Shown: one piece after another, positions 1 through 64,000 of the stretch
Layout: every line of letters starts with the position of its first letter
How positions within the stretch are numbered: position 1 is the stretch's first letter
From: Escherichia phage Es2
Sequence record: OR515477.1
DNA: 64,000 nucleotides
Direction: 5' to 3' (one strand)
Position numbers and translations under genes: made by a program
Notes under the pieces: generated by a model
The model's input: the letters and a program-made list of their open reading frames with translations, nothing else
Told to the model about the DNA's origin: nothing
Databases searched by the model: none

Positions 1-719
1 CCATCATAGTCCTTAGCAACCAGACCACGACGAGACAGCATAGATTTAACACCGCGCTCAGATTTACCAGTTTTCTCAGCGATCTCAGCAACAGTCATGT
101 TAACCAGATCCAGACCTTCTAACAGATCTTCACGAGTTTTAGCACTTGAAGTTTCCTGTACCGGCATAGCAGCGATACGACCTTCACGAAGCAGGCTCAG
201 AGCTTTACCACGGATCTGTTTGATATTACGACCGAAGTGAGCAGCGATAGCTTCAATAGTAGCACCAGCAACAACCTGATTAACAAAATCAGTTTCTTCA
301 TCCGGAGTGAAGGAACGAACAGCGGCAGCTTTTTCAGTTGGTTTAACAGAAGCGGTCATTTCCAGACTCAGGATCTTACCCTGTACCTGTTTAGCACCGA
401 ACTGACCACCAGCTACAGCAGCAGCGATCTCAGCATAGGTATACTGACCAGCATGAGCGTTCAGGAAATCAACCAGTTCAGCTTCCTGCTCAGGAGTCCA
501 CGGGGATTTCTGTACTTCGTTAGCTTTCTGTACTTCAAAACCTTCTTTACGCAGTTTAGAGCCAACGGAGCGAGCAGTAACATCTTTGCCAGTTTCAGCA
601 GCCAGTTCAGCAGCGATAGCAGCTACTTGTTCTTGAGAGATTACAGCAACACCCAGAGCAGTGGCTTTTGCTTTCAGAGACTCGGTTACACCTTCTACGT
701 TCCAGTTCAGTTTAGACAT
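1..719 (-). CDS. hypothetical protein, partial (C-terminus beyond window edge); three internal repeats, strong codon bias
   Basis: Minus frame open from ATG (plus-strand cat at 717-719) to position 1; translation MSKLNWNVEGVTESLKAKATALGVAV... with three similar segments (AEIAAAV / IEAIAAHFGRNIKQIRGKALSL / VAEIAEKTGKSERGVKSMLSRRGL); the + ORF 237-746 is its Ser-rich antisense. Confidence 0.55.
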   Translation of the reverse strand, partial: MSKLNWNVEGVTESLKAKATALGVAVISQEQVAAIAAELAAETGKDVTARSVGSKLRKEGFEVQKANEVQKSPWTPEQEAELVDFLNAHAGQYTYAEIAAAVAGGQFGAKQVQGKILSLEMTASVKPTEKAAAVRSFTPDEETDFVNQVVAGATIEAIAAHFGRNIKQIRGKALSLLREGRIAAMPVQETSSAKTREDLLEGLDLVNMTVAEIAEKTGKSERGVKSMLSRRGLVAKDYD

Positions 720-1494
720 TATTATTTTTCTCCAATAGTTCTTTAATCGACAGGATTTCTATCCCATTCGTTTCGGCTTTCTTATAAGATGAGGAAGAAC
801 GCTTTGATTCATCCTCACAGATTAGGTATTTGACGTCTTTAGTAACGGATTTCTTAACCGTATACCCTAGACTTTCTAAATAGTTTGTTGCATCCGTTCT
901 ATTTGCAAAATCTTGCAAAGATCCGGTAATACATACCGCGATTCCATTTGGTTGGGCTACTAGACCATCAGTGATGATAACCTCAGCTTTAGCACCCTTA
1001 ATACCATTTGAGAATTTCCACGGTAATTCAATAACATCCTTGCCTTGTGGGGAATTTAGCCAGGCTTTATAGTTTTCTCCAGCTTTGCCGTCAGCCTTCA
1101 CATCACGGAAGCTAGTGCAATTTTGGGATAATTTCTTTGCTGCAACCTCTCCAATTAGGGGGATTCCTAAAGAACCGAGAACTGAACCAAAGTCAATGTC
1201 TCCGCGAACTTTAGTATTTAATTCGCTAATTAACTTAGCGGCAACCTTGCTACCCACGGCTCTAACCAAATCTTCTTCGGTTAGGTAAAATAGTTCTGAA
1301 ATCTTCGTCAGCCCCAGCTTCTCAATAGTTTTTGGGCCAAAACCCTTTAACTTCATTTTTGAACAGAAGTTCTCAATTAACTTACTTGATTGCGCTGGAC
1401 AGTTGGACTTATTCCGACAGAATAATTGTCCGTTGACAAGATCTAGCTTAGAACCACAAGAGGGACATTGTGTTGGAATTTCGATTTTCATCAA
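712..1494 (-). CDS. lig: NAD-dependent DNA ligase, C-terminal module (Zn-finger, HhH, BRCT-like)
   Basis: CPSCGSKL..C..C zinc-finger-like N-terminus, GFGPKTIEKL helix-hairpin-helix, C-terminal BRCT-like region; adjacent to the adenylation module. Confidence 0.75.
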   Translation of the reverse strand: MMKIEIPTQCPSCGSKLDLVNGQLFCRNKSNCPAQSSKLIENFCSKMKLKGFGPKTIEKLGLTKISELFYLTEEDLVRAVGSKVAAKLISELNTKVRGDIDFGSVLGSLGIPLIGEVAAKKLSQNCTSFRDVKADGKAGENYKAWLNSPQGKDVIELPWKFSNGIKGAKAEVIITDGLVAQPNGIAVCITGSLQDFANRTDATNYLESLGYTVKKSVTKDVKYLICEDESKRSSSSYKKAETNGIEILSIKELLEKNNNV

Positions 1495-1521
1495 ATTTCT
1501 TCCTTATCAATTTATATAAAT

Positions 1522-1550
1522 ATTATAGCAAGTATTTAAGCATTTAGCAA
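1522..1550 (-). promoter_or_regulatory. early-type sigma70 promoter (minus strand)
   Basis: Reverse complement reads TTGCTA, 17 bp, TATAAT, then TTTATATAAATTGATAAGG. Confidence 0.6.
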
Positions 1551-1693
1551 CTACAATTTTAATTAACTTTGCTTACCCTCGCCATAACTTTCTATCCCTC
1601 AACTGAATGATAATAGTATATACCTAAGCGGCGAAAATGTCAATAACCACTTTATAATTCCGATATGGTAGATGGGTAGCAAAGGGTTATGTA

Positions 1694-2665
1694 TTAATCG
1701 TATACTCGCTCTACTATGCACGGTATTACACCACCAGCACGAATCACTCGAATCTGGCAACCGATCTCTAGATCAAGAGAGTTAATATAATCAACGTTAT
1801 TAAGAGTCGCTTTAACAATTGTAGCGTCATCAATAATTACCGGTTCGAAATATCCAACAGGAGTTACTTTACCAGAAGCCCCTACCTGCCACTCAACTTT
1901 GAGAAGAGTTGTAATTTCGCCTTCTTCATCTTGTTTAATTGCATAAGCACCGCGAGGATGTTTATTCGTCCAACCTTCTCGGAAGAATTTGTTGTTGTCA
2001 TTAATACGAACAACTTTACCGTCCGTAGGAATCCATTTAAAGAAGGAACGCACATTAACAACTGTTAAGAAGTTCTCATTCTCCAGCCAGAGCATATCTT
2101 TTAAATATGCTTCTGTAACACCTACAGATTCAGCAGAACACTGGATACCATATGCAACGAAGATTAAACCACCCTCCCCGATACGTTGTACGAAATCATC
2201 GCTATCTTTGAGGTTAATAGCACCAGAGGCAAAGTTACGTTTATTTTCTACTTCTTTTGTAATTAGAACTTCGCCAGTGATTTGAGTAGGTACTTTTTGA
2301 GAAATCTTTTTAGGAATGTTCAGCAATCTTACGTTGCTTGTGACATCATTTCCCAGAATACCATTACCACGAGTTAATGCTTGAACAAACTCACCGTTAA
2401 TATATAGCAGAGAAATTGCACAACCATCTAACTTATCAGTTTCTACCTGACCTAACGGGTTAAATGGGGGTTTATCTCCACGATTATAATAAACTTTCTG
2501 TAAAGAATACATACGATACAGATGTGGAATATCACCCTTAGGCCCGATCTCTTCTTCTAGTGGGAAGCGTTTTACTAAGCAATCATATTCTTCATCAGAG
2601 ATTAAAGACATGCCTTGATAGTATGCTTCTTGACAGCGTTTAATAAATTCTTTTACATTAGTCAT
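1694..2665 (-). CDS. lig: NAD-dependent DNA ligase, N-terminal adenylation/OB module
   Basis: KLDG adenylation motif (ETDKLDGCAISLLY), LigA-like domain order; promoter-like sequence in the 199 bp gap to the C-terminal module. Confidence 0.75.
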   Translation of the reverse strand: MTNVKEFIKRCQEAYYQGMSLISDEEYDCLVKRFPLEEEIGPKGDIPHLYRMYSLQKVYYNRGDKPPFNPLGQVETDKLDGCAISLLYINGEFVQALTRGNGILGNDVTSNVRLLNIPKKISQKVPTQITGEVLITKEVENKRNFASGAINLKDSDDFVQRIGEGGLIFVAYGIQCSAESVGVTEAYLKDMLWLENENFLTVVNVRSFFKWIPTDGKVVRINDNNKFFREGWTNKHPRGAYAIKQDEEGEITTLLKVEWQVGASGKVTPVGYFEPVIIDDATIVKATLNNVDYINSLDLEIGCQIRVIRAGGVIPCIVERVYD

Positions 2666-2697
2666 TTATTTGTATCTCTCATTAATTTATATAAATA

Positions 2698-2725
2698 TTA
2701 TATAACAGAACTGAGTTGAAAGCAA
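2698..2725 (-). promoter_or_regulatory. early-type sigma70 promoter (minus strand)
   Basis: Reverse complement TTGCTT, 16 bp, TATAAT; drives the ligase N-terminal module. Confidence 0.6.
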
Positions 2726-2752
2726 ATACATTTATAAAGAAAAAGCCAAGAA

Positions 2753-3061
2753 CTAGGCATTCTTGGCTTTGAGTTCTTCAGCTCGTTTCTGTACTTCATG
2801 TAAAACCTCAGATTCGCTAAGAATCTGTGTAAACGCATAGAAAAGCTGTGATGTTGTTTCTAGAGTGTAAGGAAAAGAGAAGCCAGATTTCGTTGGAAAC
2901 CATTCATCATTAATATCAAGAAGCCAGTAACGAATACCCATGTATAGATTCCCACGAAATTCAGATACTGTTAATCTTACTTGTTCCCCCTCCTTCTCCC
3001 AAAGTATGATGGACTGGTCATCAACGTGTCCTTCATAGTTTTGATTTACCTGTTCGCTCAT
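2753..3061 (-). CDS. hypothetical protein
   Basis: Six-frame ORF, 102 aa, preceded by early-type promoter on minus strand. Confidence 0.5.
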   Translation of the reverse strand: MSEQVNQNYEGHVDDQSIILWEKEGEQVRLTVSEFRGNLYMGIRYWLLDINDEWFPTKSGFSFPYTLETTSQLFYAFTQILSESEVLHEVQKRAEELKAKNA

Positions 3062-3080
3062 TTACATATCCCAAATACAC

Positions 3081-3101
3081 AAAAAGCCCCATATAGGGGC
3101 T
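3081..3101 (-). terminator. rho-independent terminator (minus strand)
   Basis: Reverse complement AGCCCCTATATGGGGCT followed by TTTTT. Confidence 0.55.
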
Positions 3102-3111
3102 AATTGGTTTC

Positions 3112-3408
3112 TTATCGGCCTACTGGAGAAGCACGATCTAACTCTGATTGGAGGCTAGTCACACGACGGACTTTCTCGACAGGAATAAAACGGAAGCTAT
3201 CATTAGTACGAGAGAAGACAAGGATCTCATCATCTTTCGCTTTACGAATACGTTCACGTTTAATACGCTCAGCTAGATATTTATCCTGGGCTGGATCAAA
3301 TTCCATAGTACCCTGAAGGTACGTGGTTCCTTTCTGACGAAGTTTCTCGTAATGAAGATAAAACTCACCAAATTTTTCACATTGTGCAATAATTTCAGCT
3401 TTGGTCAT
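3112..3408 (-). CDS. hypothetical protein
   Basis: Six-frame ORF, 98 aa; followed by minus-strand hairpin terminator. Confidence 0.5.
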   Translation of the reverse strand: MTKAEIIAQCEKFGEFYLHYEKLRQKGTTYLQGTMEFDPAQDKYLAERIKRERIRKAKDDEILVFSRTNDSFRFIPVEKVRRVTSLQSELDRASPVGR

Positions 3409-3444
3409 AACTGTGTTCCTTTTGTTGGTGGATTTATCTAAAAA

Positions 3445-3855
3445 TTACTTAGTGATAGCTCGGATTGCTTCTGCCAGATGAGCAGCCGCTTTACCGGTCA
3501 GTTTGTCGATAATTGCATCATCCAGAAAATCTGGTGCTAGGCCAGCATCAGAGAATGCTGAACGAAGGTCGGCATGAGCTTGGGCTTTAGAAGTACGAGA
3601 GCCACCAGAAGCTTTTTCTCCAGTAGATGCGCTAGATTTAGAAGTAGAACCAGCAGCTTTCTTGATGTACAAACCTGCTTTAGTCAGCTTCATACGAAAA
3701 CCGTTCGGGGTTACACCATTTTCCTGGGCAATTTCGCTAACAATTTCCATGCTAACACCCGGACGTTCATCCTCTGGGAATTGCTCCATACGAGCAACAT
3801 ATTCGGAAGACATTTTTTCGAACAGTTCATCAGTCCACTGAGTTGGAGTAGTCAT
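3445..3855 (-). CDS. hypothetical protein
   Basis: Six-frame ORF, 136 aa, promoter upstream at 3913-3941. Confidence 0.5.
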   Translation of the reverse strand: MTTPTQWTDELFEKMSSEYVARMEQFPEDERPGVSMEIVSEIAQENGVTPNGFRMKLTKAGLYIKKAAGSTSKSSASTGEKASGGSRTSKAQAHADLRSAFSDAGLAPDFLDDAIIDKLTGKAAAHLAEAIRAITK

Positions 3856-3912
3856 ATTTTATATTTCCTTAATTAAGAATTAAACAGAATAGTTCTTTCA
3901 AACTATGAGAAT

Positions 3913-3941
3913 ATTATATCAAGAATTGTAGGATTAAGCAA
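3913..3941 (-). promoter_or_regulatory. early-type sigma70 promoter (minus strand)
   Basis: Reverse complement TTGCTT, 17 bp, TATAAT. Confidence 0.55.
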
Positions 3942-3961
3942 TTGAAATTTTTCGGTAATTG

Positions 3962-4222
3962 CTACACATCTAGCTCAACAATCCCCCAATCATCCGCTAG
4001 AGCTTCGTCTAGGGTTAATTCAACCTCTTCATCACTAGGCAGCAGCGTAGTATCTGGAGGCATCCACACGTATTGACGTACAGTATTGCTGTCTACGTCA
4101 AATTTCAATAGTACAGTATATTCTTTATTATTTTCCCAGCTATCCCGCTGGAGATATTTTACGTCTCCAGCTTTAAGTAAATCAGTTAGTTTACTCACGG
4201 CGTTTTCCTTTTTCTTTATCAA
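3962..4222 (-). CDS. hypothetical acidic protein
   Basis: Six-frame ORF, 86 aa. Confidence 0.45.
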   Translation of the reverse strand: MIKKKENAVSKLTDLLKAGDVKYLQRDSWENNKEYTVLLKFDVDSNTVRQYVWMPPDTTLLPSDEEVELTLDEALADDWGIVELDV

Positions 4223-4895
4223 GTTTCAGGGCAGCCTTAACAGCTTCGTTAATCAACGTAATAACTTCTTCACGAGTCCACTTGTACCCCAGTGATTTTA
4301 CGTCAACTCCTAACTTTTCCAGGTGTTTAACAGAAGCCAGCTCATAATTCATATAATGAACGTTCTGTTGTTTGCCTTCCGATAGAAGCCATACGCGGTA
4401 ACAACCAACAGGGTTATCCATTGCTTTTTTGATTTCACCGATACACTGGTATCCAGGAACCCAGACAAGTTCTCCAACCTCAAATTCTTCTGCTACAGCA
4501 TCATCAGGAATAATTGGTGGATTCAATGGATCTACAATATCATTCAAACGAAGCAGAGCGCCATAGCGCTCCAGAACAGATTTAACCATTGCTACAGAGC
4601 GATAATTACGATCAGCAATCTCCTCAAAGGAATCACCAGATAGATACTGTTCAATAACGTTGGCTAACTCGATGCCTTCAATGAGTGTGCCACGTTTCTT
4701 TTTCTTCATTTCGGCAACTTGAATCTGGCGGTCTTGCCATTCCTCAATCATCCTTTCCATAGTTGGATTGGATGATACGCCGAGCATTTCACATGCTGCT
4801 TTCTTAGTACCACCGTTCTCCAGGTGCTCTATAACCTTTTTAAAGACTTCATCTGGGATTTCATGAATGTGTTTCTTTCTGCGAGAACCAGCCAT
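4191..4895 (-). CDS. putative HTH DNA-binding protein
   Basis: 234 aa; N-terminal HTH-like segment (GGTKKAACEMLGVSSNPTMERMIEEW); sits directly downstream of a PN25-like promoter. Confidence 0.5.
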   Translation of the reverse strand: MAGSRRKKHIHEIPDEVFKKVIEHLENGGTKKAACEMLGVSSNPTMERMIEEWQDRQIQVAEMKKKKRGTLIEGIELANVIEQYLSGDSFEEIADRNYRSVAMVKSVLERYGALLRLNDIVDPLNPPIIPDDAVAEEFEVGELVWVPGYQCIGEIKKAMDNPVGCYRVWLLSEGKQQNVHYMNYELASVKHLEKLGVDVKSLGYKWTREEVITLINEAVKAALKLDKEKGKRRE

Positions 4896-4926
4896 ATTTA
4901 AACTCCTCTCTCAAATTTATGAATCT

Positions 4927-4955
4927 ATTATACAGAAATTTTTTGCACTATGCAA
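4927..4955 (-). promoter_or_regulatory. PN25-like strong early promoter (minus strand)
   Basis: Reverse complement AAAAATTTATTTGCAT...TTTCTGTATAATAGATTCATAAATTTGAGAGAGGAGTTT; the -10 and downstream segment match the classic T5 N25 promoter as recalled. Confidence 0.7.
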
Positions 4956-4963
4956 ATAAATTT

Positions 4964-5206
4964 TTACGATTCCTTGAGCAAAGAAGCAAGTTCAGCATAG
5001 ACTTTATCTAACTCAAAGCCTACGCGAAGAGACACGTTAGTTTTCCGTTGTTTAAGTAACCACTCGGATATGTTAGGGATGCCAGCTAGTCTATGCGGTA
5101 CCACCCTACATAGCTTTTCCGAAGTGTCGTAAACAGGAACTTTACGTTCTTTTACTGGAAACTTCCTTGTTTCCCATTTTTTATTCTTCACTGTCATTTC
5201 TAGCAC
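4964..5206 (-). CDS. hypothetical protein
   Basis: Six-frame ORF, 80 aa. Confidence 0.4.
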   Translation of the reverse strand: MLEMTVKNKKWETRKFPVKERKVPVYDTSEKLCRVVPHRLAGIPNISEWLLKQRKTNVSLRVGFELDKVYAELASLLKES

Positions 5207-7970
5207 CTAGCTCTGCCATTGCTTCATCATGCATATGTTTTTCCTCGTCAGTCATGAATTTATAAGGAATTGGCATACACTCGATTTTACAATAAGTTCT
5301 GTACCAGTCTACGATATTTTCAGTGTTCATATCTTTGCCAATACCCATCATACCAAGATACATTCTGGCATATTTTGGGTTAGCACTCTGACCTGTTTTA
5401 AGGAAGAAATCTTTCTTCTTACCTTTCAGAGCTTCTATGAATGGTTTGATAGTGACATTTGAACACTTCTTAATATCTTCCCAGAACATCTCATGCATCT
5501 TATGGAAGAACGCAGCTCGATCATTAGGTTTATCCTTGATATATTGTTCAACATGCTCAACTGTTACATCTTTAATAGACTCAAGATGATAATAGCGAAC
5601 AAGAAGTAGTTTAGCTTCATACGCATCTGCATGGCGTGGAGCACAATAGTCCGGAGTTGAGTGCAGAATAGCTTTGATTCGCTCTTCTGTATACTCTTTT
5701 CCTGCACCTTCGATAGTTCCCCAGCTTTCACTGAAAATATCAATAGTTGCTCCCTGATCAAGCAAGTAATAGCGTAAAGTACTAGTGTAGTTCCTAGATT
5801 CCAGCTCCCTACGACGTGCGTATAATTGCTGTGCTAACTCCAGCCAACCTTCATCAATGTTATATTGTTCAGAACCTGCTGAGAATCCACTCGTAGATTT
5901 ATCAATAAAATAATAAATGTTCTGAGCGCCACGGTCGCGCCTGATTGCTTGGAAACGCATGTTTGGCGCTTGATTACTGGTTCTAGTAATAACGAATACG
6001 TTATCAAAATAGTTAAAGTCAACGCCACTCGTTACGGATGGACTACATAATAAGCAATCAATTTGTTGATCAATTAGCTCATTAGTTGTGTAATCCAGAA
6101 TACGTCTAATATCTACATCAGACGTAGAATTTGAGTGAATTTCCTTAACTAACGCACCCGTATTACGACGCAGTGCCATACCCTTCTCATTCAGCTCATC
6201 AGGGCCACAGTCAGATACTAGAATAGACTTCTCCCCCATCTCTAGTGATGTTTGGAGTGCAACCCAAATACTAGATTCATCAGGAAACTCATAAGCATGG
6301 GCTTTTGACAGCATCTTACGGTGATGATTATAAAATGCGACCGGTTTATCAAACTCAATTAAAGAACCATATGCTTCAATTGTTTCTGCACTAATGTCCC
6401 CATCAGATAATATAATGATTTTTGCAGTTGCAAGAATATCCCGAAGAACCTGAATACATTCACGACGTTGCTTAACAACCGGGGCGAATAACAGGTCATT
6501 CATTACAGCATCACATTCATCGATAAAGATTGCATCTATTTGACCAATAAAACTCTTGAATTTATGCAAAGAGTGAATAGTTGTGGACATACGGTCAATA
6601 GCACCACGCTTAAAATTAAGCATATCTACAGACTTATCGTATTGTCCTGCACTAAATTTCTTAGCATTTGAGGATACCAGTGCTCGAGTATTGGTAATTG
6701 CTAAGAAATTACCTTTAATAACTCCCGAATCTAACCAACGCACAACCGCCGTAGTTTTACCTGTACCTAGACTTGCTTTTACAAAAGTCATATAGCCTTC
6801 TGGTGGTACAGTATTTAATTTCAAGAAGTTATCAGTCTCTAAAGAGTTAGTTTCTAGCTTTTTAAGTGGAATACCTTTTAAAACATCAGGTATATCACGT
6901 TTAGAATTATTAACAAACGCTTTCAGAGCCTGTTTTCTACCATTATTAAAGTAATCTTGAATATTACGACTATTATCTTTAGTTGCAATATATTCTGATA
7001 AGGCTGGGCGGATTTCTTTTTCTAGCCATGCAAAGTCAACACCATCCTCTAAAGCTCTGTGATAGAGTTTAGGTATGATACGTAGATACACTCCATCCTC
7101 AGCTTCTTCTAGTTCGCTGATAGTTTCCTCTACTTTATCAGAGGCAGCTTTTTTACCCTTAATTTGGTCGAGTAAAGAGTAGAACTCTTCTTTAAACTCA
7201 CCTCTAGTTGTTTCATAGTCAACCAGATTATTGGGTAAATTTACTTTAGAACCCTTAACAAATACCAGACGTGAAGCACCCTCCGCTTTAAACGGATCTA
7301 CTATACCATCAGTAAATAAAGGATCTGCAAAATAATGGAGCTGTACGGAAGAGTAATAAGCTAAGTCGGCAATATCAAAGCCATACTTTTGTCTACTACT
7401 TTCGTTGATAGATGTAAATAAGAATTTGATTTGACCCTGAGTTACTTTAACATTAGATTCTAGTATTAAGTGCATTCGGATACCTGGTTTTAGCCCAGCC
7501 GAAGACGATGCGTGAGCGATAAACCCTGCATCAAGAGGAAACATATCCTCACTAATACTATTTAACATTCTAATAATATGTCGAGCCATGCCAACAAGAT
7601 CAAACTTGTTACAACCACCTGTATCTACAATACCATCCACGTCCATTGCAATTATATGACTTGGATTAGATACATTAAAGTTGCCCTTCTTACGTCGCAC
7701 ATTATTTTTAGGTGCAAGACATCGACCTCGTACCGCAACGATATGAGGGTCAGACGTTAAACGTCTCATAAGAGGAAGCATTTCTACTAGGGTTTGAGGA
7801 TCAACTTCATCAATTACATCAAACTTGAAGGGCATTGAAGCTGGTTTACCTTCAGGATGCTTTGAGGAAAATCTTTTAGCAAAAAGATAGTCTTCTGCTT
7901 TAACTTCTCGCCAAATGCCTGTGGCTAAATCGCGATGAAATCCTGCATGACCTTGTAGGATTGAGAACAC
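5181..7970 (-). CDS. SF2-like helicase/ATPase (Walker A GTGKTT, DECD box)
   Basis: Walker A LGTGKTT and Walker B-like IFIDECDAV; track ORF begins at a TTG (8048) but a GTG about 7 nt after an AGGAG at ~7970 is the better start (position +/-1). Confidence 0.6.
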   Translation of the reverse strand: MFSILQGHAGFHRDLATGIWREVKAEDYLFAKRFSSKHPEGKPASMPFKFDVIDEVDPQTLVEMLPLMRRLTSDPHIVAVRGRCLAPKNNVRRKKGNFNVSNPSHIIAMDVDGIVDTGGCNKFDLVGMARHIIRMLNSISEDMFPLDAGFIAHASSSAGLKPGIRMHLILESNVKVTQGQIKFLFTSINESSRQKYGFDIADLAYYSSVQLHYFADPLFTDGIVDPFKAEGASRLVFVKGSKVNLPNNLVDYETTRGEFKEEFYSLLDQIKGKKAASDKVEETISELEEAEDGVYLRIIPKLYHRALEDGVDFAWLEKEIRPALSEYIATKDNSRNIQDYFNNGRKQALKAFVNNSKRDIPDVLKGIPLKKLETNSLETDNFLKLNTVPPEGYMTFVKASLGTGKTTAVVRWLDSGVIKGNFLAITNTRALVSSNAKKFSAGQYDKSVDMLNFKRGAIDRMSTTIHSLHKFKSFIGQIDAIFIDECDAVMNDLLFAPVVKQRRECIQVLRDILATAKIIILSDGDISAETIEAYGSLIEFDKPVAFYNHHRKMLSKAHAYEFPDESSIWVALQTSLEMGEKSILVSDCGPDELNEKGMALRRNTGALVKEIHSNSTSDVDIRRILDYTTNELIDQQIDCLLCSPSVTSGVDFNYFDNVFVITRTSNQAPNMRFQAIRRDRGAQNIYYFIDKSTSGFSAGSEQYNIDEGWLELAQQLYARRRELESRNYTSTLRYYLLDQGATIDIFSESWGTIEGAGKEYTEERIKAILHSTPDYCAPRHADAYEAKLLLVRYYHLESIKDVTVEHVEQYIKDKPNDRAAFFHKMHEMFWEDIKKCSNVTIKPFIEALKGKKKDFFLKTGQSANPKYARMYLGMMGIGKDMNTENIVDWYRTYCKIECMPIPYKFMTDEEKHMHDEAMAELGARNDSEE

Positions 7971-8469
7971 AACAATACTCCTGTGTTGGAAATAAAATAA
8001 GTTTTCTTTAGGACTATTCAGAAAGAATAGAACAACTGTTACTGTCAATTTCTCAACAAATTAATCGCAAATACTGAAGGGGGGTGGCAACTTCCCCTTT
8101 CACGCTACACTGCCGCTTCACTATACCGCACAAATCCTTGAGGATGGCCGCTAAGCCAGATTTGCTCACCTAATGCTTCATGTACTAGCTCATACTAGGT
8201 GCAGTATACCTTACGTCATCACTTCTCAGAGTTTTTCACTCTTCCCGTCTCACTTCACAACCACCTCACACTAGGTTGCTTCGAGGCCTTACCAGGGTTC
8301 CTACGGGATGTAGATCGCTAAGTATTCTATTAACTATTTGTTTAAAAACTAACACGTAACAGTTAAAACAACCCTTAATGGGGCAGCCTAACTGTTCCGT
8401 ATCGCGGATTGTAAACAAGAAAAATTAGTAAAATCAATTTTTACTAATGTCTCTCAATTCAATATAAAT

Positions 8470-8498
8470 ATTATATCAAGATTTTGGGCATCCTGCAA
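8470..8498 (-). promoter_or_regulatory. early-type sigma70 promoter (minus strand) upstream of helicase leader
   Basis: Reverse complement TTGCAG, 17 bp, TATAAT, then TTTATATTGAATTGAGAG. Confidence 0.55.
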
Positions 8499-8589
8499 GT
8501 AAAATTTTCCAGATGGTGCTATCATTGGTCTTGGGTACGGATAAAACCGAGCCAAAATGACTCGGTAATCGGGGTTCAGCTAATAAAAA

Positions 8590-8982
8590 TCATTCATCAT
8601 TTAATCCCGGAACATAGATCCCAACACGGCTTAATTGTTCTTTAGCTTCTGCGAGAATATCTGGAGTGTACTCCCAAATATCATCTTCCACCCGTAAAAG
8701 ATGGGGTGAACAACCATCATCCGGCACACGACATATGGCCAGACCACGTGGATGGAACAAAGAGAAATTTAGGGCAACAATCAAGCCCATAGCAGACAAT
8801 TCATTCCAATCCAATTCCCGTTCCCCGGCATATCCAGACAGGAAAACACCAATGCAGGGGTCATCTATTTGCTGCTCCGGAAAAGTGAAGGAGGCTTGTC
8901 TTACCCCCAACCAACGTTGTAGTAGCTTCTCCGCACGTCTCACCAAACTAGGGTCAATCTGACGCCAATATACTTGTTCCAT
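8590..8982 (-). CDS. hypothetical protein, paralog of 8992-9420
   Basis: Shares PCIG, W.EL..MGL..ALN..LF.P and G..VPGL blocks with the adjacent ORF. Confidence 0.55.
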   Translation of the reverse strand: MEQVYWRQIDPSLVRRAEKLLQRWLGVRQASFTFPEQQIDDPCIGVFLSGYAGERELDWNELSAMGLIVALNFSLFHPRGLAICRVPDDGCSPHLLRVEDDIWEYTPDILAEAKEQLSRVGIYVPGLNDE

Positions 8983-8991
8983 TCTGCCTCC

Positions 8992-9420
8992 TTAAGCAGT
9001 TAAACCTGGGATCATATACCCGAAACGTCGAAGTTTCTGAATCCCCTCATTTACTTCTTCCGGTGAGTAAGACCAACCATAACGTTCATTAACCTGAAAA
9101 CCAGGAGATTCACTAGTCTTATAGTTAACAACGAGGCGATGCTTAGCAGGCATAAACAGCTTATAGTTTAACGCAAAAACTAAGCCCATTTCATCTAGCT
9201 CTTTCCAGCCCACAATCTCTTCAAGACCATCCTCTACCTGCACAATTAAACCAATACATGGGGCCTCATCAATATCATCTTTAAAAGCAAAGGAGATTTC
9301 GTTATTCTCACACCATATTTTCAAAAAGTTAATAGCCTCATTATACAGGCTAGCCGGGAGAGTACGCCAAAAGTTAACCAAAATTGGGTTAGCTTCTTTA
9401 GAGAATACATTATTGAACAT
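8992..9420 (-). CDS. hypothetical protein, paralog of 8590-8982
   Basis: Tandem paralog; same conserved blocks. Confidence 0.55.
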   Translation of the reverse strand: MFNNVFSKEANPILVNFWRTLPASLYNEAINFLKIWCENNEISFAFKDDIDEAPCIGLIVQVEDGLEEIVGWKELDEMGLVFALNYKLFMPAKHRLVVNYKTSESPGFQVNERYGWSYSPEEVNEGIQKLRRFGYMIPGLTA

Positions 9421-9422
9421 AC

Positions 9423-9929
9423 TTACACCTTAAATTGTTGTAAGGATTTACACATTTCAAGATCTGGGCTAAATTCTAGCATATAGCTAACAGCTTTTAA
9501 ATCTTGAAGATTTACCCCAGTCCTACCATTGACTATAACCGTTGGATACTGGTACATCATAGCACCAGCATCATCCAGCACACACCAATGTTTGAGCTTA
9601 TGCTTTTCAACGAAGCGAAGAACAGAATTACCCCTAGATAATCCACCCCCGGTAAAATCCGTTGTACCAAGAAAACGATCGATAAGACCTAATCCGGTCA
9701 TAATCTGAACGTTCTCCATCTCATTTCTGACAGAGAACCAAGATGATACCCCAACAATCATTATTGAAGAGGGACGAATAAAATCCTGAAAAGCCTTGAG
9801 AAGTGGCTTAAAAACCCAATCACTTCCGAAGAAGATCTTTTCATCATCCGGCGCATGGTGGTGCGAGATGCTCGAATTGAGCACCCCATCAATATCTAGA
9901 AAAATAACTGGAGTATTACTTATTTCCAT
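9423..9929 (-). CDS. HAD-superfamily phosphatase-like protein
   Basis: N-terminal FLDIDGVLN (DxDG[TV] HAD motif I). Confidence 0.55.
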   Translation of the reverse strand: MEISNTPVIFLDIDGVLNSSISHHHAPDDEKIFFGSDWVFKPLLKAFQDFIRPSSIMIVGVSSWFSVRNEMENVQIMTGLGLIDRFLGTTDFTGGGLSRGNSVLRFVEKHKLKHWCVLDDAGAMMYQYPTVIVNGRTGVNLQDLKAVSYMLEFSPDLEMCKSLQQFKV

Positions 9930-10098
9930 TTTTGTTCCTTTCTAAGAACGTATCATACTCAACCGTATCAACATATATGACACCATAGTCATCGGATTTA
10001 TAGTCCATTTCCCACAGCTCACAGCGATAACACCAACTACCATCCGCCCATACAAATATATCATCGGGATGTGTATATACAGATTTAACTATAGACAT
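9916..10098 (-). CDS. hypothetical protein
   Basis: 60 aa ORF overlapping neighbours by a few nt (coupled). Confidence 0.4.
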   Translation of the reverse strand: MSIVKSVYTHPDDIFVWADGSWCYRCELWEMDYKSDDYGVIYVDTVEYDTFLERNKNGNK

Positions 10099-10913
10099 AT
10101 TTGTTTCCCTGGCATATAAGGTCTACCCTCTAAATGAGCTTCCACACGAGCAATAAAATCAGGATCACTGAAAGCATCTACCGCACCTTTACTCCAGTAA
10201 GGGATACCACGTTCTTCCAACTGGTACATCTCACTACGAGTCATACCTTGATAGCCGGGCTCCGCTGCTAGAGCACTATCATAGTAGTTAACAACCATAA
10301 GTTTCGCAGCAGTCAAATTAAGAACAGGAAATAATTCCCAGTAGAAGTTAATTACTTGGTTAGAACAACCAACTACAATAATCATATCTTGACTGGTAAT
10401 ACTGTCAAAAACATTATACATTTCTGTGTATGCAGGAGCATGCTCTCCAAAGAAGATTACATTAGGTTTAACCCATTTATAATCATCTGGATCAATAGAA
10501 TTGTATCCTACGTCAATAATCCGTTTATTGCTACTATTATAGCTATCAGCTACAATAATCTCTTTTAAATATCCGTGAATGTGCAGAATGTCACTATGTG
10601 GAACGCCAGCACGTTCAATAAGGTCATCAACGTTAGTAGTCAAGTTTACTACTTGACCTGGATATTGTTTATACCATTCACCAATACGCAAATGCGCAAG
10701 ATTGGGTTCAACAGTTTTTAGCTCTTCACGACGTTTATTGTAAAATGCGTGAGTTTTATGATAAAAGTTACCACGAAAGGCATGAATATTACATACCTCT
10801 TCTAGATCATAATCATCCCACAATGCCTTACCGCTAGCAGTATCCGTACGGAAGGCTCGTACACCACTTTCAACGCTCAAACCTGCACCACTAATAATAA
10901 TTAATCTACGCAT
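10089..10913 (-). CDS. Sir2-family (sirtuin-like) NAD-dependent protein
   Basis: ISGAGLSVESGVRAFR (GAGIS..SGIP.FR-like), TNVDDLIERAG (TQNID.LH..AG-like) and HIHG motifs. Confidence 0.7.
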   Translation of the reverse strand: MRRLIIISGAGLSVESGVRAFRTDTASGKALWDDYDLEEVCNIHAFRGNFYHKTHAFYNKRREELKTVEPNLAHLRIGEWYKQYPGQVVNLTTNVDDLIERAGVPHSDILHIHGYLKEIIVADSYNSSNKRIIDVGYNSIDPDDYKWVKPNVIFFGEHAPAYTEMYNVFDSITSQDMIIVVGCSNQVINFYWELFPVLNLTAAKLMVVNYYDSALAAEPGYQGMTRSEMYQLEERGIPYWSKGAVDAFSDPDFIARVEAHLEGRPYMPGKQICL

Positions 10914-11127
10914 TTTTCACCTGTTCTCTGAAGTTTTGCCCAATACTGTCTAACAGCTCAGCTAACTCTTTATTGCCTTTCTCCATTAAGGTATTAGCAA
11001 TAACTTCTAGCATAGTAGCGCAGGATTCAACACCATCCTTATAGCCAGTTTCCCAGTGCTGCATTAATGCGTTTTCCAAAGCGGTGTTTAAATCATTATC
11101 GGGTAGCATCGGCTTCGAGAATGCCAT
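10906..11127 (-). CDS. hypothetical protein
   Basis: Six-frame ORF, 73 aa. Confidence 0.4.
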   Translation of the reverse strand: MAFSKPMLPDNDLNTALENALMQHWETGYKDGVESCATMLEVIANTLMEKGNKELAELLDSIGQNFREQVKNA

Positions 11128-11320
11128 AAAGTTTCTCCTCTAGTTCCATGATACGATTTTCATAAGAGGCACGCAACTTTTCAATTGCCAGCGCACGCAC
11201 TGTAACTTCATTAGAATTAATAGCTAATTGGGCCAGGTCTTCTGTTTCCATACGTCCGTTGTAAATTAAGCGATATTTAAGATGTTTCACATTCTTAGTC
11301 ATTATTAAACTCCACTGCAA
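11096..11320 (-). CDS. hypothetical protein
   Basis: Six-frame ORF, 74 aa. Confidence 0.4.
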   Translation of the reverse strand: MQWSLIMTKNVKHLKYRLIYNGRMETEDLAQLAINSNEVTVRALAIEKLRASYENRIMELEEKLYGILEADATR

Positions 11321-11675
11321 CTGTTTCTAGGTCTTCATCAGAAAAATTAGAGTATACATCTTTAAGGTATTGTTTAATGTCTTCAGTAATATCTTCGTAT
11401 CCCTCAGGACTACGTTGGTATACTTTTAGTACTCTATTATAAACAAATTCAATATCATACTTTATTTCACCCTCATCCTCGTCAAACAAGCAATCTGAGT
11501 TATACGGTGATACATCTAGATTTGTTTCTACCCAATCACCAATAATTGATGAATATCCAATACCCTCTAGATGGGAGTAATCTCCAGTAGATGCAAAAAT
11601 AGCTTCTCTAAGATCGTCTACGCCAAGATGGAAACCACCACATGTAGACTCAACTATATATGGTTTTAGATTCAT
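11295..11675 (-). CDS. hypothetical acidic protein
   Basis: 126 aa ORF downstream of promoter 11706-11734. Confidence 0.5.
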   Translation of the reverse strand: MNLKPYIVESTCGGFHLGVDDLREAIFASTGDYSHLEGIGYSSIIGDWVETNLDVSPYNSDCLFDEDEGEIKYDIEFVYNRVLKVYQRSPEGYEDITEDIKQYLKDVYSNFSDEDLETVAVEFNND

Positions 11676-11705
11676 AATTCATACCTCTCTCAAATTTATA
11701 AATCT

Positions 11706-11734
11706 ATTATATATAAATTTTTGGCTGAAAGCAA
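11706..11734 (-). promoter_or_regulatory. early-type sigma70 promoter (minus strand)
   Basis: Reverse complement TTGCTT, 17 bp, TATAAT, then ATTTATAAATTTGAGAGAGG. Confidence 0.6.
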
Positions 11735-11770
11735 ATAAAATAAAAGCCAGGTCGACTAGCAACCCGGCTG
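11733..11770 (-). terminator. rho-independent terminator after nrdD (minus strand)
   Basis: Reverse complement AGCCGGGTTGCTAGTCGACCTGGCT followed by TTTATTTTATTT. Confidence 0.6.
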
Positions 11771-11776
11771 ATTAGC

Positions 11777-13651
11777 TTATTTAGCTCGAATATCCTGATG
11801 TTTCACTCTGCCCATAACCTCGTGCTGTTTGCCAGGGTTAAATGGACGAGCACCTGGATTTCCAAGATACCCACAAACTCGACGAGTTACTTCAAGAGTT
11901 TCGGGGTCATGATTACCACAGATAGGGCACTTAAATCCATCTTCGGATGCTACTGTTTCACCTAAGAATCCACATTTACCACAAGAATCCACTGGAGTAT
12001 TAATACCGAAGTAATGAACTTTACTAGCAGCATAATTAATAACCCATTCCAGTGCATCTGGGAATCGTTTCATATCTGGTAGTTCTACATAGGAAATGCA
12101 CCCACCAGAAGCAATCGGAGTAAAATTAGATTCATAATCAAATTTCACATTGGGAGCAACTTTGCGTTCTACATCAAGGTGGTGCGAGTTAGTGTAGTAA
12201 CCTTTACTAAGAATATCTTCATGCTCCGGGAAATATTCACGATCTAAACGGCAGAAACGATCACATAAGGATTCAGATGGTGTAGCATACAGGCTATAAC
12301 CTAACTTAGTTTCTTCCTTCTTCTGATCGACTCTATCCCGCATGTACTGCAATACACGCTGAACAAACTTGATGCAGGTATCGGACATTGTGTCTACATC
12401 TTTGCCAAACATGAACTGTAGCATTTCATGGCAACCAATATACCCTAGAGATACAGAAGCACGGTTATAGAAATGATCGAATACATATTCATCAGGCTCC
12501 AAGCGTAACCCAAAGGCTCCTGACATATAGAGGATGGGTGCAGCTTTAGCTTGGATGTATTTTAAGCGATCAACTCTCCACTCCAATGCTTTTAGCGCTG
12601 TATCCACACGTAGCTCAAGCAAATCAAAGAATAGATCAATATTTCCTTCAGCTTCGATAGCAATTCTAGGCAAGTTTACAGAAACAACACCTAAGTTATT
12701 ACGACCGGCAGTTTCACCATCTTCTGCAGCAGCTAGGAATGAACGACAGCCCATAGAAACTTTGTAGTCTCCAGTAACTTCTACAACCTTGTCATAGCTG
12801 ATATAATCTGGATACATACGTTCAGACGTACATTTCATAGCTAACTTCTTGATGTCATAATTAACATCCCCTGGTTTCATGTTAACGCCATCACGGAGTA
12901 CAAATACCAGTTTAGGGAAGATAGCTGTACGCTTATTGATACCTAAACCATCCATGCGTACTTTCAGTATTGCTTTCTGTACTAGACGTGCTTCCCAAGA
13001 AGTTCCTAGACCAAAACCAAAGGTAATAAATGGACTCTGACCATTAGAGTTGAACATGGTATTGATTTCATATTCTAAACCCTGACAAGCGTCATAGACT
13101 TCTTTTTCAGTCATCTCCGTAGCCATTACGGATGCTTTAGCTTCATCCTTAGTCCAACGTTTTGCAAACGCATGATTTTTGTCATAGGATTTACGAACAT
13201 AAGGGGCTAATACTTCATCAAGGCGATCTACAGAAGTACCACCATACTGATGGGAGCTAACCTGAGTGATAATCTGAGCAGTAATAGCCGCCGCAGTAGT
13301 GATAGAGTTTGGAGTGCTAATTTCAGCATTACCAACCTTCATACCATTCTTCAACATATCTTCCAGAGCTACCAGGCAACAGTTAGTCATGCCTAATGCA
13401 GCATAATCAGCATCATGGAAATGAATATCCCCAATCATATGAGCATTTCGAATCTGAATTGGCATTTCTTCTAGAATCAGATACTTACTCAATTCACCTG
13501 CAAGCATATCCCTTTGTGTAGGGAAACGTTCTGAGGGTTTATTGGCATTATTAAACAGCAGCTCTTCATCTGCTGACCCTTCGATAATCTCTTTGCAGTT
13601 TCTAATTAACGCCTGCATTTCTTTATACTTTAGTTCTTCATTGCGATTCAT
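11777..13651 (-). CDS. nrdD: anaerobic ribonucleoside-triphosphate reductase (class III RNR)
   Basis: C-terminal glycyl-radical motif TRRVCGYLG, Cys-rich CGKCGF..CPICG zinc site, 624 aa. Confidence 0.8.
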   Translation of the reverse strand: MNRNEELKYKEMQALIRNCKEIIEGSADEELLFNNANKPSERFPTQRDMLAGELSKYLILEEMPIQIRNAHMIGDIHFHDADYAALGMTNCCLVALEDMLKNGMKVGNAEISTPNSITTAAAITAQIITQVSSHQYGGTSVDRLDEVLAPYVRKSYDKNHAFAKRWTKDEAKASVMATEMTEKEVYDACQGLEYEINTMFNSNGQSPFITFGFGLGTSWEARLVQKAILKVRMDGLGINKRTAIFPKLVFVLRDGVNMKPGDVNYDIKKLAMKCTSERMYPDYISYDKVVEVTGDYKVSMGCRSFLAAAEDGETAGRNNLGVVSVNLPRIAIEAEGNIDLFFDLLELRVDTALKALEWRVDRLKYIQAKAAPILYMSGAFGLRLEPDEYVFDHFYNRASVSLGYIGCHEMLQFMFGKDVDTMSDTCIKFVQRVLQYMRDRVDQKKEETKLGYSLYATPSESLCDRFCRLDREYFPEHEDILSKGYYTNSHHLDVERKVAPNVKFDYESNFTPIASGGCISYVELPDMKRFPDALEWVINYAASKVHYFGINTPVDSCGKCGFLGETVASEDGFKCPICGNHDPETLEVTRRVCGYLGNPGARPFNPGKQHEVMGRVKHQDIRAK

Positions 13652-13680
13652 TATACTCTCCTTCTCTAACTAAGACTACT

Positions 13681-13709
13681 ATTATAACTCATTCGAGGGC
13701 GGATGTCAA
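13681..13709 (-). promoter_or_regulatory. sigma70 promoter for nrdD (minus strand)
   Basis: Reverse complement TTGACA, 17 bp, TATAAT. Confidence 0.55.
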
Positions 13710-13760
13710 CAATATTTTACTATAAAGTTCTGTAACATGATCTGAGTCAAAAAATTTTAT

Positions 13761-13789
13761 TTGCCAATCTCTATTAAAAATTGTATAAT
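13761..13789 (+). promoter_or_regulatory. sigma70-like promoter (TTGCCA, 17 bp, TATAAT)
   Basis: Part of the divergent control region; followed by CACGCACTCGTGCACGC partial dyad. Confidence 0.5.
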
Positions 13790-13901
13790 CACGCACTCGT
13801 GCACGCAATATAAAATGATTATCTAGTATCACACATCTCACGTTAAAAGCAAGCAAATTTTTTATTTAAATGCAATATCATAGGCTTATTTAAAATTGTA
13901 G

Positions 13902-13930
13902 TTGCTTTTTACTGTATATATTGGTATAAT
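13902..13930 (+). promoter_or_regulatory. early-type sigma70 promoter for phoH operon
   Basis: TTGCTT, 17 bp (TG-extended), TATAAT. Confidence 0.6.
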
Positions 13931-14003
13931 ATATTTGTAAGTTGATAAACAAGATCTTTTTGTTGATCCTCTGTTAGCGAAATACACTATAGGAGTGTTA
14001 TTT

Positions 14004-14756
14004 ATGGGAAAAGCACGTCAAAAAAGAGAGAACCGCAATGGTTCAAGAAAGCGTGGCAACAAGTATGAGAATAACGTAATTCAGGCTGATTTTTCTAATG
14101 ATTACGCTAACCCAGTTGCTAAATCCCTAGTAGGTAAAAACCGCGAGCAAAAATCATATATCAATATGATCAAGAACAACACAGTGACTGTGGGTATCGG
14201 TGAGCCAGGTACTGGTAAAACCTTTATTCCGTCCGTTCTTGCAGCTCAGGAACTCGTAGACATTCACTCAGATATTGAGCAAGTGATTCTCGTCCGTCCT
14301 AATGAACCTCTAGGTAAGTCTCTTGGTATGCTTCCTGGTGATCTAGCGGAAAAGCTAGAGCCTTGGTTGGAGCCAATAGCTGATGGTATGAAATGGGCCA
14401 TCGGCGATCATGCATATAAAGGATATGTCGAACGTCAGAAAATTAAATTTTTGGCTATCGAACATGCTCGTGGCAGAACTTTCAACAACTCCTATGTAAT
14501 TGTCGATGAAGCTCAGAATATTTCCGTTGAGGCAATGATTTGTCTCCTAACTCGTGTAGGACAAGACTGCCGTTTAATTATCTGCGGAGATATAGCTCAG
14601 AAAGACATTAAAGGTGATTCAGGTCTAGCACTCCTTATGGAAGTCTATGAGAAATACGAAAATGCCCCCTTCTCAATGATCGAATTGATTGATAACGTTC
14701 GTTCTGTTGAGTCTAAAGCATTCTATGACATTTTTAAAGACATGGGGAAGGTGTAA
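14004..14756 (+). CDS. phoH: PhoH-like ATPase
   Basis: Walker A GEPGTGKTF, Walker B-like VIVDEAQN; ATG 14004 with AGGAG upstream. Confidence 0.75.
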   Translation: MGKARQKRENRNGSRKRGNKYENNVIQADFSNDYANPVAKSLVGKNREQKSYINMIKNNTVTVGIGEPGTGKTFIPSVLAAQELVDIHSDIEQVILVRPNEPLGKSLGMLPGDLAEKLEPWLEPIADGMKWAIGDHAYKGYVERQKIKFLAIEHARGRTFNNSYVIVDEAQNISVEAMICLLTRVGQDCRLIICGDIAQKDIKGDSGLALLMEVYEKYENAPFSMIELIDNVRSVESKAFYDIFKDMGKV

Positions 14757-14757
14757 T

Positions 14758-14979
14758 ATGGGAAACGTCGTTCATCTGAGCCGTAAAACTAAAATACATC
14801 GTACTTCACTGAGTGCTGCTAATATGATTACACGTAAGGAAGGGGAAGAAAGTCCTAAGACAACCCTAGCATGGAAAATTGTAACCTCAAATCCAAATAA
14901 ACCATTCAATTATAACGAGCTGAGCACCTCCATAGATATTCTATTAAAAGAAGTAGCTAGAGCTAAAGTAATTGAATAA
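14758..14979 (+). CDS. hypothetical protein
   Basis: ATG immediately after phoH stop; 73 aa. Confidence 0.45.
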   Translation: MGNVVHLSRKTKIHRTSLSAANMITRKEGEESPKTTLAWKIVTSNPNKPFNYNELSTSIDILLKEVARAKVIE

Positions 14980-15121
14980 GCTAAAAAGCTAGACTGACAA
15001 CACAGAAGGCCTGGGTATGAAAATACTCGGGCCTTTTCTATCAGAAAATTTTATTTGCCTAATGACCGATAATAAAGTAGAATATTTCCTAAATCCTGAT
15101 AACTATAAAAAGGAAAACCAA

Positions 15122-17452
15122 ATGAGCCATCGTATTGAAAAAGTAATTAAACGTGACGGTACTGTAGAAGACTTTGCTCCTGGAAAAATCAATGGTTGGG
15201 CAGAGTATGGTTGCAAAACAGTTGATGTAAGTTGGTCAGCCATTACTATGGCTGCTCAAAAAACTCTACCTAAAGGGGTTGTAGATTCCGATACTCTGAT
15301 GGACGCATTAATTAAGGCTGCTGAAAGTCTTATCAAAGATAACCCAGCATATGATGTGCCGGCAAAGGAATTACGTCTTGCGCAAATGCGTAAACGTCTT
15401 TATGACTCTTTCGAACCGCCTTCTCTGCGCTTCTTCCACGACCATATGGTTAGCGTAGGTGCATGGGAAGATATGAGTGCATGGATTACCGATGAGCAAT
15501 TTGAAGCTCTGAATCAGGTTATCGACCATGATCGTGACCGTCTTTTTACTAGTGGTGGGCTGAAGCAGTTCTTTGATAAATATTCCCGTCGTAACATAGC
15601 CACTGGTGAAATTTACGAAACCCCGCAGTTTGCCTACATGGGTATGGCAATGGCGATGCTATCTCAACCTAACTGGACAATTCTAGATGCAATCGATCTC
15701 TACAATGCAATGTCGCTCCACAAAATCAACGTTCCTACGCCGCCACTGGTTGGTCTGCGCTCTAGTGACCGTGGATTTGCTAGTTGCTGCCTCGTGGATT
15801 CCACTGACACGTTGGATTCAATCGACACCGCCGAGCACATCGTCTTCAAGATGGTCGCAGCCAGAGCGGGAATCGGGTATCATCTTGAAAGCCGATCAAT
15901 TGCTGATCCGGTGCGAAATGGGGCATTCCCGCATTCCGGAAAACTGCCATATTATCGACACATTGACCGCTCAGTAAAGGCCAATACTCAGCAAACTCGT
16001 GGTGGTTCTGCTACAGTGTCTTATCCATACTTCGACCCTGAAATCATTCAGTTGATGCAGGTTAAGCAACAACGTGCTACAGACGAGAATAAAATCGACA
16101 AGATGGATTATTCTCTGAATTTCAATAATCTTTTGTTAAAACGTTATCTTAAAAACGAAGATATTACGCTAATGTCATACTTCTATGCTCCAGAAGTTCA
16201 TGAAGCGTTTTATAGTGATGACGAGGCTAAATTTGAAGAAATCTACGTGGCAGCGGAGAAACGTGTGGCATCTCTTACAAAGATCGACCACGAAGGAAAA
16301 ACAGTTCCAGCAGCTCCTAAAGTCTCTGCAAAAGAAATCCTAGATACTTGGCTACGTATCCGAATGGAAACAGGACGTATGTATGCTCATCACATCGGGG
16401 AATCTAATCGTCACGGTAACTTCCTTGATCCGATCCGTATGACAAACCTTTGTGTTGAAATTACTCAGCCTACACGCCCGTTCCATCATATTACAGAGCT
16501 GTACAAGACAAAAGAGCAGCTTGATCAAATGAAGCCGGAGGATATTGGTGAAGTATCCCTGTGTAACTTAGGTGGTGTTGTACTTGGACGCATGGAATCT
16601 CTGGCTGAGTGGGAAAAAACTTGCTATATTCTTCTGAAATTCGTTGATACCATCATTGAAATTCAGGATTATCCGTTCCCAACTATGGAATATACGGCTA
16701 AGAAACGTCGTAACGTTGGTATTGGTCTGATGAACGCAGCGGGTGCAATGGCAGCGGAAGGTTTGGCTTACGAAGGTATTGAAGCTCGTAACTGGATCCA
16801 CCGTGAGGCTGAAAAACTATCTTACTTCCTGCATAAAGCCTCTGTACGCCTGGCTAAGGAACAGGGTGCATGTGAGTGGTTTGATCGTACTAAACCATCT
16901 AAAGGAATTCTAGTAATCGATACGTACAAGAAAACTGTTGATGAACTGGTATCCGTAGGTCTAGAAATGGATTGGGAGTCTCTGCGTGCAGATATTCTGA
17001 AATACGGTATGCGTAACTCTGTTCTGACTGCTCAGATGCCAGGAGAAAGTTCTTCTGTTCTGTTAGGTGTTACTAACTCTATTGAACCGCCTCGTAAGAT
17101 TGTATCTATCAAAGGTAGTGCAGTGAATAAAGTAATTGCAATTGCCCCGGGTGCAACCGATTGGGAAACGTTAATGAGCTATAAACTGGCTTATGATGTA
17201 GATCGTATCGAGTGGATCAAATGGGTAGCAACTATGCAGAAATTCTTCAGTCAGTCTATCAGTACGAATATGTACTATGACTACACCAAGTTTGAGAATG
17301 AAATCATTCCTGGCCCAGTAGTAGTTCGTGATTTCATGACTGCTGTTAAGTATGGGTGGAAAACTTGGTATTATGCTAACTTCAACACTGCAAATGGTGG
17401 AGGTGCAGGAGAAGAAGCAGCAGGTTGTGCATCCGGTGGTTGTACTATTTAA
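15122..17452 (+). CDS. nrdA: ribonucleoside-diphosphate reductase alpha subunit (class Ia)
   Basis: N-terminal ATP-cone-like region, active-site TNLCVEI, C-terminal CASGGC tail; start at MSHRIEK with RBS. Confidence 0.8.
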   Translation: MSHRIEKVIKRDGTVEDFAPGKINGWAEYGCKTVDVSWSAITMAAQKTLPKGVVDSDTLMDALIKAAESLIKDNPAYDVPAKELRLAQMRKRLYDSFEPPSLRFFHDHMVSVGAWEDMSAWITDEQFEALNQVIDHDRDRLFTSGGLKQFFDKYSRRNIATGEIYETPQFAYMGMAMAMLSQPNWTILDAIDLYNAMSLHKINVPTPPLVGLRSSDRGFASCCLVDSTDTLDSIDTAEHIVFKMVAARAGIGYHLESRSIADPVRNGAFPHSGKLPYYRHIDRSVKANTQQTRGGSATVSYPYFDPEIIQLMQVKQQRATDENKIDKMDYSLNFNNLLLKRYLKNEDITLMSYFYAPEVHEAFYSDDEAKFEEIYVAAEKRVASLTKIDHEGKTVPAAPKVSAKEILDTWLRIRMETGRMYAHHIGESNRHGNFLDPIRMTNLCVEITQPTRPFHHITELYKTKEQLDQMKPEDIGEVSLCNLGGVVLGRMESLAEWEKTCYILLKFVDTIIEIQDYPFPTMEYTAKKRRNVGIGLMNAAGAMAAEGLAYEGIEARNWIHREAEKLSYFLHKASVRLAKEQGACEWFDRTKPSKGILVIDTYKKTVDELVSVGLEMDWESLRADILKYGMRNSVLTAQMPGESSSVLLGVTNSIEPPRKIVSIKGSAVNKVIAIAPGATDWETLMSYKLAYDVDRIEWIKWVATMQKFFSQSISTNMYYDYTKFENEIIPGPVVVRDFMTAVKYGWKTWYYANFNTANGGGAGEEAAGCASGGCTI

Positions 17453-17459
17453 TAAAAAT

Positions 17460-17487
17460 AAGGAGATCTTCGGGTCTCCTTTTTCTT
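17460..17487 (+). terminator. rho-independent terminator after nrdA
   Basis: AGGAGATC-TTCG-GGTCTCCT followed by TTTTCTTT. Confidence 0.65.
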
Positions 17488-17553
17488 TGAAATTTTACTT
17501 GCTAATCGCTACCAGATTTGCTATAATATCTCCATTAGTTAAGGAGATTAGTT

Positions 17554-18078
17554 TTGATAACACAAGATGAATTAAAAAGGGTTCTGGAATATAATCCAGA
17601 TGAAGGAACATTTACTTGGTTAGATAATCAAGAAGTACATAATAAAGTAAGAGGGCTACCTGCCGGTTGCTTAAAACCGCACTCAGTAGATCCTAACCGA
17701 AAAGATTTAGTAATACAAATCAACGGTAAGAAGTATCCTGCACAAAATATTGCTTTCCTGTATATGACAGGAAATTTACCCAAAATTATGGTTGATCATG
17801 TAGATGGAGATCCACTAAATTATAGGTGGAATAATCTAAGGGAAGCAGACTGGCAGTTAAATAGTCAAAATAGAAAAACCAGCAAAAACAATATATTGGG
17901 TACTAAGAATATTAGGAAGAAAGGGTCTGGGTTCCAAGTTAGAAAATCCATTAACGGAAAAGAATATGTGAAAACTCTTCCTACGCTAGAAGAAGCGATA
18001 GAATATCGAGATTCTTTAATCCTCTCTATAACCAAAGACCCAACACTACTTAGAAACACAGATAAACAGGAGAACTAA
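17554..18078 (+). CDS. HNH homing endonuclease-like protein
   Basis: DHVDGDPLNYRWNNLREA HNH motif; TTG start 7 nt after AAGGAGA; inserted between nrdA and nrdB. Confidence 0.6.
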   Translation: MITQDELKRVLEYNPDEGTFTWLDNQEVHNKVRGLPAGCLKPHSVDPNRKDLVIQINGKKYPAQNIAFLYMTGNLPKIMVDHVDGDPLNYRWNNLREADWQLNSQNRKTSKNNILGTKNIRKKGSGFQVRKSINGKEYVKTLPTLEEAIEYRDSLILSITKDPTLLRNTDKQEN

Positions 18079-19223
18079 TGACAACTTTACTTAACTTAAA
18101 CTGGGACCATACCAATAAAGATCTATTTCTTGGTGATTCTCTTGGTATTGCAGATTATGTACGAGTAGCCCATCCAGAGCTAGAAAGGCTGGCGTTATTA
18201 GCTCGCTCTCAATTTTGGACTGAAACTGAAATCAGTCTGGAAGCAGATAAGAAACAATGGCCTAATCTCCCACGTGAAATTCAGGAAATTACACTCCTGA
18301 ACTTAGCATGGCAAACCCAAACCGACTCCTTTATCAGTCGTGCCCCTGAAGCAGCTATTATGCCGCTTGTAAGTCGTCCAGAATTGGAAGGTATGCTCAA
18401 GCAGTGGAGCTACTTCGAAGATCTGCATAGTCGTGCTTATAGTAATATTATTCGTAATGTGCTGACTGATCCAGCAGAATTTATTGATTCTGTAACCAAA
18501 AACCAGGAAGCATTCGCACGTATCGCTGATTCTGTTGAACTATTCGATGAACTGTACCAGTTAGGTCAGTATTTCATCGCAGTACGCGATCATCGTGGCG
18601 ACAATACATACCCAGAAACTGAGTTCCCTGAAGTTAAACGTGAAACTCAGTCTAAACTATTAGACGCTTACTTTGCGATCTATGGTCTGGAAGCAATGCA
18701 GTTTTACGCATCCTTTGCATGTACCTTTGCATTAGCAGAGAACGATATTCTGCAAGGTATTGCTAAAAATCTGCAATTAATCGCTAAAGATGAAGCTCTG
18801 CACACTCAGATGTCCAAAGCAATCATCCAGATTATGTTTCAGCAATTTGACAAAGATCTGGTAGATGAAGCAGTGGCTAAAGCACCAGCACAGCTCCTGA
18901 AAACTCTGAAAACTGAAATTGAATGGGGTCATTTCATTTTCAAAGGTCGTAGTCTGATTGGCTTGAATGCAGAACTTCTAGAAGAATATCTGTACTTTGT
19001 GGGGCGTAATGCATTTATGCACATTGGTGTAGAATGGCCTAGTCATTTACCAGTAATCACCAAAAACCCTATTCCGTGGATCATGAACTGGTTGGATACC
19101 ACTTCTTTACAGCCTGCTCCACAAGAAATCCAGATTGGTGCAGCTTACCGTGTAGGTCAGGTAACTGAGACCTCTACTGATACTCTGAAAGATTTGGGCA
19201 ATGAATTTGGAGATTTCCTATGA
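18078..19223 (+). CDS. nrdB: ribonucleoside-diphosphate reductase beta subunit
   Basis: Di-iron ligand pattern (EDLHSRAY, DEALHTQM), size 381 aa, follows nrdA. Confidence 0.75.
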   Translation: MTTLLNLNWDHTNKDLFLGDSLGIADYVRVAHPELERLALLARSQFWTETEISLEADKKQWPNLPREIQEITLLNLAWQTQTDSFISRAPEAAIMPLVSRPELEGMLKQWSYFEDLHSRAYSNIIRNVLTDPAEFIDSVTKNQEAFARIADSVELFDELYQLGQYFIAVRDHRGDNTYPETEFPEVKRETQSKLLDAYFAIYGLEAMQFYASFACTFALAENDILQGIAKNLQLIAKDEALHTQMSKAIIQIMFQQFDKDLVDEAVAKAPAQLLKTLKTEIEWGHFIFKGRSLIGLNAELLEEYLYFVGRNAFMHIGVEWPSHLPVITKNPIPWIMNWLDTTSLQPAPQEIQIGAAYRVGQVTETSTDTLKDLGNEFGDFL

Positions 19224-19753
19224 TTACAGCAATGTATGCAGTTGGGCCGAATGGGGAGTTCGGCCTCCGAGGTAAGCTACCATGGGGTTCTTTCAAAGAA
19301 GAATTGAATGCTTTTTATTCCCAACTGGATGTATTGAATCCCGATAACATCATTATTGGTGCGGGTACTTATTTAGCTCTTCCACACGCCGTTAGGGAAC
19401 GTATGATTGGAGCTTCTGACCTATTTATTCGTGCTGATCGTCCACTACCAGACGATATTACACATGATATTTACACTCCAATTTCTAAGATTGGGGATAC
19501 ATTACCTACATTCTTAAAAGATCAACAGACAGTGGTGTTAGGTGGTGCAACATTACTGTACGAAATGTATATTCATGGACATATTGAAAGTGCTTTTGTA
19601 TCCACGATCTTTAGTACTCAAAAACTAGAGGCAGATGTACATCTGGATAATACGATTCTAGATTACAACTATGAATCTACTCGTTTAGTTTACGCAACTG
19701 GCGCAAACAGTGATAACAGCCTGCGATTTGTACAGGAATTGGTTACTTATTAA
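19220..19753 (+). CDS. frd: dihydrofolate reductase
   Basis: [24 protein letters not shown]-terminal DHFR signature; ATGA overlap with nrdB. Confidence 0.7.
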
Positions 19754-20607
19754 TGGATCAGTATATCGAAGTTGGAAAACGTATTCTATCAGAAGGTCAG
19801 TGGGTAACGAATCCTAGAACAGGGGTTCGTTGCCTCACCATTATTGACGCAGATTTTACTTTTAACGTAGGTGCAGGTGAATTTCCACTTATTACTACCC
19901 GTAAGGCGTTTGCAAAACAAGCAATAATGGAAATGATTGGGTATCTACGTGGGTATGATTCAGCAGCACAATTCCGCGCTATTGGTGTTAACACATGGAA
20001 TGCTAATGCAAATGAAAATTTAGCTTGGCTAGACAATCCATACCGTAAAGGTGAGGATGATATGGGACGAGTCTATGGTGTTCAAGGACGTCAGTGGACT
20101 AATTCCGATGGTCTTATGTTTGACCAGCTAGCCAAGATTTACCATAACCTGAAGAAGGGCATTGATGATCGTGGGGAAATTCTAACGTTCTGGAATCCGG
20201 GGGAGTTCTCAAAGGGTTGCTTACGTCCATGTATGCACACTCATCAGTTCTCTATTTTGGGAGATACATTATACCTGAACTCTTTCCAGAGATCTAATGA
20301 CTTCCTGCTAGGCCAAGTATTTAACATGGTTCAGTGCTATACGCTTCTAGCATTAATGGCACAGATTACAGGCCTTAAACCAGGAATTGCACGCCAGAAG
20401 ATTATCAATCTTCATATCTATGAGGATCAGTATAATGTTTTGATGGAGCATAAGCAATTCGATCGTGAACCTTTTGCACCTCCTACTCTAGAAATCAATC
20501 CAAATATCCGAACTCTGGAGGATGTATTGACCTGGGTAAATAAGGATGATTTTACTGTTCGTGGTTATGAACACCATCCTGCTATTGCATACCCCTTTAC
20601 GGTATAA
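19753..20607 (+). CDS. thyA: thymidylate synthase
   Basis: Active-site region [11 protein letters not shown] and conserved DFLLGQVFN-like block; 284 aa. Confidence 0.8.
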
Positions 20608-20610
20608 TAT

Positions 20611-20964
20611 ATGCTTACAATATTATTATTTGTTATATTCTTCCTGAAACATTTTATGGCTGATTATCCCCTCCAAACTCCATACATGTTAAGAAAGACT
20701 CACAAAATAGGATGGAAACTTCCATTACTAACCCATTCTCTAGCACATGCTGGGCTAACCTTTATAATTCTTACTATGTTCACATCACTAGGGATGGCTA
20801 TAACTTTAGCTATAATGGAATTAATCCTACACTTTATCATAGATTACTGGAAAGCACAACGCTGTAAATACGATATAAGTGATTCCAAGTTTTGGATAGC
20901 TTTAGGATTTGATCAGTTACTTCATTACTTAACCTACGCTCTCATAATCTTGATTATAATTTAG
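20611..20964 (+). CDS. small integral membrane protein
   Basis: 117 aa, multiple hydrophobic segments; hairpin terminator follows. Confidence 0.5.
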   Translation: MLTILLFVIFFLKHFMADYPLQTPYMLRKTHKIGWKLPLLTHSLAHAGLTFIILTMFTSLGMAITLAIMELILHFIIDYWKAQRCKYDISDSKFWIALGFDQLLHYLTYALIILIII

Positions 20965-20968
20965 CTCA

Positions 20969-20995
20969 AATAGCCCTTCGGGGCTATTATATTTA
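20969..20995 (+). terminator. rho-independent terminator
   Basis: TAGCCC-TTCG-GGGCTA followed by TTATATTT. Confidence 0.6.
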
Positions 20996-21003
20996 AATTT
21001 CAT

Positions 21004-21032
21004 TTGCTTATTTAGTGAAATTTAAATATAAT
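21004..21032 (+). promoter_or_regulatory. early-type sigma70 promoter
   Basis: TTGCTT, 17 bp, TATAAT, then TTTTATAAATTGG. Confidence 0.6.
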
Positions 21033-21058
21033 ATATTTTATAAATTGGAGGTACACAT

Positions 21059-21322
21059 ATGGGACTCTTTAGAAAGAAAATTTATCTAACAGAAAGGCAA
21101 GAACACAAACTTCTTACTCTATCAGAATACTATCATTTACCTTATGACTACTTTGTAGATAGAGCAATAGAGGAATTCTTGGATAGGGAATTAGAGGCTA
21201 TAAAACCTAAGCCTCCTGAGCCGTCTTTAGCATCAAATGGTCCACAAAGAGAGTACCCAAGAGTTCCACCAATGCCTCCTACTCCGCCAAAAACTAGAGT
21301 TGTAACAGAAGGTGAAAAATAA
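21059..21322 (+). CDS. hypothetical protein
   Basis: 87 aa ORF after promoter 21004-21032, GGAGG RBS. Confidence 0.5.
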   Translation: MGLFRKKIYLTERQEHKLLTLSEYYHLPYDYFVDRAIEEFLDRELEAIKPKPPEPSLASNGPQREYPRVPPMPPTPPKTRVVTEGEK

Positions 21323-21798
21323 TGTCGGTTTTCCACATTTACACAGATGGTGCTTGTAAGTCTAATCCAGGTCCAGGTGCTTGGGGTTTTATTGTCTATG
21401 ATGATAACGACGATCGTTTAGGTTCTAAATCTGGTTATAATCCTAAAACTACAAATAATGAGATGGAACTCACAGCTATCGTAGAAGCCCTACGTTGGTC
21501 TGTTAAAAAAGATAATAGACCAATTGCTATATATACTGACTCTGCTTATTGCAAAAATGGTATGGAAAGTTGGATGTTTTCTTGGCAAAGGAAAGGTTGG
21601 AAGAAAGCAGATGGTGAAGTCCCTCTTAATCTAGAACTTTGGCAGGAAGCATTTAAATTAACACAGCAGTATATCAACTTTCATAATACTAACCCTACCT
21701 TTATTAAGGTTAAAGGACATTCTGGTATCAGTGGTAATGAAGCTGCAGATGCATTGTGTAACACAGTTATTACTGAAGCTGAAATGGCTGAGATGTGA
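21322..21798 (+). CDS. rnhA: ribonuclease H
   Basis: YTDGACKSNPGPGAWG and TNNEMEL RNase HI motifs. Confidence 0.8.
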   Translation: MSVFHIYTDGACKSNPGPGAWGFIVYDDNDDRLGSKSGYNPKTTNNEMELTAIVEALRWSVKKDNRPIAIYTDSAYCKNGMESWMFSWQRKGWKKADGEVPLNLELWQEAFKLTQQYINFHNTNPTFIKVKGHSGISGNEAADALCNTVITEAEMAEM

Positions 21799-21818
21799 TA
21801 AATAAATTAAAAATTTTC

Positions 21819-21847
21819 TTGCTTAAAGCCCTCTAATTTAGTATAAT
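21819..21847 (+). promoter_or_regulatory. early-type sigma70 promoter
   Basis: TTGCTT, 17 bp, TATAAT. Confidence 0.6.
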
Positions 21848-21874
21848 ATTCGTATTGAAAGTGAGGAGGGCTTT

Positions 21875-22153
21875 ATGCGAATTTATAACTCAAATTCACT
21901 AGGATTTAAACCATTGAGAAAACGTGCACAATCACCTCGTCAAATAAGAAAGGCTAATATTGGTGAGCCAGAAACACGTCTTCCACCCCCTCCAGAACAA
22001 CGTTTAGTTTATCTGGACGAAGAATTAGCTGAACGCGAAAGAAAAGCTCAAGAAGAGATTGAGCGTAAGAAAATGTGTACTGCTCCGGCGTATAATAAAG
22101 GAGCGTATCAATATGTCTCAGATGCTGAACAAGCTAAGATGGTTGGTAGATAA
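21875..22153 (+). CDS. hypothetical protein
   Basis: 92 aa ORF with GAGGAGGG RBS after promoter 21819-21847. Confidence 0.5.
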   Translation: MRIYNSNSLGFKPLRKRAQSPRQIRKANIGEPETRLPPPPEQRLVYLDEELAERERKAQEEIERKKMCTAPAYNKGAYQYVSDAEQAKMVGR

Positions 22154-22169
22154 TTTTTAAAAAATTCAT

Positions 22170-22198
22170 TTGCTAAACGTTTCAAATTCTCGTATAAT
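22170..22198 (+). promoter_or_regulatory. early-type sigma70 promoter
   Basis: AAAAATTCATTTGCTA, 17 bp, TATAAT, then TTCATAAATTGAT. Confidence 0.65.
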
Positions 22199-22236
22199 AT
22201 ATTTCATAAATTGATAAACAAAAAGGAAAATAAATA

Positions 22237-22752
22237 ATGGCTAAGCAGAAAAACGCAAAAACTCAAGCAGCTCCGGCAGTTAAAACTTTCCCGCAGACCG
22301 AGGCTAATCGCAAAGCTCGTCTGGAACGTCACCTGCGTAAGCATCCTACCGATGCTCAGGCTGCGCAAGCACTGAATAATCCGGCTCCGATTCGTAAGAA
22401 GCCTAAAGCTAAAAATGCCGCCCGTAAATCCTACAAAATGGTTATGTATGTAGAAAATTACGGCCACAAATCTGTCCCAGTTTCCCTGAGCTTCAACGCT
22501 GGGGCTGAATTGTTCCCTCGTAATGGTATGTCTATGAAAGACTATGAGAAGGCAGTTAACCAGAAGCGTAAACCAACAGCAGATGTATTGCGTGATACTC
22601 GTGGACAGTTTGGTTCTGTTAAGCCAAATATCTTTGGCGTAGAGTATAGTAAAGATAATGTTCGTGCTCTGTGTTACGGTGTAGGCATTAAGTTCACGGG
22701 TGATTCTGCTCGTAAATCTGCTAAACCAGCGCGCAAGCGTAAAGCGAAGTAA
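22237..22752 (+). CDS. hypothetical basic protein (possible nucleic-acid binding)
   Basis: 171 aa, Lys/Arg-rich, host-like codon bias; terminator 22762-22784 follows. Confidence 0.5.
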   Translation: MAKQKNAKTQAAPAVKTFPQTEANRKARLERHLRKHPTDAQAAQALNNPAPIRKKPKAKNAARKSYKMVMYVENYGHKSVPVSLSFNAGAELFPRNGMSMKDYEKAVNQKRKPTADVLRDTRGQFGSVKPNIFGVEYSKDNVRALCYGVGIKFTGDSARKSAKPARKRKAK

Positions 22753-22761
22753 TAGATAAAT

Positions 22762-22784
22762 AGGGGCGAAAGCCCCTCTTATTT
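22762..22784 (+). terminator. rho-independent terminator
   Basis: AGGGGC-GAAA-GCCCCT followed by CTTATTT. Confidence 0.65.
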
Positions 22785-22793
22785 GGAGAAACT

Positions 22794-23030
22794 ATGCGTA
22801 ATTTTGTAGCAAAGAATGACTTTAATCGTGCTAGCACTCATAAGTCCGCTAGAGATTATACACGACTTTCTAGTCATGAGGTAATGGATACCTGTTATGA
22901 AGAGCTGGAAGGTAGCTGGAATGAGTGGCCCGACTTCTCTATGGAAGAGAACTGGGATGTCAGTGAGGATATGCTTCCTGGTTTTAAAGACCCCAAGAAG
23001 TGGGAGTCTATTAAAGAGACAGCTCTTTAA
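22794..23030 (+). CDS. hypothetical acidic protein
   Basis: 78 aa ORF. Confidence 0.45.
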   Translation: MRNFVAKNDFNRASTHKSARDYTRLSSHEVMDTCYEELEGSWNEWPDFSMEENWDVSEDMLPGFKDPKKWESIKETAL

Positions 23031-23058
23031 TAGTTTTCTACACAATAAAGGATAAGTT

Positions 23059-23760
23059 ATGAAAGTAAAACCATTTGGTATGCTAGATATTGAATCTCTG
23101 GGAACTCCAGGAGATTGTGGTACTACTCATATCGCAATGCCTTCTTTCGCTTTTGTGGCTATGCATGGAATTGATAAAGACCCTGATCTAATATTTGTTA
23201 CTTTGGATGTGCAGGATCAGCTTAATTCTGGTGCCAAAGTTACAGCATCTACTCTAGCATTCTGGATGGATCAAGCTAAACATAGCCCGTCTGCTATCCA
23301 CATTATGGAAGCCATGAAGGAACGTAATCCAAAACTGATTGTCTTCCAAAATGGTAAACATCATTGCACTAATAAATTAGGCTCAAACTATGCTGCCTTC
23401 TCTATGGCTCAAAATATTATGGAGTTGGCTCTAGGTGAAAATGCTTTGTATTATGGCAACGGTCCAGAGTTTGATATGACTATCTACTCTGCAAACACGT
23501 TCCATGCTGGAACCAATGAAGAGGTAGTTCCGTGGAAATTCTGGAATTTGGGTAATGTTCGATCTCTTCGTAACCTCTGGATGCAAGCTGGATACAGTTA
23601 TAAAGCTCTAGAGACCGAAGGTATTAGCTGGGCAATAGCTAAAATGGAGAAGATGGACACCATTCGTTATGGGATCTATCCGGTTAAGCACGACCCTGCA
23701 TTTGATGCCTTAGTTGAAAGCTATTGTGTTGCAGCTATGATCGAAAAAATGAAAATTTGA
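23059..23760 (+). CDS. putative DEDDh-type 3'-5' exonuclease-like protein
   Basis: N-terminal MLDIESLG (D-x-E) and C-terminal KHDPAFDA (H-x-A-x-x-DA) resemble DnaQ/RNase T exonuclease motifs. Confidence 0.4.
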   Translation: MKVKPFGMLDIESLGTPGDCGTTHIAMPSFAFVAMHGIDKDPDLIFVTLDVQDQLNSGAKVTASTLAFWMDQAKHSPSAIHIMEAMKERNPKLIVFQNGKHHCTNKLGSNYAAFSMAQNIMELALGENALYYGNGPEFDMTIYSANTFHAGTNEEVVPWKFWNLGNVRSLRNLWMQAGYSYKALETEGISWAIAKMEKMDTIRYGIYPVKHDPAFDALVESYCVAAMIEKMKI

Positions 23761-23761
23761 T

Positions 23762-23790
23762 TTGCTTCCGGCTCCAAAATTCTGTATAAT
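23762..23790 (+). promoter_or_regulatory. early-type sigma70 promoter
   Basis: TTGCTT, 17 bp, TGTATAAT. Confidence 0.6.
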
Positions 23791-23830
23791 ATATTCATAA
23801 ATTTGAGAAAACAATAAAAGGAAAACAAAT

Positions 23831-24013
23831 ATGCCAGTATCTAAAAATGTTCGTAAAAATGGTAAGAAAGCTACTCGTAATCTGGGTATCCGTCGTATGG
23901 CTGAACGTCAATCAGGTATCCAGAAAATCTTTGATCTGCTAAATCGTGCTAATCCTAAAATTGATAACAGTAATGATACTGTTCTGCGCACTCTGCTGGC
24001 AATTGGTCTGTAA
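23831..24013 (+). CDS. hypothetical basic protein
   Basis: 60 aa ORF after promoter 23762-23790. Confidence 0.45.
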   Translation: MPVSKNVRKNGKKATRNLGIRRMAERQSGIQKIFDLLNRANPKIDNSNDTVLRTLLAIGL

Positions 24014-24066
24014 TAGGCCAACTTTAAACAAATTCAAATCTCAAACTTCATATAAGGAAGCAAATA

Positions 24067-24705
24067 ATGACTACTCGTATTTCTAAAACTCGCGCTCTGG
24101 CAACTATCAAATCTCTGGAAGCTAAAATCCGTAAAGCTACTGAACAACATCTTCTGATTGCTGTTGGTGAAGGTAAGGATAAAAACCAGGTTGTAGTTGG
24201 CGCTGCAATCGAAGTAGCTGATCTGTCTACTCGTATTAAGACTGATTTCCAATCTCTGCTGGATATGATGTCTCGGCGTGATCGTATTAAATCTGCTCTG
24301 ATTAAGAGCAATGCAGAAACAATCGTTGAGATCGGTTCTCGTAAGATGACTGTTGCGGAAGCAATTGAAGCTAAGCGTTCTATGGAACTTAAAGCTCAAC
24401 TGCTGGCTAACATGCGTAAGCAGTTCCATGCCGCTACGGTTAAGTTTAATACGCAGAAAGCACAGTTTGATGCTAAATACGAGCGTTTGCAGGACAGCAT
24501 GGCTACCCGCGATAAGAAAACTTCCGAAGATGAAGTTAAAATGCAGCTCAACCTGCTGGAACTCAAGAATACTCCATTCTTGATTGATCCGCTGGAACTG
24601 GAGAAGCTGATTAAGCAGCATGACGAGGAATACCAGGACTTTGCAACAAATGTTGACTTTGTTCTGTCCGAGTCTAACGCCTCTACCTTTATTGAAGTAG
24701 AGTAA
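24067..24705 (+). CDS. hypothetical protein
   Basis: 212 aa ORF, strong codon bias, coiled-coil-like. Confidence 0.55.
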   Translation: MTTRISKTRALATIKSLEAKIRKATEQHLLIAVGEGKDKNQVVVGAAIEVADLSTRIKTDFQSLLDMMSRRDRIKSALIKSNAETIVEIGSRKMTVAEAIEAKRSMELKAQLLANMRKQFHAATVKFNTQKAQFDAKYERLQDSMATRDKKTSEDEVKMQLNLLELKNTPFLIDPLELEKLIKQHDEEYQDFATNVDFVLSESNASTFIEVE

Positions 24706-25088
24706 TAATTTAAAAGCTAGTAAATCGGTAGACGAAAGCCCAAGCATCTTACCTCGCAGCAGCGGTTGAAATACGAGGTTAAATAAGACCGCTGACCATA
24801 CTATAAAGTATAATCTATTGGAGATTATGTTTATTACACCAGCCTTTTAAGCTGACACGTAAGAACAAAGCGTCGTTGATATTACCGACACAACTTCAAA
24901 GATCAACATTTAAGTATGAAAGCTGAAAAGTTCAAAGAACTCAAACTTCTAAACTTCTAAAGCTAAAAGATGCAAAGTATTCGTTGATGATTCAAACCCT
25001 AGATCAAAGGTACATGGCTCATAAGATATGGCCTGTGGCGCCTCTAGGCTGTTTATCGGTTTACTAGTTTCACAATTTAAAAATGTAT

Positions 25089-25117
25089 TTGCTAATCTAC
25101 TAAATTATATGTATAAT
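25089..25117 (+). promoter_or_regulatory. early-type sigma70 promoter
   Basis: TTGCTA, 17 bp, TGTATAAT. Confidence 0.6.
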
Positions 25118-25147
25118 ATATTTTTAAATTGATGAAACGAGGCTATT

Positions 25148-25465
25148 ATGACTTTTCATATTTTGATTGATGATGTGCGTAATCTTCACGGAATGGACAT
25201 TATCATTCGAACCCCAGAAGCCGCTGTAGAGTTTCTGAATAAAACTGATACCACAGGCCATTTCGTTTATATGGATAATGACTTGGCTGTAGATGGTATG
25301 GAAGGTTATCAAATTCTTCGTTTACTCTTAGAATTTGGGCAGAGACCAAAGAAAGTGGTACTAGTAACCTCGAACCCAGTAGCTAAGCAAAATATGCGTA
25401 ATGATTTGCTTGACTTAGGGTATAAAGAAAATCCCAATCGTGTTGAATATGATTGGCAGGAGTAA
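25148..25465 (+). CDS. hypothetical protein
   Basis: 105 aa ORF after promoter 25089-25117. Confidence 0.5.
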   Translation: MTFHILIDDVRNLHGMDIIIRTPEAAVEFLNKTDTTGHFVYMDNDLAVDGMEGYQILRLLLEFGQRPKKVVLVTSNPVAKQNMRNDLLDLGYKENPNRVEYDWQE

Positions 25466-25470
25466 AAAGA

Positions 25471-25920
25471 ATGAAGGCAGCTTTGCTTTTAGTAGCTGCC
25501 CTTACCTTCAGCTTTAGTAGTCAGGCATCGCACGATGCAAAAGAAATAGATTGCATTGCTAAAAATATCTATTTCGAAAGTCGTGGTGAGGGCATAAAGG
25601 GAATGACGGCGATTGCACATGTTACTAAAAACCGTGTAAACTCCGGTAAATTCCCAGATTCCTACTGTAAAGTAGTATATCAGTCTAACCAGTTCTCTTG
25701 GGTATCTAAGAGACCAAAAGTTGATAAAACTGATGAGGCTTGGCAAACCGCTAAGAATTTAGCTAGAGTGATATACTACGTTGATTTACCACAAGATCCT
25801 ACACATGGAGCATTATACTTCCATAGTGGTAAAGATAAACCTTACTGGACAAAGAAATTTAAGAAAACAACTAAGATTAAGGGGCATACATTCTATAAAC
25901 CTGTTGTCACTAAAACTTAA
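25471..25920 (+). CDS. secreted SleB-like cell-wall hydrolase
   Basis: Signal peptide MKAALLLVAALTFSFSSQA then CIAKNIYFESRGE...AHVTKNRV...YCKVVYQSNQFSW (cell-wall hydrolase family signature). Confidence 0.6.
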   Translation: MKAALLLVAALTFSFSSQASHDAKEIDCIAKNIYFESRGEGIKGMTAIAHVTKNRVNSGKFPDSYCKVVYQSNQFSWVSKRPKVDKTDEAWQTAKNLARVIYYVDLPQDPTHGALYFHSGKDKPYWTKKFKKTTKIKGHTFYKPVVTKT

Positions 25921-25928
25921 AAATTTAC

Positions 25929-25957
25929 TTGCTTAAATACTTAAATTTCTGTATAAT
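25929..25957 (+). promoter_or_regulatory. early-type sigma70 promoter
   Basis: TTGCTT, 17 bp, TGTATAAT. Confidence 0.6.
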
Positions 25958-25988
25958 ACTTCCATAAATTAATGAGAGGAAGCGAAAT

Positions 25989-26159
25989 ATGAAATCAGTT
26001 GTAATTATTGGTGTTAACACTCGCGGTATTCGTACTACGAAAACTGTTAAAACTTCTAACGTTGCTGAAATCACTACGAACCCTAAAAAGTTTGATTTCG
26101 CCAAAGTCTCAGCAGTTATGACAGAGCAATCTTTTAACCAAGCATTGGGGATGAAATAA
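25989..26159 (+). CDS. hypothetical small protein
   Basis: 56 aa ORF (MKSVVIIGVNTRGIR...) with AGGAAG RBS after promoter 25929-25957; below track cutoff. Confidence 0.4.
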   Translation: MKSVVIIGVNTRGIRTTKTVKTSNVAEITTNPKKFDFAKVSAVMTEQSFNQALGMK

Positions 26160-26593
26160 TGGGTACGAATATGATTCGTGTGCTGCGAGAATTAATTGAA
26201 AAAGCTCGCAAACACGGTGATACTGTGTCAGTCAAGCACCTTAGTACGATTTTAGGTGACTTACAACGAATTGATAAAGATTGCGTATCTAGACTAGAGT
26301 TTACTAACTGGATTAAATCACAGTTCAAAGCAATTGAGAATACAATGACTTCTGCTGCAAAAGCAAATATCGAGTATACTCCAGATGCTGAATATCTCGA
26401 CTTGTTAGCAGGTCTAGAGTATGAATATGCTCTAGAGCAGTTAACTGAAGTTCAGATTCGTGAGTATTTTGCAGAACTGGTTAAATTAAACCCAGGTATT
26501 ACCAAAGCTCTATTAATGAAAACTATTAAGGCAGAATTTCCTGGACGTTATGACGGTAAAACAACTGCTTTGATTGCTAGTGAATTTTTCTAA
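26159..26593 (+). CDS. hypothetical protein
   Basis: 144 aa ORF, ATGA coupling. Confidence 0.5.
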   Translation: MGTNMIRVLRELIEKARKHGDTVSVKHLSTILGDLQRIDKDCVSRLEFTNWIKSQFKAIENTMTSAAKANIEYTPDAEYLDLLAGLEYEYALEQLTEVQIREYFAELVKLNPGITKALLMKTIKAEFPGRYDGKTTALIASEFF

Positions 26594-26601
26594 AAATTCA
26601 T

Positions 26602-26630
26602 TTGCTAAATGCTTATAAATTCTGTATAAT
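26602..26630 (+). promoter_or_regulatory. early-type sigma70 promoter heading the tRNA/ncRNA cluster
   Basis: AAAAATTCATTTGCTA, 17 bp, TGTATAAT. Confidence 0.6.
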
Positions 26631-26853
26631 ATATTCATAAATTAGGGAACAGCGAGCCGATTACGCTGAGTGCAGAATCCCAACCGGAGCGCATTGAATA
26701 GAGTCGGTGGGTTAGTTGTAAAACTAGTACACAGGGGGCGGCAATCCCGGTTAGTGGCTAGAACGTGTAAAATGAGGCGTCTGAAACCTCTCCCTTAAAC
26801 TCTTCTCTAATTTATAAATAGTGGGGTGTGGAAATCACTTATGTAGTAACACT

Positions 26854-26925
26854 GCCGTCCTAGTATAATTGGTATTATCAAGCCGTAACTGGTGGAAGAT
26901 GTAGGTTCGAATCCTACGGTCGGTA
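26854..26925 (+). tRNA. tRNA-like (isotype undetermined)
   Basis: T-arm GTAGG-TTCGAAT-CCTAC and acceptor GCCGTCC/GGTCGGT, but no clean anticodon arm. Confidence 0.35.
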
Positions 26926-27427
26926 AGAACTGGATAACTGATGCTTTTAACGTAAAAGCTTCCGAGGTTAGTTGCGCACTGCCTAAACCACGCGGTAGTT
27001 GGTTCCAGACTAACCAACCAGTCTGCTGAATAGTTTTATTACGATTTAACTATGTCCAGGCTAAAGAAGAACTTTAGAAAGTATTCTAGGATAGTGAAGT
27101 TCTTTCTCCATATCGGAGTAGTTTTTCAAGCTATCCATAAAGTGGGAAATGCTGGCATGAGAGATGCCACTAATGGTGCACAATAGCACAGGTAATTCGC
27201 GATAACTCCTGTTGAGTAGCAGCAAAAGGCGGGAAGTCATGACCCCAAGCCTAACCGAGTCCTCAATATACCGCAGGACATAACCACTAAGTCACCCTGA
27301 CTTAAACTGGAAAATAATAGACGTTACTGTATTTTGTCTTGAAATACTTAATGAGTGAGACTTATGACTCTCCCGGTATCGTCTGTATTTTTAAGAGTTT
27401 TTACGAGAGTTCTTAAAAATACTTAAA

Positions 27428-27499
27428 CGGGGTGTAGTCTAAGGGAGAGGCAGGAGTCTTCTAAATTCCTTTATGCAGGTTCGAATCCTGTCACCTCGG
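27428..27499 (+). tRNA. tRNA-Arg (anticodon TCT)
   Basis: Acceptor CGGGGTG/CACCTCG, anticodon loop CTTCTAA, T-arm GCAGG-TTCGAAT-CCTGT, CCA encoded. Confidence 0.7.
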
Positions 27500-27536
27500 C
27501 CAATTTTATTAACTGTAGCTAAAACAAAGGAAATAT

Positions 27537-28484
27537 ATGTTTAATACTAAAAATATGAAAGAACTGACTTCTGAGCAAAAAGTAATTCGCACTATTAAAC
27601 GTTGGGGTATTGGTGCTGTAGTTGGTTTAGCAGGTTTAGTTCTAGCTCTTAACTCCTATACCGTTGTTCAAGACGGTACTGTTAAGACCCAGACTTTCTT
27701 GGGTAAAGTTGATCCTAACCCTGTATTGCCGGGCTTTCATATTGTAAATCCTTTTGCTTCTTTTGATACTTTTAGTACTAAAGATATTGCTCTGAAATTA
27801 GATAAACTTCAGGTTCCTAGTCAGGATAAGTTTAAATCCACTGTTGACCTGACTGTTATGTTGCAGTTTGATGGTTCTAAAGCACCGATTAACCGTATTA
27901 ATGCAGGTACTCAGGATCAAGCATTAGACAAATATGTAACTGAAAAATTACTGTCTACTATTCGTGAGTTTGGTAAGTCTGTACCTAAAGCACAAGATTT
28001 ATTTGATGCTAAAATTCAGGCTCAATTGCAAACTGCAATTCAACAGGAAGTTGAAGAGTATGCACGCCCATATGGTTACACAGTTAAGCAGGTGTTTCTT
28101 CAGGATATTACTTTGCCACCGGTAATCATGGAACAGGTACAGAATACCAAAGTTCGTGAAGAACAGGTTAATGCTGCTAAAGCTGAATTAGCTCGTGTTG
28201 AACAGGAAGCACAGCAAAAAGTTAAACAAGCAGAAGCAGATCGTGAAGCTCGCAACAACCAAGCTATTGCTAACGAACGTGACGCAGATGCTAAGCTGTA
28301 TGCAGCTAAGAAAGAAGCTGAAGCTAACGCCGCATTGCAACGTACCATTACTCCTGAGATGATTCACTGGAAGCAACTGGAAGTTGAAATGATTCGTGCT
28401 CAGAAGTATCAGGGTGGTGTACCGCAGACTGTGGTTGGCACTGGCTATGATGGCCAAATGATTATGGATATGCGTAATAAATAA
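27537..28484 (+). CDS. SPFH/band-7 (prohibitin/HflKC-like) membrane protein
   Basis: N-terminal TM (WGIGAVVGLAGLVLAL), SPFH-like core, Ala/Gln/Glu-rich coiled-coil C-terminus. Confidence 0.6.
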   Translation: MFNTKNMKELTSEQKVIRTIKRWGIGAVVGLAGLVLALNSYTVVQDGTVKTQTFLGKVDPNPVLPGFHIVNPFASFDTFSTKDIALKLDKLQVPSQDKFKSTVDLTVMLQFDGSKAPINRINAGTQDQALDKYVTEKLLSTIREFGKSVPKAQDLFDAKIQAQLQTAIQQEVEEYARPYGYTVKQVFLQDITLPPVIMEQVQNTKVREEQVNAAKAELARVEQEAQQKVKQAEADREARNNQAIANERDADAKLYAAKKEAEANAALQRTITPEMIHWKQLEVEMIRAQKYQGGVPQTVVGTGYDGQMIMDMRNK

Positions 28485-28509
28485 TACCCGCATGTAACAT
28501 CTGAAGTAA

Positions 28510-28545
28510 GCCCTGCGTTTCCTGGAGAGCGCAGGGCTTTTCTAT
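28510..28545 (+). terminator. rho-independent terminator
   Basis: GCCCTGCG...CGCAGGGC hairpin followed by TTTTC. Confidence 0.6.
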
Positions 28546-28580
28546 ATAATGTATTTGTAAATCTAACTAGGAGATCAAAT

Positions 28581-29099
28581 ATGAATGTTGATGAGCTAAC
28601 ACAGCACCTCTTATCTAGAGGATTTGATACAGATAAATATCATTGCTGGTTAAGTCCAGCAGGGTGGCTAACAGTCCCGTTGTATGATTTCTCTGGGATG
28701 TTGAGGGGCTATCAAACTTATAATCCTTCTGCTCCAAAAGGTCATGGTAAGTGTCCCTTTGAAGCTAAATATTTTACCTATTCTACTACCCAGTGTGTAT
28801 GGGGATTAGAAACTCTCAATGGAGATGAAAAAGTAGTATTGGTCGCTGAATCTGTATTTAAGGCAGTTGCGTTACATAATGCTGGTTATCCAGCCCTAGC
28901 AATGTTGGGTTCTTCTCCAGGAAAAGCGTTATTAAAGCAACTGAAATTATTACCTTTTAAATTGGTAGCTGTCGGGGATAACGATCCTGCGGGTGAAAAA
29001 TTTGCTAGAAAATTAAACGGCTTTGTTTCTCCTGTAGATGTGGATGAGATGTCTACCGAAAACTTGAAAAATTTTCTTGCTATGAAGCTAAATTTCTAA
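28581..29099 (+). CDS. hypothetical protein
   Basis: 172 aa ORF with AGGAG RBS. Confidence 0.5.
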   Translation: MNVDELTQHLLSRGFDTDKYHCWLSPAGWLTVPLYDFSGMLRGYQTYNPSAPKGHGKCPFEAKYFTYSTTQCVWGLETLNGDEKVVLVAESVFKAVALHNAGYPALAMLGSSPGKALLKQLKLLPFKLVAVGDNDPAGEKFARKLNGFVSPVDVDEMSTENLKNFLAMKLNF

Positions 29100-29120
29100 T
29101 ATAATATATCTTATAAATTC

Positions 29121-29206
29121 GGAAGAATAGCATAATGGTATTGCAGCAGATTGCTAATCTGTCGGTTTGAAATATAGCCTTGTGGGTTCGATTCCCACTT
29201 CTTCCG
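29121..29206 (+). tRNA. tRNA-Ser (anticodon GCT)
   Basis: Acceptor GGAAGAA/TTCTTCC, anticodon loop TTGCTAA, long variable arm, T-arm GTGGG-TTCGATT-CCCAC, CCA encoded. Confidence 0.75.
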
Positions 29207-29215
29207 CCAGATTTT

Positions 29216-29290
29216 GGTTCTCAAGCTCATATGGTATGAGCACCCGGCTCATAACCGGAAGGTACGTAGGTTCGAATCCTCGGGGAGCCA
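29216..29290 (+). tRNA. tRNA-Met/Ile2 (anticodon CAT)
   Basis: Acceptor GGTTCTC/GGGAGCC, anticodon loop CTCATAA, TTCGAAT T-loop (T-stem imperfect), CCA encoded. Confidence 0.6.
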
Positions 29291-29312
29291 CCAACTTATT
29301 TAGGAGCTACAA

Positions 29313-29501
29313 GTGGAACTATACATAGTTTATGTTGTGTTTATTCAAGATAGAGAATATCCGGATGAGTATAAACAAGGGTATAGGTTAGCCAGGGCTA
29401 CCTCTGAAGCACAAGCTATGGATAAAGTAGCTGAGTATATGATTATGGTAGAAAATGTACACTATATCGACTCACTTGAAGCCTCAAAAGTAATTGAATA
29501 A
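29313..29501 (+). CDS. hypothetical protein
   Basis: 62 aa ORF. Confidence 0.4.
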   Translation: MELYIVYVVFIQDREYPDEYKQGYRLARATSEAQAMDKVAEYMIMVENVHYIDSLEASKVIE

Positions 29502-29510
29502 GGAGACTGT

Positions 29511-29696
29511 ATGTCCAAGTTTCAAGAACTCAAGCAAGAGCTAGAAGAATGTGCCTGCCCTGAGTGTAGGGGAATTGGTGAAAGTTCTGATGCAGAAGCA
29601 GGAGATACTTTTTGCAATATCTGGGTTTGCCCAAATTGCAATGGTACAGGTATTAATCCTAACTGTGGTATTTCTCTAGATATTGAAAGGGGATAA
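29511..29696 (+). CDS. small zinc-ribbon protein
   Basis: CACPECRG...CPNCNG paired CxxC motifs, AAGGAG RBS. Confidence 0.5.
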   Translation: MSKFQELKQELEECACPECRGIGESSDAEAGDTFCNIWVCPNCNGTGINPNCGISLDIERG

Positions 29697-29797
29697 TATC
29701 TGTGAAACTAAAAGATTATTATATTGGTTGGTTTGTGGGACTAGTAGTAGGATTTTCACTAGGCTATAATATGTATCAACTAATAAACTGATTACAC

Positions 29798-29871
29798 GGG
29801 GGTGTAATCGAATTGGCATAGGTACTGGACTTAAAATTCAGGTTTTGTGGGTTCGAATCCCACCACCCCTA
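29798..29871 (+). tRNA. tRNA with anticodon TAA (Leu-decoding; class I architecture)
   Basis: Acceptor GGGGGTG/CACCCCT, anticodon loop CTTAAAA, short variable arm, T-arm GTGGG-TTCGAAT-CCCAC, CCA encoded. Confidence 0.55.
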
Positions 29872-30049
29872 CCAAATTAAGGAAATAAGATGTATAGACA
29901 TCCACCTCCGCCAACACGTCGTTCTAGAGAAGTTATCCTCATGGAATTGACTAAAAACTTCAAGGCAACTCTTGAAGATAGAGATTTAGGCACGGATGAA
30001 GACATTGATTTTATTTGTAGACTATTAAAGATGAAATTGGAGAAACAAC

Positions 30050-30256
30050 ATGGCTAATCCTGAAATTACCGCACAACGTTTCATGCTTAAAGGCATGATT
30101 GCTGAAGCAGGTATGACTCAAGAGGTTGCAGACTTTCATAAGCAATTTCTTGATATTATAACTCTAGCTAAGGAGACTGGAGAAAAAGAGCACGCAGCAG
30201 CAATTATGGCTATATCTCTTATTAGTCTAGACTTGGCTGAAGAATCTGGAGTTTAG
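30050..30256 (+). CDS. hypothetical protein
   Basis: 68 aa ORF. Confidence 0.45.
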   Translation: MANPEITAQRFMLKGMIAEAGMTQEVADFHKQFLDIITLAKETGEKEHAAAIMAISLISLDLAEESGV

Positions 30257-30285
30257 CTCCTCCAAACAGAATTTTTAAAAATGTA

Positions 30286-30315
30286 CTTGCCTTTTGCTTT
30301 AAATTTCTGATATAA
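30286..30315 (+). promoter_or_regulatory. early-type sigma70 promoter
   Basis: TTGCCT, 18 bp, TATAAT. Confidence 0.5.
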
Positions 30316-30346
30316 TAGTTATATAAATTAATGAAGGAGTTAACAA

Positions 30347-30622
30347 ATGCAAAATCGTGTTATAGCAACTGGTATTGAAAGTGCAATCTGTAAATCCTGG
30401 GAAGGCTGGGAAGGTGAGATTGAATGGCTTTATTTCTACGATGTAGAACTTCTGCCGGAAGTTAAAGCTAAATGTGTTGAAGCTGGCATGGCTCCAGATG
30501 CAAAAGCTGATATTGATATTTCAATGTCTGAACTTAAAGGCCGTGTAATTACTGTTAGTGATGAGGGCGAAGAAGTTTTCGAACTTCCGTTCTCCTTAAC
30601 TGTCACTCCTAAGTTCGACTAA
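30347..30622 (+). CDS. hypothetical acidic protein
   Basis: 91 aa ORF, AAGGAG RBS after promoter 30286-30315. Confidence 0.5.
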   Translation: MQNRVIATGIESAICKSWEGWEGEIEWLYFYDVELLPEVKAKCVEAGMAPDAKADIDISMSELKGRVITVSDEGEEVFELPFSLTVTPKFD

Positions 30623-30658
30623 CTAATACAGCACTGAGCAAGTTCTTTAAAATTTGAC

Positions 30659-30687
30659 TTGCTCAGTGCCTTAAAACTTGGTATAAT
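30659..30687 (+). promoter_or_regulatory. early-type sigma70 promoter overlapping a 12 bp-stem hairpin
   Basis: TTGCTC, 17 bp, TGGTATAAT; -35 lies inside the inverted repeat GCACTGAGCAAG...CTTGCTCAGTGC (30631-30669). Confidence 0.55.
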
Positions 30688-30705
30688 AGTTATCTAATTT
30701 GGAAA

Positions 30706-30812
30706 CATATTTGAATGAGAAGTAACTAAGCGAGTTGCTTTGAGGGGTAAAGTCAGGATAGCCTGAAATATTCCACCTTGAGTTTAACCGACTTACTTTT
30801 CATTCAAATATG
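30706..30812 (+). ncRNA. long hairpin element (20 bp stem enclosing 67 nt) at start of tRNA-Tyr transcript
   Basis: CATATTTGAATGAGAAGTAA (30706-30725) pairs with TTACTTTTCATTCAAATATG (30793-30812); lies between promoter -10 (30682-30687) and tRNA-Tyr. Confidence 0.4.
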
Positions 30813-30890
30813 GGGGGGTTGGCTCAGAGGCGACGGCGCCTGGCTGTAGACCGGGTATACCACGCGGAGGTTCGAGTCCTCCATCCCCCA
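30813..30890 (+). tRNA. tRNA-Tyr (anticodon GTA)
   Basis: Acceptor GGGGGGT/ATCCCCC, anticodon loop CTGTAGA, extended variable region, T-arm GGAGG-TTCGAGT-CCTCC, CCA encoded. Confidence 0.6.
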
Positions 30891-30911
30891 CCAAATTACT
30901 AAGGAAATAAT

Positions 30912-31457
30912 ATGCACAATAAGTTAATAAATGAACTTCAAAAAAGACAAATAATAACAAAAACTAAGGAGTTTGATATAACTCCGGATTTAATAGTTGA
31001 ATGTTCGAAAGTTTACTTAGAGTTAAGTAACACAAAGGCTAAGAAAGTCTCTTTAGGAGATCTTAGATATAATGTTAAACTATTGTGCCTATCCTTAATT
31101 AAATTTAAGCAAGAAAATAAACTTCTCATAAAAGAAGGTTTCATATATTTTATAGCAAATAAGGCGTGGCCCAATTATTTTAAGATTGGTATGTCAGCTA
31201 ACCCAAAGAAACGTCTGGCTAACTATCAAACATATAGTCCTTTTAGGGATTATACAATGCTACACTGGTCTTTCTGGTTTGACAGAAAGGAAGGTGAAAA
31301 ATTTGTACATAGTCTCTACCAAGACAGAGATCATGAATGGGTTAGGCTGCCACAAAGAAAACTAAATAAAATATTTGAGCAAATAAATAAACTTTCTGGC
31401 CTAGAACACTTGGTACAGAAAGTTAATAGAGAAATAGTTAATGCACCTATCGTCTAA
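30912..31457 (+). CDS. GIY-YIG-like (T5orf172-type) domain protein
   Basis: FIYFIANKAWPNYFKIGMSANPKKRLANYQTYSP resembles the GIY-YIG/T5orf172 fold; 3' end overlaps tRNA-Glu. Confidence 0.5.
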   Translation: MHNKLINELQKRQIITKTKEFDITPDLIVECSKVYLELSNTKAKKVSLGDLRYNVKLLCLSLIKFKQENKLLIKEGFIYFIANKAWPNYFKIGMSANPKKRLANYQTYSPFRDYTMLHWSFWFDRKEGEKFVHSLYQDRDHEWVRLPQRKLNKIFEQINKLSGLEHLVQKVNREIVNAPIV

Positions 31458-31514
31458 TGGTTAGGACATCAGGATTTCAATCTGAGAATCGGAGTTCAAT
31501 TCTCCGTGGGTGTA
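31443..31514 (+). tRNA. tRNA-Glu (anticodon TTC)
   Basis: Acceptor GCACCTA/TGGGTGT, anticodon loop ATTTCAA, T-arm CGGAG-TTCAATT-CTCCG, CCA encoded. Confidence 0.7.
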
Positions 31515-31523
31515 CCAAATTCT

Positions 31524-31599
31524 GCATTCCTAGAGTGTTACTGGACAGCATGTCGGTCTCCAAAACCGTACGGTCTAGGTTCGAGTCCTAGTAGGTTTG
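31524..31599 (+). tRNA. tRNA-like, possible tRNA-Trp (anticodon CCA)
   Basis: Good T-arm CTAGG-TTCGAGT-CCTAG and anticodon loop CTCCAAA, but acceptor stem pairing is poor; ends approximate. Confidence 0.35.
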
Positions 31600-31608
31600 C
31601 CAAAATTT

Positions 31609-31680
31609 GCACCTTTAGCTGAGATGGATTAGCGCTTGCCTGAAGAGCTTGAGAGGTTCGTTCGATTCGAACAGGGTGCA
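31609..31680 (+). tRNA. tRNA, possible tRNA-Phe (anticodon GAA)
   Basis: Acceptor GCACCTT/AGGGTGC, T-arm GTTCG-TTCGATT-CGAAC, CCA encoded; anticodon stem weak (loop CTGAAGA). Confidence 0.5.
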
Positions 31681-31685
31681 CCAAT

Positions 31686-31973
31686 TTGAGGGAGCTGCTG
31701 ATGCATCCTGAAAACTTCTTTATTTACTGCGCTGATAAGTCGCTGAAACGTAGAATTAACAAAGTCTATCATTATAGTGCTAGTCAACAGCCTTATGTAT
31801 ACGCTTTTGACGGTGATCACATTCCACTAGAACAATTATCTTGTGATTACATGATATTGAAGAACTTTGATGAGACGAAGATCTCGAGCGTTCATAATCG
31901 ACAGAATCCATTGACGTGGAAATATAAGAAGAAAAAGAAAGGCATCAAATTCTTAAAAAATGTAGTTGCTTAG
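31686..31973 (+). CDS. hypothetical protein
   Basis: 95 aa ORF; a promoter overlaps its 3' end. Confidence 0.45.
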   Translation: MRELLMHPENFFIYCADKSLKRRINKVYHYSASQQPYVYAFDGDHIPLEQLSCDYMILKNFDETKISSVHNRQNPLTWKYKKKKKGIKFLKNVVA

Positions 31974-31994
31974 TTTCCAAAAGTTCTGTATAAT
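31966..31994 (+). promoter_or_regulatory. early-type sigma70 promoter
   Basis: TTGCTT, 17 bp, TGTATAAT. Confidence 0.6.
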
Positions 31995-32005
31995 AATTAC
32001 ATAAA

Positions 32006-32248
32006 TTGAACTGGAGAAGCAACATGACAGAACAAGAATTGAATGAACGTAAGCTGGTAATGCTTCGCTTACTAAATATTTTCTCTGGTATGGACGGTGG
32101 AATTGACTTTGTTCATCTACGTTCTTTCGTAGAAGAAGCTGAAGGCGAATCTATCACTAAAATCCTTAAACACATGGGATTACTTTTAGATGCTGCTAAT
32201 GTGGCTACTGAATATAAAATAGAAGATCTACCGGAGCGTGTTAAATGA
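32006..32248 (+). CDS. hypothetical protein
   Basis: 80 aa ORF after promoter 31966-31994. Confidence 0.5.
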   Translation: MNWRSNMTEQELNERKLVMLRLLNIFSGMDGGIDFVHLRSFVEEAEGESITKILKHMGLLLDAANVATEYKIEDLPERVK

Positions 32249-32436
32249 AACGATTAGTTAGATTTAAGTGTTGTGGTTCCGAGCACATTTTCACACATCT
32301 TCGTGAATTTAAAATGTGTGATTGTGGTAAATCAGGCTATGACTCAGGAGATGGGTTCTACACCCGTACTCTAGGGAACTTCAATGATCTAGAATTTGAA
32401 GATCTCGAAAAACAAGATAAACCGACCGTTGGCTGA
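32245..32436 (+). CDS. small Cys-rich protein
   Basis: 63 aa, CCGSEH...CDCG motif; 3' end overlaps tRNA-Cys. Confidence 0.45.
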   Translation: MKRLVRFKCCGSEHIFTHLREFKMCDCGKSGYDSGDGFYTRTLGNFNDLEFEDLEKQDKPTVG

Positions 32437-32495
32437 ATGGCTTAGGCGAAGGATTGCAAATCCTTTTTATGTGAGTTCAAATCTCATGCGGTCGT
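32423..32495 (+). tRNA. tRNA-Cys (anticodon GCA)
   Basis: Acceptor CGACCGT/GCGGTCG, anticodon stem-loop AAGGA-TTGCAAA-TCCTT, T-arm GTGAG-TTCAAAT-CTCAT, CCA encoded. Confidence 0.7.
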
Positions 32496-32501
32496 CCAAT
32501 T

Positions 32502-32640
32502 TGCTGAAAGAATTGTTAAATCAATTCAGGCACGCGTAGGAACACTGTCTCCGTAATTGAAAGATGAGGCACGGTTTGGAGAGGTATGCCGCTACACGCT
32601 ACGGTGCTAACTCCGTCTAGGTGAAAATCCTAGTCAGCAA
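32502..32640 (+). ncRNA. long tRNA-like element (~139 nt)
   Basis: 7 bp acceptor-like pairing TTGCTGA/TCAGCAA, D-arm-like hairpin GAATTG-TTAAAT-CAATTC, T-arm-like CTAGG-TGAAAAT-CCTAG; no ORF. Confidence 0.35.
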
Positions 32641-32650
32641 TATAAATTTA

Positions 32651-32730
32651 GGGTCGTTAGCCAAGCGGTTTGGCGGTGGACTGTTAATCCATGTCGAAAG
32701 ACAACGTAGGTTCGAATCCTACACGGCCCG
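32651..32730 (+). tRNA. tRNA-Asn (anticodon GTT)
   Basis: Acceptor GGGTCGT/ACGGCCC, anticodon loop CTGTTAA, extended variable region, T-arm GTAGG-TTCGAAT-CCTAC, CCA encoded. Confidence 0.65.
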
Positions 32731-32835
32731 CCAAATTCTGTGTAGAGTTAAGTAAACCGGTAGCCAACCAGCTATCATTGCTGATATCGAATTCAGCCAC
32801 AGATACCATTTTCATTAATAACTGAGGAAACAAGC

Positions 32836-33021
32836 ATGTCCAAGAATGTAATTGCACAGCTAGAAGTTCATCGTGATAACACAGCTAATAACATTAAGTG
32901 CCGACAAAAAGATATTGAAGCTCGAAAGGCTGATCTTTTAATGAGTATTCGAGAGCTTAATGTACGGAAAGAGTTTCTTAAAGAACTTAATGCAGCTATT
33001 GAAAAACTCAAAGTTGAGTAA
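32836..33021 (+). CDS. hypothetical protein
   Basis: 61 aa ORF, coiled-coil-like. Confidence 0.4.
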   Translation: MSKNVIAQLEVHRDNTANNIKCRQKDIEARKADLLMSIRELNVRKEFLKELNAAIEKLKVE

Positions 33022-33030
33022 ATAAATTAT

Positions 33031-33104
33031 GCGACCGGGGCTGGCTTGGTAATGGTACTCCCCTGTCACGGGAGGGAATGTGGGTTCAAATCCCATCGGT
33101 CGCG
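33031..33104 (+). tRNA. tRNA-Asp (anticodon GTC)
   Basis: Acceptor GCGACCG/CGGTCGC, anticodon stem-loop CTCCC-CTGTCAC-GGGAG, T-arm GTGGG-TTCAAAT-CCCAT, CCA encoded. Confidence 0.75.
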
Positions 33105-33132
33105 CCAAATTAATTTAGTATGAGAATATACT

Positions 33133-33480
33133 ATGCGTAATGCTAAAGAAGAGTTGTTACTTGCCTTAAAAAATACTAATTCTGAAGTTAAATGTATTAA
33201 AATAGAATTCGGGTATTATGGGGATAAAAAAGTTTGGGTATTACCTTTAGGTTATACAGAAAAAGATATTGAGGATTTTCTTAATAATCTAGACTTTAAG
33301 TACGATTCTGGGTATGGTGGGCAATTACTTTATGGTAATGTATGGTTTGCCGACGGAACTTGGCTAGAACGTGGGGAATACGATGGTGCTGAGTGGTGGG
33401 AGTACAAAGCTACCCCGGAAATTCCAGAGGAATGCCGAACAATTAATGGTGAAGTAGATAATACTTTACTATTAAACTAA
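33133..33480 (+). CDS. hypothetical protein
   Basis: 115 aa ORF. Confidence 0.5.
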   Translation: MRNAKEELLLALKNTNSEVKCIKIEFGYYGDKKVWVLPLGYTEKDIEDFLNNLDFKYDSGYGGQLLYGNVWFADGTWLERGEYDGAEWWEYKATPEIPEECRTINGEVDNTLLLN

Positions 33481-33602
33481 AAGAATTTCAGTGCAGAACA
33501 CGGAGCTAGCAATTCGGAAGTGCTGACTCATGATAAGCTGCCTATGTACTTGCTAAGCGGTCGTGTCCAAGACTCGGACTCTTGCACTGAAAACAATCAA
33601 AC

Positions 33603-33723
33603 ATTCTAGCGTGGTTGATGGGGAAACCAGCTTGGCTAGGGCAGAAGCTCGTTCGATTCGAGTGAAAGAATGGTTCTCGTAAGTCCGCACAAGTGATAGC
33701 AGGTTCGAGTCCTGTCTAGAATG
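33603..33723 (+). ncRNA. long tRNA-like element (~121 nt)
   Basis: Perfect 7 bp acceptor pairing ATTCTAG/CTAGAAT, T-arm GCAGG-TTCGAGT-CCTGT, internal second T-arm-like GCTCG-TTCGATT-CGAGT; too long for a canonical tRNA. Confidence 0.4.
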
Positions 33724-33731
33724 ACACTATA

Positions 33732-33859
33732 AAGTTTACTTATTATGTAGGTTCCGATAGATCGGCGGGTCTATTCTGGCATTTAAGAGAAGTCTCGCAA
33801 ACTTCTTTGTCAGCCGTGGGGTTGGTAGCCTCCAGGTGGCCTACACAATAAGTAAATTT
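33732..33859 (+). ncRNA. long hairpin element (20 bp stem enclosing ~88 nt)
   Basis: AAGTTTACTTATTATGTAGG (33732-33751) pairs with CCTACACAATAAGTAAATTT (33840-33859); sub-hairpins inside; no ORF. Confidence 0.4.
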
Positions 33860-33872
33860 ATTAAAAATTCAT

Positions 33873-33901
33873 TTGCTATTTTTCTTAATTATCTGTATAA
33901 T
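33873..33901 (+). promoter_or_regulatory. early-type sigma70 promoter
   Basis: AAAAATTCATTTGCTA, 17 bp, TGTATAAT. Confidence 0.6.
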
Positions 33902-33933
33902 ATATTTTATAAAGTGAAGAGAAGGAAAGCAAA

Positions 33934-34092
33934 ATGAAACACAAGATAGCCCAAGTTTTTATGGCATTATGGTGTATGCCAATAGCTATAACAGCATTTA
34001 ATCTAGATACTTTTACTATAGAAGAAAAATGTATCGGATTAGTTAGCGGCTTTAGTATGCTTGGCTTATCTTTGTTGTGGTTGAAGAAATAA
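33934..34092 (+). CDS. small hydrophobic protein
   Basis: 52 aa ORF MKHKIAQVFMALWCMPIAITAF... after promoter 33873-33901; below track cutoff. Confidence 0.4.
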   Translation: MKHKIAQVFMALWCMPIAITAFNLDTFTIEEKCIGLVSGFSMLGLSLLWLKK

Positions 34093-34096
34093 TATT

Positions 34097-34171
34097 CTCC
34101 GTGTAGCTCAGTTTGGCCAGAGCGTTTCGTTTGGGGCGATAGGGTCGGGGGTTCAAATCCTCCCACGGAGA
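34097..34171 (+). tRNA. tRNA-Pro (anticodon TGG)
   Basis: Acceptor CTCCGTG/CACGGAG, D-arm GCTC..GAGC, anticodon loop TTTGGGG, T-arm GGGGG-TTCAAAT-CCTCC, CCA encoded. Confidence 0.7.
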
Positions 34172-34180
34172 CCAAACAAT

Positions 34181-34255
34181 TGCGGGTTAGATCTCTGGTA
34201 GAGATCGCTAGTCTCATAAGCTAGAAAGAGGTAGGTTCGATTCCTGCACCCGCTT
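34181..34255 (+). tRNA. tRNA-Met/Ile2 (anticodon CAT)
   Basis: Acceptor TGCGGGT/ACCCGCT (1-72 mismatch), anticodon stem-loop CTAGT-CTCATAA-GCTAG, T-arm GTAGG-TTCGATT-CCTGC, CCA encoded. Confidence 0.65.
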
Positions 34256-34278
34256 CCATTTTAATAGAGGATTTCGAA

Positions 34279-34446
34279 ATGAAAGTATTTCGATTAGTAG
34301 TAAGTGACAAACGGTTAGGTAAGAATACATCAAAATCCCTACTCGCTCATTACGGTAAAAATTGGGATGAAGTAATGGCAGAGTTTAGTACTAATCACCC
34401 TTACTTGAAAGTTCACTCTATTAAAGAAGTATATAATGGTTACTAA
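34279..34446 (+). CDS. hypothetical small protein
   Basis: 55 aa ORF with GAGGA RBS between tRNAs; below track cutoff. Confidence 0.4.
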   Translation: MKVFRLVVSDKRLGKNTSKSLLAHYGKNWDEVMAEFSTNHPYLKVHSIKEVYNGY

Positions 34447-34447
34447 T

Positions 34448-34523
34448 AGATCGCTAGCTCAATAGGTTTAGTAGCATCCGACTTTTAATCGGAAGGTTCT
34501 GGGTTCGAGTCCCAGGCGATCTA
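34448..34523 (+). tRNA. tRNA-Lys (anticodon TTT)
   Basis: Acceptor AGATCGC/GCGATCT, anticodon stem-loop TCCGA-CTTTTAA-TCGGA, T-arm CTGGG-TTCGAGT-CCCAG, CCA encoded. Confidence 0.75.
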
Positions 34524-34530
34524 CCAAATT

Positions 34531-34601
34531 GCTCGGTTAGTTTAATGGGAGAACCCCGTCTTTACACGGCGGTTGAGATAGTTCAATTCTATCACCGAGT
34601 A
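34531..34601 (+). tRNA. tRNA-Val (anticodon TAC)
   Basis: Acceptor GCTCGGT/ACCGAGT, anticodon loop TTTACAC, T-arm GATAG-TTCAATT-CTATC, CCA encoded. Confidence 0.7.
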
Positions 34602-34623
34602 CCAATTAACTCAAAATAAGGAA

Positions 34624-34983
34624 TTGCAAATGCAATTATCAAGCAAGATTCAAGGTTATTTCGGTCATGTAACAATGGAGTTCGCTATCTCTAAAGGTTG
34701 GGACTTCGAACAAGATTTAGCTGAGTTCTACAAAGATATTGATCTGAACGTACCGTACATGGGACTTTCTACTGGTCAGGAGATCACAGAAGCCGATGTA
34801 TTCAAGGCAAGTCAAGGTGAGGTAACACCTAGTTTTGCCGAGTTCTGGTTAGGCATTACGTTAAAAGAAGATGCACCAGATAGTGGTGTACTAATGTCTA
34901 GTATGCACTCTGGAAGTTCCGATTACCTTTTCATTAGCGATGTTAAGGAAATACAAGAAGTCTGCAAAAATGTACTTGCTTGA
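34624..34983 (+). CDS. hypothetical protein
   Basis: 119 aa ORF with AAGGA RBS. Confidence 0.5.
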   Translation: MQMQLSSKIQGYFGHVTMEFAISKGWDFEQDLAEFYKDIDLNVPYMGLSTGQEITEADVFKASQGEVTPSFAEFWLGITLKEDAPDSGVLMSSMHSGSSDYLFISDVKEIQEVCKNVLA

Positions 34984-35004
34984 TGCTTAATTTCTTGTTA
35001 TAAT
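34976..35004 (+). promoter_or_regulatory. early-type sigma70 promoter
   Basis: TTGCTT, 17 bp, TATAAT; followed by hairpin GATGAGGA-GAAA-TCCTCATC. Confidence 0.55.
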
Positions 35005-35242
35005 ATTTATATAAATTGATGAGGAGAAATCCTCATCATAGTTCACTAAGGTATTAGCTCGACCTAGGACTGGCTGCCAAAAAGCACGATCCCTACGATT
35101 CGGGAAAAGTTCTAGATTGGTCCACTAGATTCAGCGGCAACTGAATAGTGTATTGGGTTTGCGAGATGACGTAGTTCCTTCCGCTCTAAGCGAAGGTGCT
35201 GTAGTTACGCCGAGCTAATAGCCTTAGTAAACTAAAGAATTT

Positions 35243-35318
35243 GGGGAATGGGTCTGCATGGAGTGGACACCTCGCTTGCACCGAGGACATCAGAACGGTT
35301 CGATTCCGTTATTCTCCA
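35243..35318 (+). tRNA. tRNA-Ala (anticodon TGC)
   Basis: Acceptor GGGGAAT/ATTCTCC, anticodon stem-loop CCTCG-CTTGCAC-CGAGG, T-arm AACGG-TTCGATT-CCGTT, CCA encoded. Confidence 0.7.
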
Positions 35319-35326
35319 CCAAATAC

Positions 35327-35400
35327 GCGTGATTGATGGAATGGGCATACATACCGTCCTTAGAAGTCGGGTTTTGAGGGTTCGAATCCCTTGTCACGCA
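35327..35400 (+). tRNA. tRNA with anticodon TAG (Leu-decoding; class I architecture)
   Basis: Acceptor GCGTGAT/GTCACGC, anticodon loop CTTAGAA, short variable arm, T-arm GAGGG-TTCGAAT-CCCTT, CCA encoded. Confidence 0.55.
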
Positions 35401-35515
35401 CCAAATTTGATGGTCAGAGTAAATTAAACCTACTATCTCGGTTGAGCTGTTTTAATGGGTTCGAATCCCAGCGGGGCGTAACTGCCTGGTGTGATAGAGG
35501 CATCATCTTATTATT

Positions 35516-35603
35516 GGAAGAGCAAATCGAATTGGCGACGAAAACCGCTTGGAAAGTGGCTGACTGGTAAAACGGCTTGAGAGTTCAAATCTCTCCTCTT
35601 CCG
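35516..35603 (+). tRNA. tRNA-Ser (anticodon GGA)
   Basis: Acceptor GGAAGAG/CTCTTCC, anticodon loop TTGGAAA, 18 nt variable arm, T-arm GAGAG-TTCAAAT-CTCTC, CCA encoded. Confidence 0.7.
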
Positions 35604-35618
35604 CCAAACAATTTATAT

Positions 35619-35710
35619 GGTAGGTCAATCCAATGGCTGGCGCTGGACTCCGACTTGAAATCGGTTGATCGTAGTGATACGGTGTAAGGGTTCGATCCCC
35701 TTACCTACCT
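35619..35710 (+). tRNA. tRNA-Ser (anticodon TGA)
   Basis: Acceptor GGTAGGT/ACCTACC, anticodon loop CTTGAAA, 20 nt variable arm, T-arm AAGGG-TTCGATC-CCCTT, CCA encoded. Confidence 0.7.
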
Positions 35711-35716
35711 CCAAAT

Positions 35717-35850
35717 CTTGAAGTATGCCGGAATCGGTAGACGGGGCTGCCTAAAAGGTTTATAGGGAACATCCACTCCCTGCAACATACCTCATAAAGC
35801 GGCTGAGATAAATGGTCTATCTCGTGAAGGTTCAAGTCCTTCTGCTTCTT
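35717..35850 (+). ncRNA. long tRNA-like element (~134 nt)
   Basis: Acceptor-like pairing TGAAGTA/TGCTTCT (6 of 7), T-arm GAAGG-TTCAAGT-CCTTC, internal D-arm-like hairpins; no CCA, no ORF. Confidence 0.35.
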
Positions 35851-35964
35851 GATACATCTATGGCTCAAAGTGTAACGGTGCTATTTGATGCTCTTGGTAA
35901 GACTTCCCCGACATGCGTTCGGGAGTAAGCTGCTAAGACTAGAGTAGAAGAGTTTCTGAGAGCC

Positions 35965-36084
35965 GCCACAATTGAAAATTCGTACTCGTCTTGAGCTGCG
36001 CGCAATAGGAGATAACTTGATTAGTATTCTAGAACATGCTAATTGAGGAAGGTTTCGCTAACCCTGCGAGTTTTCAATTGTGGC
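35965..36084 (+). ncRNA. long hairpin element (18 bp stem enclosing ~85 nt) abutting tRNA-His
   Basis: GCCACAATTGAAAATTCG (35965-35982) pairs with CGAGTTTTCAATTGTGGC (36067-36084); the 3' arm overlaps the tRNA-His acceptor. Confidence 0.4.
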
Positions 36085-36153
36085 TATATCATAATTGGTT
36101 AATGATCCTGATTGTGAATCAGGCCTATGTGGATTCGAATTCCACTAGCCACC
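36080..36153 (+). tRNA. tRNA-His (anticodon GTG)
   Basis: Acceptor GTGGCTA/TAGCCAC, D-arm TCAT..ATGA, anticodon stem-loop CCTGA-TTGTGAA-TCAGG, T-arm GTGGA-TTCGAAT-TCCAC, CCA encoded. Confidence 0.7.
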
Positions 36154-36180
36154 CCAAATTAACTTAAATAGGAAATAAAT

Positions 36181-36387
36181 ATGGCTGATTTCTGCAAACA
36201 ATGCTCCATTGATATGTGGGGTAAAGATACTGGTGATCTTTCTGGTTTGATTACAGAAGCTGAAGTTAAAGAAGGCTACGGTGCTGCTGTGATCTGCGAA
36301 GGATGCGGAGTTATTCGAGTAGATCATGAAGGCAAACGTTTAGAAGATCCAAAAAGTATTAAGAAGAAGGTTAGCCAAGTAGGTTAA
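36181..36387 (+). CDS. small zinc-ribbon protein
   Basis: CKQCS...CEGCG motifs, 68 aa; 3' end overlaps tRNA-Gln. Confidence 0.5.
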   Translation: MADFCKQCSIDMWGKDTGDLSGLITEAEVKEGYGAAVICEGCGVIRVDHEGKRLEDPKSIKKKVSQVG

Positions 36388-36437
36388 GGCTGGGGTCTCT
36401 GAAATCCTGATCAGTGGTTCGAATCCACTACCTTCTG
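36365..36437 (+). tRNA. tRNA-Gln (anticodon CTG)
   Basis: Acceptor AGAAGGT/ACCTTCT, anticodon loop CTCTGAA, T-arm AGTGG-TTCGAAT-CCACT, CCA encoded. Confidence 0.6.
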
Positions 36438-36446
36438 CCAAACAAT

Positions 36447-36521
36447 TGGGGATTAGCTTAGCTTGGCCTAAAGCTTCGGCCTTTGAAGTCGAGATCATTG
36501 GTTCAAATCCAATATCCCCTG
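36447..36521 (+). tRNA. tRNA-Gln (anticodon TTG)
   Basis: Acceptor TGGGGAT/ATCCCCT, D-arm GCTT..AAGC, anticodon stem-loop TCGGC-CTTTGAA-GTCGA, T-arm ATTGG-TTCAAAT-CCAAT, CCA encoded. Confidence 0.65.
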
Positions 36522-36534
36522 CCAGCTAAATTAA

Positions 36535-36607
36535 TGCGTGATTAGTTCAGTGGCTAGAATAACTGGCTTCCAACCAGTAGACACGAGTTCGACTCTCGTA
36601 TCCCGCA
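36535..36607 (+). tRNA. tRNA-Gly (anticodon TCC)
   Basis: Acceptor GCGTGAT/ATCCCGC, anticodon stem-loop ACTGG-CTTCCAA-CCAGT, T-arm ACGAG-TTCGACT-CTCGT, CCA encoded. Confidence 0.7.
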
Positions 36608-36624
36608 CCAAATAAGGAAACGTT

Positions 36625-36846
36625 ATGCACGTTTTTGAGTTTCGTAATAAAAATACTGATAAGCGAGTTATCATTATTGGAGAAACATACCGAGCATATG
36701 AACAAACTGACGGCTCTGTTATCTTGAATGATGAGAAAGGAGGTTTTAGCTTTTATCCAGAAGAACCTTATGAAGAGTTTCGTACTAAGTTTCTTTTACC
36801 AGACTGGCTAGCAGTAGCCGAGCAACGAGAATCCGAAGATGGCTGA
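36625..36846 (+). CDS. hypothetical protein
   Basis: 73 aa ORF, AAGGAAAC RBS. Confidence 0.5.
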   Translation: MHVFEFRNKNTDKRVIIIGETYRAYEQTDGSVILNDEKGGFSFYPEEPYEEFRTKFLLPDWLAVAEQRESEDG

Positions 36847-37001
36847 TAACCTAAAATTAAGGGTCGACAAACAAAAGAAATACATTGAGGTTGAATTAGG
36901 CGAAGAACGATTAAAGCTAACTTTCGAGTTTCTTCAGCAGTTGGCTATGACAGTTATGACTGATAAGTCTCCTGTTATTGAAAAAGAAATCCCGTTGAAA
37001 T
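36840..37001 (+). CDS. hypothetical small protein
   Basis: About 53 aa ORF (MADNLKLRVDKQKKYIEV...) overlapping the previous stop; coordinates +/-2. Confidence 0.35.
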
Positions 37002-37012
37002 AACGGGATCAT

Positions 37013-37085
37013 CGCTCCTAAAGCATTGCTGGCGATGCAGTTGCCTTGTAAGCATCTGAACCGGGTTCGATTCCTGGTGGGAGCA
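37013..37085 (+). tRNA. tRNA-Thr (anticodon TGT)
   Basis: Acceptor GCTCCTA/TGGGAGC, D-arm GCAT..ATGC, anticodon loop CTTGTAA, T-arm CCGGG-TTCGATT-CCTGG, CCA encoded. Confidence 0.65.
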
Positions 37086-37103
37086 CCAAATTTAAAAATT
37101 CAT

Positions 37104-37132
37104 TTGCTTTCTCTCTTATTTATTGTTATAAT
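37104..37132 (+). promoter_or_regulatory. early-type sigma70 promoter
   Basis: AAAAATTCATTTGCTT, 17 bp, TATAAT. Confidence 0.6.
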
Positions 37133-37162
37133 ATTCATATAAATTAATGAGAGGGAAGCCAA

Positions 37163-37456
37163 ATGAAACGTTATCTTTCTGTTGTGTTCCAAACTGGTGG
37201 TCAACGCTATACTTACGAATTTCCTGGCTCTTGGAAGATCAAAGAAGGTGATCAAGTAGTAGTGTTAACACCGCGTGAGGGTTTTAAGGTAGTAACGGTT
37301 AAGCAAGTATTTCCAAAAGAGCGTGAACCAGCTAAAGGCATTCGCTATAAGATGATTCATGGTGTAGTTCGTCAAGTACCACGAGCGGAAGTCGAAATCA
37401 AAGTAGATAAAGATGGTAAACTTAAATATACCTCTTGCTTAGACGAGTTGCTATAA
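37163..37456 (+). CDS. hypothetical protein
   Basis: 97 aa ORF after promoter 37104-37132. Confidence 0.5.
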   Translation: MKRYLSVVFQTGGQRYTYEFPGSWKIKEGDQVVVLTPREGFKVVTVKQVFPKEREPAKGIRYKMIHGVVRQVPRAEVEIKVDKDGKLKYTSCLDELL

Positions 37457-37662
37457 TGAGGATTACTTTTACAGAAAAGATCATGAGTAATGGTGTTATG
37501 ATCATTACCGCATGGGATGGTAATCAGTGGTGTAGTGTTTCAGGTATTAAGCCTGAAGAACAAACACTAGATAATATCTCAAAGATTAAGCGAAGAATGA
37601 CAGAACGTGCACGACTTCCAGGTGCACCTAGAAATGGCAAACGTTCTGCTGCAAAATGTTAA
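37456..37662 (+). CDS. hypothetical protein
   Basis: 68 aa ORF starting at overlapping TAATG. Confidence 0.45.
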   Translation: MRITFTEKIMSNGVMIITAWDGNQWCSVSGIKPEEQTLDNISKIKRRMTERARLPGAPRNGKRSAAKC

Positions 37663-37663
37663 T

Positions 37664-37737
37664 GCTTCGGTAGCTTAGCGATCTAAAGCACTCGGCTGAT
37701 AACCGAGAGATCGGGGGTTTAAATCCCTCCCGGAGTA
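37664..37737 (+). tRNA. tRNA-Ile (anticodon GAT)
   Basis: Acceptor GCTTCGG/CCGGAGT, D-arm GCTT..AAGC, anticodon stem-loop CTCGG-CTGATAA-CCGAG, unusual T-loop TTTAAAT, CCA encoded. Confidence 0.7.
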
Positions 37738-37836
37738 CCAAATTTAGGAATTAAGACTATGCGTCCAGGAAAGTTTAAAAAAGCTAATTGGTCTAAAGAG
37801 TATAAAGAATACTTACTTAGTCTAGTAAAACATAAT

Positions 37837-37909
37837 AGTTAGTTGGCAGAGTGGTTATGCACCTCCTTCATACGGAGCGACTACAGTGGTTCAAATCCAC
37901 TACTAACTA
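37837..37909 (+). tRNA. tRNA-Met/Ile2 (anticodon CAT)
   Basis: Acceptor AGTTAGT/ACTAACT, anticodon loop TTCATAC, T-arm AGTGG-TTCAAAT-CCACT, CCA encoded. Confidence 0.65.
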
Positions 37910-37949
37910 CCATTAAAAGAGCTAGAGATAGCTAACTTTAGGAGCAGCT

Positions 37950-38144
37950 ATGTTAACAATTAAAATAATGTCAGCCAAGAATGGGGAACAGATTCATACA
38001 GGCAAAAGTGTAAGCTTTAATCCTAGAAATAAAAGACTGGCTATAGTTGGAGTAGACCAAGCCATCTTTTTAAAAGAAGATGAAGTAGCATATGTCATGA
38101 ACCAAACTGGTAAGACAGTTTCCGTATACTATGGAAAAGTATAA
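37950..38144 (+). CDS. hypothetical protein
   Basis: 64 aa ORF, AGGAG RBS. Confidence 0.45.
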   Translation: MLTIKIMSAKNGEQIHTGKSVSFNPRNKRLAIVGVDQAIFLKEDEVAYVMNQTGKTVSVYYGKV

Positions 38145-38186
38145 AGAATAAATAGCTGAGCCAAATTCTAACATCGGGGAGATCTA

Positions 38187-38555
38187 ATGAAAGCATATCA
38201 AAACCTTAAATCTGGCGTAATTAATATTGTTCATAATAATCAGATCATTCAGCTATATTCCGATAATGGTGAACTTAAACAGAAAGTTCTAGTTGAAGAT
38301 CTAGAAGGTATCACACCTCACTTTGACCCTGAGGCCTTTCGCATTGTAGATGTGGAAGTGGTTCCTCAAATCGAAGGTGGTCAGCACCTAAATGTCAATG
38401 TATTAAGCCGTGATCAGCTTTTGGATGCGCAGAAACATCCTGAAAAATACCCTCAATTAACTATCCGTGTTTCAGGGTACGCTGTTCGATTTAATGCACT
38501 GACTCGTGAACAACAGAACGACGTTATTAGTCGTACATTTACTCAGGCGATGTAA
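38187..38555 (+). CDS. grcA: autonomous glycyl-radical cofactor-like protein (GrcA/YfiD-like)
   Basis: C-terminal [11 protein letters not shown]...[37 protein letters not shown] closely matches the GrcA/PFL glycyl-radical domain as recalled from memory (RVSGY motif). Confidence 0.7.
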
Positions 38556-38636
38556 TGGGGTTTGGGTACGATTTCTCCCAGCTACGCAAGGTAGTCGAGC
38601 AAACTCCGTTTATCTCCCAAGTTTTAGGAGAAATGT

Positions 38637-38951
38637 GTGGATCGAGCATTAAGACGTCATCACAGGCAACGTGTAAAGAACAACCGCAAGAAGTACTGGA
38701 CAGTCTTTCCACATGAAGAAAGCCCTAAGCGGTTAGGTATTATCACTACTACTCCTTGCATCTGTTCTTGTTGGATGTGTGGGAACCCTCGCAAGTACTA
38801 TAAGAATAGTAAAGCAGGCATGAAAACCTCGGAGATCAGGAAAATGGAAGCGATGATTATGGGCATCTCAAATGATGAATTTGATGGCTTTGTAGGATTC
38901 GGAGAAGGAATCAGCTCAGGCTGTTTAGAAGATGAACGCCCCGACCTGTAA
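38637..38951 (+). CDS. hypothetical Cys-rich basic protein
   Basis: 104 aa ORF, CICSCWMC motif; start codon uncertain. Confidence 0.4.
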   Translation: MDRALRRHHRQRVKNNRKKYWTVFPHEESPKRLGIITTTPCICSCWMCGNPRKYYKNSKAGMKTSEIRKMEAMIMGISNDEFDGFVGFGEGISSGCLEDERPDL

Positions 38952-38962
38952 TTAATAACAAA

Positions 38963-38997
38963 CCCCAGCTATTGAATAAGTAGTCTGGGGTTTTTCT
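38963..38997 (+). terminator. rho-independent terminator
   Basis: CCCCAG...CTGGGG hairpin followed by TTTTTCT. Confidence 0.6.
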
Positions 38998-39072
38998 GTA
39001 TAAAGGTACATAATATATGTATAATAAAATTCATCCACATTAGGTTAATTTAAAAGACTTAATGGAGGTAAT

Positions 39073-39420
39073 ATGAGCCGTACTTATCGTAGACAATCTG
39101 GTGATCAGTGGTGGAAGTCTAAAGAACAATTCTCTCAAGAATATTCTTTCCTCAAAGAAAATGGCTACTGGATTCGTGTTATTTATGCCAAATCCTGGGA
39201 CGACATCAAAAAAGAAATGAAGGAAGCAACCATTCGTAATGAGAAAAAGGATGGTTATAACTGGAATTCCATTAGTAAGAATGTTAAGTGGCATTCTAAT
39301 AAAATGGTTCGTCAAGGGAATCGTCAAGAACTCCACCGCGTGATGAAAGATCCAGAAAATTACGACTATAATCGCGACCATGACATGCGTAAGCGTGGAT
39401 TATGGTGGTGCTATGACTAA
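39073..39420 (+). CDS. hypothetical protein
   Basis: 115 aa, Trp/Lys-rich, GGAGG RBS. Confidence 0.5.
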   Translation: MSRTYRRQSGDQWWKSKEQFSQEYSFLKENGYWIRVIYAKSWDDIKKEMKEATIRNEKKDGYNWNSISKNVKWHSNKMVRQGNRQELHRVMKDPENYDYNRDHDMRKRGLWWCYD

Positions 39421-39437
39421 ATTCTGAAATAATTCAT

Positions 39438-39466
39438 TTGCTAAACCTCTCTTTTCTTGCTATAAT
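39438..39466 (+). promoter_or_regulatory. early-type sigma70 promoter
   Basis: TTGCTA, 17 bp, TATAAT. Confidence 0.6.
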
Positions 39467-39496
39467 ATATTTATAAATTGATAAGAGAGGTTTGAA

Positions 39497-39778
39497 ATGA
39501 AAAATCGCCTAGACTGTGCCATTCATGTTCTTGAACATGATGTTACGGGAACCTGTATGTCTTACCACGAAGCAGGTCGTTTAATTAAAGAACGCGTGGC
39601 AGATGTGTGCGGATTGAAGATTACTGCTGAGGAAGCTGATGATCTTTTAGGTCAAGCACTGGAGAAAACCGAAATGTTCCTCTGCGATTCTTGTTCTTGG
39701 TGGTGTGAAGCTCACGAACGTTCTTTCAACGATTATGATGTATGTCGTGATTGTAGTGGGGAGGATAAAGATGAATAA
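39497..39778 (+). CDS. hypothetical Cys-rich protein
   Basis: 93 aa ORF after promoter 39438-39466; CDSCSWWC...CRDC motifs. Confidence 0.5.
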   Translation: MKNRLDCAIHVLEHDVTGTCMSYHEAGRLIKERVADVCGLKITAEEADDLLGQALEKTEMFLCDSCSWWCEAHERSFNDYDVCRDCSGEDKDE

Positions 39779-40067
39779 GTTTATTATTGCACTGATGATC
39801 TCCGCAGTTAGTTTCGGTTCTCTGGCGTCTACCAAAGTTTCTATGAAAAATGGTAATGTTAAAGTCCAACAGAACGGTATTATTACTGAGTATGGTAAAG
39901 TTCGTGATGTTAAAGAACGTAATGGTAAGGTAGAAATCTATACTAATAAAAACTTCTCTACTCCAGCCGTTACTATTAGCAAACGCGGTGAAATAACCAC
40001 TCAACGTACTAATAGCTCCAGTTCTTTTACTTGTCGTTATGATTGCGACTTTGAAGGGGAAGAGTAA
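39771..40067 (+). CDS. secreted small protein (signal peptide)
   Basis: MNKFIIALMISAVSFGSLAS signal-like N-terminus; ATGAATAA overlap with upstream stop. Confidence 0.5.
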   Translation: MNKFIIALMISAVSFGSLASTKVSMKNGNVKVQQNGIITEYGKVRDVKERNGKVEIYTNKNFSTPAVTISKRGEITTQRTNSSSSFTCRYDCDFEGEE

Positions 40068-40068
40068 C

Positions 40069-40377
40069 ATGGAAAAGAACGTGAAAAAACTAAACATCAA
40101 CAGCACAGTGCAGATTCCAGCAACTAAGGATGTTTTAACATTCCTACGGAGTGAAAACGCTCAGTTTTGGCATGATCATGTTGTAAAGAACGGTAGTACT
40201 CCAGATGTAGTTTACTTTGCTAAAAAACGTATCGAAGAATATAAAGATCCAGAGATTAAAGATGGGATGATAACTATGCAATTGTGGGTAGCCATGAATA
40301 CGTTTGGACCTACTATGAGTCTAGGAGTTACTCCACTGTTTACTAATATTCTAATTAATGAAAAGGATCTGAAATGA
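40069..40377 (+). CDS. hypothetical protein
   Basis: 102 aa ORF starting MEKNVKKLN with GAAGGGGAAGAG RBS. Confidence 0.5.
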   Translation: MEKNVKKLNINSTVQIPATKDVLTFLRSENAQFWHDHVVKNGSTPDVVYFAKKRIEEYKDPEIKDGMITMQLWVAMNTFGPTMSLGVTPLFTNILINEKDLK

Positions 40378-40658
40378 TTATCTCTCCATTTGCTCTTTGG
40401 TTCGTCATCGGATCTATAGTAGCTATTTACAGCTTGGTTGATGATCTGTATATTTCTAAGAATAAAGATGTAATATTATACATTATACATAAAACTCGAC
40501 CGTTAGATCTGCCTCCTCTTGATGATAAAACATTACTGAGATGTGCTAGATCTATGATATTTATTGTGGATATTCTTCTAGGCCCAACATCTGTGTTTTT
40601 CTTTTATAGAAAGACTCGTAATATGAAAAAATTTAAAGCTGAAATGCAGAATACCTAA
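40374..40658 (+). CDS. small membrane protein
   Basis: 94 aa with two hydrophobic segments; ATGA coupling. Confidence 0.5.
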   Translation: MIISPFALWFVIGSIVAIYSLVDDLYISKNKDVILYIIHKTRPLDLPPLDDKTLLRCARSMIFIVDILLGPTSVFFFYRKTRNMKKFKAEMQNT

Positions 40659-40768
40659 AGAACTCGCGTAGGACCGAGTTGCGTCACCTGCAACTGTTAC
40701 GGATAAGGGAGTCGTGCCCCTTAGTGCGGTAAGTGGTGAGGTGGCTGCTAGCCCTAACTGGAGATAAT

Positions 40769-41113
40769 ATGACTATATTACTAATTCTTGTTACAACTTG
40801 GTTTTTAATCGGTGCTGGATATGCGATAGCTATTATTAGACATTTGGATGAACATTCTGCTGAATGGTTTGTTAAGTATCTACGTATTGATGGTCAAGAA
40901 CAGAAGTTTAAAGACGAAAAGCAGAAAAAAGCAGTAAATAATATGACAGCCAAAGAATGCTTGTTCTACATGCGTATTGTAGGGTTCTTTGGACTATTAG
41001 TTGCTGGCCCAATTGGTTCTACCATTGCCCCATATAAAGAAACAGTTGCTGACATCAAATTGTGGAGAAATGCAGGGGTACTGCACAAAGCTAGAAAAAC
41101 TAATATTACATAA
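40769..41113 (+). CDS. membrane protein
   Basis: Start MTILLILVTTWFLIGAGYAIAII with GGAGA RBS; hydrophobic segments; terminator follows. Confidence 0.5.
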   Translation: MTILLILVTTWFLIGAGYAIAIIRHLDEHSAEWFVKYLRIDGQEQKFKDEKQKKAVNNMTAKECLFYMRIVGFFGLLVAGPIGSTIAPYKETVADIKLWRNAGVLHKARKTNIT

Positions 41114-41158
41114 GATTGACACTAAGTCAGCTTACTAGCAAAAGCAAATAATGACAAA

Positions 41159-41193
41159 GCCCAGCCTGCACTTTTGCGACTGGGCTATTTTTA
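41159..41193 (+). terminator. rho-independent terminator
   Basis: GCCCAG...CTGGGC hairpin followed by TATTTTTAT. Confidence 0.6.
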
Positions 41194-41207
41194 TAATAAA
41201 ATTTTAG

Positions 41208-41236
41208 TTGCTTAGATGCCCAAACTTTTGTATAAT
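41208..41236 (+). promoter_or_regulatory. early-type sigma70 promoter
   Basis: TTGCTT, 17 bp, TGTATAAT. Confidence 0.6.
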
Positions 41237-41267
41237 ATGTTTATAGATTGAGGCAAGAGGATTAAAT

Positions 41268-41966
41268 ATGAGGATTATTTCTAAGTTCGCCGATGTGTAT
41301 GATTTGCAGAACAGTTTGTTTGACCCAGATCGTGTGTGGGAACGTAAAACTGAGGAGTTACTGGTTAAAGTAACCGATGATGCAGAAAAGAACATTGTGC
41401 ATACTCGCCAGGTATTTCGTGATGGTTCGCTATCTTTCCGTGGTGATTTCGAATACTTTGTAAACCCACTATTTGTTGCAGGTGAAGTTTACTGGTTACA
41501 CGAGCTGTACTGCTGGCATCCAGCATTTAGCTTCAAAACGTTCAACCTCGACACTATGTTCGATAAAATGGAAGAGATGGGATTGCATGCTCGCTCTTAC
41601 TTAATGGATAAGAGTCGCGGAGATGTTCGTGAAACAATGCGTGATTTGCTCGCTGAAGCAAAACCTAAAGCAGAACGTATCTTATCCGAACTGCGTGTAC
41701 CGATTGCATATGTGAAAGGTATTAAGAAGAACGATAACGATGATGTTCGTAACTTCGTGATTCAGACTAACATTCGTTTCCATCAGTCAGGTATTCCGTG
41801 GCAGGAAATTGAAAGTAACTTATACCGTTTACACCAAGTTCTCGAACAGTATATCTTCGGTGTACTAGGAACTGGTGAGCCTGATATGATTAAAGTATCA
41901 GATAAAGACAGGTTAGCAGCGCATGGATTTGATACAAAAACTTCTTTCAGGAATATGGCAAGGTAA
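41268..41966 (+). CDS. hypothetical protein
   Basis: 232 aa ORF after promoter 41208-41236. Confidence 0.55.
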   Translation: MRIISKFADVYDLQNSLFDPDRVWERKTEELLVKVTDDAEKNIVHTRQVFRDGSLSFRGDFEYFVNPLFVAGEVYWLHELYCWHPAFSFKTFNLDTMFDKMEEMGLHARSYLMDKSRGDVRETMRDLLAEAKPKAERILSELRVPIAYVKGIKKNDNDDVRNFVIQTNIRFHQSGIPWQEIESNLYRLHQVLEQYIFGVLGTGEPDMIKVSDKDRLAAHGFDTKTSFRNMAR

Positions 41967-42372
41967 GTGGTATATCCTGGGAGCAGGTCTAGCGATAGGC
42001 ATCGGGTTCGGTGCTTATCACTTAGTAGATAAAGTGGAGACTTTAGCGGGAGATCTTGCGGTAGCTACTAAAAAGATCTCTTCTCTAGAAACTTCCCTTA
42101 ATAAGGTGAAAGCTGAGAGCGAACTTCGGGAGACTCGAATGAACCAGTATTTCACAATGAATAATATTTCGCAAGCAGATCTAGACAAAAAGATTAAGCA
42201 GCTAGATAAAGCTCTTAGTCGTCAAGATATTATAGCTGCAAAGCCTGGATTGGTAACATTAATAGCTAAAAAGCAGAGTAGAGAGTTCGAGGAAAGATTA
42301 GCATGTTTAACTGGAAACTTGGAATACTGCTCGCAGCCGCAATCACAATCACAGGCTGTGCAGAAGAAATAA
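41923..42372 (+). CDS. putative i-spanin-like protein (TM plus coiled coil)
   Basis: N-terminal TM (WYILGAGLAIGIGFGAYHLV) followed by coiled-coil; downstream lipoprotein gene starts inside its 3' end. Confidence 0.45.
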   Translation: MDLIQKLLSGIWQGKWYILGAGLAIGIGFGAYHLVDKVETLAGDLAVATKKISSLETSLNKVKAESELRETRMNQYFTMNNISQADLDKKIKQLDKALSRQDIIAAKPGLVTLIAKKQSREFEERLACLTGNLEYCSQPQSQSQAVQKK

Positions 42373-42656
42373 AACCAGAGCCTTCTCATGAGTTAAAGCA
42401 AGCTCATGTAGACTGGCCTAAAGGACTTCAACCTTGTAGCTTTGACTTTAAGTTTGAAAAGAAATTAGCTACAAATGGGGAAGATGGCGTAGTAGTTGTT
42501 GTACCATATAAAGATTGGAATGCAAAAGCAAAATGTGAGGAAGCAGTTTACTCTTACATTTCACGACTGACTGGTATGGTTTGCTTCTATCGCCAAGATT
42601 TACAAGAAAAACGTTGCTTAGTTTACTATCCACCAATTAACAATAGGAAAGATTAA
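42303..42656 (+). CDS. putative o-spanin-like lipoprotein
   Basis: Lipoprotein signal MFNWKLGILLAAAITITGC (lipobox ITGC); overlaps the upstream gene in another frame (Rz/Rz1-like arrangement). Confidence 0.45.
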   Translation: MFNWKLGILLAAAITITGCAEEIKPEPSHELKQAHVDWPKGLQPCSFDFKFEKKLATNGEDGVVVVVPYKDWNAKAKCEEAVYSYISRLTGMVCFYRQDLQEKRCLVYYPPINNRKD

Positions 42657-43408
42657 TGTCAGTATTAGTCGGTTTACATGGTGAAGCTGGTTCGGGAAAA
42701 GATACCGTTGCAAAATTAATTATCGATTGGTGTAATGACACGTATCCAACGTGTTTATCCCGTCGTTATAGTTTTGCTAAGCCCGTTTATGAACTTGCAT
42801 CCGTAATCCTCGGTGTAACTCCAGAGTTTCTAGGAGAGCGCAGAGGAAAAGAGATTGCTCAATGGTTTACGGTCACACAATCTCAATTGGAGCGAGCTAG
42901 AGATGTGTGGTTTAAATACGGTATCGATAAGTTTGAAGACTTCTCGTACGTTTGGCCTATTTTTGAGGAAAAATATCTTAATCCTCAACAACTTATCTCA
43001 GAGAATAAAGAAGACGGACTTTATAGTTTATTTATTTCTCCGAGAAAAATGTTACAGCTCGTAGGGACAGAGCTAGGAAGGCAGCTGGTGCATGAACGCA
43101 TTTGGCTCATAATTCTGGAGCAATCCATCGCTAAAGACGACCCAGACGTCGCCGTAATAACAGATGTTAGATTCCCCAATGAAGGAGAGCTACTCAGAGA
43201 AACAAACCATTTAGATATGGATTCTTTGATAGTAAATGTAGTACCCGCTGAGCAGAAGTTTACTATTAAATCAGATCATCCATCTGAAAGTGGTATTCCT
43301 GCAAAATATATTACTCACGAATTAGTTAATAAATTCGATGGTATCAATAACCTTAAACTAGAAGTTTATAACTTCTGTGACTTAGAGCTAGAACCACTAG
43401 TTGGATAA
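42656..43408 (+). CDS. deoxynucleoside monophosphate kinase-like P-loop kinase
   Basis: Walker A LHGEAGSGKDT resembles phage dNMP kinases. Confidence 0.55.
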   Translation: MSVLVGLHGEAGSGKDTVAKLIIDWCNDTYPTCLSRRYSFAKPVYELASVILGVTPEFLGERRGKEIAQWFTVTQSQLERARDVWFKYGIDKFEDFSYVWPIFEEKYLNPQQLISENKEDGLYSLFISPRKMLQLVGTELGRQLVHERIWLIILEQSIAKDDPDVAVITDVRFPNEGELLRETNHLDMDSLIVNVVPAEQKFTIKSDHPSESGIPAKYITHELVNKFDGINNLKLEVYNFCDLELEPLVG

Positions 43409-43420
43409 TCAAGGATCGCT

Positions 43421-44020
43421 ATGACTAATAAAAAAGAAGAAAAGACTAACCTGTTTCACTCCATTCGCCAATCTAACGAGTATACCTTTTTCTTTGATGA
43501 AGAATTAGGCCCACCAGATGAATACCGTGATTTATCAATGGTACTTATGCAGGCAAATGAGGACGACGAAATTAATCTGATGATTAATGGTCCGGGTGGT
43601 TATGTTGATACTGCTGCACAGTTATCTAACTTAATTGCTAATTGCCGTGGAACAGTTATAGGGCATCTGATTGGTCCTAGTGCTTCTGCTTACTGCACAA
43701 TTTTCCTATCCTGTCATGGGTGGGTAGTACATCCACATGCTACGCTAATGGGGCACACGTTCTCTGGCGGATTCTGTGAGAAGGGTCAAGAAATTAAGAA
43801 AGCCTATGAATCTTACAACAAGTTCGTAGAAGATATGATGCTAGATGTCTACTATCCGTTCTTCTCAATAGACGAAATCGACGAGATGGTAAAAGACAAC
43901 AAAAATATCTATCTAGATAGCAAAGAAATCCATAAGCGTATTGAAATCTTGGCAAAATATCGATCTGAGCAATATAATAAAGCCCAGTTACCTCAATTAG
44001 AGGAGCACAGTGAAGAGTAA
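43421..44020 (+). CDS. ClpP-like serine peptidase
   Basis: INGPGGYVDTAAQL (ClpP INSPGG-like), GPSASAY serine region, downstream His residues. Confidence 0.55.
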   Translation: MTNKKEEKTNLFHSIRQSNEYTFFFDEELGPPDEYRDLSMVLMQANEDDEINLMINGPGGYVDTAAQLSNLIANCRGTVIGHLIGPSASAYCTIFLSCHGWVVHPHATLMGHTFSGGFCEKGQEIKKAYESYNKFVEDMMLDVYYPFFSIDEIDEMVKDNKNIYLDSKEIHKRIEILAKYRSEQYNKAQLPQLEEHSEE

Positions 44021-44029
44021 GTAGTTTTA

Positions 44030-44060
44030 AGCCAGGGTTTAACGACCCTGGCTTTTCTTT
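44030..44060 (+). terminator. rho-independent terminator
   Basis: GCCAGGG...CCCTGGC hairpin followed by TTTTCTTTT. Confidence 0.65.
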
Positions 44061-44176
44061 TATCTAAAATTCTTCTTGACAACGACAAAATTTTATGCTC
44101 CAGAAGTGATCTTTAAAAACACATTGTAATTTTCCTCCAAAATTAGTATAATGGTACTGGTTAGAGGAGGTTACAA

Positions 44177-44833
44177 TTGGAAAAGTTCTTACAATTATTA
44201 ACGGTACTGCTCCAAGAAGCGAAAGATCCAGCATCGCTTCTTAAACGTCTGCTAACTATCTTAGTTGCTGTCATTATTTTCTTATTTGTTAGTAATACTA
44301 GCGAGGTGATGTCATTCTTAAAGACTTTCTCCACGTCTGCGGTTCTACAGGATGTTCAAACTCAAAGGATAGATAACTTTCCTAATGTAGCTAGAGAAAA
44401 AAGCATGGTACTCTTTTCTCAAACGGGTGCGGATGCTGTTTTTGTCGTCAAGTATAAACCCGATGCCATTAATGATTATTCTAACATTATTGCATGGGAA
44501 AGCAATGCGCAATTAGATAGGGCTGACTTGGCCGATAAAGCGGTAAATAAAACGTCTGAGCTATATAGACGTCACTTGGAAGGCTTTAACTACGCATCGG
44601 ATTTAAGTGTAAAAGTAAATAAATACATGGGGTTAGATATACCTGCGTTTAAGAACGTTACTTTTAATTACATATACACTTGTCCATATTTCAATCTAAA
44701 CAATATCTATGCTGGATATATTGGTATTGCTTGGAAAGATAATCCTGTAGATGCAGCCGATTCTGAGAAATTTAACGAGTATTTAACAAAGCTCTGTTCC
44801 CCACAACAGAGATCTTTAGGTAGATCAATATGA
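44177..44833 (+). CDS. putative holin
   Basis: 218 aa with N-terminal TM (LTILVAVIIFLFV), directly upstream of and overlapping the endolysin gene. Confidence 0.6.
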   Translation: MEKFLQLLTVLLQEAKDPASLLKRLLTILVAVIIFLFVSNTSEVMSFLKTFSTSAVLQDVQTQRIDNFPNVAREKSMVLFSQTGADAVFVVKYKPDAINDYSNIIAWESNAQLDRADLADKAVNKTSELYRRHLEGFNYASDLSVKVNKYMGLDIPAFKNVTFNYIYTCPYFNLNNIYAGYIGIAWKDNPVDAADSEKFNEYLTKLCSPQQRSLGRSI

Positions 44834-45243
44834 GTTTTAAATTTGGTAAAAATAGTGAAAAACAATTAGCTACCGTTAAGCCAGAGCTACAAAAAGTAGC
44901 TCGTAGAGCTTTAGAATTATCTCCATATGATTTCACGATCGTACAGGGTATTCGTACAGTAGCACAAAGTGCCCAGAATATTGCTAATGGTACTTCATTT
45001 TTAAAAGATCCTAGTAAAAGCAAGCATATTACTGGGGATGCCCTTGATTTTGCTCCATATATTAATGGCAAAATTGATTGGAATGATTTAGAAGCATTTT
45101 GGGCAGTTAAAAAGGCTTTTGAACAAGCAGGTAAAGAACTAGGCATTAAACTTCGTTTTGGTGCTGATTGGAATGCTTCGGGAGACTATCACGATGAAAT
45201 AAAACGTGGTACCTATGATGGCGGTCATGTCGAACTAGTTTAA
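44830..45243 (+). CDS. lys: endolysin, L-alanyl-D-glutamate peptidase type
   Basis: 137 aa; H..D...H metal-site pattern (KHITGDALD ... DGGHVELV); matches the T5 endolysin as recalled from memory. Confidence 0.75.
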   Translation: MSFKFGKNSEKQLATVKPELQKVARRALELSPYDFTIVQGIRTVAQSAQNIANGTSFLKDPSKSKHITGDALDFAPYINGKIDWNDLEAFWAVKKAFEQAGKELGIKLRFGADWNASGDYHDEIKRGTYDGGHVELV

Positions 45244-45252
45244 TTGATAACT

Positions 45253-45278
45253 GAGGCGGGAATATTCCCGCCTTTTTA
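45253..45278 (+). terminator. rho-independent terminator
   Basis: GGCGGG-AATATT-CCCGCC hairpin followed by TTTTT. Confidence 0.7.
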
Positions 45279-45320
45279 GGCAAAGGGGGCTTTAATAATT
45301 TTTGAAGATAGGAGAAAGCC

Positions 45321-45737
45321 ATGTTTGCAGAACTATTCACTATGATGCTGCTAGGTATCTGGAAAATAAGTCTAGTAGTATTCGTTTTAATGATAGTTTT
45401 TACTATCCTTGCATTAACTACCCGAAATAGCTTACTAATAAAGGTTATTCACGGACTAGAGTATATAATTATGGGTTCATTCGGCGTTTGTAAATGCAAT
45501 TGCCATAGAGATACGAAATATTGTTGGTTATGGATGGAACTAGAGAATCCTATATCCATAGCTTTGGCTGTTTCATTCGGCATGATTCTTATGGCCCTTA
45601 CTCTAGCATTAATTCCTTTGATGTTAGCTGGGGGAGTTACAGCGTATTTCACCCTTTTCTCCCCGATACTTATGTACTCAATTTACCCAATAACTATGTA
45701 TCTAGTTAGGAAAAGATTTATACATGCAGTAGATTAA
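45321..45737 (+). CDS. integral membrane protein
   Basis: 138 aa with 3-4 hydrophobic segments. Confidence 0.5.
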   Translation: MFAELFTMMLLGIWKISLVVFVLMIVFTILALTTRNSLLIKVIHGLEYIIMGSFGVCKCNCHRDTKYCWLWMELENPISIALAVSFGMILMALTLALIPLMLAGGVTAYFTLFSPILMYSIYPITMYLVRKRFIHAVD

Positions 45738-45750
45738 GATAAAAAAGTAG

Positions 45751-45779
45751 TTGACTTTTAGCCCTAGTTATTATATAAT
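45751..45779 (+). promoter_or_regulatory. sigma70 promoter
   Basis: TTGACT, 17 bp, TATAAT. Confidence 0.6.
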
Positions 45780-45812
45780 ATATACATAAATTAGTTAAGA
45801 GAGGTATATATT

Positions 45813-46244
45813 ATGTCTGATCGTTTCTATACTCAAATGGCGGAACATTTTCGTATACCACATTACGAGCTAAACATTGCACTCCGTGATCATGACTCTC
45901 CTGAGTACAAAAAGCTCGAAAAGAAAGCGGAAAAATCTATTGATACAAAGGTAGGTGCATCTATGTCTAAGGGCAAAAAGTTAACTCGTCTTGATCTTAA
46001 TAAAATTTTAACTGAACTTTTGGGTACTGATATTGAAGGTGCTAAATTACCGCTTCTTGTACTAGAGACTATGATTAAAAAGGTCAAAAATAAAGAGTAT
46101 AAAAAGGTAGAAGTCCCAGAAGGCAGATTAAAGGCTCCTTATCAGGAAGCATTAACCGAGTGTTTGGGTGTAAATCTTGATCTGAGCACCGCAACCGTAA
46201 AAACTATGAAAAACTTCTTAGAGGCCATTAATAACTATGAGTAA
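45813..46244 (+). CDS. hypothetical protein
   Basis: 143 aa ORF after promoter 45751-45779, GAGAGG RBS. Confidence 0.5.
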   Translation: MSDRFYTQMAEHFRIPHYELNIALRDHDSPEYKKLEKKAEKSIDTKVGASMSKGKKLTRLDLNKILTELLGTDIEGAKLPLLVLETMIKKVKNKEYKKVEVPEGRLKAPYQEALTECLGVNLDLSTATVKTMKNFLEAINNYE

Positions 46245-46527
46245 ATTAGTATATCTATTGAAAGGTTCTACTTGCAACCCTTGCAAAATGTTTGAGCCAG
46301 TATTTGATAAAGTAGTCAATGAATATAATTTGGAAGTCCATAAAGAGACTGATAATACAGAATTAATGCAGAAATTTGGCGTACGCCAAGTTCCTGTAGT
46401 AGTTCTGGCAGATCGCTTACCTAATGGTCGAGTAGAAGCTAATCATATTTTGATTGGACGTCAGCTTCGTAAAGAAACTATGCACGAAGCTATTAAAAAT
46501 TTCCTGGATGATAATCCAGAGGATTAA
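46237..46527 (+). CDS. thioredoxin-fold protein (CxxC)
   Basis: N-terminal STCNPCKMFEP CxxC motif, 96 aa. Confidence 0.5.
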   Translation: MSKLVYLLKGSTCNPCKMFEPVFDKVVNEYNLEVHKETDNTELMQKFGVRQVPVVVLADRLPNGRVEANHILIGRQLRKETMHEAIKNFLDDNPED

Positions 46528-46533
46528 TAAACC

Positions 46534-46566
46534 AAGCCTGATCTTAGCGGATCAGGCTTTTATTTT
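46534..46566 (+). terminator. rho-independent terminator
   Basis: AAGCCTGAT...ATCAGGCTT hairpin followed by TTTATTTT. Confidence 0.7.
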
Positions 46567-46568
46567 AC

Positions 46569-46597
46569 TTGCTTTCAGCTAAAAATTTTGGTATAAT
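46569..46597 (+). promoter_or_regulatory. early-type sigma70 promoter
   Basis: TTGCTT, 17 bp, TGGTATAAT. Confidence 0.6.
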
Positions 46598-46624
46598 ACT
46601 TATATAAATTGATTGGAGGATTAA

Positions 46625-46870
46625 ATGTTAGCGGAACAAGCAAAACGTTTAGCTAGGATAAATAGAGCTGCTCTTCTCAAGAGCAGAAAGAAGCCGTATA
46701 GATACGTTAAAAGACGGATTCTAGCTTCTGTAGAGGCTGGGGGTTCTTTTATACAATTTAATCGTGATGAAATTAGTTATGAAGCTATAAAAGCCCTCTA
46801 TAAAGATGGTTATACTCTAAAACTATCAAATAATTATGGTACAACTATTTTAAATGTTATTTGGGAATAA
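46625..46870 (+). CDS. hypothetical protein
   Basis: 81 aa ORF after promoter 46569-46597. Confidence 0.5.
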   Translation: MLAEQAKRLARINRAALLKSRKKPYRYVKRRILASVEAGGSFIQFNRDEISYEAIKALYKDGYTLKLSNNYGTTILNVIWE

Positions 46871-46872
46871 TT

Positions 46873-47736
46873 ATGAAAAAAGAATTTAATGTACATAAAA
46901 CACTAGTAGTACCTGATGATGTTAACTTATTCTTTGTTGGTGATATTCATGGATGCAACGATTTACTAGAAGATGCACTACAATTAGCTGGATATAACGG
47001 CAAGAAAGATTGCGTTGTATGCGTGGGAGATTTAATTGATCGAGGCACGCAGAACCTACAAGTTTTAGCTAAATTCCTGTATAATCCACGCTTTATCAGT
47101 GTCCGTGGTAATCATGACCAATTTATGATTGTGGGAGATTGGGCTAACTGGATGTATAACGGTGGTATGTGGGCTATGAATGAACTAGATGCAGATACCA
47201 TTAAAAATATTGCCGAAGACATGGCTGAAAAAATGCCAGTATTCCTAACTGTTAAACATCGCGGCAAGAAGTATGGTGTTGTTCATGGTGGTGTACCTTT
47301 TACATACAAAGAATGTGGTAATGAAGTAGAAACCCCAGTATGGGATAATCTTATTGCACAAGTAGAAGCAGCTAAGGAAGACCCACACGACCATCCTGGA
47401 TACCATGTTGAGCCATACTTATGGGATCGAGATGTAATCCAAGAAATAGGTTTTCACTTAGCTAAAAATGGTGAAGAACACTCATATTTCCAGCGTTATG
47501 CAGGGTTTAAAGAGAAATACATGGTAGAAGTACCTCCAGTTAATGGGGTAGACTTTGTATTTCATGGACATACCGGAGTACCTTACCCGATTTTATACCA
47601 GAACCGTGTTTATCTTGATACTGGCGGTGTTTTCAACGGGCAGTTGACGGTTGCGCAAGTTAATGATGAAACTGGGAAAATCACAACATTTACCACGCTT
47701 CGAGAAGATAGCTGTGGTGTACAGAGGATTCTTTAA
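46873..47736 (+). CDS. Ser/Thr protein phosphatase (calcineurin-like metallophosphoesterase)
   Basis: GDIHGC, GDLIDRG and RGNHD motifs. Confidence 0.75.
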   Translation: MKKEFNVHKTLVVPDDVNLFFVGDIHGCNDLLEDALQLAGYNGKKDCVVCVGDLIDRGTQNLQVLAKFLYNPRFISVRGNHDQFMIVGDWANWMYNGGMWAMNELDADTIKNIAEDMAEKMPVFLTVKHRGKKYGVVHGGVPFTYKECGNEVETPVWDNLIAQVEAAKEDPHDHPGYHVEPYLWDRDVIQEIGFHLAKNGEEHSYFQRYAGFKEKYMVEVPPVNGVDFVFHGHTGVPYPILYQNRVYLDTGGVFNGQLTVAQVNDETGKITTFTTLREDSCGVQRIL

Positions 47737-48023
47737 TGAATGATAGAATGAAAGAAGTACAAGAAGAATTACGAGCAATGCGTATTGATGCCCTTCGTTG
47801 GAGAGCATTAGTTAATGCTTTCGTCAAAGGAGATACCGGAGTAATATATTCTGGAATAGCAGTCAATTTTTGTTTTAATTCTCCTGCTGAAATAGAGATA
47901 GAAACAAGGCTTACTACCTACCTTAATGAGGTAGACCTTAAGGAAGGAGAGACTCCCGGGGAGTTTAAAACTAGAGTATTAACTACCTGGGTTGATAATT
48001 TAATACAAAAAAGGAGTAAGTGA
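47736..48023 (+). CDS. hypothetical protein
   Basis: 95 aa ORF, ATGA coupling. Confidence 0.45.
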   Translation: MNDRMKEVQEELRAMRIDALRWRALVNAFVKGDTGVIYSGIAVNFCFNSPAEIEIETRLTTYLNEVDLKEGETPGEFKTRVLTTWVDNLIQKRSK

Positions 48024-48613
48024 TGAAGGTTAAATTCTGGTCAGACTTGCACTTAGACCACCCTGGAGCACTACGTTTCCGTCCGTGGTTTAAGAACATG
48101 AAAGAGCACGATGAGTATATTCTAGATACTTTATCCAAGCATATTGGTAAACGAACAAAACTTATTTTGCTAGGAGATATTGCAGTAGGTCGTGAAGGTC
48201 TGGCCAAATTAAAGTCGGTTATCCACAATGTCCCTAATCAACTCATTATGGGTAATCATGATGCGGAGCGTCAAGGACTGAGTATTAGGGACTTAGCGGA
48301 AGTTTATGACGATATTCAAGCTCTAGGCAAACAGACTGGAGGTGGCAAAAAGTTTTGGCTATCTCACTGCCCTTTGCACCCTAATGAACTTCGTGGCAAA
48401 CTAAATATTCACGGACATGTACATACTACTTCTTTACGTGATCCACGTTATATTAATGTCTCATTTGAAATGAGTAGAACTCCAATTCCACTAGAGGATA
48501 TTGTGTCTGGTAAGTTTACTAGTTACGATAGAGTGGTTAATTGTACTACCGGCGAGGTATTACAAATAGGAGAAGACGTAGCTGCTGTATTGCGTGGCGA
48601 TATAAATGTCTAA
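48020..48613 (+). CDS. calcineurin-like metallophosphoesterase (second copy)
   Basis: LGDIAVGREG, GNHD and HGHVH motifs. Confidence 0.6.
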   Translation: MMKVKFWSDLHLDHPGALRFRPWFKNMKEHDEYILDTLSKHIGKRTKLILLGDIAVGREGLAKLKSVIHNVPNQLIMGNHDAERQGLSIRDLAEVYDDIQALGKQTGGGKKFWLSHCPLHPNELRGKLNIHGHVHTTSLRDPRYINVSFEMSRTPIPLEDIVSGKFTSYDRVVNCTTGEVLQIGEDVAAVLRGDINV

Positions 48614-48721
48614 GTATATAGCTAGGGCTATTATTAAACGAATTATACAAGTGATAGCAATACTTATAGTTATTTGTATTGCCATTGGCACAGGACTAGG
48701 CATTTTAATTAAAAGTTTTAT

Positions 48722-48750
48722 TTGCTAAAATGCCTAAATTTCTGTATAAT
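48722..48750 (+). promoter_or_regulatory. early-type sigma70 promoter
   Basis: TTGCTA, 17 bp, TGTATAAT. Confidence 0.6.
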
Positions 48751-48780
48751 TACTTTATAAATTGATGAGAAGGAATAAAA

Positions 48781-49212
48781 ATGAACAAAGTCGATAAAGC
48801 CTTAGTTTTCGCAGCAGCAGATAAGTTTGAACAAGTCAAGGCAACTTTCCGAACCTTGTTCCAGTCTTACGTTCAAGATAAGTCTAATCCTATTTCTGAA
48901 CGCTTAATGGTTTGGGAATGTCATGCTTGCAATGCCCTGCTAATTGCGGATTATCGTAGTGATATAGATAAAGATCTCTGTGAAATCCTCATCCCTGAGG
49001 AAGCAGAACGTTATCAGCTAATCTCTTTTCAAGATTTGGCAGAGCACATAATCCCTGATGATCTTTGGGATAAATACTATGGTGATCCTGAAGATGAGGG
49101 GATGACTCCAGAAGCATGTATTGAGTTAATCTGTAAGGATCATCCTGAAATTGCAGAAAAATTTGAAAAAGTTTTTGCTTCTGAGTTCTCTGGTGTTGTT
49201 AACGATTGGTAA
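48781..49212 (+). CDS. hypothetical protein
   Basis: 143 aa ORF after promoter 48722-48750. Confidence 0.5.
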   Translation: MNKVDKALVFAAADKFEQVKATFRTLFQSYVQDKSNPISERLMVWECHACNALLIADYRSDIDKDLCEILIPEEAERYQLISFQDLAEHIIPDDLWDKYYGDPEDEGMTPEACIELICKDHPEIAEKFEKVFASEFSGVVNDW

Positions 49213-49229
49213 GTAATTAAAAAATTCAG

Positions 49230-49258
49230 TTGCTTTAAGCCTTAAAATTCTGTATAAT
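49230..49258 (+). promoter_or_regulatory. early-type sigma70 promoter
   Basis: TTGCTT, 17 bp, TGTATAAT. Confidence 0.6.
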
Positions 49259-49290
49259 AAGTTCATAAATTAATGAGAGAGGAAATTCTA

Positions 49291-49542
49291 ATGGAAAACA
49301 TGACTAAAAATGAAATGGCTAACGTTCTGGCAATTCTCCTCGACATGCAGGGTTTTGAGGGTCAGCTCATGAAGATGTCTATTCCGGCAATGAAAAAGAT
49401 GTATGATTCTCTGAATAAGAATGCTATGGCATTCAACCTTGCAAAACAGGAAGCACGTTTTGCTAAAGAGCATCAAGCGACTGCCGAACGTCGTGCAGCA
49501 TCTTTTGAGCGTGAAGTTAAGCAACTGAAAGGTAAGAAATAA
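49291..49542 (+). CDS. hypothetical protein
   Basis: ATG 49291 with GAGAGG RBS after promoter 49230-49258. Confidence 0.5.
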   Translation: MENMTKNEMANVLAILLDMQGFEGQLMKMSIPAMKKMYDSLNKNAMAFNLAKQEARFAKEHQATAERRAASFEREVKQLKGKK

Positions 49543-49564
49543 GGACTAAGGGAGTATATAATTA

Positions 49565-49846
49565 ATGTTGATTGAAATTCTTATTGGGTTACTAGTTCTT
49601 ACTACCCTAGTAGCGATTGGCGGAGTTATTGGGATTGTGAATGCACGAAAAAGCATGGAAAATATGCTTATTACTAATGATGGACTACACCACCGTTTGC
49701 TAGAGCAAGAGCAGGATATTGAATTAGCACAAAGACGCTCGGATATTCTTAAGGAAAAATTAAATAATATAGAAGCAATAGTTGGGAATAATAAATTACC
49801 TGCTAAAGTAATGCGTACACAGATAATCACGGAGATTAAAAAATGA
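49565..49846 (+). CDS. membrane-anchored protein
   Basis: N-terminal TM (ILIGLLVLTTLVAIGGVIGIV), 93 aa. Confidence 0.5.
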   Translation: MLIEILIGLLVLTTLVAIGGVIGIVNARKSMENMLITNDGLHHRLLEQEQDIELAQRRSDILKEKLNNIEAIVGNNKLPAKVMRTQIITEIKK

Positions 49847-50088
49847 TGATGTTTATTCTAGCGTTTTATCTAATTGTGGTTGGTGTACTGGTTACTAAGT
49901 ATCACACATGGACACCAAAGAATGTAGGTAAGGTAGCACTGTTTGTTATCCCAGTTCCACTTATTATCTTTTCTATGTTACTGGTGATGTTAATTGGTAA
50001 AGTAACAAAAACTGATATTAAACGTATTGCTGATGAATTGCAACAGTCTTGTGATATGGTAGAGGATATTATTAAAGATGAAGCTTAA
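49843..50088 (+). CDS. small membrane protein
   Basis: 81 aa, two hydrophobic segments. Confidence 0.5.
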   Translation: MMMFILAFYLIVVGVLVTKYHTWTPKNVGKVALFVIPVPLIIFSMLLVMLIGKVTKTDIKRIADELQQSCDMVEDIIKDEA

Positions 50089-50404
50089 TTTTAATGAATT
50101 AAATACCTTACATGAGATATTACAGTTTGTGAATAATAATATTAGTATTCCAGATGATACTCTAGAAGTTCTCATGTTAATCGAGAAAAAGGTAGGAATT
50201 GAAATTGAGGATTCTTGGAAACCACTTTCTGTATTAACACCACTTAATATAAAAGTGATAGTTAAAAATATTGATACTGGTGAAGAGTGTGAAATGATTC
50301 GTAAAGAACTAGCTGATAGTTATTCACCAAAGTCTGTAGTAATGTACCATGATGATACTCCTAAGGTTCTACAGACAGCTAATTACGTATGGCGTCTACC
50401 ATGA
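50078..50404 (+). CDS. hypothetical protein
   Basis: 108 aa ORF. Confidence 0.5.
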   Translation: MKLNFNELNTLHEILQFVNNNISIPDDTLEVLMLIEKKVGIEIEDSWKPLSVLTPLNIKVIVKNIDTGEECEMIRKELADSYSPKSVVMYHDDTPKVLQTANYVWRLP

Positions 50405-50503
50405 TTGATCTAGTACCAGTTACTGCGGGGCTAATAGCATTGCTAGTATTAGCAGTATTCATTATTGTGGAGCAGGCCAAAGTAATAAGGAGACTTAAAA
50501 ACA

Positions 50504-50704
50504 ATGATAAAACGTCTTGTTTATCAGGCACCAAAGATTGTAACTGAGTATTTTGTATTACTGCCTCAGATTGTATTTCTAACAGCATTATTTAATATAC
50601 TTTTTCGACATCTAGGAATAACGGAAAATATCTTCTACACTTCTGAACTACTTCCCTTTATGTACGAAGGCATCATCGTGGCAATTAACGGAGTTCGTAA
50701 ATGA
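50504..50704 (+). CDS. hypothetical protein
   Basis: 66 aa ORF. Confidence 0.4.
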   Translation: MIKRLVYQAPKIVTEYFVLLPQIVFLTALFNILFRHLGITENIFYTSELLPFMYEGIIVAINGVRK

Positions 50705-51162
50705 CAGCACTACAACAACTACAGAATTACTGGTTTGATAACCAATTTAACGATCTCTTTATCCAGTTGTTTGTCGAAACGAACGGACGCTTCAACTACC
50801 GATTCTTTAATAAGTTTCACGAAACAAAATTCTCCCATACAGAAATTAACGCAGCAATTCAGGACTTAACAGGTTCTAAGGTAATTCAGTATCGTGAAGT
50901 AGACTTTACACCAGATTGTTTTGGATTTGAATTGTTTAAGAAAGCGTATAAATTTGGCAAGTTTGAGGATGCTCGTCAATGGGTTCATGATTTCTGGTAT
51001 AATACCGATATTGTTCCTAGTCGTGTGCTGATTCTTAACTGGATTGCTAAACAACACCCACCTAAAGCTCAATCGTCCTTCTTACCAACTGACACAGGAA
51101 ACCTTTACCATGACAGAAAAGAAAAATCCATTGCTGGAGCAGATGAAGGAATGGGAGAGTAA
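50701..51162 (+). CDS. hypothetical protein
   Basis: 153 aa ORF, ATGA coupling. Confidence 0.5.
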   Translation: MTALQQLQNYWFDNQFNDLFIQLFVETNGRFNYRFFNKFHETKFSHTEINAAIQDLTGSKVIQYREVDFTPDCFGFELFKKAYKFGKFEDARQWVHDFWYNTDIVPSRVLILNWIAKQHPPKAQSSFLPTDTGNLYHDRKEKSIAGADEGMGE

Positions 51163-51481
51163 TATTGAAACTGGTCTAGTAGACGGAGAAGATATTGTTA
51201 ACTCTATGCTAGAAGTAACAGTGGATAATATTAACCCTATTTTGGCCGGGGAAACCTCAGATCTTATAGGACTTTCTAGTACATTCGATTCTTTGGCTAA
51301 ATTAGCCTTAGATAACGAAGAGATAACCAAAGAAGATCTCGCTACAGCTATGAATATGGCTATTAACGCCTATATTGGTAAACGTACTGATGAACTCGAT
51401 AAACAAATCAAAAAGCGTGATACAACGTTAGATCTTATGGAAATGGCCACTATGTTAAGAAGTGGTAAACAACTTCATTAA
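51110..51481 (+). CDS. hypothetical protein
   Basis: Start MTEKKNPLLEQ (ACAGGAAACC upstream); terminator follows. Confidence 0.45.
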   Translation: MTEKKNPLLEQMKEWESNIETGLVDGEDIVNSMLEVTVDNINPILAGETSDLIGLSSTFDSLAKLALDNEEITKEDLATAMNMAINAYIGKRTDELDKQIKKRDTTLDLMEMATMLRSGKQLH

Positions 51482-51487
51482 TTTTAG

Positions 51488-51518
51488 GGGCCAGGACTTA
51501 ATTGTTCTGGCCTTTTGT
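51488..51518 (+). terminator. rho-independent terminator
   Basis: GGCCAGG...CTGGCC hairpin followed by TTTTGTG. Confidence 0.6.
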
Positions 51519-51535
51519 GTTTCAAGGAACTCCAA

Positions 51536-51739
51536 ATGCAAGTATACGTCCTTACTAGAGACATAAATGAGTATAATCAGGATGGTGAGTATTTTGTAAA
51601 AGTGTTCGCTGAAAAGCCAAGTAAACAACAACTATTAGACGCTGGAGTACCAGAAGACCAGGCTAAGTATATACTACAAGATAAAGAATTTACTGGAGAT
51701 GCTTACGAATGCTTCCATCTTAGTTGTGAGAATATCTAA
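51536..51739 (+). CDS. hypothetical protein
   Basis: 67 aa ORF. Confidence 0.45.
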   Translation: MQVYVLTRDINEYNQDGEYFVKVFAEKPSKQQLLDAGVPEDQAKYILQDKEFTGDAYECFHLSCENI

Positions 51740-51740
51740 T

Positions 51741-52187
51741 ATGAGAGAAAAAGTAAATGAATTATTAATCGAGGAAGCGAACAACTTCCCAATAAATAGG
51801 TTTATCAAATCGGATGGATCTATTAATAGAACTAAGATTAAGCAGTTACACCCCGACTTTCAACAAGAAGCGCTAAATCTTATATTTGTCAAGAAAGCTG
51901 TTGCAGCTCATGGGGTTTTCTTCGGGTATGAGCGTGTAAATTATAAGACAATGCAACAGCAGGTTGAGATATATTGTCCAGACCACAAGGGTTATTACTG
52001 GCAAACTGCTAGATCTCATTTAGAAGGGCATGGTTGTCGACTGTGCGCACACAAGGTTGTGCAGCGTATCACGGATTATGGAACTTATACCGTACCAGCA
52101 TGTTATCATAAATTTGTAATTGACGATAACCATATAGTTTGGTATAATAAGTTTTCAAAGTTAAGAATGGAGATAAATAGTGAGTAG
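51741..52187 (+). CDS. hypothetical Cys/His-containing protein
   Basis: 148 aa; CPDHKGYYW...HGCRLCAHK motif. Confidence 0.45.
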   Translation: MREKVNELLIEEANNFPINRFIKSDGSINRTKIKQLHPDFQQEALNLIFVKKAVAAHGVFFGYERVNYKTMQQQVEIYCPDHKGYYWQTARSHLEGHGCRLCAHKVVQRITDYGTYTVPACYHKFVIDDNHIVWYNKFSKLRMEINSE

Positions 52188-52470
52188 CTACATTGTATGG
52201 TCAAATCCATTAGCAGCACTTAGTAATAAATTATTTAAAACAGAATGGGGTAAAAACGAAATAGACTTAGGTAGTCGCCCAATACCAAATAAGCACCCAT
52301 TAGTACCCGAGCTATATAGGGTAGTTATAAATGGCACAGAGTATTTGGTCGATAAATTTGACAGAAAACGTTTACTAGAGGGTATCTACGATAATTCTAT
52401 ATCAATAAATGAATTAGTGGAACATGCCCAAATATATGATAAAAGCTGGATGTTAATATGGAAATCATAG
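52180..52470 (+). CDS. hypothetical protein
   Basis: 96 aa ORF. Confidence 0.45.
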   Translation: MSSYIVWSNPLAALSNKLFKTEWGKNEIDLGSRPIPNKHPLVPELYRVVINGTEYLVDKFDRKRLLEGIYDNSISINELVEHAQIYDKSWMLIWKS

Positions 52471-52691
52471 CAATTATTTTAGTAGTTATGTTATTCATCG
52501 TAGTACTTGTATCTTTTGCTATTATGAGCAGAGCTAGAGAACTAGCAGAAGATCTAACAAAATTACGTGGTGAAGTGGCCGCCCTTAAACTACAGCGTGA
52601 GGCTTTAAAGTTGTTTGTAGTTCAGGGTAGCGTAGCTCATACACCAGAAGACTTCATCATATACCTCAAACGCTATATGGGGATTAAATAA
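52458..52691 (+). CDS. small membrane protein
   Basis: 77 aa with N-terminal TM. Confidence 0.45.
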   Translation: MEIIAIILVVMLFIVVLVSFAIMSRARELAEDLTKLRGEVAALKLQREALKLFVVQGSVAHTPEDFIIYLKRYMGIK

Positions 52692-52876
52692 TGGAAACAC
52701 TTTTTCTTTTAATGCTCGTAGGTTCGTTAGTAGTTATATTAGCACTCCTATTAATCTGTAATATTCTTAATAATAAGAATTTAGGACTAAAGTGTGAGAA
52801 CCAAATCCTTAATCGTGAACTTGAGCAATATAACCTAGCAGCCCATAAACTATTAGACAAACTGGAGAATAAATAA
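52691..52876 (+). CDS. small membrane protein
   Basis: 61 aa with N-terminal TM. Confidence 0.45.
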   Translation: METLFLLMLVGSLVVILALLLICNILNNKNLGLKCENQILNRELEQYNLAAHKLLDKLENK

Positions 52877-53475
52877 TGTTCACACAACAACCTATTCAAG
52901 TAGTACCAGACCATGAACTGAACACATGGGATTATAGCTTTAAAGATTTAACTGCTACTGTACAATTCAAATCTATGAAGCTAACATTTGCACACACTGA
53001 CCTTAGAGCATGTAAAGATCTTGAAGGTAAGCTAGAAGATGCTCGTAAGATTTTTGGCAAGGCTCGCATCCCGGCTGATAACCTGATTAATGCACTGATC
53101 GATGCAGGATACAAACTCGTGAAGGCTGAGGTTAACCGTCCTAGTACTCCAGTGACTATTAGAGATCCGTGGCAATCAGGGCCAATCGCAATGCTAAATA
53201 AATCATCGGATTTGCACAATGTTCCATGTGGCGGTACGCTGTCGTCTAATCAATCCTATCGAGTTGGGGAAGATTATGGGCCTTCTATACAGTTGAAACA
53301 TACTCAAGAAGCTCTTGAGTCTGACATGAAAAGCGTAGCACCGGGGAACTCTGGAGTTTCTAGGAATTCTGTCTATACTGTTCATTTAAACAATCCTGGT
53401 AATCATGGAAGTTTAGAGGATGCTATTATGGAGGCGTTGGGAGCTGTCATTAATGAAGATAAGAGAGGTAATTAA
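52876..53475 (+). CDS. hypothetical protein
   Basis: 199 aa ORF. Confidence 0.5.
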   Translation: MFTQQPIQVVPDHELNTWDYSFKDLTATVQFKSMKLTFAHTDLRACKDLEGKLEDARKIFGKARIPADNLINALIDAGYKLVKAEVNRPSTPVTIRDPWQSGPIAMLNKSSDLHNVPCGGTLSSNQSYRVGEDYGPSIQLKHTQEALESDMKSVAPGNSGVSRNSVYTVHLNNPGNHGSLEDAIMEALGAVINEDKRGN

Positions 53476-53822
53476 TGATATTTGGTAAAACAAAAATAGC
53501 CCCTGCTGGGGAAAATTTAATTACTCTTAGCCTCTACTATAAGGATGAAAATGTAGAAATAGAAACATTAGAGTATGTTCTTATAAATACTAATAAGCCT
53601 AAAATAGGAGAGTTACTTGGTATAATCTCTAATATCTCTGATAGGGAAGATATTCCAAGTATAACACCAAAGAATATAGCTCACTTAGCACAACAATTAG
53701 GAATCTTGTGGTATAAAGTAGATCTTCCAGCTAAAGAAAGAACCAAAGGAACCTTTGCAGAGATCGCAAGAAAACCTAAGTCAGAAAAGAAAGAAACAGG
53801 GGAGCAAGCGTCTGATATATGA
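53475..53822 (+). CDS. hypothetical protein
   Basis: 115 aa ORF. Confidence 0.5.
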   Translation: MIFGKTKIAPAGENLITLSLYYKDENVEIETLEYVLINTNKPKIGELLGIISNISDREDIPSITPKNIAHLAQQLGILWYKVDLPAKERTKGTFAEIARKPKSEKKETGEQASDI

Positions 53823-54532
53823 TTAAAGAAGCCGAAAAATTAAAACGTCTCATCCAGCTAGCGCGGGGTGCTACACAAAAGAGTCTTTCCCAGCTAACTA
53901 ATGAAGAAAAATATGCAGTAATGTTTTTAGGAGATCATTATCCTGCTAGGTGGGATAAAGGTAAGATCAAGTATGATCGTGATGCAAAACAAGTTGTTTG
54001 GTCAGGCTCATATGTAGAAGTGAATAAAGCATTAAAGGCTTTAGATCCTGAAGCAAAAGGTTTCTCTTCTAATGCTATTCATATTCTAATTGATGAAGAT
54101 CTCCCAAGATTTAAGGAAGCATCATTTAAAGAAGCATTAGCTAGTGAAGATCTTATTCCTTTTAAACACGGTAAGTATGCACATCTTCCACCACTAGAAA
54201 AAGAGAAACCTACTCTAGTTAAAGATGAAGTTTATCGTGGGATTGGCACAATGCTAGCGAGTTTGACTGTAGCTCTCCATAAAGATCTAGAGTTAACGCC
54301 CCTAGAAAACGCTGTGCATTTCATGTGCCATAAGTACGAGGATACATTTAAAGAGCTATGTAAGTCGCTAGGAATGCCAAGTTACACGATATTAAACTAT
54401 GCTCCTGAATATACTAGAGCAGCTCGTGGAACTATGGATTACGATGATACAGGATCCACTGCTTCCTATTTAGCAACTTATATCTACTTCGCATCCTTAG
54501 GTATCAAACTCAAATCCAAGAAGGAGGAATAA
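53819..54532 (+). CDS. hypothetical protein
   Basis: 237 aa ORF; last gene before the repeat region. Confidence 0.5.
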   Translation: MIKEAEKLKRLIQLARGATQKSLSQLTNEEKYAVMFLGDHYPARWDKGKIKYDRDAKQVVWSGSYVEVNKALKALDPEAKGFSSNAIHILIDEDLPRFKEASFKEALASEDLIPFKHGKYAHLPPLEKEKPTLVKDEVYRGIGTMLASLTVALHKDLELTPLENAVHFMCHKYEDTFKELCKSLGMPSYTILNYAPEYTRAARGTMDYDDTGSTASYLATYIYFASLGIKLKSKKEE

Positions 54533-54547
54533 AAGTTAACAAAAAGT

Positions 54548-54576
54548 TCTTGCATTCTCATACCCAAACATGTTAT
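54548..54576 (+). promoter_or_regulatory. sigma70-like promoter (TTGCAT, 17 bp, TATAAT)
   Basis: ttcTTGCATtctcatacccaaacatgtTATAATaatc. Confidence 0.5.
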
Positions 54577-54582
54577 AATAAT

Positions 54583-54750
54583 CTCATAGATTAACAACTA
54601 CTCTAGTTGATTAACTCTAGGGGCGATGATTATTACACGAATGTCTCGTATAGCTTGCGGCCTAGCAACAGCGGTATGACGGCATGAGTACTCACGTAAT
54701 TAATCACGCGCCCACAGGAGAGACTCTCATGAAATTGGGGGTCTCTTTTT
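54583..54750 (+). ncRNA. candidate small RNA unit (promoter to terminator, no ORF)
   Basis: Bounded by promoter 54548-54576 and hairpin AGAGAC...GTCTCT plus TTTTTCTTT (~54713-54750); internal inverted repeat TTAACAACT...AGTTGATTAA. Confidence 0.35.
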
Positions 54751-55042
54751 CTTTATATTATTTAAATATTTTTAATGGCAATATCTGTGTTCAAGATGAT
54801 ACACCTGTTGCCGCTCATCTGCTAGGATGGCACAACACTTTCTTCTAGACTCCTAAGTTTCTAGGAATAGTTGAGCACTAACTCTAGAGTTTACATTAAA
54901 CTTTAAATCTGTTTCTCTAGTCAACTCAGGCGGTTTTCATATTCCTAGAAACTCTAGCAATAGGCGGTTAATACAGGGCGGTTTTAGGGAGGGCGGTTAT
55001 TTCTAGAAGACATTTTTTGAAAACACATTTCTAGAAATTACT

Positions 55043-55643
55043 GTCGTATTTGCACACTGCATTTCTAGAAATTTATGGTCGGATTTGCACAAACGCCTAA
55101 GTTTTTAGGAACATATAATCTCTTGAAAATGGCAGCATTATTTCGGGCCGAAGGCCCGTGATTGCCTGAGTTTTTAGAGCCACAAGAATTTTCACTTGTC
55201 AAGCTATTTTGCCCCATTTAGCAAATAAAATTTTACTTTATCTCCTCTAATCTCAAATTAACCCAAATCTTCTCAACTCTTCCCCAAAATACCCGCAAAT
55301 CAGGTGCTCCGCACCAAACATGCGCCTCTCCCACAGTTCCCCCAAAATTTCTCTCGCTCTCTCAACTTCTCCCCAAACATACACAATCACACACCCTCCA
55401 ATCGAAGCCACAAAAATCTTGTCGGATTCGCACATCTTAATCCTAGAAAAACCGTGTCGGATTTGCACATACCCCACAGGATTCGAACGCAGTTCGAGAT
55501 TGCTGGAGTTTTTAGGAAAATTCATTGTCGGATTCGCACACTATAAAAATTTTTCGGGTCGGATTTGCACACTACCAAAAATTGTCGGATTCGCACATAC
55601 ACGCCCGCACGTAACACCCGTGGAGCAATGTCGGATTTGCACA
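55043..55643 (+). repeat. eight dispersed copies of a 14 bp motif GTCGGATT(T/C)GCACA
   Basis: Copies at about 55043, 55078, 55421, 55456, 55527, 55558, 55584 and 55630; interspersed TTCTAGAA palindromes and GGCGGTT repeats. Confidence 0.7.
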
Positions 55644-55646
55644 AAA

Positions 55647-55668
55647 GCGCAGGGCAATTGCCCTGCGC
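55647..55668 (+). repeat. perfect palindrome GCGCAGGGC-AATT-GCCCTGCGC
   Basis: 9 bp arms with 4 nt centre; read directly. Confidence 0.8.
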
Positions 55669-55669
55669 T

Positions 55670-55900
55670 AAATGAGAATAAAAATAAGAATCATTCTCAT
55701 TTAGAAAGCGGAATGAGAATGATAATAATTCGCATTTAGAAAGCGAAATGAGAATCAATCTCATTTAAGAACGGAAACGAAAATTATTCAGGAAGTGAAA
55801 CGATTCTCATTTAGAAAGTGGAATGATTCTCATTTAGAAAGTGGAATGCAAATGATAATGATTCGCATTTAAGAATGGAAGTGAGAAACACTGTTATTTA
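55670..55900 (+). repeat. tandem ~28-30 bp direct repeats (CTCATTTAGAAAG[CT]GGAATGA-like), about 6 units
   Basis: Repeated ATTCTCATTTAGAAAGCGGAATGAGAATGA-like units with variants; no ORF. Confidence 0.7.
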
Positions 55901-56010
55901 AGTTATCCACAGACTTATCAACAGCACGATTTGACTTGACAAAATTCTAGCCATTTTGAGGCGTTATCAACAGACTTATCAACAGCTTATCCTACTGTAT
56001 AAATATACAG
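55881..56010 (+). repeat. left composite inverted repeat (IR-A and IR-B) with DnaA-box-like TTATCCACA
   Basis: IR-A 55881-55918 is 37/38 identical to the reverse complement of 59205-59242; IR-B 55971-56010 is 38/40 identical to the reverse complement of 59113-59152. Confidence 0.75.
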
Positions 56011-56207
56011 TATTCCTATGCAGTGAATAATTCTAATATACAGCTAAAACGCTCTCAAACGCATTCTAACGCGTTTAATTTTGGTGGGGATACTAAAACA
56101 CGGGCAAAATTGGAGGAGGCTTAGAAATTAGTTAGCTCGCTAACGATCACACAAGGCGACACGTAACATCCTAACCATTAGCAGGCTAACCATCGCGGGC
56201 GCGGTCA

Positions 56208-56228
56208 AATGAGAATGATTCTCATTTG
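56208..56228 (+). repeat. palindrome AAATGAGAAT-G-ATTCTCATTT
   Basis: 10 bp perfect arms; same half-site as the 55670-55900 repeats. Confidence 0.75.
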
Positions 56229-56378
56229 AGAATTGGGGGCACTTCCTGATAGTTGCGCCCCGTGATTATTACAGTAGTGGGCAACCTTTACGCTTTGCCC
56301 ATTCCCGCCACTCATCTTGATGTCTAGACTTGCGACGGCGTACTAAAAACCATTTATACCAGTGATTAAACCATCGTT

Positions 56379-56582
56379 TCATAAATCCTCCTCCGGTAGT
56401 CGGTGCGTGATTTTTTCCTCCTCTCCGTAGGAATCCACTAAATGCTGATAATAACCATCGTGATCATAAATCACTTTATCATATTCGCCACGCTCGACCG
56501 CTTGTCGGTTTTCCGGCGTATCTGGCACGTAAAAAACATCAACCATTGTACTGATTTTGGTTACAACAATTTTATTGCTCAT
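56379..56582 (-). CDS. hypothetical protein
   Basis: 67 aa; last gene of the inverted-repeat-bounded block; GGAG RBS. Confidence 0.45.
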   Translation of the reverse strand: MSNKIVVTKISTMVDVFYVPDTPENRQAVERGEYDKVIYDHDGYYQHLVDSYGEEEKITHRLPEEDL

Positions 56583-56607
56583 AATAACGCTCCGTTATTA
56601 TATAATC

Positions 56608-56952
56608 TCATTGTGCCACCTTTCGAAACGCTGTTTCAATACTTTCCGCAGTTGACTGAATATACGCGCCTTTCATGATCAGGCGCTCAGTGCATACCTT
56701 ACGGAAGATATTAATAAAATCATCTTCATTTTCTGCAATTAACGCTTCACCCATAACCTGAACGTCACAAGATGCAAAGGTCAAAAATTGAAACGCTAGT
56801 TCACGGGCAACGACCTCATTGATTTTATAATGCGCCTTGCCCTCATAAATATTAATAACGCCCTTATATGTTGGGGAAAGCTGATTTAAATAATTTGCTA
56901 ATAATGCTGGGCGGCAATTAGCAATAAAACGATTGCCTTCATAAATAACCAT
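56608..56952 (-). CDS. hypothetical protein
   Basis: Start MVIYEGNRF after GGGAGG; 114 aa. Confidence 0.5.
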   Translation of the reverse strand: MVIYEGNRFIANCRPALLANYLNQLSPTYKGVINIYEGKAHYKINEVVARELAFQFLTFASCDVQVMGEALIAENEDDFINIFRKVCTERLIMKGAYIQSTAESIETAFRKVAQ

Positions 56953-57079
56953 TTGACAGCCTCCCAATTAGATAGCCAGATAATAACATAAAGATCCCCA
57001 ATGAAAGGGGGTCATTTTTAAATAGGGTGGCGGTAAAACCGCCAGCCATTGCAAGGATGATAACAATAACGCTTTTCAT
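56942..57079 (-). CDS. small hydrophobic peptide
   Basis: 45 aa (MKSVIVIILAMAGGFTATLF...), ATGA coupling to the upstream gene; below track cutoff. Confidence 0.35.
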
Positions 57080-57288
57080 AGTACCCCACGAAACGCAGCG
57101 TAAAAGGTGGCAAAATGTTTAACTGTTTCAGCTATCACGTTGCCGCGCTTGTCAAATTTCTTTTCTGTAACACGAAAGGCATTCTTATTACGTGCTACAT
57201 ATTCAATTTTACAATCTTCCCGCTCGAACGTGTTAACATCCACCAGCTTAAAGCCTTTCGAACGTGCAAGAGAAACATTGCGGATCAT
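57076..57288 (-). CDS. hypothetical protein
   Basis: 70 aa; AGGAGAATAA RBS. Confidence 0.5.
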   Translation of the reverse strand: MIRNVSLARSKGFKLVDVNTFEREDCKIEYVARNKNAFRVTEKKFDKRGNVIAETVKHFATFYAAFRGVL

Positions 57289-57290
57289 TT

Positions 57291-57446
57291 TTATTCTCCT
57301 TTACTAGTCATGCAGCCCAGCAGATAAGAAAATGCAGCGATACCCGCGCCAATAATAACCGCGTGAACACCGAAAGCTATTGCAAAAAGGGATAAAATAG
57401 CGCCCAAGATACCTGCTAGAATAGCTCGAAAAATAACCATTTTCAT
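57291..57446 (-). CDS. small hydrophobic peptide
   Basis: 51 aa (MKMVIFRAILAGILGAILSLFAIAFGVHAVIIGAGIAAF...), GGAGA RBS; below track cutoff. Confidence 0.35.
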   Translation of the reverse strand: MKMVIFRAILAGILGAILSLFAIAFGVHAVIIGAGIAAFSYLLGCMTSKGE

Positions 57447-57486
57447 TCTCCTAGTTTGCGGGGCGAAAGTAACGCCCCGTTATTAC

Positions 57487-57717
57487 TTACATTAAAACAA
57501 TTTTTGCCGCTTGTTTTTTAGTACAGTGTTCCGCTTTCAGGGTATCCAGCAAAAAGCCGGCCGTTTGCTGATCGATTTTATCGGCGTTGTATAGTTCTTG
57601 GATGGTGTTATAAGTTTTAGCAATGCCGAACTCCTGCACCATTTCATGAATGATGGCGCGATTAGATACCCAGCCTTGCGCGGTGAACAGATGACTAGCA
57701 GAAGAATAAGCAACCAT
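57487..57717 (-). CDS. hypothetical protein
   Basis: Start MVAYSSASH after GGAGGT; 76 aa. Confidence 0.5.
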   Translation of the reverse strand: MVAYSSASHLFTAQGWVSNRAIIHEMVQEFGIAKTYNTIQELYNADKIDQQTAGFLLDTLKAEHCTKKQAAKIVLM

Positions 57718-57781
57718 TTTAAACCTCCAAATTTTTGGGAAAATTTTCAACCGTCCTCAAACGGTGTAAAGGCATTATAAC

Positions 57782-57810
57782 AAAAAAGGTCGCCATAAAA
57801 GGCGACCTTT
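57782..57810 (-). terminator. rho-independent terminator (hairpin usable on both strands)
   Basis: AAAGGTCGCC-ATAAAA-GGCGACCTTT with A/T runs on both sides. Confidence 0.65.
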
Positions 57811-57835
57811 ACAAAACTTTACATTAGATTATTTA

Positions 57836-58846
57836 TTACTCGTTTTCGGTGTTAGTGGTAAAAGTAGAAATATCGATACCTTTTACCATTTCATCAATCA
57901 TTTCAGCGATGTTAAAACTTTGCACCATTTCCAACATTGCCGCTTCCATAGCTGCCCCTGCTACCGCTTTCGCTTTCTGGTTGCTTGGGGCATACTGGTC
58001 AACCGCTACGCTCAGCAGGTTGGCAATTACTACTCGACCGATAGGCGTATCAATATAACCTTTAATCATGAACGGTGCTTTTTTAGCCGCTACTTTCGTA
58101 ATTTGAGTCAGTGCAATTTTACCCGCTTCCAGTTTTGCAGCGTTTACAACGGCGGATTTATTAGCGGCAACGATGTTAGCAATCTTGGTCATGGTATTTT
58201 TTCCTTTATTTTCAGTGATTTGAGTATTAACGCTTTGAGTGTTAGAATTTACAGCATGGTTTTCTACGCTGTCAATAATCTGATCTTCATCTTTCCAGAA
58301 AGAAAAACCAGCGCTTTCTATATCCCCATCATAAATATACGGGTATAGCTCCCGTGGTAACAAAAAATTACCGTCGCCATCAAAAGCCATTATACCGGTA
58401 TATTGAGATCCGTCGTTATCCGGCTTATACCATCCAGCGGGTAAATACTTCCAGATAACATCTAAAAATCCCTCAATGCTAGAAAGTCCATTTATCAGAT
58501 CAAGCCCAATAAGCTCAAAACCATTTATATTAAATGATTGACGGCCTGAATTGCTATGATACGCAACAATAGTATTGCCCTGCGCAACAATAAAATCGGT
58601 ATCCGGCCCCGCTCCCCTGCCCGTAAAGATATGGCAATCCCGATTATGTAAAACTAGCGTTGCCCCTTGCTTATATAAGGGTAGAAAACTATCCATATCA
58701 TAGGCGTCATATTCATCAAAAAAGTTTTGATGAATAGTTTCAACCTTGTTAATAAAATGTTTAATGCTGGTTGACTTGCTACCGTCCAGCAGGTTACGCA
58801 ATGCACCTTTTAAGACGGTTGCGTTATCTGGTTTATAAAGCCTCAT
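57836..58846 (-). CDS. hypothetical protein (336 aa)
   Basis: AGGAGG RBS; GC-richer codon usage than the surrounding phage genes; no recognisable motif. Confidence 0.55.
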   Translation of the reverse strand: MRLYKPDNATVLKGALRNLLDGSKSTSIKHFINKVETIHQNFFDEYDAYDMDSFLPLYKQGATLVLHNRDCHIFTGRGAGPDTDFIVAQGNTIVAYHSNSGRQSFNINGFELIGLDLINGLSSIEGFLDVIWKYLPAGWYKPDNDGSQYTGIMAFDGDGNFLLPRELYPYIYDGDIESAGFSFWKDEDQIIDSVENHAVNSNTQSVNTQITENKGKNTMTKIANIVAANKSAVVNAAKLEAGKIALTQITKVAAKKAPFMIKGYIDTPIGRVVIANLLSVAVDQYAPSNQKAKAVAGAAMEAAMLEMVQSFNIAEMIDEMVKGIDISTFTTNTENE

Positions 58847-59112
58847 TTGTTCGGCCTCCTCGTTAATCGGTGAGTGAATGATAAAGGTATTTTCTTTCTA
58901 GGGGCAAATATTATTTTACCTTTTTATTTTCTTTGCCTAACTCCTAGTTTTATGCTAATCGCGCAGCGGTACAGTAAAGAGCAAAACACGGCGAAGCCAC
59001 CAGGGCGACGGGTGAAGGCTTTACTTTAATATTACCCCACTGCATTTAGCTCGTTAGAAAGCGATTTAGGCCGCTTAAAATTGATTGCAGTTGTTAACAC
59101 TACCTTTTTACC

Positions 59113-59242
59113 CTGTATATTTATACAGTAGGATAACCTGTGGATAAGTCTGTGTAAAAGTCCTTATATCGCCGCCTATCATGTCAAGTTATTTTACAAA
59201 ATGTATAAGTCTGTGGATAACTTAAATAATAGTGTTTCTCAC
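59113..59242 (+). repeat. right composite inverted repeat (IR-B' and IR-A') with two TGTGGATAA DnaA-box-like sites
   Basis: Reverse-complement match to 55881-56010. Confidence 0.75.
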
Positions 59243-59410
59243 TAACTAATTTATGCAGTTATTATATCGTAAAATATAGTTAGTTGGCTAATAGGATTTT
59301 AAAGTGATTATGAGTCCGCTAATTAAACCTGAAAAACTCATTAGCTAGTCTGCTAATCATTTTGATATAATATAATAGAGATTAAATTAATAACATAAGG
59401 AAACAATTAG

Positions 59411-59929
59411 ATGCCTAAATATAAACATATAGATTATGACCTTTTTAATAGTTACTTTTATTATGATGAAACATCGTTATCATTTTTACGCTGGCGAGAA
59501 GATCATGCCATCGCTGGTGGTTTAAATGGTAATTATTGGCAAGTTGAATTATTAGATAAAGGACAATTCAAAGTACATAGAATTATTTTTTGTATAATGA
59601 ATGGTGGTATAGATAGCGAGCTAATGATTGATCATATTGATCGTAACCCCCGTAATAATAACATTTGGAATCTTCGCGCGGTTGATAGTTCCCAGAATAA
59701 CTATAATAAGACTCCTAGTGAGTATGAAAACTATAAGCGTGCTAATGGTATCCCTAGAAACATTTACGTTAATAAAATTCGCCCCCGTGATAGTTTCGGG
59801 CGTGATTATTTAACTGCTCAAATTAAGAATCCTATTACTAACAAGCGTGTTAGTAAGTCTGGTTATGATTTACAAGAGTTATTATTATGGCTTGAAGCTA
59901 AAAAAGCTGAATTCGGAATTGTCAATTAA
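59411..59929 (+). CDS. HNH endonuclease
   Basis: DHIDRNPRNNNIWNLRAV HNH motif; AAGGAAAC RBS. Confidence 0.65.
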   Translation: MPKYKHIDYDLFNSYFYYDETSLSFLRWREDHAIAGGLNGNYWQVELLDKGQFKVHRIIFCIMNGGIDSELMIDHIDRNPRNNNIWNLRAVDSSQNNYNKTPSEYENYKRANGIPRNIYVNKIRPRDSFGRDYLTAQIKNPITNKRVSKSGYDLQELLLWLEAKKAEFGIVN

Positions 59930-60875
59930 TTTATTTTATAAATTAACTCGTTTAGTCTTGATTTTTAAAAGTCAAGACCTTTTTCAACTATTTTTCAATT
60001 TTGCGGTTGTTAAATATTTGTTAAACCGAAAATAAGCCGCCTAAAACGCCCCAGAACGCGATGAAAGTTTTAGTCATGCCATTGCATTGCCTACCCTCGT
60101 TTATCGCTACCACGAGCTTTTTAGATTTTGTCAAGTAGGGGAAAGCAAATATAAATGAAAAAATTACTTGCCTATCTGCTATGTTTTGTGGTATTCACGC
60201 GCCCGTTTCTTTTAATTTTAGTGTGCCGCGCCCTAGTCGCCGCACGCCGTCCGGTGAATCGTGTCTTTACGTTTCTTTACAAAAATAAGGTTGCGCCATT
60301 TTCGGGAATCCCCTATTATTTATCACGTAGGGCGGCAATGACGAACTACACGGCGGGAAGTTTACCGCCACGCTCTTTAAAAATTGGGTATATCTTAAAG
60401 CCTATCGGCGGTAAACTTATTCATTATAAGGAATCGACGATATGAAACAAACGCTTTTGATAACTGGTAAACCAGCTAAAAAATTAGATGGTACTACTAA
60501 AAAATTGTTGACAGTAGCGCAAAGATCCATAAGATATAGATTCACGCAGTACAAGAAAGGCCGCCAGCAAGGTTTAGAAATGATCTGGCGAAATATTATG
60601 ATTGACCTGAAAGAAAATCATAAAAAACTGCAAAAAATTGTTTGACACCCTAGCCGATAGGCTTTAAGATGTACCCAGTTCGATGAGAGCGATAACTTGA
60701 TACAATTTGACGGTCGGTGCTTACCATAATGCATCCCGCCCCCTAACTGGGATATAGCGGCCTGAGTGGAGTTCTTTAAATTGATTATAATGGCGAGCGG
60801 ATTGTTACTTATTACCTGCTACTATTTTCTAGTAGGTAATGCGAAACAATCCCCTAAATAACTGGAGTTTATACT

Positions 60876-61127
60876 ATGCAAAACGTTACTAATGCGCCGA
60901 AAATTGGTCAATCCGTTTTTATCCCTTTCGTTACCAAAACGGATGAATTAACCGGAAAAGCCGAACGTATTAAAGGTGCGGCGCTTATGCCGTTCGATAC
61001 AATCGACGCGGTATACGCTGAAAATGAACGCAGTAACAACGGCAAGCCGATTTATAACGTTCGCGTTAAATCCGGCGACGTTGTAAAGGTTGTTCAACGC
61101 AACGAAAAATGGGAAGCTGTACTGTAA
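60876..61127 (+). CDS. hypothetical protein
   Basis: 83 aa ORF with TGGAG RBS. Confidence 0.5.
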   Translation: MQNVTNAPKIGQSVFIPFVTKTDELTGKAERIKGAALMPFDTIDAVYAENERSNNGKPIYNVRVKSGDVVKVVQRNEKWEAVL

Positions 61128-61225
61128 TCTAGTGTTAACTTTATATTCCCCTGAAATATGGGGAATATAACGATTAACATTAGTTAATCATAATCCCTTA
61201 AATTAAACTAATAGGAGTTTATATC

Positions 61226-61633
61226 ATGACTAACGCAAAAACCGCAAAATTCGCATGGAATGAAGAAAACACCCAAAAAGCTGTTACCATGTACCAGCAG
61301 TTAATCAACGAAAACGGTTTAGATTTCGCAAATAGTGACGGGCTGAAAGAGATTGCAAAAGCAGTAGGCGCGGCTTCTCCCGTATCCGTTCGCTCAAAAT
61401 TGACCAGTGCAAAAGCCTACCAGAAAAGCGATAAGCCGCGTAAAGTTGGCGGCGGCAGTTCTGTACGCAAAGCGCATTATGTGCGTGTTATTGCTAAACA
61501 TGCCATTGATTCCGGCATTATCAAAGACGCTGACGATCTGGCATCACTGGAAAGTGCAAAACTTGAAACGCTGGACGCGGTAGCGCAATTGCTAGGCGTT
61601 GCCGATGAAGTGAAACAAGCCGCAGGCGAATAA
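61226..61633 (+). CDS. hypothetical protein
   Basis: 135 aa ORF with AGGAG RBS. Confidence 0.5.
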   Translation: MTNAKTAKFAWNEENTQKAVTMYQQLINENGLDFANSDGLKEIAKAVGAASPVSVRSKLTSAKAYQKSDKPRKVGGGSSVRKAHYVRVIAKHAIDSGIIKDADDLASLESAKLETLDAVAQLLGVADEVKQAAGE

Positions 61634-61722
61634 TAGTTATACATTGCCCTTCCTAGTGGGAGGGCAATAATATAACTGTTTAGCGATAGTTATTTTCTTC
61701 CCTTAAATCAGGAGTTTTAAAA

Positions 61723-61920
61723 ATGATTTTCTTTCCTACTGAATCATTAATTTTAGGCTTGTTTATTATGGCGGCCTCATTATTGTTCGCTTATTTTCAA
61801 AATGATTTAGATTCATATTATTTTAAACGTAAATCTAAGTTAGCAAAGCGTTTAGGTCTGATTTGTTTTATTGCCGCCGTTGCTTGTGGTGTTAGTTCTA
61901 GCCTTATGCCTTTAAATTAA
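61723..61920 (+). CDS. small membrane protein
   Basis: 65 aa, two hydrophobic segments. Confidence 0.45.
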   Translation: MIFFPTESLILGLFIMAASLLFAYFQNDLDSYYFKRKSKLAKRLGLICFIAAVACGVSSSLMPLN

Positions 61921-62016
61921 TGTTGCAAATTATAACGCCTATTATTCAAGGCGTTATATTTGGCAATATTTGCCAATAACAAACGTTTTTTAATCCCTTT
62001 AATGGAGTTTATTACT

Positions 62017-63681
62017 ATGATTATTTCCGCAGAAAAACAAACCGTTATCCTGAAAATGGCCGCTGACTTTAATTTCTATGGTAAACGTCTGCGCGCCACT
62101 AAACTGGAGGTCTGCGACGATATATCAAAAGCGGTCTACGATACAACAAAACACTCGACCGCCATTTGTGATTGGCTGGAAGCAAATAAACCAGTTAAAC
62201 CAAAAGCTGCAAAAGTAGCAAAAGCTATTAAAAACGATGAGCGCCCCGAAGCGGCTGGGATCGTTTCTAGCACGGTTGAACAGTGGGAAGTAAAACAAGG
62301 CAAACGCTTTATTATTACGTCGATTCAGAATAATACTTTCCCGCATAAAAACTTTTTGGCCTCGCTTGAACAGTATGCTAAATACATCGGCGCTGATTTG
62401 CTTGTTTCTAAGTATATTTATAATAAAAACGGCTTCCAAAATGGTGAAGGTGCGGATGGAATCAAATATGATTCCGCGTTCGATAAGTATATTTGCAGCA
62501 AAAACGTGTTTTTAAACAACCGCCGTTTTGCTTTCATGGCTGAAATTAACGTTTTGCCTACCGCAGATTATCCGCTTTCTGGATTCGCTGAAACTGCAAC
62601 GGCGCTTAATCTTGAAGGTCTGGCAATTGGTCACGCTAAAATCACCGCCGAAAGCGTGCCAGCTTTAAAAGGTGAAGTAGTACGCCGCATGTACTCAACC
62701 GGAACGGCAACGCTAAAAAACTACATTCAGCAGAAAGCAGGGCAAAAAGCGGAAGCGCTGCATAACTTCGGTGCGCTGATTGTTGAGTTCGACGAAGACG
62801 GTGAGTTTTTTGTACGCCAGCTTGAAACAATGGACGAAAGCGGGGTGTTTTATGATCTGAATGTTTGCGCTACTCCCGCAGGATGCTATGAAACATCGGG
62901 GCATGTTTTAGGTTTACAATATGGCGACATCCACGCAGAAAAATTAGATGATGATTGTGCCGTTGCGTCATGGGCTGGCGAAAATAGCTTGCTTGATATT
63001 CTTAAACCAAAATATCAGTTTATCCATGACGTTCACGATTTTACATCTCGCAATCATCATAATCGTGCGTCCGGTGTATTCCTAGCGAAACAGTACGCCG
63101 CCGGACGTGATAAAGTTCTGGATGATCTTATCGATACGGGGCGCGTGCTGGAATCAATGGAACGTGATTTTAGTCAAACGATCATTGTTGAATCGAATCA
63201 CGATTTGGCGCTATCCCGTTGGCTGGATGATCGTAATGCTAACATTAAAGACGATCCAGCAAACGCCGAACTATATCACCGCCTGAATGCTGCAATTTAC
63301 GCGGCAATCGGTGAACACGACGAAACGTTTAACGTGTTAGATTATGCGCTGCGCAAGGTTGCAGGTTGCGAGTTTAACGCCATTTTCCTAACAACTGACC
63401 AATCATTTAAAATTGCAGGCATCGAGTGTGGCGTACACGGTCACAACGGCATTAACGGAAGCCGTGGCAATCCTAAACAGTTTAAGAAATTGGGCAAACT
63501 GAACACGGGGCATACGCATACGGCAAGCATTTACGGCGGGGTATACACCGCTGGCGTGGCTGGTAGTCTGGACATGGGTTACAACGTTGGCGCGTCAAGC
63601 TGGACGCAAACGCATTTAATTACCTATGCAAACGGTCAGCGCACTTTGATTGACTTTAAAAACGGTAAATTCTTTGCGTAA
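62017..63681 (+). CDS. A1: A1-like pre-early protein with calcineurin-like phosphoesterase motifs
   Basis: GDIHAE, ESNHD, GHNG and GHTHT metallophosphoesterase motifs; size ~554 aa; gene symbol assigned by analogy to T5 A1 from memory. Confidence 0.5.
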   Translation: MIISAEKQTVILKMAADFNFYGKRLRATKLEVCDDISKAVYDTTKHSTAICDWLEANKPVKPKAAKVAKAIKNDERPEAAGIVSSTVEQWEVKQGKRFIITSIQNNTFPHKNFLASLEQYAKYIGADLLVSKYIYNKNGFQNGEGADGIKYDSAFDKYICSKNVFLNNRRFAFMAEINVLPTADYPLSGFAETATALNLEGLAIGHAKITAESVPALKGEVVRRMYSTGTATLKNYIQQKAGQKAEALHNFGALIVEFDEDGEFFVRQLETMDESGVFYDLNVCATPAGCYETSGHVLGLQYGDIHAEKLDDDCAVASWAGENSLLDILKPKYQFIHDVHDFTSRNHHNRASGVFLAKQYAAGRDKVLDDLIDTGRVLESMERDFSQTIIVESNHDLALSRWLDDRNANIKDDPANAELYHRLNAAIYAAIGEHDETFNVLDYALRKVAGCEFNAIFLTTDQSFKIAGIECGVHGHNGINGSRGNPKQFKKLGKLNTGHTHTASIYGGVYTAGVAGSLDMGYNVGASSWTQTHLITYANGQRTLIDFKNGKFFA

Positions 63682-63735
63682 TTAAATTATTACCCTAGCG
63701 GCTTGAAATACAGCCGCTATTATAGGAGTCAAAAA

Positions 63736-63993
63736 ATGAAAGTTACATTACCCAAAACATTAGACGAAAAAGCGTTTATTTCCCCCGATGAAATGGAATC
63801 CGATAAAGTTTACAGCTTCGGGCCTATCCTAGCCGCCAAAACTAATACTGATGGAATTATTACAGTCGATTATCGTGATAATGATATTGTTCCCTTTGAC
63901 GATGATGACGCTTTTTACGAGTGGTTAAGCGATAATAATTTACCCGTAAGTGGTGAATTAACGCCGTATCAGATGCAAATCATTATCAAATAA
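63736..63993 (+). CDS. hypothetical acidic protein
   Basis: Start MKVTLPKT with AGGAG RBS; 85 aa. Confidence 0.45.
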   Translation: MKVTLPKTLDEKAFISPDEMESDKVYSFGPILAAKTNTDGIITVDYRDNDIVPFDDDDAFYEWLSDNNLPVSGELTPYQMQIIIK

Positions 63994-64000
63994 TTTAAAT

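What the first reader, a model, noticed from the sequence alone, without database searches (positions are those of the whole stretch)
41923..42656. Spanin-like overlapping gene pair located away from holin/endolysin
A TM plus coiled-coil protein (41923-42372) and a lipoprotein with lipobox ITGC (42303-42656) overlap in different frames, as Rz/Rz1 pairs do, but lie about 2 kb upstream of the holin and are separated from it by dNMP kinase and ClpP-like genes. The o-spanin candidate is unusually long (117 aa).
Basis: inference. Interest (0 to 1): 0.4.

Follow-up and report, generated by a model that had tools for sequence, protein, structure and literature searches.

The report
Known T5-type spanin gene pair
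These two overlapping genes are the already catalogued inner- and outer-membrane spanin pair of a T5-like phage, which most likely breaks the host's outer membrane at the last step of lysis; the finding is correct but ordinary.

Summary
ORFs 41923-42372 (149 aa) and 42303-42656 (117 aa) exist, overlap by 70 nt in different frames, and lie upstream of dNMP kinase, a Clp-like protease, a T-type holin and an endolysin. The window is a T5-like phage (Tequintavirus), 98% identical to several sequenced phages. The two proteins are 92% identical to T5.045 and T5.044, which RefSeq annotates as Rz-like spanins. They match PHROG spanin families at 4e-37 and 3.5e-30. Kongari et al. 2018 define a "T5" i-spanin/o-spanin family with overlapped architecture and a 70-bp overlap. 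The o-spanin has a signal peptide, an ITGC lipobox and Ala at +2. Its C-terminal Cys94/Cys105 align with Cys87/Cys98 of T4 PseT.2, which that paper shows are essential. The gene order spanins, kinase, Clp, holin, endolysin is conserved in four Demerecviridae genera. T4's homologous spanins also lie away from its holin and endolysin. A length of 117 aa is normal for this family (94-128 aa). No direct experiment on T5 spanins was found, so function rests on homology to T4 PseT.3/PseT.2, which complement lambda Rz/Rz1. Verdict: interpretation supported, already known, low interest.

The parts
41923..42372 (+). i-spanin gene (149 aa). Type II inner-membrane protein: short cytoplasmic tail, one TMD, helical periplasmic domain, and a C-terminal CLTGNLEYC motif (Cys128, Cys136).
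   Evidence: ORF. phrog_739 'Rz-like spanin' at 4e-37. 92% identical to T5.045. Named i-spanin or Rz-like spanin by NCBI and UniRef in many phages. Near-identical to the EPS7 i-spanin in SpaninDB.
41971..42027 (+). Coding region for the predicted N-terminal transmembrane segment of the i-spanin, residues 17-35 (YILGAGLAIGIGFGAYHLV).
   Evidence: It is the only hydrophobic stretch, with a KD 19-window mean of 1.55. It aligns with the TMD of T4 PseT.3. A low-confidence AF2 model is helical over residues 3-78.
42303..42656 (+). o-spanin gene (117 aa precursor, 99 aa mature). Outer-membrane lipoprotein with four periplasmic cysteines: C45, C78, C94 and C105.
   Evidence: ORF. phrog_812 'Rz-like spanin' at 3.5e-30. 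92% identical to T5.044. 29% identical to T4 PseT.2, E 3e-7. The profile search finds 28 representative clusters; the 24 full-length ones all keep the N-terminal lipobox Cys, and all but one (P0077, whose C-terminus diverges) keep the C-terminal Cys pair.
42303..42359 (+). Signal peptide plus lipobox: MFNWKLGILLAAAITITG|C. The Cys19 codon is 42357-42359 and Ala is at +2, which predicts Lol sorting to the outer membrane.
Evidence: Lipobox pattern match and Cys positions. Hydrophobic core KD of 2.65 and the +2 residue.
42303..42372 (+). 70-nt dual-coding overlap. The i-spanin C-terminus (CLTGNLEYCSQPQSQSQAVQKK) is read offset by 2 nt from the o-spanin signal sequence. The o-spanin ATG lies inside the i-spanin Ala-Cys128 codons (gcA TGt).
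   Evidence: Codon-level comparison of the window, T5, Sugarland, Stubb and PR1. The start position is the same in all five, with overlaps of 70, 70, 88, 34 (corrected start) and 49 nt. 'T5 spanins overlap by 70 bp'.
42582..42617 (+). Codons for Cys94 to Cys105 of the o-spanin (motif C-F-Y-R-Q-D-L-Q-E-K-R-C), equivalent to the Cys87/Cys98 pair of T4 PseT.2.
   Evidence: Alignments. Both T4 cysteines are essential for lysis (Kongari et al. 2018).
41910..41913 (+). Shine-Dalgarno-like AGGT, 9 nt before the i-spanin ATG.
   Evidence: Sequence. The same element is recorded for EPS7 in SpaninDB.
42289..42293 (+). Shine-Dalgarno-like GAGGA, 9 nt before the o-spanin ATG and inside the i-spanin coding sequence.
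   Evidence: Sequence. Equivalent ribosome-binding sites are annotated in Sugarland and Stubb.
42656..44020 (+). Context: dNMP kinase (42656-43408) and Clp-like protease (43421-44020), which separate the spanins from the holin.
   Evidence: phrog_139 and PF21448; phrog_1827 and PF00574. The same order is seen in T5, phiLLS, Sugarland, Stubb and PR1.
44029..44152 (+). Context: terminator-like hairpin (44029-44054; 11 bp stem, 6 GC pairs) followed by a promoter-like site (44124-44152; TTGTAA-17-TATAAT). This puts holin/endolysin in a transcription unit of their own.
   Evidence: Consensus scan only. Terminators are annotated at the same position in Sugarland and PR1. A 2024 paper on the T5 holin/endolysin operon is cited.
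44177..45243 (+). Context: T-type holin (44177-44833, 218 aa) and L-alanyl-D-glutamate-peptidase-type endolysin (44830-45243, 137 aa). The spanins are predicted to act after these two proteins.
   Evidence: PF11031 at 2.2e-113 and phrog_860; phrog_465 at 2.2e-54.

Best explanation
This is the two-component spanin of a T5-like phage, orthologous to T5.045 and T5.044.

Inferred mechanism, taken from the lambda Rz/Rz1 and T4 PseT.3/PseT.2 models:
- The 149-aa i-spanin inserts in the inner membrane by its single N-terminal TMD (N-in, C-out). It projects a helical, partly coiled-coil domain into the periplasm.
- The 117-aa o-spanin is exported and lipidated on Cys19. Signal peptidase II cleaves it, and Lol sorts it to the inner leaflet of the outer membrane, because Ala rather than Asp is at +2.
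- The C-terminal regions of the two proteins bind, forming complexes that span the periplasm through the peptidoglycan mesh. Disulfides stabilise them, probably including the Cys94/Cys105 pair equivalent to T4 Cys87/Cys98.
- When the T-type holin releases the endolysin and the wall is degraded, the complexes are freed. They then disrupt the outer membrane, probably by fusing it with the inner membrane, and lysis is complete.

Shown here: the ORFs, their signals, the overlap, orthology to the T5 family, remote homology to the T4 spanins, and conserved synteny. Inferred: topology, lipidation, complex formation, disulfide pattern and the role in lysis.
For: - The window is a Tequintavirus, 98.5% DNA identity over 4.1 kb to sequenced T5-like phages.
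- PHROG spanin families hit at 4e-37 and 3.5e-30.
- 92% identity to T5.045 and T5.044, both annotated Rz-like spanin with notes on similarity to T4 PseT.3/PseT.2.
- Identical coordinates are annotated as spanins in phiLLS. Stitch, GEC_vB_N7 and IrmaTschudi annotate the same genes as o-spanin and i-spanin.
- Kongari et al. 2018 list T5 i- and o-spanin families of 10 members with a 70-bp overlap. SpaninDB records the near-identical EPS7 proteins.
- T4 PseT.3/PseT.2 complement lambda Rz-am/Rz1-am, and Cys87/Cys98 are essential.
- The window proteins align with the T4 pair at E 5e-6 and 3e-7, sharing the AKPGL motif and the C-x-YR-x-x-L-x-E-x-x-C motif.
- Lipobox, Ala at +2 and the hydrophobic core are present.
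- All 24 full-length representative relatives keep the lipobox Cys; all but P0077 keep the C-terminal Cys pair.
- The overlap start point is conserved in five genera.
Against: - No experiment on T5-family spanins was found in the searchable literature, so function rests on homology at under 30% identity to the tested T4 pair.
- The i-spanin TMD is glycine-rich and scores just below the usual hydropathy cut-off (1.55 against 1.6).
- AF2 models of both proteins were low-confidence (pLDDT 40.8 and 46.8) and give no structural support.
- There is no Pfam or NCBIfam hit in the local libraries and no solved structure.
- The genes sit in an operon with nucleotide-metabolism genes, behind a promoter separate from holin/endolysin. 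Their timing could therefore differ from that of a classical lysis cassette.
Confidence: 0.93

Rival explanations
1. The pair are envelope proteins with a mainly non-lytic role. They could act in superinfection exclusion, receptor masking or envelope remodelling, and are expressed early together with the dNMP kinase. In that case the spanin resemblance is only topological.
For: The genes share an apparent transcription unit with dnk and a Clp-like protease. A terminator plus promoter separates them from holin/endolysin. T5 is known to encode another lipoprotein, Llp, that blocks FhuA (mentioned). No direct lysis test on T5 spanins was found.
Against: Sequence homology links them to T4 PseT.3/PseT.2, not just shared topology, and includes the cysteine pair essential for T4 spanin function. 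T4's functional spanins are likewise far from its holin and endolysin. Llp is a separate gene described elsewhere in T5. No other spanin candidate is annotated in the lysis region of these phages.
Confidence: 0.04
2. The overlapping 117-aa ORF is a chance or non-expressed reading frame, and only the 149-aa membrane protein is real.
For: Several GenBank records annotate only the i-spanin or leave the second ORF unnamed, for example vB_Sen-E22 and T5_ev212.
Against: The ORF is present with at least 80% coverage in 554 of 559 matching phage records. It is conserved as protein down to 25-46% identity in other genera and in T4-like phages, where it does not overlap its partner. Lipobox and cysteines are conserved across 24 full-length representative clusters. 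It has its own GAGGA ribosome-binding site.
Confidence: 0.01

Closest known systems
Phage T5 spanins T5.045 (i-spanin) and T5.044 (o-spanin): the 'T5' families of Kongari et al. 2018
   Same: 92% protein identity for both. Same lengths (147-149 and 117 aa), same 70-nt overlap, same lipobox ITGC, same six periplasmic cysteines and the same downstream gene order.
   Different: The first ~10 residues of the i-spanin differ: EPS7-type MDLIQKLLSGIWQGKW here, MRKWFVDLVWNNKM in T5. T5 also carries the homing endonuclease hegF immediately upstream, which this window lacks.
Phage T4 PseT.3 / PseT.2 spanins
   Same: Remote homologues at 28-29% identity (E 5e-6 and 3e-7). They share the TMD plus helical i-spanin with the AKPGL motif. 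They also share a lipoprotein o-spanin with a conserved C-terminal Cys pair spaced by 11 residues. Both pairs lie away from holin and endolysin.
   Different: In T4 the o-spanin start and the i-spanin stop share only 4 nt, an arrangement Kongari et al. class as 'separated', against the 70-nt overlap here. The T4 i-spanin has no cysteines and lacks the C-terminal CLTGN..C extension. The T4 o-spanin has two periplasmic cysteines rather than four. Identity is below the 40% family threshold used by Kongari et al.
Phage lambda Rz / Rz1
   Same: Same functional class and topology: a type II inner-membrane protein with a coiled coil plus an outer-membrane lipoprotein, read in different frames of shared DNA (established knowledge of the lambda lysis pathway).
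   Different: No detectable sequence similarity: no Pfam family of any kind matched either protein at E <= 0.01. Lambda Rz1 is fully embedded in Rz, and by established knowledge is much shorter (60-aa precursor), proline-rich and unstructured. Here the o-spanin only overlaps its partner. It is 117 aa, and the related T4 PseT.2 is predicted to have beta-alpha-beta structure. Lambda's genes sit directly after S and R.

Membership tests
Two-component spanin (functional class; Summer 2007 / Kongari 2018 criteria) | The i-spanin has a single N-terminal TMD (type II) followed by a largely helical, coiled-coil periplasmic domain. | tested here: met
   There is one hydrophobic segment, residues 17-35. 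Its KD of 1.55 is marginal. It aligns to the T4 PseT.3 TMD. SpaninDB lists the near-identical EPS7 protein as an i-spanin with a coiled coil at 33-75. The AF2 secondary structure is helical but low-confidence.
Two-component spanin (functional class; Summer 2007 / Kongari 2018 criteria) | The o-spanin has an outer-membrane lipoprotein signal: an SPase II signal peptide, a lipobox Cys, and no Asp at +2. | tested here: met
   MFNWKLGILLAAAITITG|CA fits the PS51257-style pattern, with Ala at +2. The lipobox Cys is conserved in all 24 full-length representative relatives. No dedicated predictor such as LipoP or SignalP was available.
Two-component spanin (functional class; Summer 2007 / Kongari 2018 criteria) | The two genes are adjacent in embedded, overlapped or separated architecture, with the o-spanin starting within or after the i-spanin. 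| tested here: met
   Overlapped architecture, 70 nt, different frames.
Two-component spanin (functional class; Summer 2007 / Kongari 2018 criteria) | At least one periplasmic cysteine is available for intermolecular disulfide bonding. | tested here: met
   The i-spanin has Cys128 and Cys136. The o-spanin has Cys45, 78, 94 and 105 in addition to the lipid-modified Cys19.
Two-component spanin (functional class; Summer 2007 / Kongari 2018 criteria) | The pair is required for outer-membrane disruption, or complements lambda Rz/Rz1 amber mutants. | not testable with these tools
   This needs wet-lab work. It has been shown for the remote T4 homologues. No report for the T5 family was found.
T5 i-spanin / o-spanin sequence families (Kongari 2018: at least 40% identity over at least 40% of the periplasmic domain) | Sequence identity to T5.045 and T5.044 above the family threshold. 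| tested here: met
   92% identity over 139 of 149 aa, and 92% over 117 of 117 aa.
T4 PseT.3 / PseT.2 spanin families | At least 40% identity to the T4 proteins (family level), or significant remote homology with the essential Cys pair conserved (superfamily level). | tested here: inconclusive
   Family level is not met, at 28-29% identity. Superfamily level is met: E 5e-6 and 3e-7 in pairwise BLASTP, tblastn hit to PEi26 pseT.2 at 4e-4, and Cys94/Cys105 aligned to Cys87/Cys98.
Lambda Rz / Rz1 sequence families | Detectable sequence similarity to Rz or Rz1 profiles. | tested here: not met
   No Pfam hit of any kind at E <= 0.01 for either protein. The PHROG label 'Rz-like' is a functional name.

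The most novel reading that the evidence does not exclude
The T5-type complex may use a different covalent architecture from both lambda and T4. The i-spanin carries a C-terminal C-x7-C extension, encoded entirely inside the o-spanin signal-sequence DNA. The o-spanin carries an extra Cys45/Cys78 pair, giving six periplasmic cysteines against two in T4. Together with expression from an early-type operon separate from holin/endolysin, this could reflect a different disulfide-isomerisation pathway. It could also reflect a pre-lysis role for the complex in the envelope.
Probability: 0.07. Interest if true: 0.35.

Novelty: already known. Interest (0 to 1): 0.07.

Why it matters
It matters little beyond correct annotation. 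The pair is a textbook example of the 'overlapped' spanin architecture in the T5 lineage. It is catalogued in SpaninDB and named in RefSeq.

Three practical points remain:
- Many GenBank records of T5-like phages still leave the o-spanin unnamed or unannotated.
- Two relatives appear to have mis-set start codons (Stubb o-spanin, PR1 i-spanin).
- No T5-family spanin seems to have been tested experimentally, so its six-cysteine arrangement remains uncharacterised.

Tried and rejected
- AlphaFold2 on the o-spanin (6-sequence alignment) and the i-spanin (19-sequence alignment) gave pLDDT 40.8 and 46.8. That is too poor for fold searches, so none were run.
- Searches of PDB sequences gave nothing meaningful: best E 0.76 and 0.14.
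- NCBIfam gave only sub-threshold hits. One was FtsL-like, 21 bits against a cut-off of 50, which merely reflects TM-plus-coiled-coil topology.
- Local Pfam gave no hit, although the protein database lists a precomputed PF26831.1 on o-spanin relatives. I could not look that family up.
- The word-indexed homologue search found only 5 o-spanin relatives. The exhaustive representative search was needed to see the wider family.
- Literature searches for T5.044/T5.045 and for T5 spanin experiments found nothing.
- I considered and rejected a chance ORF overlap, because of conservation across genera. I also rejected an Llp-like receptor-blocking lipoprotein, because Llp is a different gene and this one has homology to T4 PseT.2.
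- The first T4 region I fetched was the wrong locus.

Full report
**Observation**

The window contains the two ORFs exactly as reported. One is 41923-42372 (149 aa, ATG) and the other is 42303-42656 (117 aa, ATG). They share 70 nt, and the second is read offset by 2 nt from the first.

Each has a plausible ribosome-binding site about 9 nt upstream: AGGT at 41910-41913 and GAGGA at 42289-42293.

Downstream lie four genes:
- a dNMP kinase, 42656-43408 (phrog_139, PF21448);
- a Clp-like protease, 43421-44020 (phrog_1827, PF00574);
- a T-type holin, 44177-44833 (PF11031, 2.2e-113);
- a 137-aa peptidase-type endolysin, 44830-45243 (phrog_465).

**Identity of the window**

A 4.1-kb query around the finding is 98.5% identical to Citrobacter phage Cit2. 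It is 98% identical to phiLLS, NBSal005 and many other T5-like phages; 426 records cover at least 80% of it. The window also holds 23 tRNA genes at 27.4-37.9 kb. It is a Tequintavirus (Demerecviridae) genome segment.

**What the two genes are**

The 149-aa protein matches phrog_739 at 4e-37. The 117-aa protein matches phrog_812 at 3.5e-30. Both PHROGs are labelled Rz-like spanin.

RefSeq annotates ORFs at exactly these positions as Rz-like spanins in phiLLS. Other records call them i-spanin and o-spanin. In T5 itself the orthologues are T5.045 (147 aa) and T5.044 (117 aa). The original notes there point to T4 PseT.3/PseT.2. The window proteins are 92% identical to both.

Kongari et al. 2018 (PMC6139136) list a 'T5' i-spanin family and a 'T5' o-spanin family. 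The members are T5, EPS7, Stitch, SPC35, AKFV33, FFH1, DT57C, My1, phiR201 and Shivani. The paper classes them as overlapped and states that 'the T5 spanins overlap by 70 bp'.

The paper's supplement holds the EPS7 i-spanin, 149 aa and almost identical to the window protein. It records the same AGG(T) ribosome-binding site and a coiled coil at residues 33-75. It also lists o-spanins of 117 aa for EPS7, SPC35, Stitch and T5.

**Tests of the defining signals**

- **o-spanin signal.** The o-spanin begins MFNWKLGILLAAAITITG|C. It has a basic n-region and a hydrophobic core (KD 2.65), and the sequence fits the lipobox pattern. The residue after the lipidated Cys19 is Ala, which in enterobacteria predicts outer-membrane sorting.
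- **i-spanin TMD.** The i-spanin has one hydrophobic, glycine-rich segment at residues 17-35. Its hydropathy (1.55) is just under the customary 1.6 threshold, so this point is met with a caveat. The segment does align with the TMD of T4 PseT.3.
- **Structure models.** AF2 models of both proteins were of low confidence. I used them only as a weak indication of helicity. No solved structure or curated NCBIfam/Pfam model matches.

**Relationship to T4**

The two proteins align with T4 PseT.3 and PseT.2 at 28-29% identity, with pairwise E-values of 5e-6 and 3e-7. A tblastn search of the phage collection reaches pseT.2 of a T4-like Edwardsiella phage.

The conserved blocks are AKPGL in the i-spanin and C-x-Y-R-x-x-L-x-E-x-x-C at the o-spanin C-terminus. 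Cys94 and Cys105 of the window protein align with Cys87 and Cys98 of PseT.2. Kongari et al. showed that both of those cysteines are essential. They also showed that pseT.3/pseT.2 complement lambda Rz-am/Rz1-am.

An exhaustive profile search found 28 representative clusters. All 24 full-length ones have a [G/A/S]-Cys lipobox at positions 10-22. All but one (P0077, whose C-terminus diverges) keep the C-terminal Cys pair. Lengths run from 94 to 128 aa. It is long only in comparison with lambda Rz1.

**Position relative to holin and endolysin**

The gene order is i-spanin, o-spanin, dNMP kinase, Clp-like protease, holin, endolysin. It is conserved in:
- Tequintavirus (T5 and phiLLS);
- Sugarlandvirus;
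- Novosibvirus;
- Priunavirus.

A strong terminator-like hairpin (44029-44054) and a promoter-like site (44124-44152) separate the Clp-like gene from the holin. These are consensus matches only. Terminators are annotated at the same place in Sugarland and PR1.

The homologous T4 spanins are likewise not located near t and e. Separation from the holin is therefore a lineage trait. It is not an anomaly and does not argue against spanin function.

**A detail of the overlap**

In all five genera compared, the o-spanin ATG lies inside the [Ala/Ser]-Cys codons of the i-spanin (gcA TGt). The i-spanin motif C-L-T-G-N is co-encoded with the o-spanin start M-x-N-W-K.

T4 PseT.3 ends just before this point and has no cysteines. 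The T5-lineage i-spanin thus carries a C-x7-C extension written over the o-spanin signal sequence. The T5-type o-spanin also has an extra Cys45/Cys78 pair. This makes six periplasmic cysteines against two in T4. Their bonding pattern is untested.

**Mechanism (inferred)**

- The i-spanin is anchored in the inner membrane.
- The o-spanin is lipid-anchored in the outer membrane.
- The two bind through their C-terminal regions, forming disulfide-stabilised bridges across the periplasm.
- After holin-triggered endolysin action removes the peptidoglycan, the complexes disrupt the outer membrane.

The steps shown here are the sequence signals, orthology and remote homology. The steps inferred are topology, lipidation, complex formation and the lytic role. 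I found no experimental paper on T5-family spanins.

**Rivals**

- **A non-lytic envelope role.** The separate early-type operon suggests this. I cannot exclude it without experiments, but homology to the functional T4 pair makes it unlikely.
- **A chance second ORF.** Conservation rules this out.

**Verdict**

The feature is already known and catalogued. Interest is low.

Noticed in passing
window 41268-41966 and 41923-41970; L007 (T5) 1246-1743: T5 carries the HNH homing endonuclease hegF (T5.046) between T5.047 and the i-spanin. The window lacks it. Here the T5.047 homologue overlaps the i-spanin start by 44 nt, and the i-spanin cytoplasmic tail is the EPS7 type (MDLIQKLLSGIWQGKW, 149 aa) rather than the T5 type (MRKWFVDLVWNNKM, 147 aa). 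Homing-endonuclease gain or loss seems to have rewritten the i-spanin N-terminus.
   Followed up: partly
L004 (Proteus phage Stubb) 3501-3812: The Stubb o-spanin is annotated from a TTG at 3525, and its note says the lipobox workflow failed. An in-frame ATG at 3501 gives MSNWRRGLLSIIVLGLVGC, with the same start position and motif as all other genera. The annotated start is probably wrong.
   Followed up: partly
L006 (Providencia phage PR1) 3097-3549: The PR1 gene labelled 'outer membrane lipoprotein i-spanin' starts at 3208 and has no TMD. An in-frame ATG at 3097 adds a segment with a clear TMD (…ANWATILILVLLILSGI…). Both the start and the product name look wrong.
   Followed up: partly
window 44029-44152: A strong terminator-like hairpin (11-bp stem, 6 GC pairs, T-run) is followed by a promoter-like site (TTGTAA-17-TATAAT) just upstream of the holin. 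This implies that spanins and holin/endolysin are separate transcription units.
   Followed up: partly
window 45321-45737: A 138-aa protein with several hydrophobic segments (phrog_5944, unknown function) lies immediately after the endolysin. A gene of the same length is annotated at this position in phiLLS and Sugarland. It may be an uncharacterised membrane component associated with lysis.
   Followed up: no
window 43421-44020: A 199-aa Clp-protease-like protein (PF00574, 4.6e-8) sits in the early region between the spanins and the holin. It is distinct from a head-maturation protease by position. Its role and catalytic residues were not examined.
   Followed up: no
window 27428-37912: A cluster of 23 tRNA genes on the + strand, matching the tRNA-rich region annotated upstream of the spanins in T5.
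   Followed up: no
window 40374-41113: Two small ORFs (94 aa and 126 aa), each with two predicted hydrophobic segments, lie upstream of the spanin operon. By position they correspond to T5.049 and T5.048, which are annotated as having two transmembrane domains. Their function is unknown.
   Followed up: no
proteins P0001-P0005 (relatives of window 42303-42656): The protein database lists a precomputed Pfam family, PF26831.1, on o-spanin relatives. The local Pfam copy returned no hit for the window protein, so a newer Pfam release probably already models this o-spanin family.
   Followed up: no

What the first reader, a model, noticed from the sequence alone, without database searches (positions are those of the whole stretch)
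42656..44020. dNMP-kinase-like P-loop protein followed by a ClpP-like peptidase
A ClpP-like serine peptidase (INGPGG, GPSASAY) directly downstream of a nucleotide kinase is an unusual pairing in an early/lysis region. Phage ClpP-like proteins usually function as prohead proteases in the late region, so this copy may target host or phage regulatory proteins instead.
Basis: partly seen in the sequence, partly recalled or inferred. Interest (0 to 1): 0.4.

Follow-up and report, generated by a model that had tools for sequence, protein, structure and literature searches.

The report
Phage T5 dnk and ClpP-like gene
These two genes are near-identical copies of phage T5's nucleotide kinase (dnk) and its long-annotated but never characterised ClpP-like peptidase (T5.042), a second, non-capsid protease that looks unable to dock the host's ClpX/ClpA motors.

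Summary
ORF 42656-43408 is the T5 dNMP kinase Dnk (99.2% identical). ORF 43421-44020 is T5.042 (98.5% identical), a 199-aa ClpP-fold protein carrying the quoted INGPGG and GPSASAY motifs.

The window is a Tequintavirus early region. The order spanins, dnk, ClpP-like, terminator, promoter, holin, endolysin is standard for T5-like phages, so the pairing is ordinary there.

T5.042 is not the prohead protease. T5-like genomes carry a separate HK97-type protease (pb11, T5.150) in the late region, outside this window.

The protein belongs to a large phage-specific family (phrog_1827; 531 50%-identity cluster representatives at E<=1e-30). Ser89 and His112 are invariant. The third triad residue is Asp in most members but Asn162 in the T5 clade.

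The residues that line the ClpX/ClpA docking pocket in ClpP are mostly polar here, and the N-terminal axial loop is missing. The label 'ATP-dependent Clp protease' is therefore unsupported.

T5.042 knock-down has no fitness cost in laboratory E. coli, and a 2023 paper calls the function unknown. My best reading is an accessory, early, chaperone-independent compartmental peptidase of unknown substrate.

The gene pair is already known and of low to moderate interest.

The parts
41174..41202 (+). Promoter-like site (TTGCGA-17-TAAAAT) upstream of the operon that contains dnk and the ClpP-like gene
   Evidence: Consensus scan. A promoter is annotated at the equivalent place upstream of T5.047 in T5. 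This is a consensus match only.
41268..41966 (+). T5.047-like protein of unknown function, first gene of the transcription unit
   Evidence: phrog_4243, 2.1e-114. The T5.047 orthologue is scored 'Fit' in CRISPRi-ART.
41923..42372 (+). Rz-like inner-membrane spanin (T5.045 orthologue)
   Evidence: phrog_739, 4e-37; T5 annotation.
42303..42656 (+). Rz1-like outer-membrane lipoprotein spanin (T5.044 orthologue); N-terminus ends in the lipobox-like ITGC
   Evidence: phrog_812, 3.5e-30; N-terminal sequence MFNWKLGILLAAAITITGC.
42656..43408 (+). dnk: deoxynucleoside monophosphate kinase (T5.043 orthologue), Walker A GEAGSGKDT at nt 42680-42706
   Evidence: PF21448 at 44.8 bits; phrog_139 at 6.8e-52; 248/250 residues identical to T5 Dnk.
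43410..43416 (+). Shine-Dalgarno-like CAAGGAT in the 12-nt spacer between the dnk stop codon and the ClpP-like start codon
   Evidence: Sequence TAATCAAGGATCGCTATG. The function is inferred.
43421..44020 (+). ClpP-fold serine peptidase homologue (T5.042 orthologue, phrog_1827 family), 199 aa
   Evidence: PF00574 at 33.6 bits; phrog_1827 at 1.3e-89; 196/199 residues identical to T5.042. AF2 model with pLDDT 89.3. The top 50 Foldseek PDB hits are all ClpP. dN/dS is 0.04-0.10.
43583..43600 (+). INGPGG motif (aa 55-60); Gly60 aligns with the oxyanion-hole Gly68 of E. coli ClpP
   Evidence: G59 and G60 are invariant in 190/190 family members.
43685..43687 (+). Codon of Ser89, the predicted nucleophile (aligns with E. 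coli ClpP Ser97)
   Evidence: Invariant in 190/190 family members.
43754..43756 (+). Codon of His112, the predicted general base (aligns with ClpP His122)
   Evidence: Invariant in 190/190 family members.
43904..43906 (+). Codon AAT of Asn162, at the position of the ClpP catalytic Asp171. It is Asp in 158 and Glu in 17 of 190 family members; Asn occurs only in the T5 clade (8/190)
44029..44054 (+). Intrinsic-terminator-like hairpin (11-bp stem, then a T-run) that ends the operon after the ClpP-like gene
   Evidence: A terminator is annotated at the same place in T5.
44124..44152 (+). Promoter-like site (TTGTAA-17-TATAAT) for the holin-endolysin unit
   Evidence: A promoter is annotated at the same place in T5.
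44177..44833 (+). T4 T-type holin (T5.041 orthologue)
   Evidence: PF11031, 2.2e-113.
44830..45243 (+). Endolysin, M15-type peptidase (T5.040 lys orthologue)
   Evidence: phrog_465, 2.2e-54; weak Pfam match to Peptidase_M15_4.

Best explanation
The region holds two ordinary early genes of a T5-like phage. They are transcribed in one operon: T5.047-like, two spanins, dnk, ClpP-like, terminator. The first gene is the dNMP kinase Dnk, which feeds phage DNA synthesis.

The second is the T5.042 orthologue, a soluble 199-aa ClpP-fold serine peptidase of a phage-specific family. It keeps the ClpP head domain, the handle helix, the oxyanion-hole glycine, the nucleophile Ser89 and the base His112. I infer that it assembles into ClpP-like rings and cleaves peptide bonds inside a chamber. 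It lacks the N-terminal axial loop and helix A, and most hydrophobic residues of the IGF-loop docking pocket. I therefore infer that it does not work as a proteolytic subunit for host ClpX/ClpA. It more likely acts as a chaperone-independent peptidase on unfolded or short polypeptides, or with a partner not yet known.

In the T5 clade the third triad residue is Asn162 instead of Asp. In a cellular precedent, Listeria ClpP1, this change weakens the active site. The protein is a second, accessory protease, distinct from the HK97-type prohead protease pb11, and it is dispensable under laboratory conditions.

Shown here: identity, fold, residue conservation, gene order, purifying selection, and the existence of a separate prohead protease. 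Inferred: oligomeric state, ATPase independence, catalytic activity, and any role in host takeover.
For: Identity: 98% nucleotide identity to Tequintaviruses; 98.5% and 99.2% protein identity to T5.042 and Dnk; the T5 annotation has the same gene order, terminator and promoters.

Fold: AF2 model with pLDDT 89.3 and a long helix at 123-144. The top 50 Foldseek PDB hits are all ClpP, with TM about 0.6-0.66 and rmsd about 2.5-2.9 A over about 160 columns. phmmer against PDB finds only ClpP chains below E=0.1.

Catalytic residues: Ser89, His112, Gly59 and Gly60 are invariant in 190/190 family members. Position 162 is Asp in 158, Glu in 17 and Asn in 8 members, all eight from the T5 clade.

Selection: dN/dS is 0.04-0.10, and N162 is retained in every T5-like copy tested.

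Not a canonical ClpP. E. coli pocket residues Y60, Y62, F82, I90, M92, F112, L114 and L189 align with N52, M54, N74, H82, I84, V102, H104 and A178. Residues 1-19 are low-confidence coil, with no helix A, and the N-termini are unalignable across the family. The ClpP equivalog TIGR00493 scores 16.9 bits against a cut-off of 308.6.

Not the prohead protease. T5.150 sits next to the major capsid protein. It occurs in about as many T5-like records as the ClpP-like gene. The ClpP-related head-maturation model scores 40.1 bits against a cut-off of 120.

Accessory role: T5.042 is 'Not Fit' in CRISPRi-ART (fitness -4.47, p 0.90; PMC11879866 supplement).

Soluble: the maximum 19-aa hydropathy is 1.28.

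Family size: 531 50%-identity cluster representatives at E<=1e-30 and 1331 phage records.
Against: No biochemical data exist for any member of the family. Oligomeric state, activity and substrates are all inferred.

The pocket mapping rests on an alignment at 16-20% identity, and my list of pocket residues comes from memory of the ClpP literature. Only the conserved pocket tyrosine is confirmed by a paper read here (PMC8182300).

The Asn162 triad could mean very low activity on its own. Listeria ClpP1, which has Ser/His/Asn, is inactive alone (PMC9257651).

The BF23 orthologue was detected in purified virions (PMC10644984). That hints at a morphogenetic or injected role, which my reading does not explain.

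Knock-down screens can miss enzymes that are needed only in small amounts.
Confidence: 0.6

Rival explanations
1. Hybrid protease with host ClpP. A T5.042 heptamer, weakly active or inactive alone because of its Ser-His-Asn triad and unable to dock an unfoldase, stacks on a host ClpP heptamer. Host ClpX/ClpA docks on the host ring. The mixed particle would change the activity or cleavage pattern of the host Clp machine during infection, as Listeria ClpP1 does with ClpP2.
For: T5.042 shares the two hallmark features of LmClpP1: an Asn in place of the triad Asp and no cognate chaperone-binding site (PMC9257651). The Listeria ClpP1/2 heterocomplex 4ryf is among the structural matches. The handle segment SGGFCEKGQEI aligns with ClpP LGGYQGQATDI.
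Against: Most members of the phage family keep Asp or Glu (175/190), so the ancestral state looks like a self-sufficient enzyme. Identity to E. coli ClpP is only about 16-18%. No ring-ring interface compatibility was tested. No interaction data exist.
Confidence: 0.12
2. Canonical ClpP substitute, as the database label 'ATP-dependent Clp protease proteolytic subunit' implies. The phage protein replaces or supplements host ClpP and is driven by host ClpX/ClpA.
For: Pfam CLP_protease is matched above its gathering score. The protein has the ClpP fold with a handle helix. The label is used in hundreds of records.
Against: Docking-pocket residues are mostly polar or changed, and the N-terminal axial loop and helix A are missing. 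ClpP equivalog and subfamily models score 17-23 bits against cut-offs of 228-347. Neither T5 nor this window has a phage-encoded Clp ATPase annotated beside the gene.
Confidence: 0.08
3. Virion-associated or morphogenetic protease. T5.042 processes a structural protein other than the major capsid protein, or is packaged and injected to act at the start of the next infection.
For: The BF23 orthologue (ORF45) was detected by mass spectrometry in purified virions. Its intensity was similar to that of the tail terminator and tail completion proteins (PMC10644984). The family's nearest profile relatives after phrog_1827 and phrog_5410 are ClpP-type head maturation proteases (phrog_1684 at 8.3e-21; NF045542).
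Against: The gene lies in the early region under an early-type promoter, far from the morphogenesis genes. Knock-down has no fitness cost. The signal is about 0.07% of that of the major capsid protein, and the non-structural enzyme dihydrofolate reductase was also detected in the same preparation, so carry-over is possible. The protein has no scaffold-like C-terminal extension.
Confidence: 0.1
4. Lysis-linked protease. The gene is kept inside the lysis cluster because it tunes lysis, for example by turning over a holin, a spanin or an unknown lysis regulator.
For: In Tequintavirus and Sugarlandvirus the gene sits between the spanins and holin-endolysin. In Vibrio T5-like phages it overlaps the endolysin start. 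In four metagenomic loci a Hydrolase_2 cell-wall hydrolase lies directly upstream. In Seunavirus KE22 an endolysin lies about 2.2 kb upstream.
Against: Pakpunavirus, Otagovirus, Barbavirus and PH357 have no lysis gene beside it. The protein is cytoplasmic, whereas most lysis regulation takes place at the membrane or in the periplasm. In T5 a terminator and a separate promoter divide it from holin-endolysin.
Confidence: 0.07
5. Catalytically dead pseudo-protease that acts only by binding, as a decoy or chaperone-like cage.
For: The triad Asp is replaced by Asn in the whole T5 clade. LmClpP1, with the same triad, is inactive alone.
Against: Ser89, His112 and the oxyanion glycines are strictly invariant, even within the Asn clade, under strong purifying selection. 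That is hard to explain without catalysis. Asn can still orient the histidine.
Confidence: 0.05

Closest known systems
Phage T5 gene T5.042 ('ATP-dependent protease') and T5.043 (dnk), NC_005859
   Same: The proteins are 98.5% and 99.2% identical. The flanking genes, terminator and promoters are the same.
   Different: There are only three substitutions at the C-terminal tail of the ClpP-like protein and two in Dnk. The homing endonuclease hegF that sits between T5.047 and the spanins in T5 is absent from the window.
Bacterial ClpP (MEROPS S14, Pfam PF00574), e.g. E. coli ClpP 1yg6
   Same: Both have the alpha/beta head domain plus handle helix, the NxPGG oxyanion motif, and Ser and His in the same positions. 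The protein length is similar.
   Different: Identity is 16-22%. There is no N-terminal axial loop or helix A. The IGF-loop pocket residues are replaced by Asn, His or Met. The triad Asp is Asn in the T5 clade. Scores are far below the ClpP equivalog cut-offs.
Listeria monocytogenes ClpP1 (4jcq; 4ryf in complex with ClpP2)
   Same: Both have a Ser-His-Asn triad and lack the cognate chaperone docking site.
   Different: LmClpP1 is a cellular paralogue with a defined partner ring, ClpP2. No partner is known for T5.042, and most of its phage relatives keep Asp.
ClpP-related phage head maturation proteases (NCBIfam NF045542; phrog_1684, phrog_94)
   Same: They share the ClpP-type catalytic domain. 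They are closer in profile searches than cellular ClpP (8.3e-21 to phrog_1684).
   Different: Those proteases lie beside the portal and capsid genes and usually carry a scaffold-like C-terminal extension. T5.042 is a bare 199-aa domain in the early region, scores 40 bits against a cut-off of 120, and its genome has a separate HK97-type prohead protease.
T5 prohead protease pb11 (T5.150, HK97 family)
   Same: It is a phage-encoded protease found in about as many T5-like records as the ClpP-like gene.
   Different: It is an unrelated family, lies in the late region next to the major capsid protein, and is not encoded in this window.

Membership tests
ClpP (S14, Pfam PF00574) | Profile match above the Pfam gathering score | tested here: met
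   33.6 bits against a cut-off of 20.2, covering aa 41-139.
ClpP (S14) | ClpP fold: alpha/beta head domain plus handle helix E | tested here: met
   AF2 model with pLDDT 89.3 and a helix at 123-144. The top 50 Foldseek PDB hits are all ClpP, TM 0.6-0.66.
ClpP (S14) | Catalytic Ser and His, and the oxyanion-hole Gly | tested here: met
   S89, H112 and G60 align with E. coli S97, H122 and G68, and are invariant in 190/190 members.
ClpP (S14) | Catalytic Asp, the third triad residue | tested here: not met
   Asn162 (codon AAT) aligns with Asp171. Asp or Glu occupies this position in 175/190 relatives, and Asn occurs only in the T5 clade.
ClpP (S14) | Hydrophobic pocket that docks the IGF/LGF loops of ClpX/ClpA | tested here: not met
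   Y60, Y62, F82, I90, M92, F112, L114 and L189 align with N52, M54, N74, H82, I84, V102, H104 and A178. The test is alignment-based, and the pocket residue list is partly from memory. The conserved pocket Tyr is confirmed in PMC8182300.
ClpP (S14) | N-terminal axial loop and helix A that gate the pore and contact the unfoldase | tested here: not met
   Residues 1-19 are low-confidence coil and the first structured element is strand 20-25. The N-termini are variable and unalignable across the family.
ClpP (S14) | NCBIfam equivalog or subfamily score (TIGR00493, PRK00277) | tested here: not met
   16.9 bits against 308.6, and 23.1 bits against 249.
ClpP (S14) | Double-heptamer (tetradecamer) assembly and ATPase-dependent proteolysis | not testable with these tools
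   Only a monomer could be modelled. No biochemical data were found.
ClpP-related phage head maturation protease (NF045542) | Profile score above the cut-off, a location beside the portal and capsid genes, and a scaffold-like extension | tested here: not met
   40.1 bits against 120. The gene is in the early or lysis region. It is a bare 199-aa domain. A separate prohead protease, T5.150, exists.
phrog_1827 / T5.042 family (stand-alone phage ClpP-like proteins) | Full-length profile match | tested here: met
   1.3e-89 over aa 1-198 of 199, matching profile positions 5-201 of 202. 196/199 residues are identical to T5.042.
T5-type dNMP kinase (Pfam PF21448, phrog_139) | Profile match, Walker A motif, and orthology to the characterised T5 Dnk | tested here: met
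   44.8 bits against 27.1; 6.8e-52; GEAGSGKDT; 99.2% identity to T5 Dnk. The enzymatic characterisation of T5 Dnk is from my own knowledge of the literature and was not read here.
SppA/S49 and NfeD ClpP-class peptidases (Ser-Lys dyad) | Profile match above the cut-off and a catalytic Lys instead of His | tested here: not met
   NfeD1b_N scores 18.7 bits against a cut-off of 40, and there is no Peptidase_S49 hit. The invariant His112 fits a Ser-His mechanism.

The most novel reading that the evidence does not exclude
T5.042 may be a viral counterpart of Listeria ClpP1. Its Ser-His-Asn ring cannot dock an unfoldase. It would become active only when stacked on a host ClpP heptamer, creating a phage-host hybrid Clp protease that re-tunes host ClpXP/ClpAP proteolysis during early infection. 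A looser variant is that the family works with phage PhoH, which lies immediately upstream of the gene in several unrelated phage genera.
Probability: 0.1. Interest if true: 0.65.

Novelty: already known. Interest (0 to 1): 0.25.

Why it matters
As a discovery it matters little. The gene pair has been annotated in T5 for about two decades and recurs in hundreds of T5-like genomes.

The residual value lies in the protein itself. The ClpP-like protein belongs to a large, strongly conserved phage family that no one has characterised, and the database label 'ATP-dependent Clp protease proteolytic subunit' is probably misleading. The docking pocket and the axial loops are not conserved, and the T5 clade has a Ser-His-Asn triad.

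If the protein turned out to remodel host proteolysis or to target host defences, it would be a new type of phage takeover factor. Nothing here shows that.

Tried and rejected
Literature. Searches for T5 plus ClpP, 'phage-encoded ClpP', T5.042 and related terms found no functional study. The only relevant statements are that the BF23 Clp protease has unknown function and was detected in virions, and the CRISPRi-ART 'Not Fit' score. The HIDEN-SEQ and phage Tn-seq preprints contain nothing on T5-like Clp genes.

Prohead protease in the window. tblastn with T5 pb11, the major capsid protein and the portal found nothing, and there is no second ClpP-like copy. The late region lies outside the window, so the check had to be made on T5 and on the phage collection.

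Functional coupling of kinase and peptidase. I rejected this because the adjacency is confined to Demerecviridae.

PhoH as a universal neighbour. This is only partly true. PhoH lies upstream in 7 of 24 diverse loci and in Alteromonas phage V22, but it is absent within 4-5 kb in the others and lies 29 kb away in this window.

Dnk structure and naming. There is no PDB sequence relative at E<=0.01 and no NCBIfam model.

S49/SppA or NfeD membership was rejected.

A membrane or secreted location for the peptidase was rejected, because there is no hydrophobic segment.
Full report
**What is there.** ORF listing shows two tandem + strand ORFs exactly at the reported coordinates: 42656-43408 (250 aa) and 43421-44020 (199 aa). 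The first has a Walker A motif, GEAGSGKDT. It matches Pfam DNMK (PF21448, 44.8 bits, cut-off 27.1) and phrog_139 'deoxynucleoside monophosphate kinase' (6.8e-52). The second contains INGPGG (aa 55-60) and GPSASAY (aa 85-91). It matches Pfam CLP_protease above the gathering score (33.6 bits against 20.2) and phrog_1827 'ATP-dependent protease' over its full length (1.3e-89).

**Where the window comes from.** The 3.3 kb around the finding is 98% identical at the nucleotide level to many Tequintaviruses (phiLLS, NBSal005, Cit2 and others). In all, 453 phage records match. Against the T5 reference the two proteins are 99.2% identical to Dnk (T5.043) and 98.5% identical to T5.042.

The T5 annotation shows the same order: T5.047, (hegF), spanins T5.045 and T5.044, dnk, T5.042, terminator, promoter, holin, endolysin. 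In the window the matching signals are present:
- a promoter-like site at 41174-41202
- a strong hairpin terminator at 44029-44054
- a promoter-like site at 44124-44152

A 12-nt spacer with an AAGGA ribosome-binding site separates dnk from the ClpP-like gene. The two genes are therefore the last cistrons of one early operon, and holin-endolysin is a separate unit.

**Is the pairing unusual?** No. It is conserved synteny in Demerecviridae. Klebsiella Sugarlandvirus has spanins, dnk, Clp, holin, endolysin. Vibrio T5-like phages have dnk, one ORF, Clp, endolysin.

Outside that family the same ClpP-like gene is never beside a dNMP kinase. This holds for Barbavirus, Pakpunavirus, Otagovirus, Seunavirus and Pseudoalteromonas phage PH357, and for a clustering of neighbours over 24 diverse loci. 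There is thus no sign of a kinase-peptidase functional unit.

**Is it a protease, and which kind?** An AlphaFold2 model built on 40 homologues is confident (pLDDT 89.3). It shows a ClpP-like head domain and a long helix at 123-144 in the place of the ClpP handle helix. The top 50 Foldseek hits in the PDB are all ClpP chains, with TM about 0.6-0.66. phmmer against PDB sequences finds only ClpP below E=0.1.

I aligned 190 sequences (this protein plus the homologues retrieved here) and examined the catalytic positions:
- Ser89, His112, Gly59 and Gly60 are invariant in all 190. They align with the E. coli ClpP nucleophile Ser97, the base His122 and the oxyanion Gly68.
- The third triad position (E. 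coli Asp171) is Asp in 158 members and Glu in 17.
- That position is Asn only in the eight T5-clade sequences, including this one (Asn162, codon AAT).

The gene is under strong purifying selection within T5-like phages (dN/dS 0.04-0.10), and Asn162 is retained. Catalysis is therefore very probably the selected function, with a modified triad in the T5 lineage.

**Is it a ClpP in the working sense?** Several defining features fail:
- The hydrophobic residues that line the pocket for the IGF loops of ClpX/ClpA are E. coli Y60, Y62, F82, I90, M92, F112, L114 and L189. This list is from my knowledge of the ClpP literature; the conserved pocket tyrosine is confirmed in PMC8182300. They align with N52, M54, N74, H82, I84, V102, H104 and A178, and are mostly polar across the phage family.
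- The N-terminal axial loop and helix A are absent. Residues 1-19 are low-confidence coil, and the N-termini are variable across the family.
- NCBIfam ClpP equivalog and subfamily models score 17-23 bits against cut-offs of 228-347.

The common label 'ATP-dependent Clp protease proteolytic subunit' therefore rests on fold-level homology only. The protein has no hydrophobic segment, so it is cytoplasmic.

**Is it the prohead protease?** No. T5 encodes an HK97-type head maturation protease (T5.150, pb11) directly beside the major capsid protein. Its close homologues occur in about as many T5-like records as the ClpP-like gene: about 440 against 438 records at >=80% identity. Co-occurrence within individual records was not tabulated. 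The late region is outside this window, because tblastn with pb11, pb8 and the portal finds nothing.

The ClpP-related head-maturation model NF045542 scores 40 bits against a cut-off of 120, and the protein has no scaffold-like extension. In profile terms the family is nevertheless nearer to ClpP-type prohead proteases (phrog_1684, 8.3e-21) than to cellular ClpP. It may descend from such a protease.

**What is known about function.** I found no functional study. Two facts bear on the question.
- In BF23, the orthologue (ORF45) was detected by mass spectrometry in purified virions, and the authors state its function is unknown. The intensity was about 0.07% of that of the major capsid protein and similar to low-copy tail proteins. 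Dihydrofolate reductase, not previously reported as a T5 virion component, was also detected (PMC10644984).
- In the T5 CRISPRi-ART screen, T5.042 is 'Not Fit' (fitness -4.47, p 0.90). Its operon neighbour T5.047 is 'Fit' (PMC11879866 supplement).

T5.042 is therefore dispensable under laboratory conditions, as expected for an accessory gene.

**Family and context.** The family is large: 531 50%-identity cluster representatives at E<=1e-30 and 1331 phage records. It spans Demerecviridae, Barbavirus, Pakpunavirus, Otagovirus, Vequintavirinae and marine phages.

Two neighbourhood patterns turned up.
- A PhoH-family P-loop ATPase lies upstream, often immediately or overlapping. This is seen in Barbavirus, Otagovirus, PH357, one metagenomic locus and, by literature, Alteromonas phage V22. 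In all, 7 of 24 diverse loci have PhoH within 4.2 kb upstream. In this window PhoH is present but 29 kb away (13995-14756).
- Lysis enzymes of different families are often nearby.

Neither pattern is universal. I treat both as leads.

**Most likely mechanism.** I commit to the following. T5.042 is an early, cytoplasmic, self-compartmentalising ClpP-fold serine peptidase. It works without the host Clp unfoldases, acts on unfolded or short polypeptides or on a specific substrate not yet known, and gives a conditional rather than essential advantage.

The steps shown are identity, fold, residue conservation, selection, gene order, a separate prohead protease, and no laboratory fitness cost. The steps inferred are ring assembly, activity, ATPase independence and any host-directed role. 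My confidence in this composite is about 0.6.

The most interesting rival is prompted by Listeria ClpP1. That protein has the same Ser-His-Asn triad and lacks chaperone docking. It is an inactive heptamer alone and becomes active when stacked on a ClpP2 ring (PMC9257651). By analogy, T5.042 could form a hybrid particle with host ClpP. I give this about 0.1, because most family members keep Asp and no interface was tested.

The other rivals are a canonical ClpX/ClpA-driven subunit, a virion or morphogenetic protease, a lysis-linked protease and a dead pseudo-protease. Each gets 0.05-0.1.

**Verdict.** The feature is already known as T5 dnk and T5.042. Interest is low to moderate (0.25). The only open question is the function of a widespread but uncharacterised phage ClpP-like family, and this finding does not by itself bring that closer to an answer.

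Noticed in passing
L006:2698-4220, L009:1690-3055, L011:1568-3289, L037:3689-5705; window 13995-14756: In several unrelated phage genera the ClpP-like gene lies immediately downstream of, or overlapping, a PhoH-family P-loop ATPase. These are Barbavirus, Otagovirus, Pseudoalteromonas phage PH357, one IMG/VR contig and, by literature, Alteromonas phage V22. In all, 7 of 24 diverse loci have PhoH within 4.2 kb upstream. The window also encodes a PhoH (PF02562, 3.3e-61), but 29 kb away from the ClpP-like gene.
   Followed up: partly
window 42838-42841 (inside dnk): This is the only GCGC in the 1.5 kb of the finding (context GAGAGCGCAGAG). It lies at the position homologous to the 'major DNA single-chain interruption' annotated inside T5 dnk, which has the consensus Pu-GCGC. 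This phage probably carries the same site-specific nick.
   Followed up: partly
window 41957-41970 versus T5 (NC_005859) 23245-23742: The homing HNH endonuclease hegF (F-TflVI) lies between T5.047 and the spanins in T5. It is absent from the window, as it is from phiLLS. The alignment to T5 jumps over it.
   Followed up: partly
L005:3399-4361 (Vibrio phage D308): The Vibrio T5-like version of the ClpP-like protein is 320 aa. It has an acidic, low-complexity C-terminal extension of about 115 aa, keeps the triad Asp, and its stop overlaps the endolysin start. No separate holin is annotated between them.
   Followed up: no
L024:4366-4902 and the equivalent ORFs in L025, L026 and L032: In a group of metagenomic viral contigs a Hydrolase_2 (SleB-type) cell-wall hydrolase lies directly upstream of the ClpP-like gene, and a PD-(D/E)XK nuclease lies before that. 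This is a second, non-orthologous association of the gene with a lysis enzyme.
   Followed up: partly
window 27428-37912: There is a cluster of 23 tRNA genes on the + strand, the typical T5 tRNA region. It includes two tRNA-Met, two tRNA-Gln and two tRNA-Leu.
   Followed up: no
L001:13035-13280, 16115-16396, 18292-18738, 19009-19242 (phiLLS RefSeq annotation): Several small early-region ORFs in RefSeq T5-like records carry implausible structural names: 'major head protein' for an 81-aa ORF, plus 'tail sheath monomer', 'putative terminase' and 'minor tail protein'. These look like annotation-transfer errors and should not be read as late genes in this region.
   Followed up: no
window 41268-41966: The first gene of the operon is a T5.047 orthologue (phrog_4243) with no Pfam match. 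It is scored 'Fit' in the T5 CRISPRi-ART screen, whereas all its downstream neighbours are 'Not Fit'. It is an uncharacterised gene that may be important.
   Followed up: no

What the first reader, a model, noticed from the sequence alone, without database searches (positions are those of the whole stretch)
46873..63681. Three calcineurin-like phosphoesterase genes
Two adjacent metallophosphoesterase paralogs (46873-47736 with GDIHGC/GNHD; 48020-48613 with GDIAVG/GNHD/HGHVH) and a large pre-early A1-like protein with the same motif class (62017-63681) are present. Retaining three suggests distinct substrates (phosphoprotein, nucleotide, DNA).
Basis: partly seen in the sequence, partly recalled or inferred. 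Interest (0 to 1): 0.35.

Follow-up and report, generated by a model that had tools for sequence, protein, structure and literature searches.

The report
Three known T5 phosphoesterase genes
The window comes from a T5-like phage, and its three metal-dependent phosphoesterase genes are real but are already annotated in phage T5; they are distant relatives with separate jobs rather than duplicated copies, and one of them (A1) is the enzyme that destroys the host chromosome.

Summary
The window is a Tequintavirus (T5-like) genome segment.

- **Gene 1 (46873-47736)** is 97% identical to T5.035, a lambda-phosphatase-like Ser/Thr phosphatase (Pfam Metallophos 3.8e-17; PDB 1G5B 4e-32).
- **Gene 2 (start more likely ATG 48023; ends 48613)** is a small phosphoesterase of the aq_1665 / phrog_547 type.
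- **Gene 3 (62017-63681)** is pre-early protein A1, 95% identical to T5 A1.

A1 matches no Pfam, NCBIfam or PDB sequence. Even so, all five metallophosphoesterase motifs are invariant across 38 homologues. Its C-terminal domain aligns profile-to-profile with the mycobacteriophage Bxb1 gp47 phosphoesterase family (Prob 95%, E 2.7e-8, above all shuffles). Its predicted fold matches phage metallophosphoesterases (E 1.4e-8, TM 0.64-0.67).

- The three are not recent paralogs. They belong to three separate clades.
- Genes 1 and 2 are separated by a 95-aa ORF.
- T5-like genomes carry a fourth, SbcD-like member just outside the window.
- "DNA" for A1 is backed by published T5 genetics. "Phosphoprotein" for gene 1 rests on homology only. 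"Nucleotide" for gene 2 is untested.

The finding is already known and of low interest. The A1-gp47 link and the swapped gene 2 cassette are small additions.

The parts
46873..47736 (+). Gene 1: lambda-PP / NinI-like (PPP-type) Ser/Thr phosphatase, 287 aa, 32.6 kDa. It is the orthologue of T5.035. Motif residues are D24/H26, D53..D56-R57, N80-H81, H138, R186 and H233. It carries about 65 extra residues (roughly 155-220) compared with lambda PP.
   Evidence: Pfam Metallophos 3.8e-17; phrog_246 4.4e-92; PDB 1G5B 4.2e-32 in two segments; 97% identical to T5.035; invariant residues in 34 homologues; mass.
47736..48023 (+). Intervening 95-aa ORF of unknown function (phrog_14979). It is absent from T5 itself and forms part of a replaced cassette.
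48023..48613 (+). Gene 2: small single-domain metallophosphoesterase, 196 aa, 22.1 kDa. Motif residues are D8/H10, G51-D52, G77-N78-H79-D80, H115 and H130-G-H132-x-H134. It is a divergent allele (52% identity) of T5.034.
   Evidence: Pfam Metallophos 2.6e-4 and Metallophos_2 4.5e-5; phrog_547 3.9e-57; PDB 1xm7 0.0043; invariant residues in 34 homologues; comparison with T5.034; start-codon context.
62017..63681 (+). Gene 3: pre-early protein A1, 554 aa, 61.2 kDa, 95% identical to T5 A1.
   Evidence: (phrog_1745, 4.9e-245).
62017..62277 (+). A1 N-terminal three-helix module (residues 1-60) plus a low-confidence linker (61-87). This part varies across the family; some homologues have recognisable HTH domains here instead.
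   Evidence: AF2 model; Pfam HTH_23 / HTH_7 / CENP-B_N in homologues; mean identity 26%.
62278..62904 (+). A1 middle alpha/beta domain (residues 88-296). It is conserved (TSxQNNT, ILPTA..PLSG, STGTxTxxNY motifs) and has no detectable relative.
   Evidence: hhalign against the metallophosphoesterase families was not significant.
62905..63678 (+). A1 C-terminal metallophosphoesterase (nuclease-type) domain, residues 297-554. Predicted metal ligands and their codons: D304 (62926-62928), H306 (62932-62934), D338 (63028-63030), N394-H395 (63196-63201), H474 (63436-63438), H499 (63511-63513), H501 (63517-63519).
   Evidence: Invariant columns; AF2 pLDDT 88; hhalign against the gp47 family Prob 95.2, E 2.7e-8, with shuffle controls; Foldseek BFVD E 1.4e-8, TM 0.64/0.67; Foldseek PDB top 20 all metallophosphoesterases but weak.
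46534..46559 (+). Terminator-like hairpin upstream of the ORF81 - gene 1 - ORF95 - gene 2 block. It marks the start of this early transcription unit.
   Evidence: T5 annotates a terminator and a promoter at the homologous position.
48722..48750 (+). Promoter-like site (TTGCTA-17-TATAAT) just downstream of gene 2. It is homologous in position to T5 promoter P-F30 and marks the start of the next unit.
61226..61633 (+). A2 homologue (135-aa DNA-binding protein), the genetic partner of A1 in second-step DNA transfer.
   Evidence: ORF; synteny with annotated A2 in NBSal005 and T5.

Best explanation
The window is a T5-like (Tequintavirus) genome segment. Its three metallophosphoesterase genes are orthologues of annotated T5 genes. 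They come from three different clades of the superfamily and act at different times on different targets. They are not duplicates of one another.

**A1 (pre-early, in the first-step-transfer / terminal-repeat DNA).** A1 has three parts: a variable N-terminal helical module, probably for DNA or partner binding; a conserved middle domain of unknown role; and a C-terminal nuclease-type metallophosphoesterase domain. Its two-metal site is inferred to be D304, H306, D338, N394, H474, H499 and H501, with H395 assisting. The inferred activity is hydrolysis of DNA phosphodiester bonds. This destroys the host chromosome within minutes, and Dmp then dephosphorylates the released dNMPs. The domain is homologous to the actinophage Bxb1 gp47 / A10ZJ24 Gp48 family, one member of which is an early host-DNA-degrading nuclease.

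**Gene 1 (early).** This is a lambda-PP-type phosphatase with all catalytic residues intact. Most likely it removes phosphate from Ser/Thr (or His/Tyr) on a host or phage protein. A published paper states that the classical T5 gene C2 mutation maps to this ORF, which ties it indirectly to control of RNA polymerase.

**Gene 2 (early, same transcription unit).** This is a minimal metallophosphoesterase with an intact site. My best guess is a phosphodiesterase acting on nucleic-acid ends or nucleotide-derived molecules within the replication / nucleotide-metabolism programme. Its locus is an exchangeable cassette.

**What is shown and what is inferred.** Gene identity, motif conservation, homology and fold class are shown here. 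A1's sufficiency for DNA degradation in vivo comes from the literature. Direct catalysis by A1 and the substrates of genes 1 and 2 are inferred.
For: **Identity of the window and genes.**
- About 91-92% nucleotide identity to Tequintavirus genomes with the same gene order.
- Protein identity to T5 of 97%, 52% and 95% for genes 1, 2 and A1.

**A1.**
- Five motifs are invariant in 38 sequences and sit at strand tips in a confident AF2 model.
- hhalign against a 22-sequence gp47-family alignment gives Prob 95.2, E 2.7e-8, score 61.4. Controls score 15.7 (reversed), at most 21.5 (60 column shuffles) and at most 37.8 (60 block shuffles).
- With extension, motif I also aligns.
- Foldseek against BFVD gives 21 hits at E<=1e-3. 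After two A1 homologues, every named hit is a phage metallophosphoesterase, a PolD-small-subunit-like protein or an SbcD-like nuclease.
- One of those hits, Streptomyces phage BRock, is also a tblastn relative of Bxb1 gp47.
- Literature: A1 is a "predicted metallo-phosphatase", essential and sufficient for chromosome degradation. A10ZJ24 Gp48 is a motif-dependent phosphodiesterase and DNase that breaks host DNA early in infection. The Bxb1 gp47 fold is nearest to Mre11 and DP1.

**Gene 1.**. The C2 mapping to a 32-kDa Ser/Thr phosphatase ORF is from PMC7472727; the computed mass is 32.6 kDa.

**Gene 2.**. Homologues sit in phage replication modules.

**Not paralogs.**
Against: - No in vitro nuclease activity has been published for A1. 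The preprint itself keeps open the possibility that A1 activates a host nuclease.
- Bxb1 gp47 itself is reported to lack phosphoesterase activity (cited in PMC12287305), so the fold does not guarantee catalysis.
- A1 has no hit to Pfam Metallophos. Its matches to solved structures are weak (best E 0.013, TM <=0.41).
- The metal-site geometry of the model could not be inspected with these tools.
- Gene 1 also resembles ApaH-type Ap4A hydrolases (5e-16), so a nucleotide substrate is not excluded.
- Gene 2 has no characterised close relative. PdeM scores 24.8 bits against a cut-off of 150.
Confidence: 0.72

Rival explanations
1. The three genes are paralogs that arose by duplication within the T5 lineage and then took on different substrates.
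For: They share the superfamily motifs, and genes 1 and 2 lie in one transcription unit. BLASTP finds a 45-residue motif II-III match between genes 1 and 2 at E 0.002.
Against: - There is no similarity outside the motifs.
- Family profiles of genes 1 and 2 reach only Prob 53% over 39 columns. A1 against either is null.
- Each has far closer relatives outside the genome: 1G5B at 4e-32, phrog_547 and aq_1665, and the gp47 family.
- The gene 2 locus is exchanged as a cassette between T5-like phages, independently of gene 1.
Confidence: 0.04
2. A1 is a catalytically inert or regulatory metallophosphoesterase-fold protein, like the B subunits of eukaryotic polymerases or the excision-factor role of Bxb1 gp47. 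On this view it causes host DNA loss by recruiting or activating a host nuclease such as RecBCD, and drives second-step transfer through protein-DNA contacts.
For: No in vitro nuclease activity has been reported. A1 is pleiotropic: it associates with RNA polymerase and the membrane and forms a heterodimer with A2. Bxb1 gp47 is reported to lack phosphoesterase activity and to moonlight. Human POLD2 appears among the weak PDB fold matches.
Against: - Every canonical metal ligand is invariant across 38 sequences down to 41% identity. Inactive metallophosphoesterase-fold proteins typically lose these residues (own knowledge).
- A1 alone is sufficient for chromosome degradation in E. coli.
- The related Gp48 is a motif-dependent DNase in vitro.
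Confidence: 0.15
3. Gene 1 is not a protein phosphatase. It would be an ApaH-like hydrolase of dinucleoside polyphosphates or Np4-capped RNA, or of another nucleotide alarmone.
For: NCBIfam ApaH models hit at 5.2e-16 and 1.1e-8, and PrpE at 3.6e-8. ApaH structures hit at 1.6e-9.
Against: Lambda PP is a far better match (4.2e-32, covering both halves of the protein), as are PrpA and PrpB (1e-27, 2e-23). The GDxxDRG arginine and the WxR arginine typical of the lambda-PP group are invariant. All ApaH hits cover only the N-terminal half.
Confidence: 0.15
4. Gene 2 is an anti-defence enzyme that degrades a host immune signalling nucleotide. That role would explain why its locus is swapped between related phages.
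For: The alleles are bimodal (>=80% or about 52% identity, with almost nothing between). The gene is replaced precisely together with an extra ORF, while the flanks stay 94-96% identical. The family is widespread in unrelated virulent phages.
Against: There is no similarity to known anti-defence phosphodiesterases or to PADLOC models. Homologues sit in replication modules next to polymerases and exonucleases. Cassette exchange is common for many T5 early genes (own knowledge).
Confidence: 0.12

Closest known systems
Bacteriophage T5 A1 (T5.004), T5.035 and T5.034
   Same: The window genes are their orthologues: 95% and 97% identity for A1 and gene 1, with the same order, strand and temporal regions.
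   Different: Gene 2 is a 196-aa allele only 52% identical to the 173-aa T5.034. Here a 95-aa ORF separates it from gene 1, whereas in T5 the two genes abut.
Lambda Ser/Thr protein phosphatase (NinI / ORF221, PDB 1G5B) and E. coli PrpA/PrpB
   Same: Same PPP-type motif set (GDxHG, GDxxDRG, GNHD/E, H, GH). E 4.2e-32 to 1G5B over both halves of the protein.
   Different: About 65 extra residues lie between the two aligned halves. Scores are far below the PrpA/PrpB equivalog cut-offs (97.5 against 326), so gene 1 is not their orthologue.
Aquifex aeolicus aq_1665 (PDB 1xm7) / phrog_547 small phage phosphoesterases
   Same: Single-domain protein of about 190 aa with the same motif spacing. phrog_547 at 3.9e-57.
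   Different: Only a weak sequence match to the solved structure (0.0043, N-terminal two thirds). The whole group has no known substrate.
Mycobacteriophage cluster-A metallophosphoesterases: Bxb1 gp47 (excision factor), L5 gp54, A10ZJ24 Gp48 (phrog_221)
   Same: The A1 C-terminal domain aligns with them over about 200-230 columns, with all five motifs in register (Prob 95%, E 2.7e-8). They share structural neighbours. Both are expressed early and are toxic. Gp48, like A1, breaks host genomic DNA.
   Different: - A1 is not a member of phrog_221 (E 0.44).
- A1 carries two extra N-terminal domains.
- Motif I is DxH in A1 and DxQ in the gp47 family.
- The hosts and phage lineages are unrelated.
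- The gp47 family functions as a serine-integrase directionality factor, which has no counterpart in T5.
Mre11/SbcD nucleases and the PolD small subunit DP1
   Same: Nuclease-type metallophosphoesterase fold. These are recurrent fold neighbours of the A1 C-terminal domain (3auz, E 0.087, TM 0.41; phage SbcD-like and DP1-like models at E 1e-4 to 7e-4). Published structural comparisons for A1 and for gp47 name the same pair.
   Different: No Rad50/SbcC-type ATPase partner or polymerase lies next to A1; its neighbours are A2 and a small membrane protein. Similarity is at fold level only. The genuine SbcCD-like pair of T5-like phages is a different locus.

Membership tests
Calcineurin-like metallophosphoesterase superfamily (Pfam PF00149 / PF12850) | Five motifs in order: DxH, GDxxD(R), GNH[D/E], H, GHxH | tested here: met
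   - Gene 1: D24xH26, G52D53xxD56R57, G79N80H81D82, H138, G232H233.
- Gene 2: D8xH10, G51D52, G77N78H79D80, H115, G131H132xH134.
- A1: GD304xH306, H337D338xxD341, S393N394H395D396, H474, G498H499xH501. The catalytic D/H/N residues are invariant in 38 sequences; G498 and D396 are nearly invariant.
Calcineurin-like metallophosphoesterase superfamily (Pfam PF00149 / PF12850) | Match to the Pfam Metallophos profile above its gathering score | tested here: inconclusive
   Gene 1 passes clearly (63.8 bits against 21.5). Gene 2 passes barely (21.9 against 21.5). A1 does not: no hit for the full protein, for its C-terminal domain, or for 22 family members at E<=10.
Calcineurin-like metallophosphoesterase superfamily (Pfam PF00149 / PF12850) | Beta-alpha-beta-alpha-beta core with the motifs at the C-terminal ends of strands; fold similarity to known members (tested for A1) | tested here: met
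   - In AF2 models (pLDDT 88-89) each motif lies at a strand tip.
- Foldseek BFVD: E 1.4e-8, TM 0.64/0.67 to a 254-aa phage metallophosphoesterase, with 21 hits at E<=1e-3.
- PDB hits are weak (best E 0.013), but the top 20 are all superfamily members.
- This rests on predicted structures only.
Calcineurin-like metallophosphoesterase superfamily (Pfam PF00149 / PF12850) | Dinuclear metal centre and phosphoester hydrolysis | not testable with these tools
Lambda-PP / NinI-like PPP phosphatases (gene 1) | Significant full-length similarity to lambda PP, with the catalytic His, Asp, Asn and Arg residues conserved | tested here: met
   1G5B at 4.2e-32, with two segments covering lambda residues 14-155 and 174-217. 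phrog_246 at 4.4e-92. R57, R186, H138 and H233 are invariant.
E. coli PrpA/PrpB equivalogs (gene 1) | Score above the NCBIfam equivalog cut-off | tested here: not met
   97.5 bits against 326, and 83.3 against 332. Gene 1 is a relative, not an orthologue.
PdeM ligase-associated endonuclease, TIGR04123 (gene 2) | Score above the cut-off, and association with an ATP-dependent ligase / Lhr operon | tested here: not met
   24.8 bits against 150. No ligase lies adjacent.
T5 A1 family (phrog_1745) | Full-length similarity and a position in the pre-early (first-step-transfer) region next to A2 | tested here: met
   phrog_1745 at 4.9e-245. 95% identity to T5 A1. The A2 homologue lies at 61226-61633, and the injection-stop-like repeats lie at about 55-56.2 kb.
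Bxb1 gp47 / L5 gp54 phage metallophosphoesterases (phrog_221) | Homology of the catalytic domain | tested here: met
   hhalign Prob 95.2, E 2.7e-8, 196-228 columns, above all shuffle controls. Shared structural neighbours.
Bxb1 gp47 / L5 gp54 phage metallophosphoesterases (phrog_221) | Membership proper: a match to the family profile and a single-domain architecture of about 255 aa | tested here: not met
   phrog_221 at E 0.44 for the A1 C-terminal domain. A1 has two further domains. A1 is a sister family, not a member.
Mre11/SbcD nucleases | Adjacent Rad50/SbcC-type ATPase partner | tested here: not met
   A1's neighbours are A2, a 65-aa membrane protein and small ORFs. The SbcCD-like pair of T5-like phages is elsewhere.

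The most novel reading that the evidence does not exclude
T5 A1 and the actinophage gp47/Gp48 metallophosphoesterases may form one ancient and very widespread phage family of early-expressed, nuclease-type enzymes. The A1 side alone comprises at least 2500 clusters at 50% identity and 1134 phage records, in sipho-, myo- and podophages of Proteobacteria and Bacteroidota. The primary job of this family would be to demolish the host chromosome. Its other roles (second-step DNA transfer in T5, integrase directionality in Bxb1) would be secondary recruitments. I found no paper in the searched library that links the two.
Probability: 0.45. Interest if true: 0.45.

Novelty: already known. Interest (0 to 1): 0.2.

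Why it matters
As stated, the finding adds nothing new. T5.034, T5.035 and A1 have been annotated as phosphoesterases, or predicted to be, since the T5 genome was published, and A1's role in host DNA degradation was shown genetically in 2026.

There are two modest additions:
- A statistically supported homology between the A1 catalytic domain and the Bxb1 gp47 / Gp48 family. This gives the still uncharacterised A1 enzyme an experimentally tractable relative, a concrete list of residues to mutate, and support for the direct-DNase model.
- The gene 2 locus is an exchangeable cassette, which makes it a reasonable candidate for host-range or defence-related screening.

Tried and rejected
**Sequence searches with A1.**
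- phmmer and profile searches against PDB returned only spurious hits such as dehydroquinase and designed repeat proteins.
- Pfam at E<=10 on 22 A1 C-terminal domains found no Metallophos hit.

**Profile-profile comparisons.**
- hhalign of A1 against the families of gene 1 and gene 2 gave only short matches around single motifs, none significant.
- As a control, the two bona fide families barely detect each other (Prob 53%), so this negative result says little.

**Fold searches.**
- Full-length A1 against PDB: best E 0.037, diluted by the extra domains.
- C-terminal domain against PDB: the top 20 are all superfamily members, but E >= 0.013.

**Other leads.**
- Is gene 2 the T5 counterpart of Bxb1 gp47? 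No (Prob 0.6%).
- Is Pseudomonas phage tf a direct BLAST bridge between gp47 and A1? No. The hit is a small gp47-like protein, not an A1 homologue.
- Is the A1 middle domain a degenerate second metallophosphoesterase copy? No signal.
- PADLOC defence models: no hits for any of the three.
- A literature search for the phenotype of T5 gene C2 found nothing beyond PMC7472727.

Full report
**What the window is.** Megablast of 46000-64000 finds 554 phage records. The best are Tequintavirus genomes (NBSal005, VSe12, FFH_1, T5_ev219) at about 91-92% identity, with the same gene order. The window runs antiparallel to the canonical T5 map. Window 45002-47740 matches T5 20172-17433, and window 57074-63738 matches T5 8300-1647. 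The T5 left terminal repeat (first-step-transfer DNA) ends at 10219 and contains the injection stop signal at 9140-10149. That places the repeat boundary near window 55.2 kb. A1 is therefore a pre-early gene in the terminal repeat. Genes 1 and 2 are early genes in second-step DNA.

**Checking the observation.** The three ORFs exist as described.
- Gene 1 (46873-47736; 287 aa; 32.6 kDa) hits Pfam Metallophos at 3.8e-17, phrog_246 "NinI-like serine-threonine phosphatase" at 4.4e-92, and the lambda phosphatase structure 1G5B at 4.2e-32.
- Gene 2 hits Metallophos at 2.6e-4 (just above the gathering score), Metallophos_2 at 4.5e-5, phrog_547 at 3.9e-57 and Aquifex aq_1665 (1xm7) at 0.0043. Its start is better placed at ATG 48023. 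GGAG lies 7 nt upstream, this ATG overlaps the stop codon of the upstream ORF, and RefSeq relatives use it.
- A1 (62017-63681; 554 aa) has no Pfam, NCBIfam or PDB sequence match.
- In a crude regular-expression scan of the 142 stop-to-stop ORFs of at least 80 aa, only these three carry both [GS]NH[DE] and GHxH/GH[TS].

**Is A1 a metallophosphoesterase?** Four lines of evidence agree.

1. *Motif conservation.* In 38 homologues (41-94% identity) the canonical motif residues are invariant and in canonical order: G303-D304-x-H306, H337-D338-x-x-D341, S393-N394-H395 (D396 nearly invariant), H474-G475 and H499-x-H501 (G498 nearly invariant). An extra invariant N346-H347-H348 is also present.
2. *Predicted structure.* AlphaFold2 models (full length pLDDT 89; C-terminal domain pLDDT 88) place each motif at the C-terminal tip of a beta-strand in a beta-alpha-beta-alpha-beta arrangement.
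3. *Fold comparison.* Foldseek against solved structures gives only weak scores (best E 0.013, TM <=0.41). However, all top 20 hits for the C-terminal domain are superfamily members: PP2A, PP1, Mre11 and MPPED2. Against predicted viral structures the matches are significant. After two A1 homologues come a 254-aa Streptomyces phage metallophosphoesterase (E 1.4e-8, TM 0.64/0.67) and further phage metallophosphatases. PolD-small-subunit-like and SbcD-like proteins follow. In all, 21 hits have E<=1e-3.
4. *Profile comparison.* A chance pairwise look at Bxb1 gp47 led me to build a 22-sequence gp47-family alignment from IMG/VR loci.
   - hhalign against the A1 C-terminal alignment gives Prob 95.2%, E 2.7e-8, score 61.4 over 196 columns.
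   - Controls score 15.7 for the reversed alignment, at most 21.5 in 60 column shuffles, and at most 37.8 in 60 block shuffles that keep local motifs intact.
   - With extension, motif I (gp47 D10-x-Q12) aligns with A1 D304-x-H306, so all five motifs are in register.
   - The gp47 family in turn links to gene 1's family (Prob 79%, E 1.7e-5) and, more weakly, to gene 2's.
   - Streptomyces phage BRock's protein is both a structural neighbour of A1 and a tblastn relative of gp47.

The classification is also already in the literature: a 2026 preprint calls A1 a "predicted metallo-phosphatase" with structural features of double-strand-break-repair and proofreading nucleases.

**Architecture of A1.**
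- Residues 1-60 form three helices. This part is poorly conserved (26% mean identity), and some homologues have HTH_23, HTH_7 or CENP-B-type domains here instead.
- Residues 61-87 are a low-confidence linker.
- Residues 88-296 form a conserved alpha/beta domain (50% mean identity) with no detectable relative. It shows no similarity to the metallophosphoesterase profiles.
- Residues 297-554 are the catalytic domain.

**Are the three paralogs?** No.
- BLASTP between genes 1 and 2 finds only a 45-residue motif II-III stretch (E 0.002). Comparisons with A1 find nothing.
- Family profiles of genes 1 and 2 reach Prob 53% over 39 columns. A1 against either is not significant.
- Each protein is far closer to proteins elsewhere. 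Together they represent three clades: the PPP / lambda-PP type, the small aq_1665 type, and the nuclease type (gp47 / Mre11 / DP1).
- The count of three is also incomplete. NBSal005 encodes an SbcD-like metallophosphoesterase (Metallophos 1.3e-6) next to an SbcC-like ATPase, about 10 kb beyond the window's left end.

**How they probably work.**

*A1.* Published genetics show that A1 is essential, toxic, and both necessary and sufficient for chromosome degradation. Ribosomal RNA is untouched. The mycobacteriophage relative Gp48 is expressed early. It has motif-dependent phosphodiesterase activity, degrades linear, circular and genomic DNA in vitro, and breaks host DNA in vivo. I infer that A1 itself is a two-metal DNase. 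Direct biochemistry is still lacking, and Bxb1 gp47 is reported to be inactive as a phosphoesterase. A regulatory role therefore remains a rival, at about 0.15.

*Gene 1.* It keeps every lambda-PP catalytic residue, including both arginines, and has an insertion of about 65 residues. PMC7472727 states that the classical T5 C2 mutation maps to a 32-kDa Ser/Thr phosphatase ORF. The computed mass here is 32.6 kDa. A phosphoprotein substrate is the best guess. An ApaH-like nucleotide substrate is the rival.

*Gene 2.* It has an intact site but no characterised close relative. Its homologues sit in phage replication and nucleotide-metabolism modules.

*Transcription unit.* Genes 1 and 2, together with an 81-aa and a 95-aa ORF, lie between a terminator-like hairpin (46534-46559) and the next promoter-like site (48722-48750).

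**Seen along the way.**
- The gene 2 locus is a replaced cassette. Window 47741-48602 has no nucleotide match to T5, while the flanks are 94-96% identical.
- The protein is only 52% identical to T5.034. Its identity distribution across phages is bimodal.
- The A1 family is much wider than Demerecviridae. It comprises 2500 clusters at 50% identity and 1134 phage records, including Vibrio, Flavobacterium, Caulobacter and Alishewanella phages.
- One homologue sits among topoisomerase II, ribonucleotide reductase and dCMP deaminase genes of a large virulent phage.

**Verdict.** The finding itself is already known and ordinary for a T5-like genome. The A1-gp47 homology is a modest new link that makes the direct-DNase model of A1 more concrete.

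Noticed in passing
window 47736-48613: The gene 2 locus is a swapped cassette. A 95-aa ORF (phrog_14979, unknown function) plus a 196-aa gene 2 allele replace the 173-aa T5.034. There is no nucleotide similarity to T5 across 47741-48602, while the flanks are 94-96% identical. The proteins are 52% identical, and the identity distribution across phage records is bimodal.
   Followed up: partly
window 54533-56378 (repeats densest at 55034-56236): A non-coding stretch of about 1.8 kb with seven-copy repeat families of 20-26 nt, long imperfect palindromes, and two TTATC(C/A)ACA DnaA-box-like copies (55902-55925 and 55963-55986). It corresponds to the T5 injection stop signal at the inner end of the terminal repeat.
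   Followed up: partly
A1 homologues outside the window (e.g. L003 10001-11602; phage records): A1-like proteins are far more widespread than Demerecviridae. They form 2500 clusters at 50% identity and occur in 1134 phage records, including Vibrio, Flavobacterium (podophage), Caulobacter phiCbK-like and Alishewanella phages. Many have a recognisable HTH N-terminus in place of the T5-type one. One sits between topoisomerase II and ClpP / ribonucleotide reductase genes of a large virulent phage.
   Followed up: partly
outside the window; NBSal005 NC_048857.1 41608-44404 (L062 5609-8405): T5-like genomes carry a fourth metallophosphoesterase. It is SbcD-like (Pfam Metallophos 1.3e-6), is annotated "recombinase", and lies next to an SbcC-like ATPase.
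   Followed up: yes
window 27428-37912: A cluster of 23 tRNA genes on the + strand, interspersed with small ORFs, as in T5.
   Followed up: no
window 62278-62904 (A1 residues 88-296): A conserved middle domain of A1 with invariant TSxQNNT, PTA..PLSG and STGTxTxxNY motifs. It has no detectable homologue and no similarity to metallophosphoesterase profiles. Its function is unknown.
   Followed up: partly
window 46625-46870 and public records: Annotation noise in public records. The 81-aa ORF upstream of gene 1 is labelled "major head protein" (T5.036 / phrog_7354). A1 is labelled "baseplate wedge protein" in MT577844. Gene 2 homologues are often labelled Ser/Thr phosphatase.
   Followed up: no
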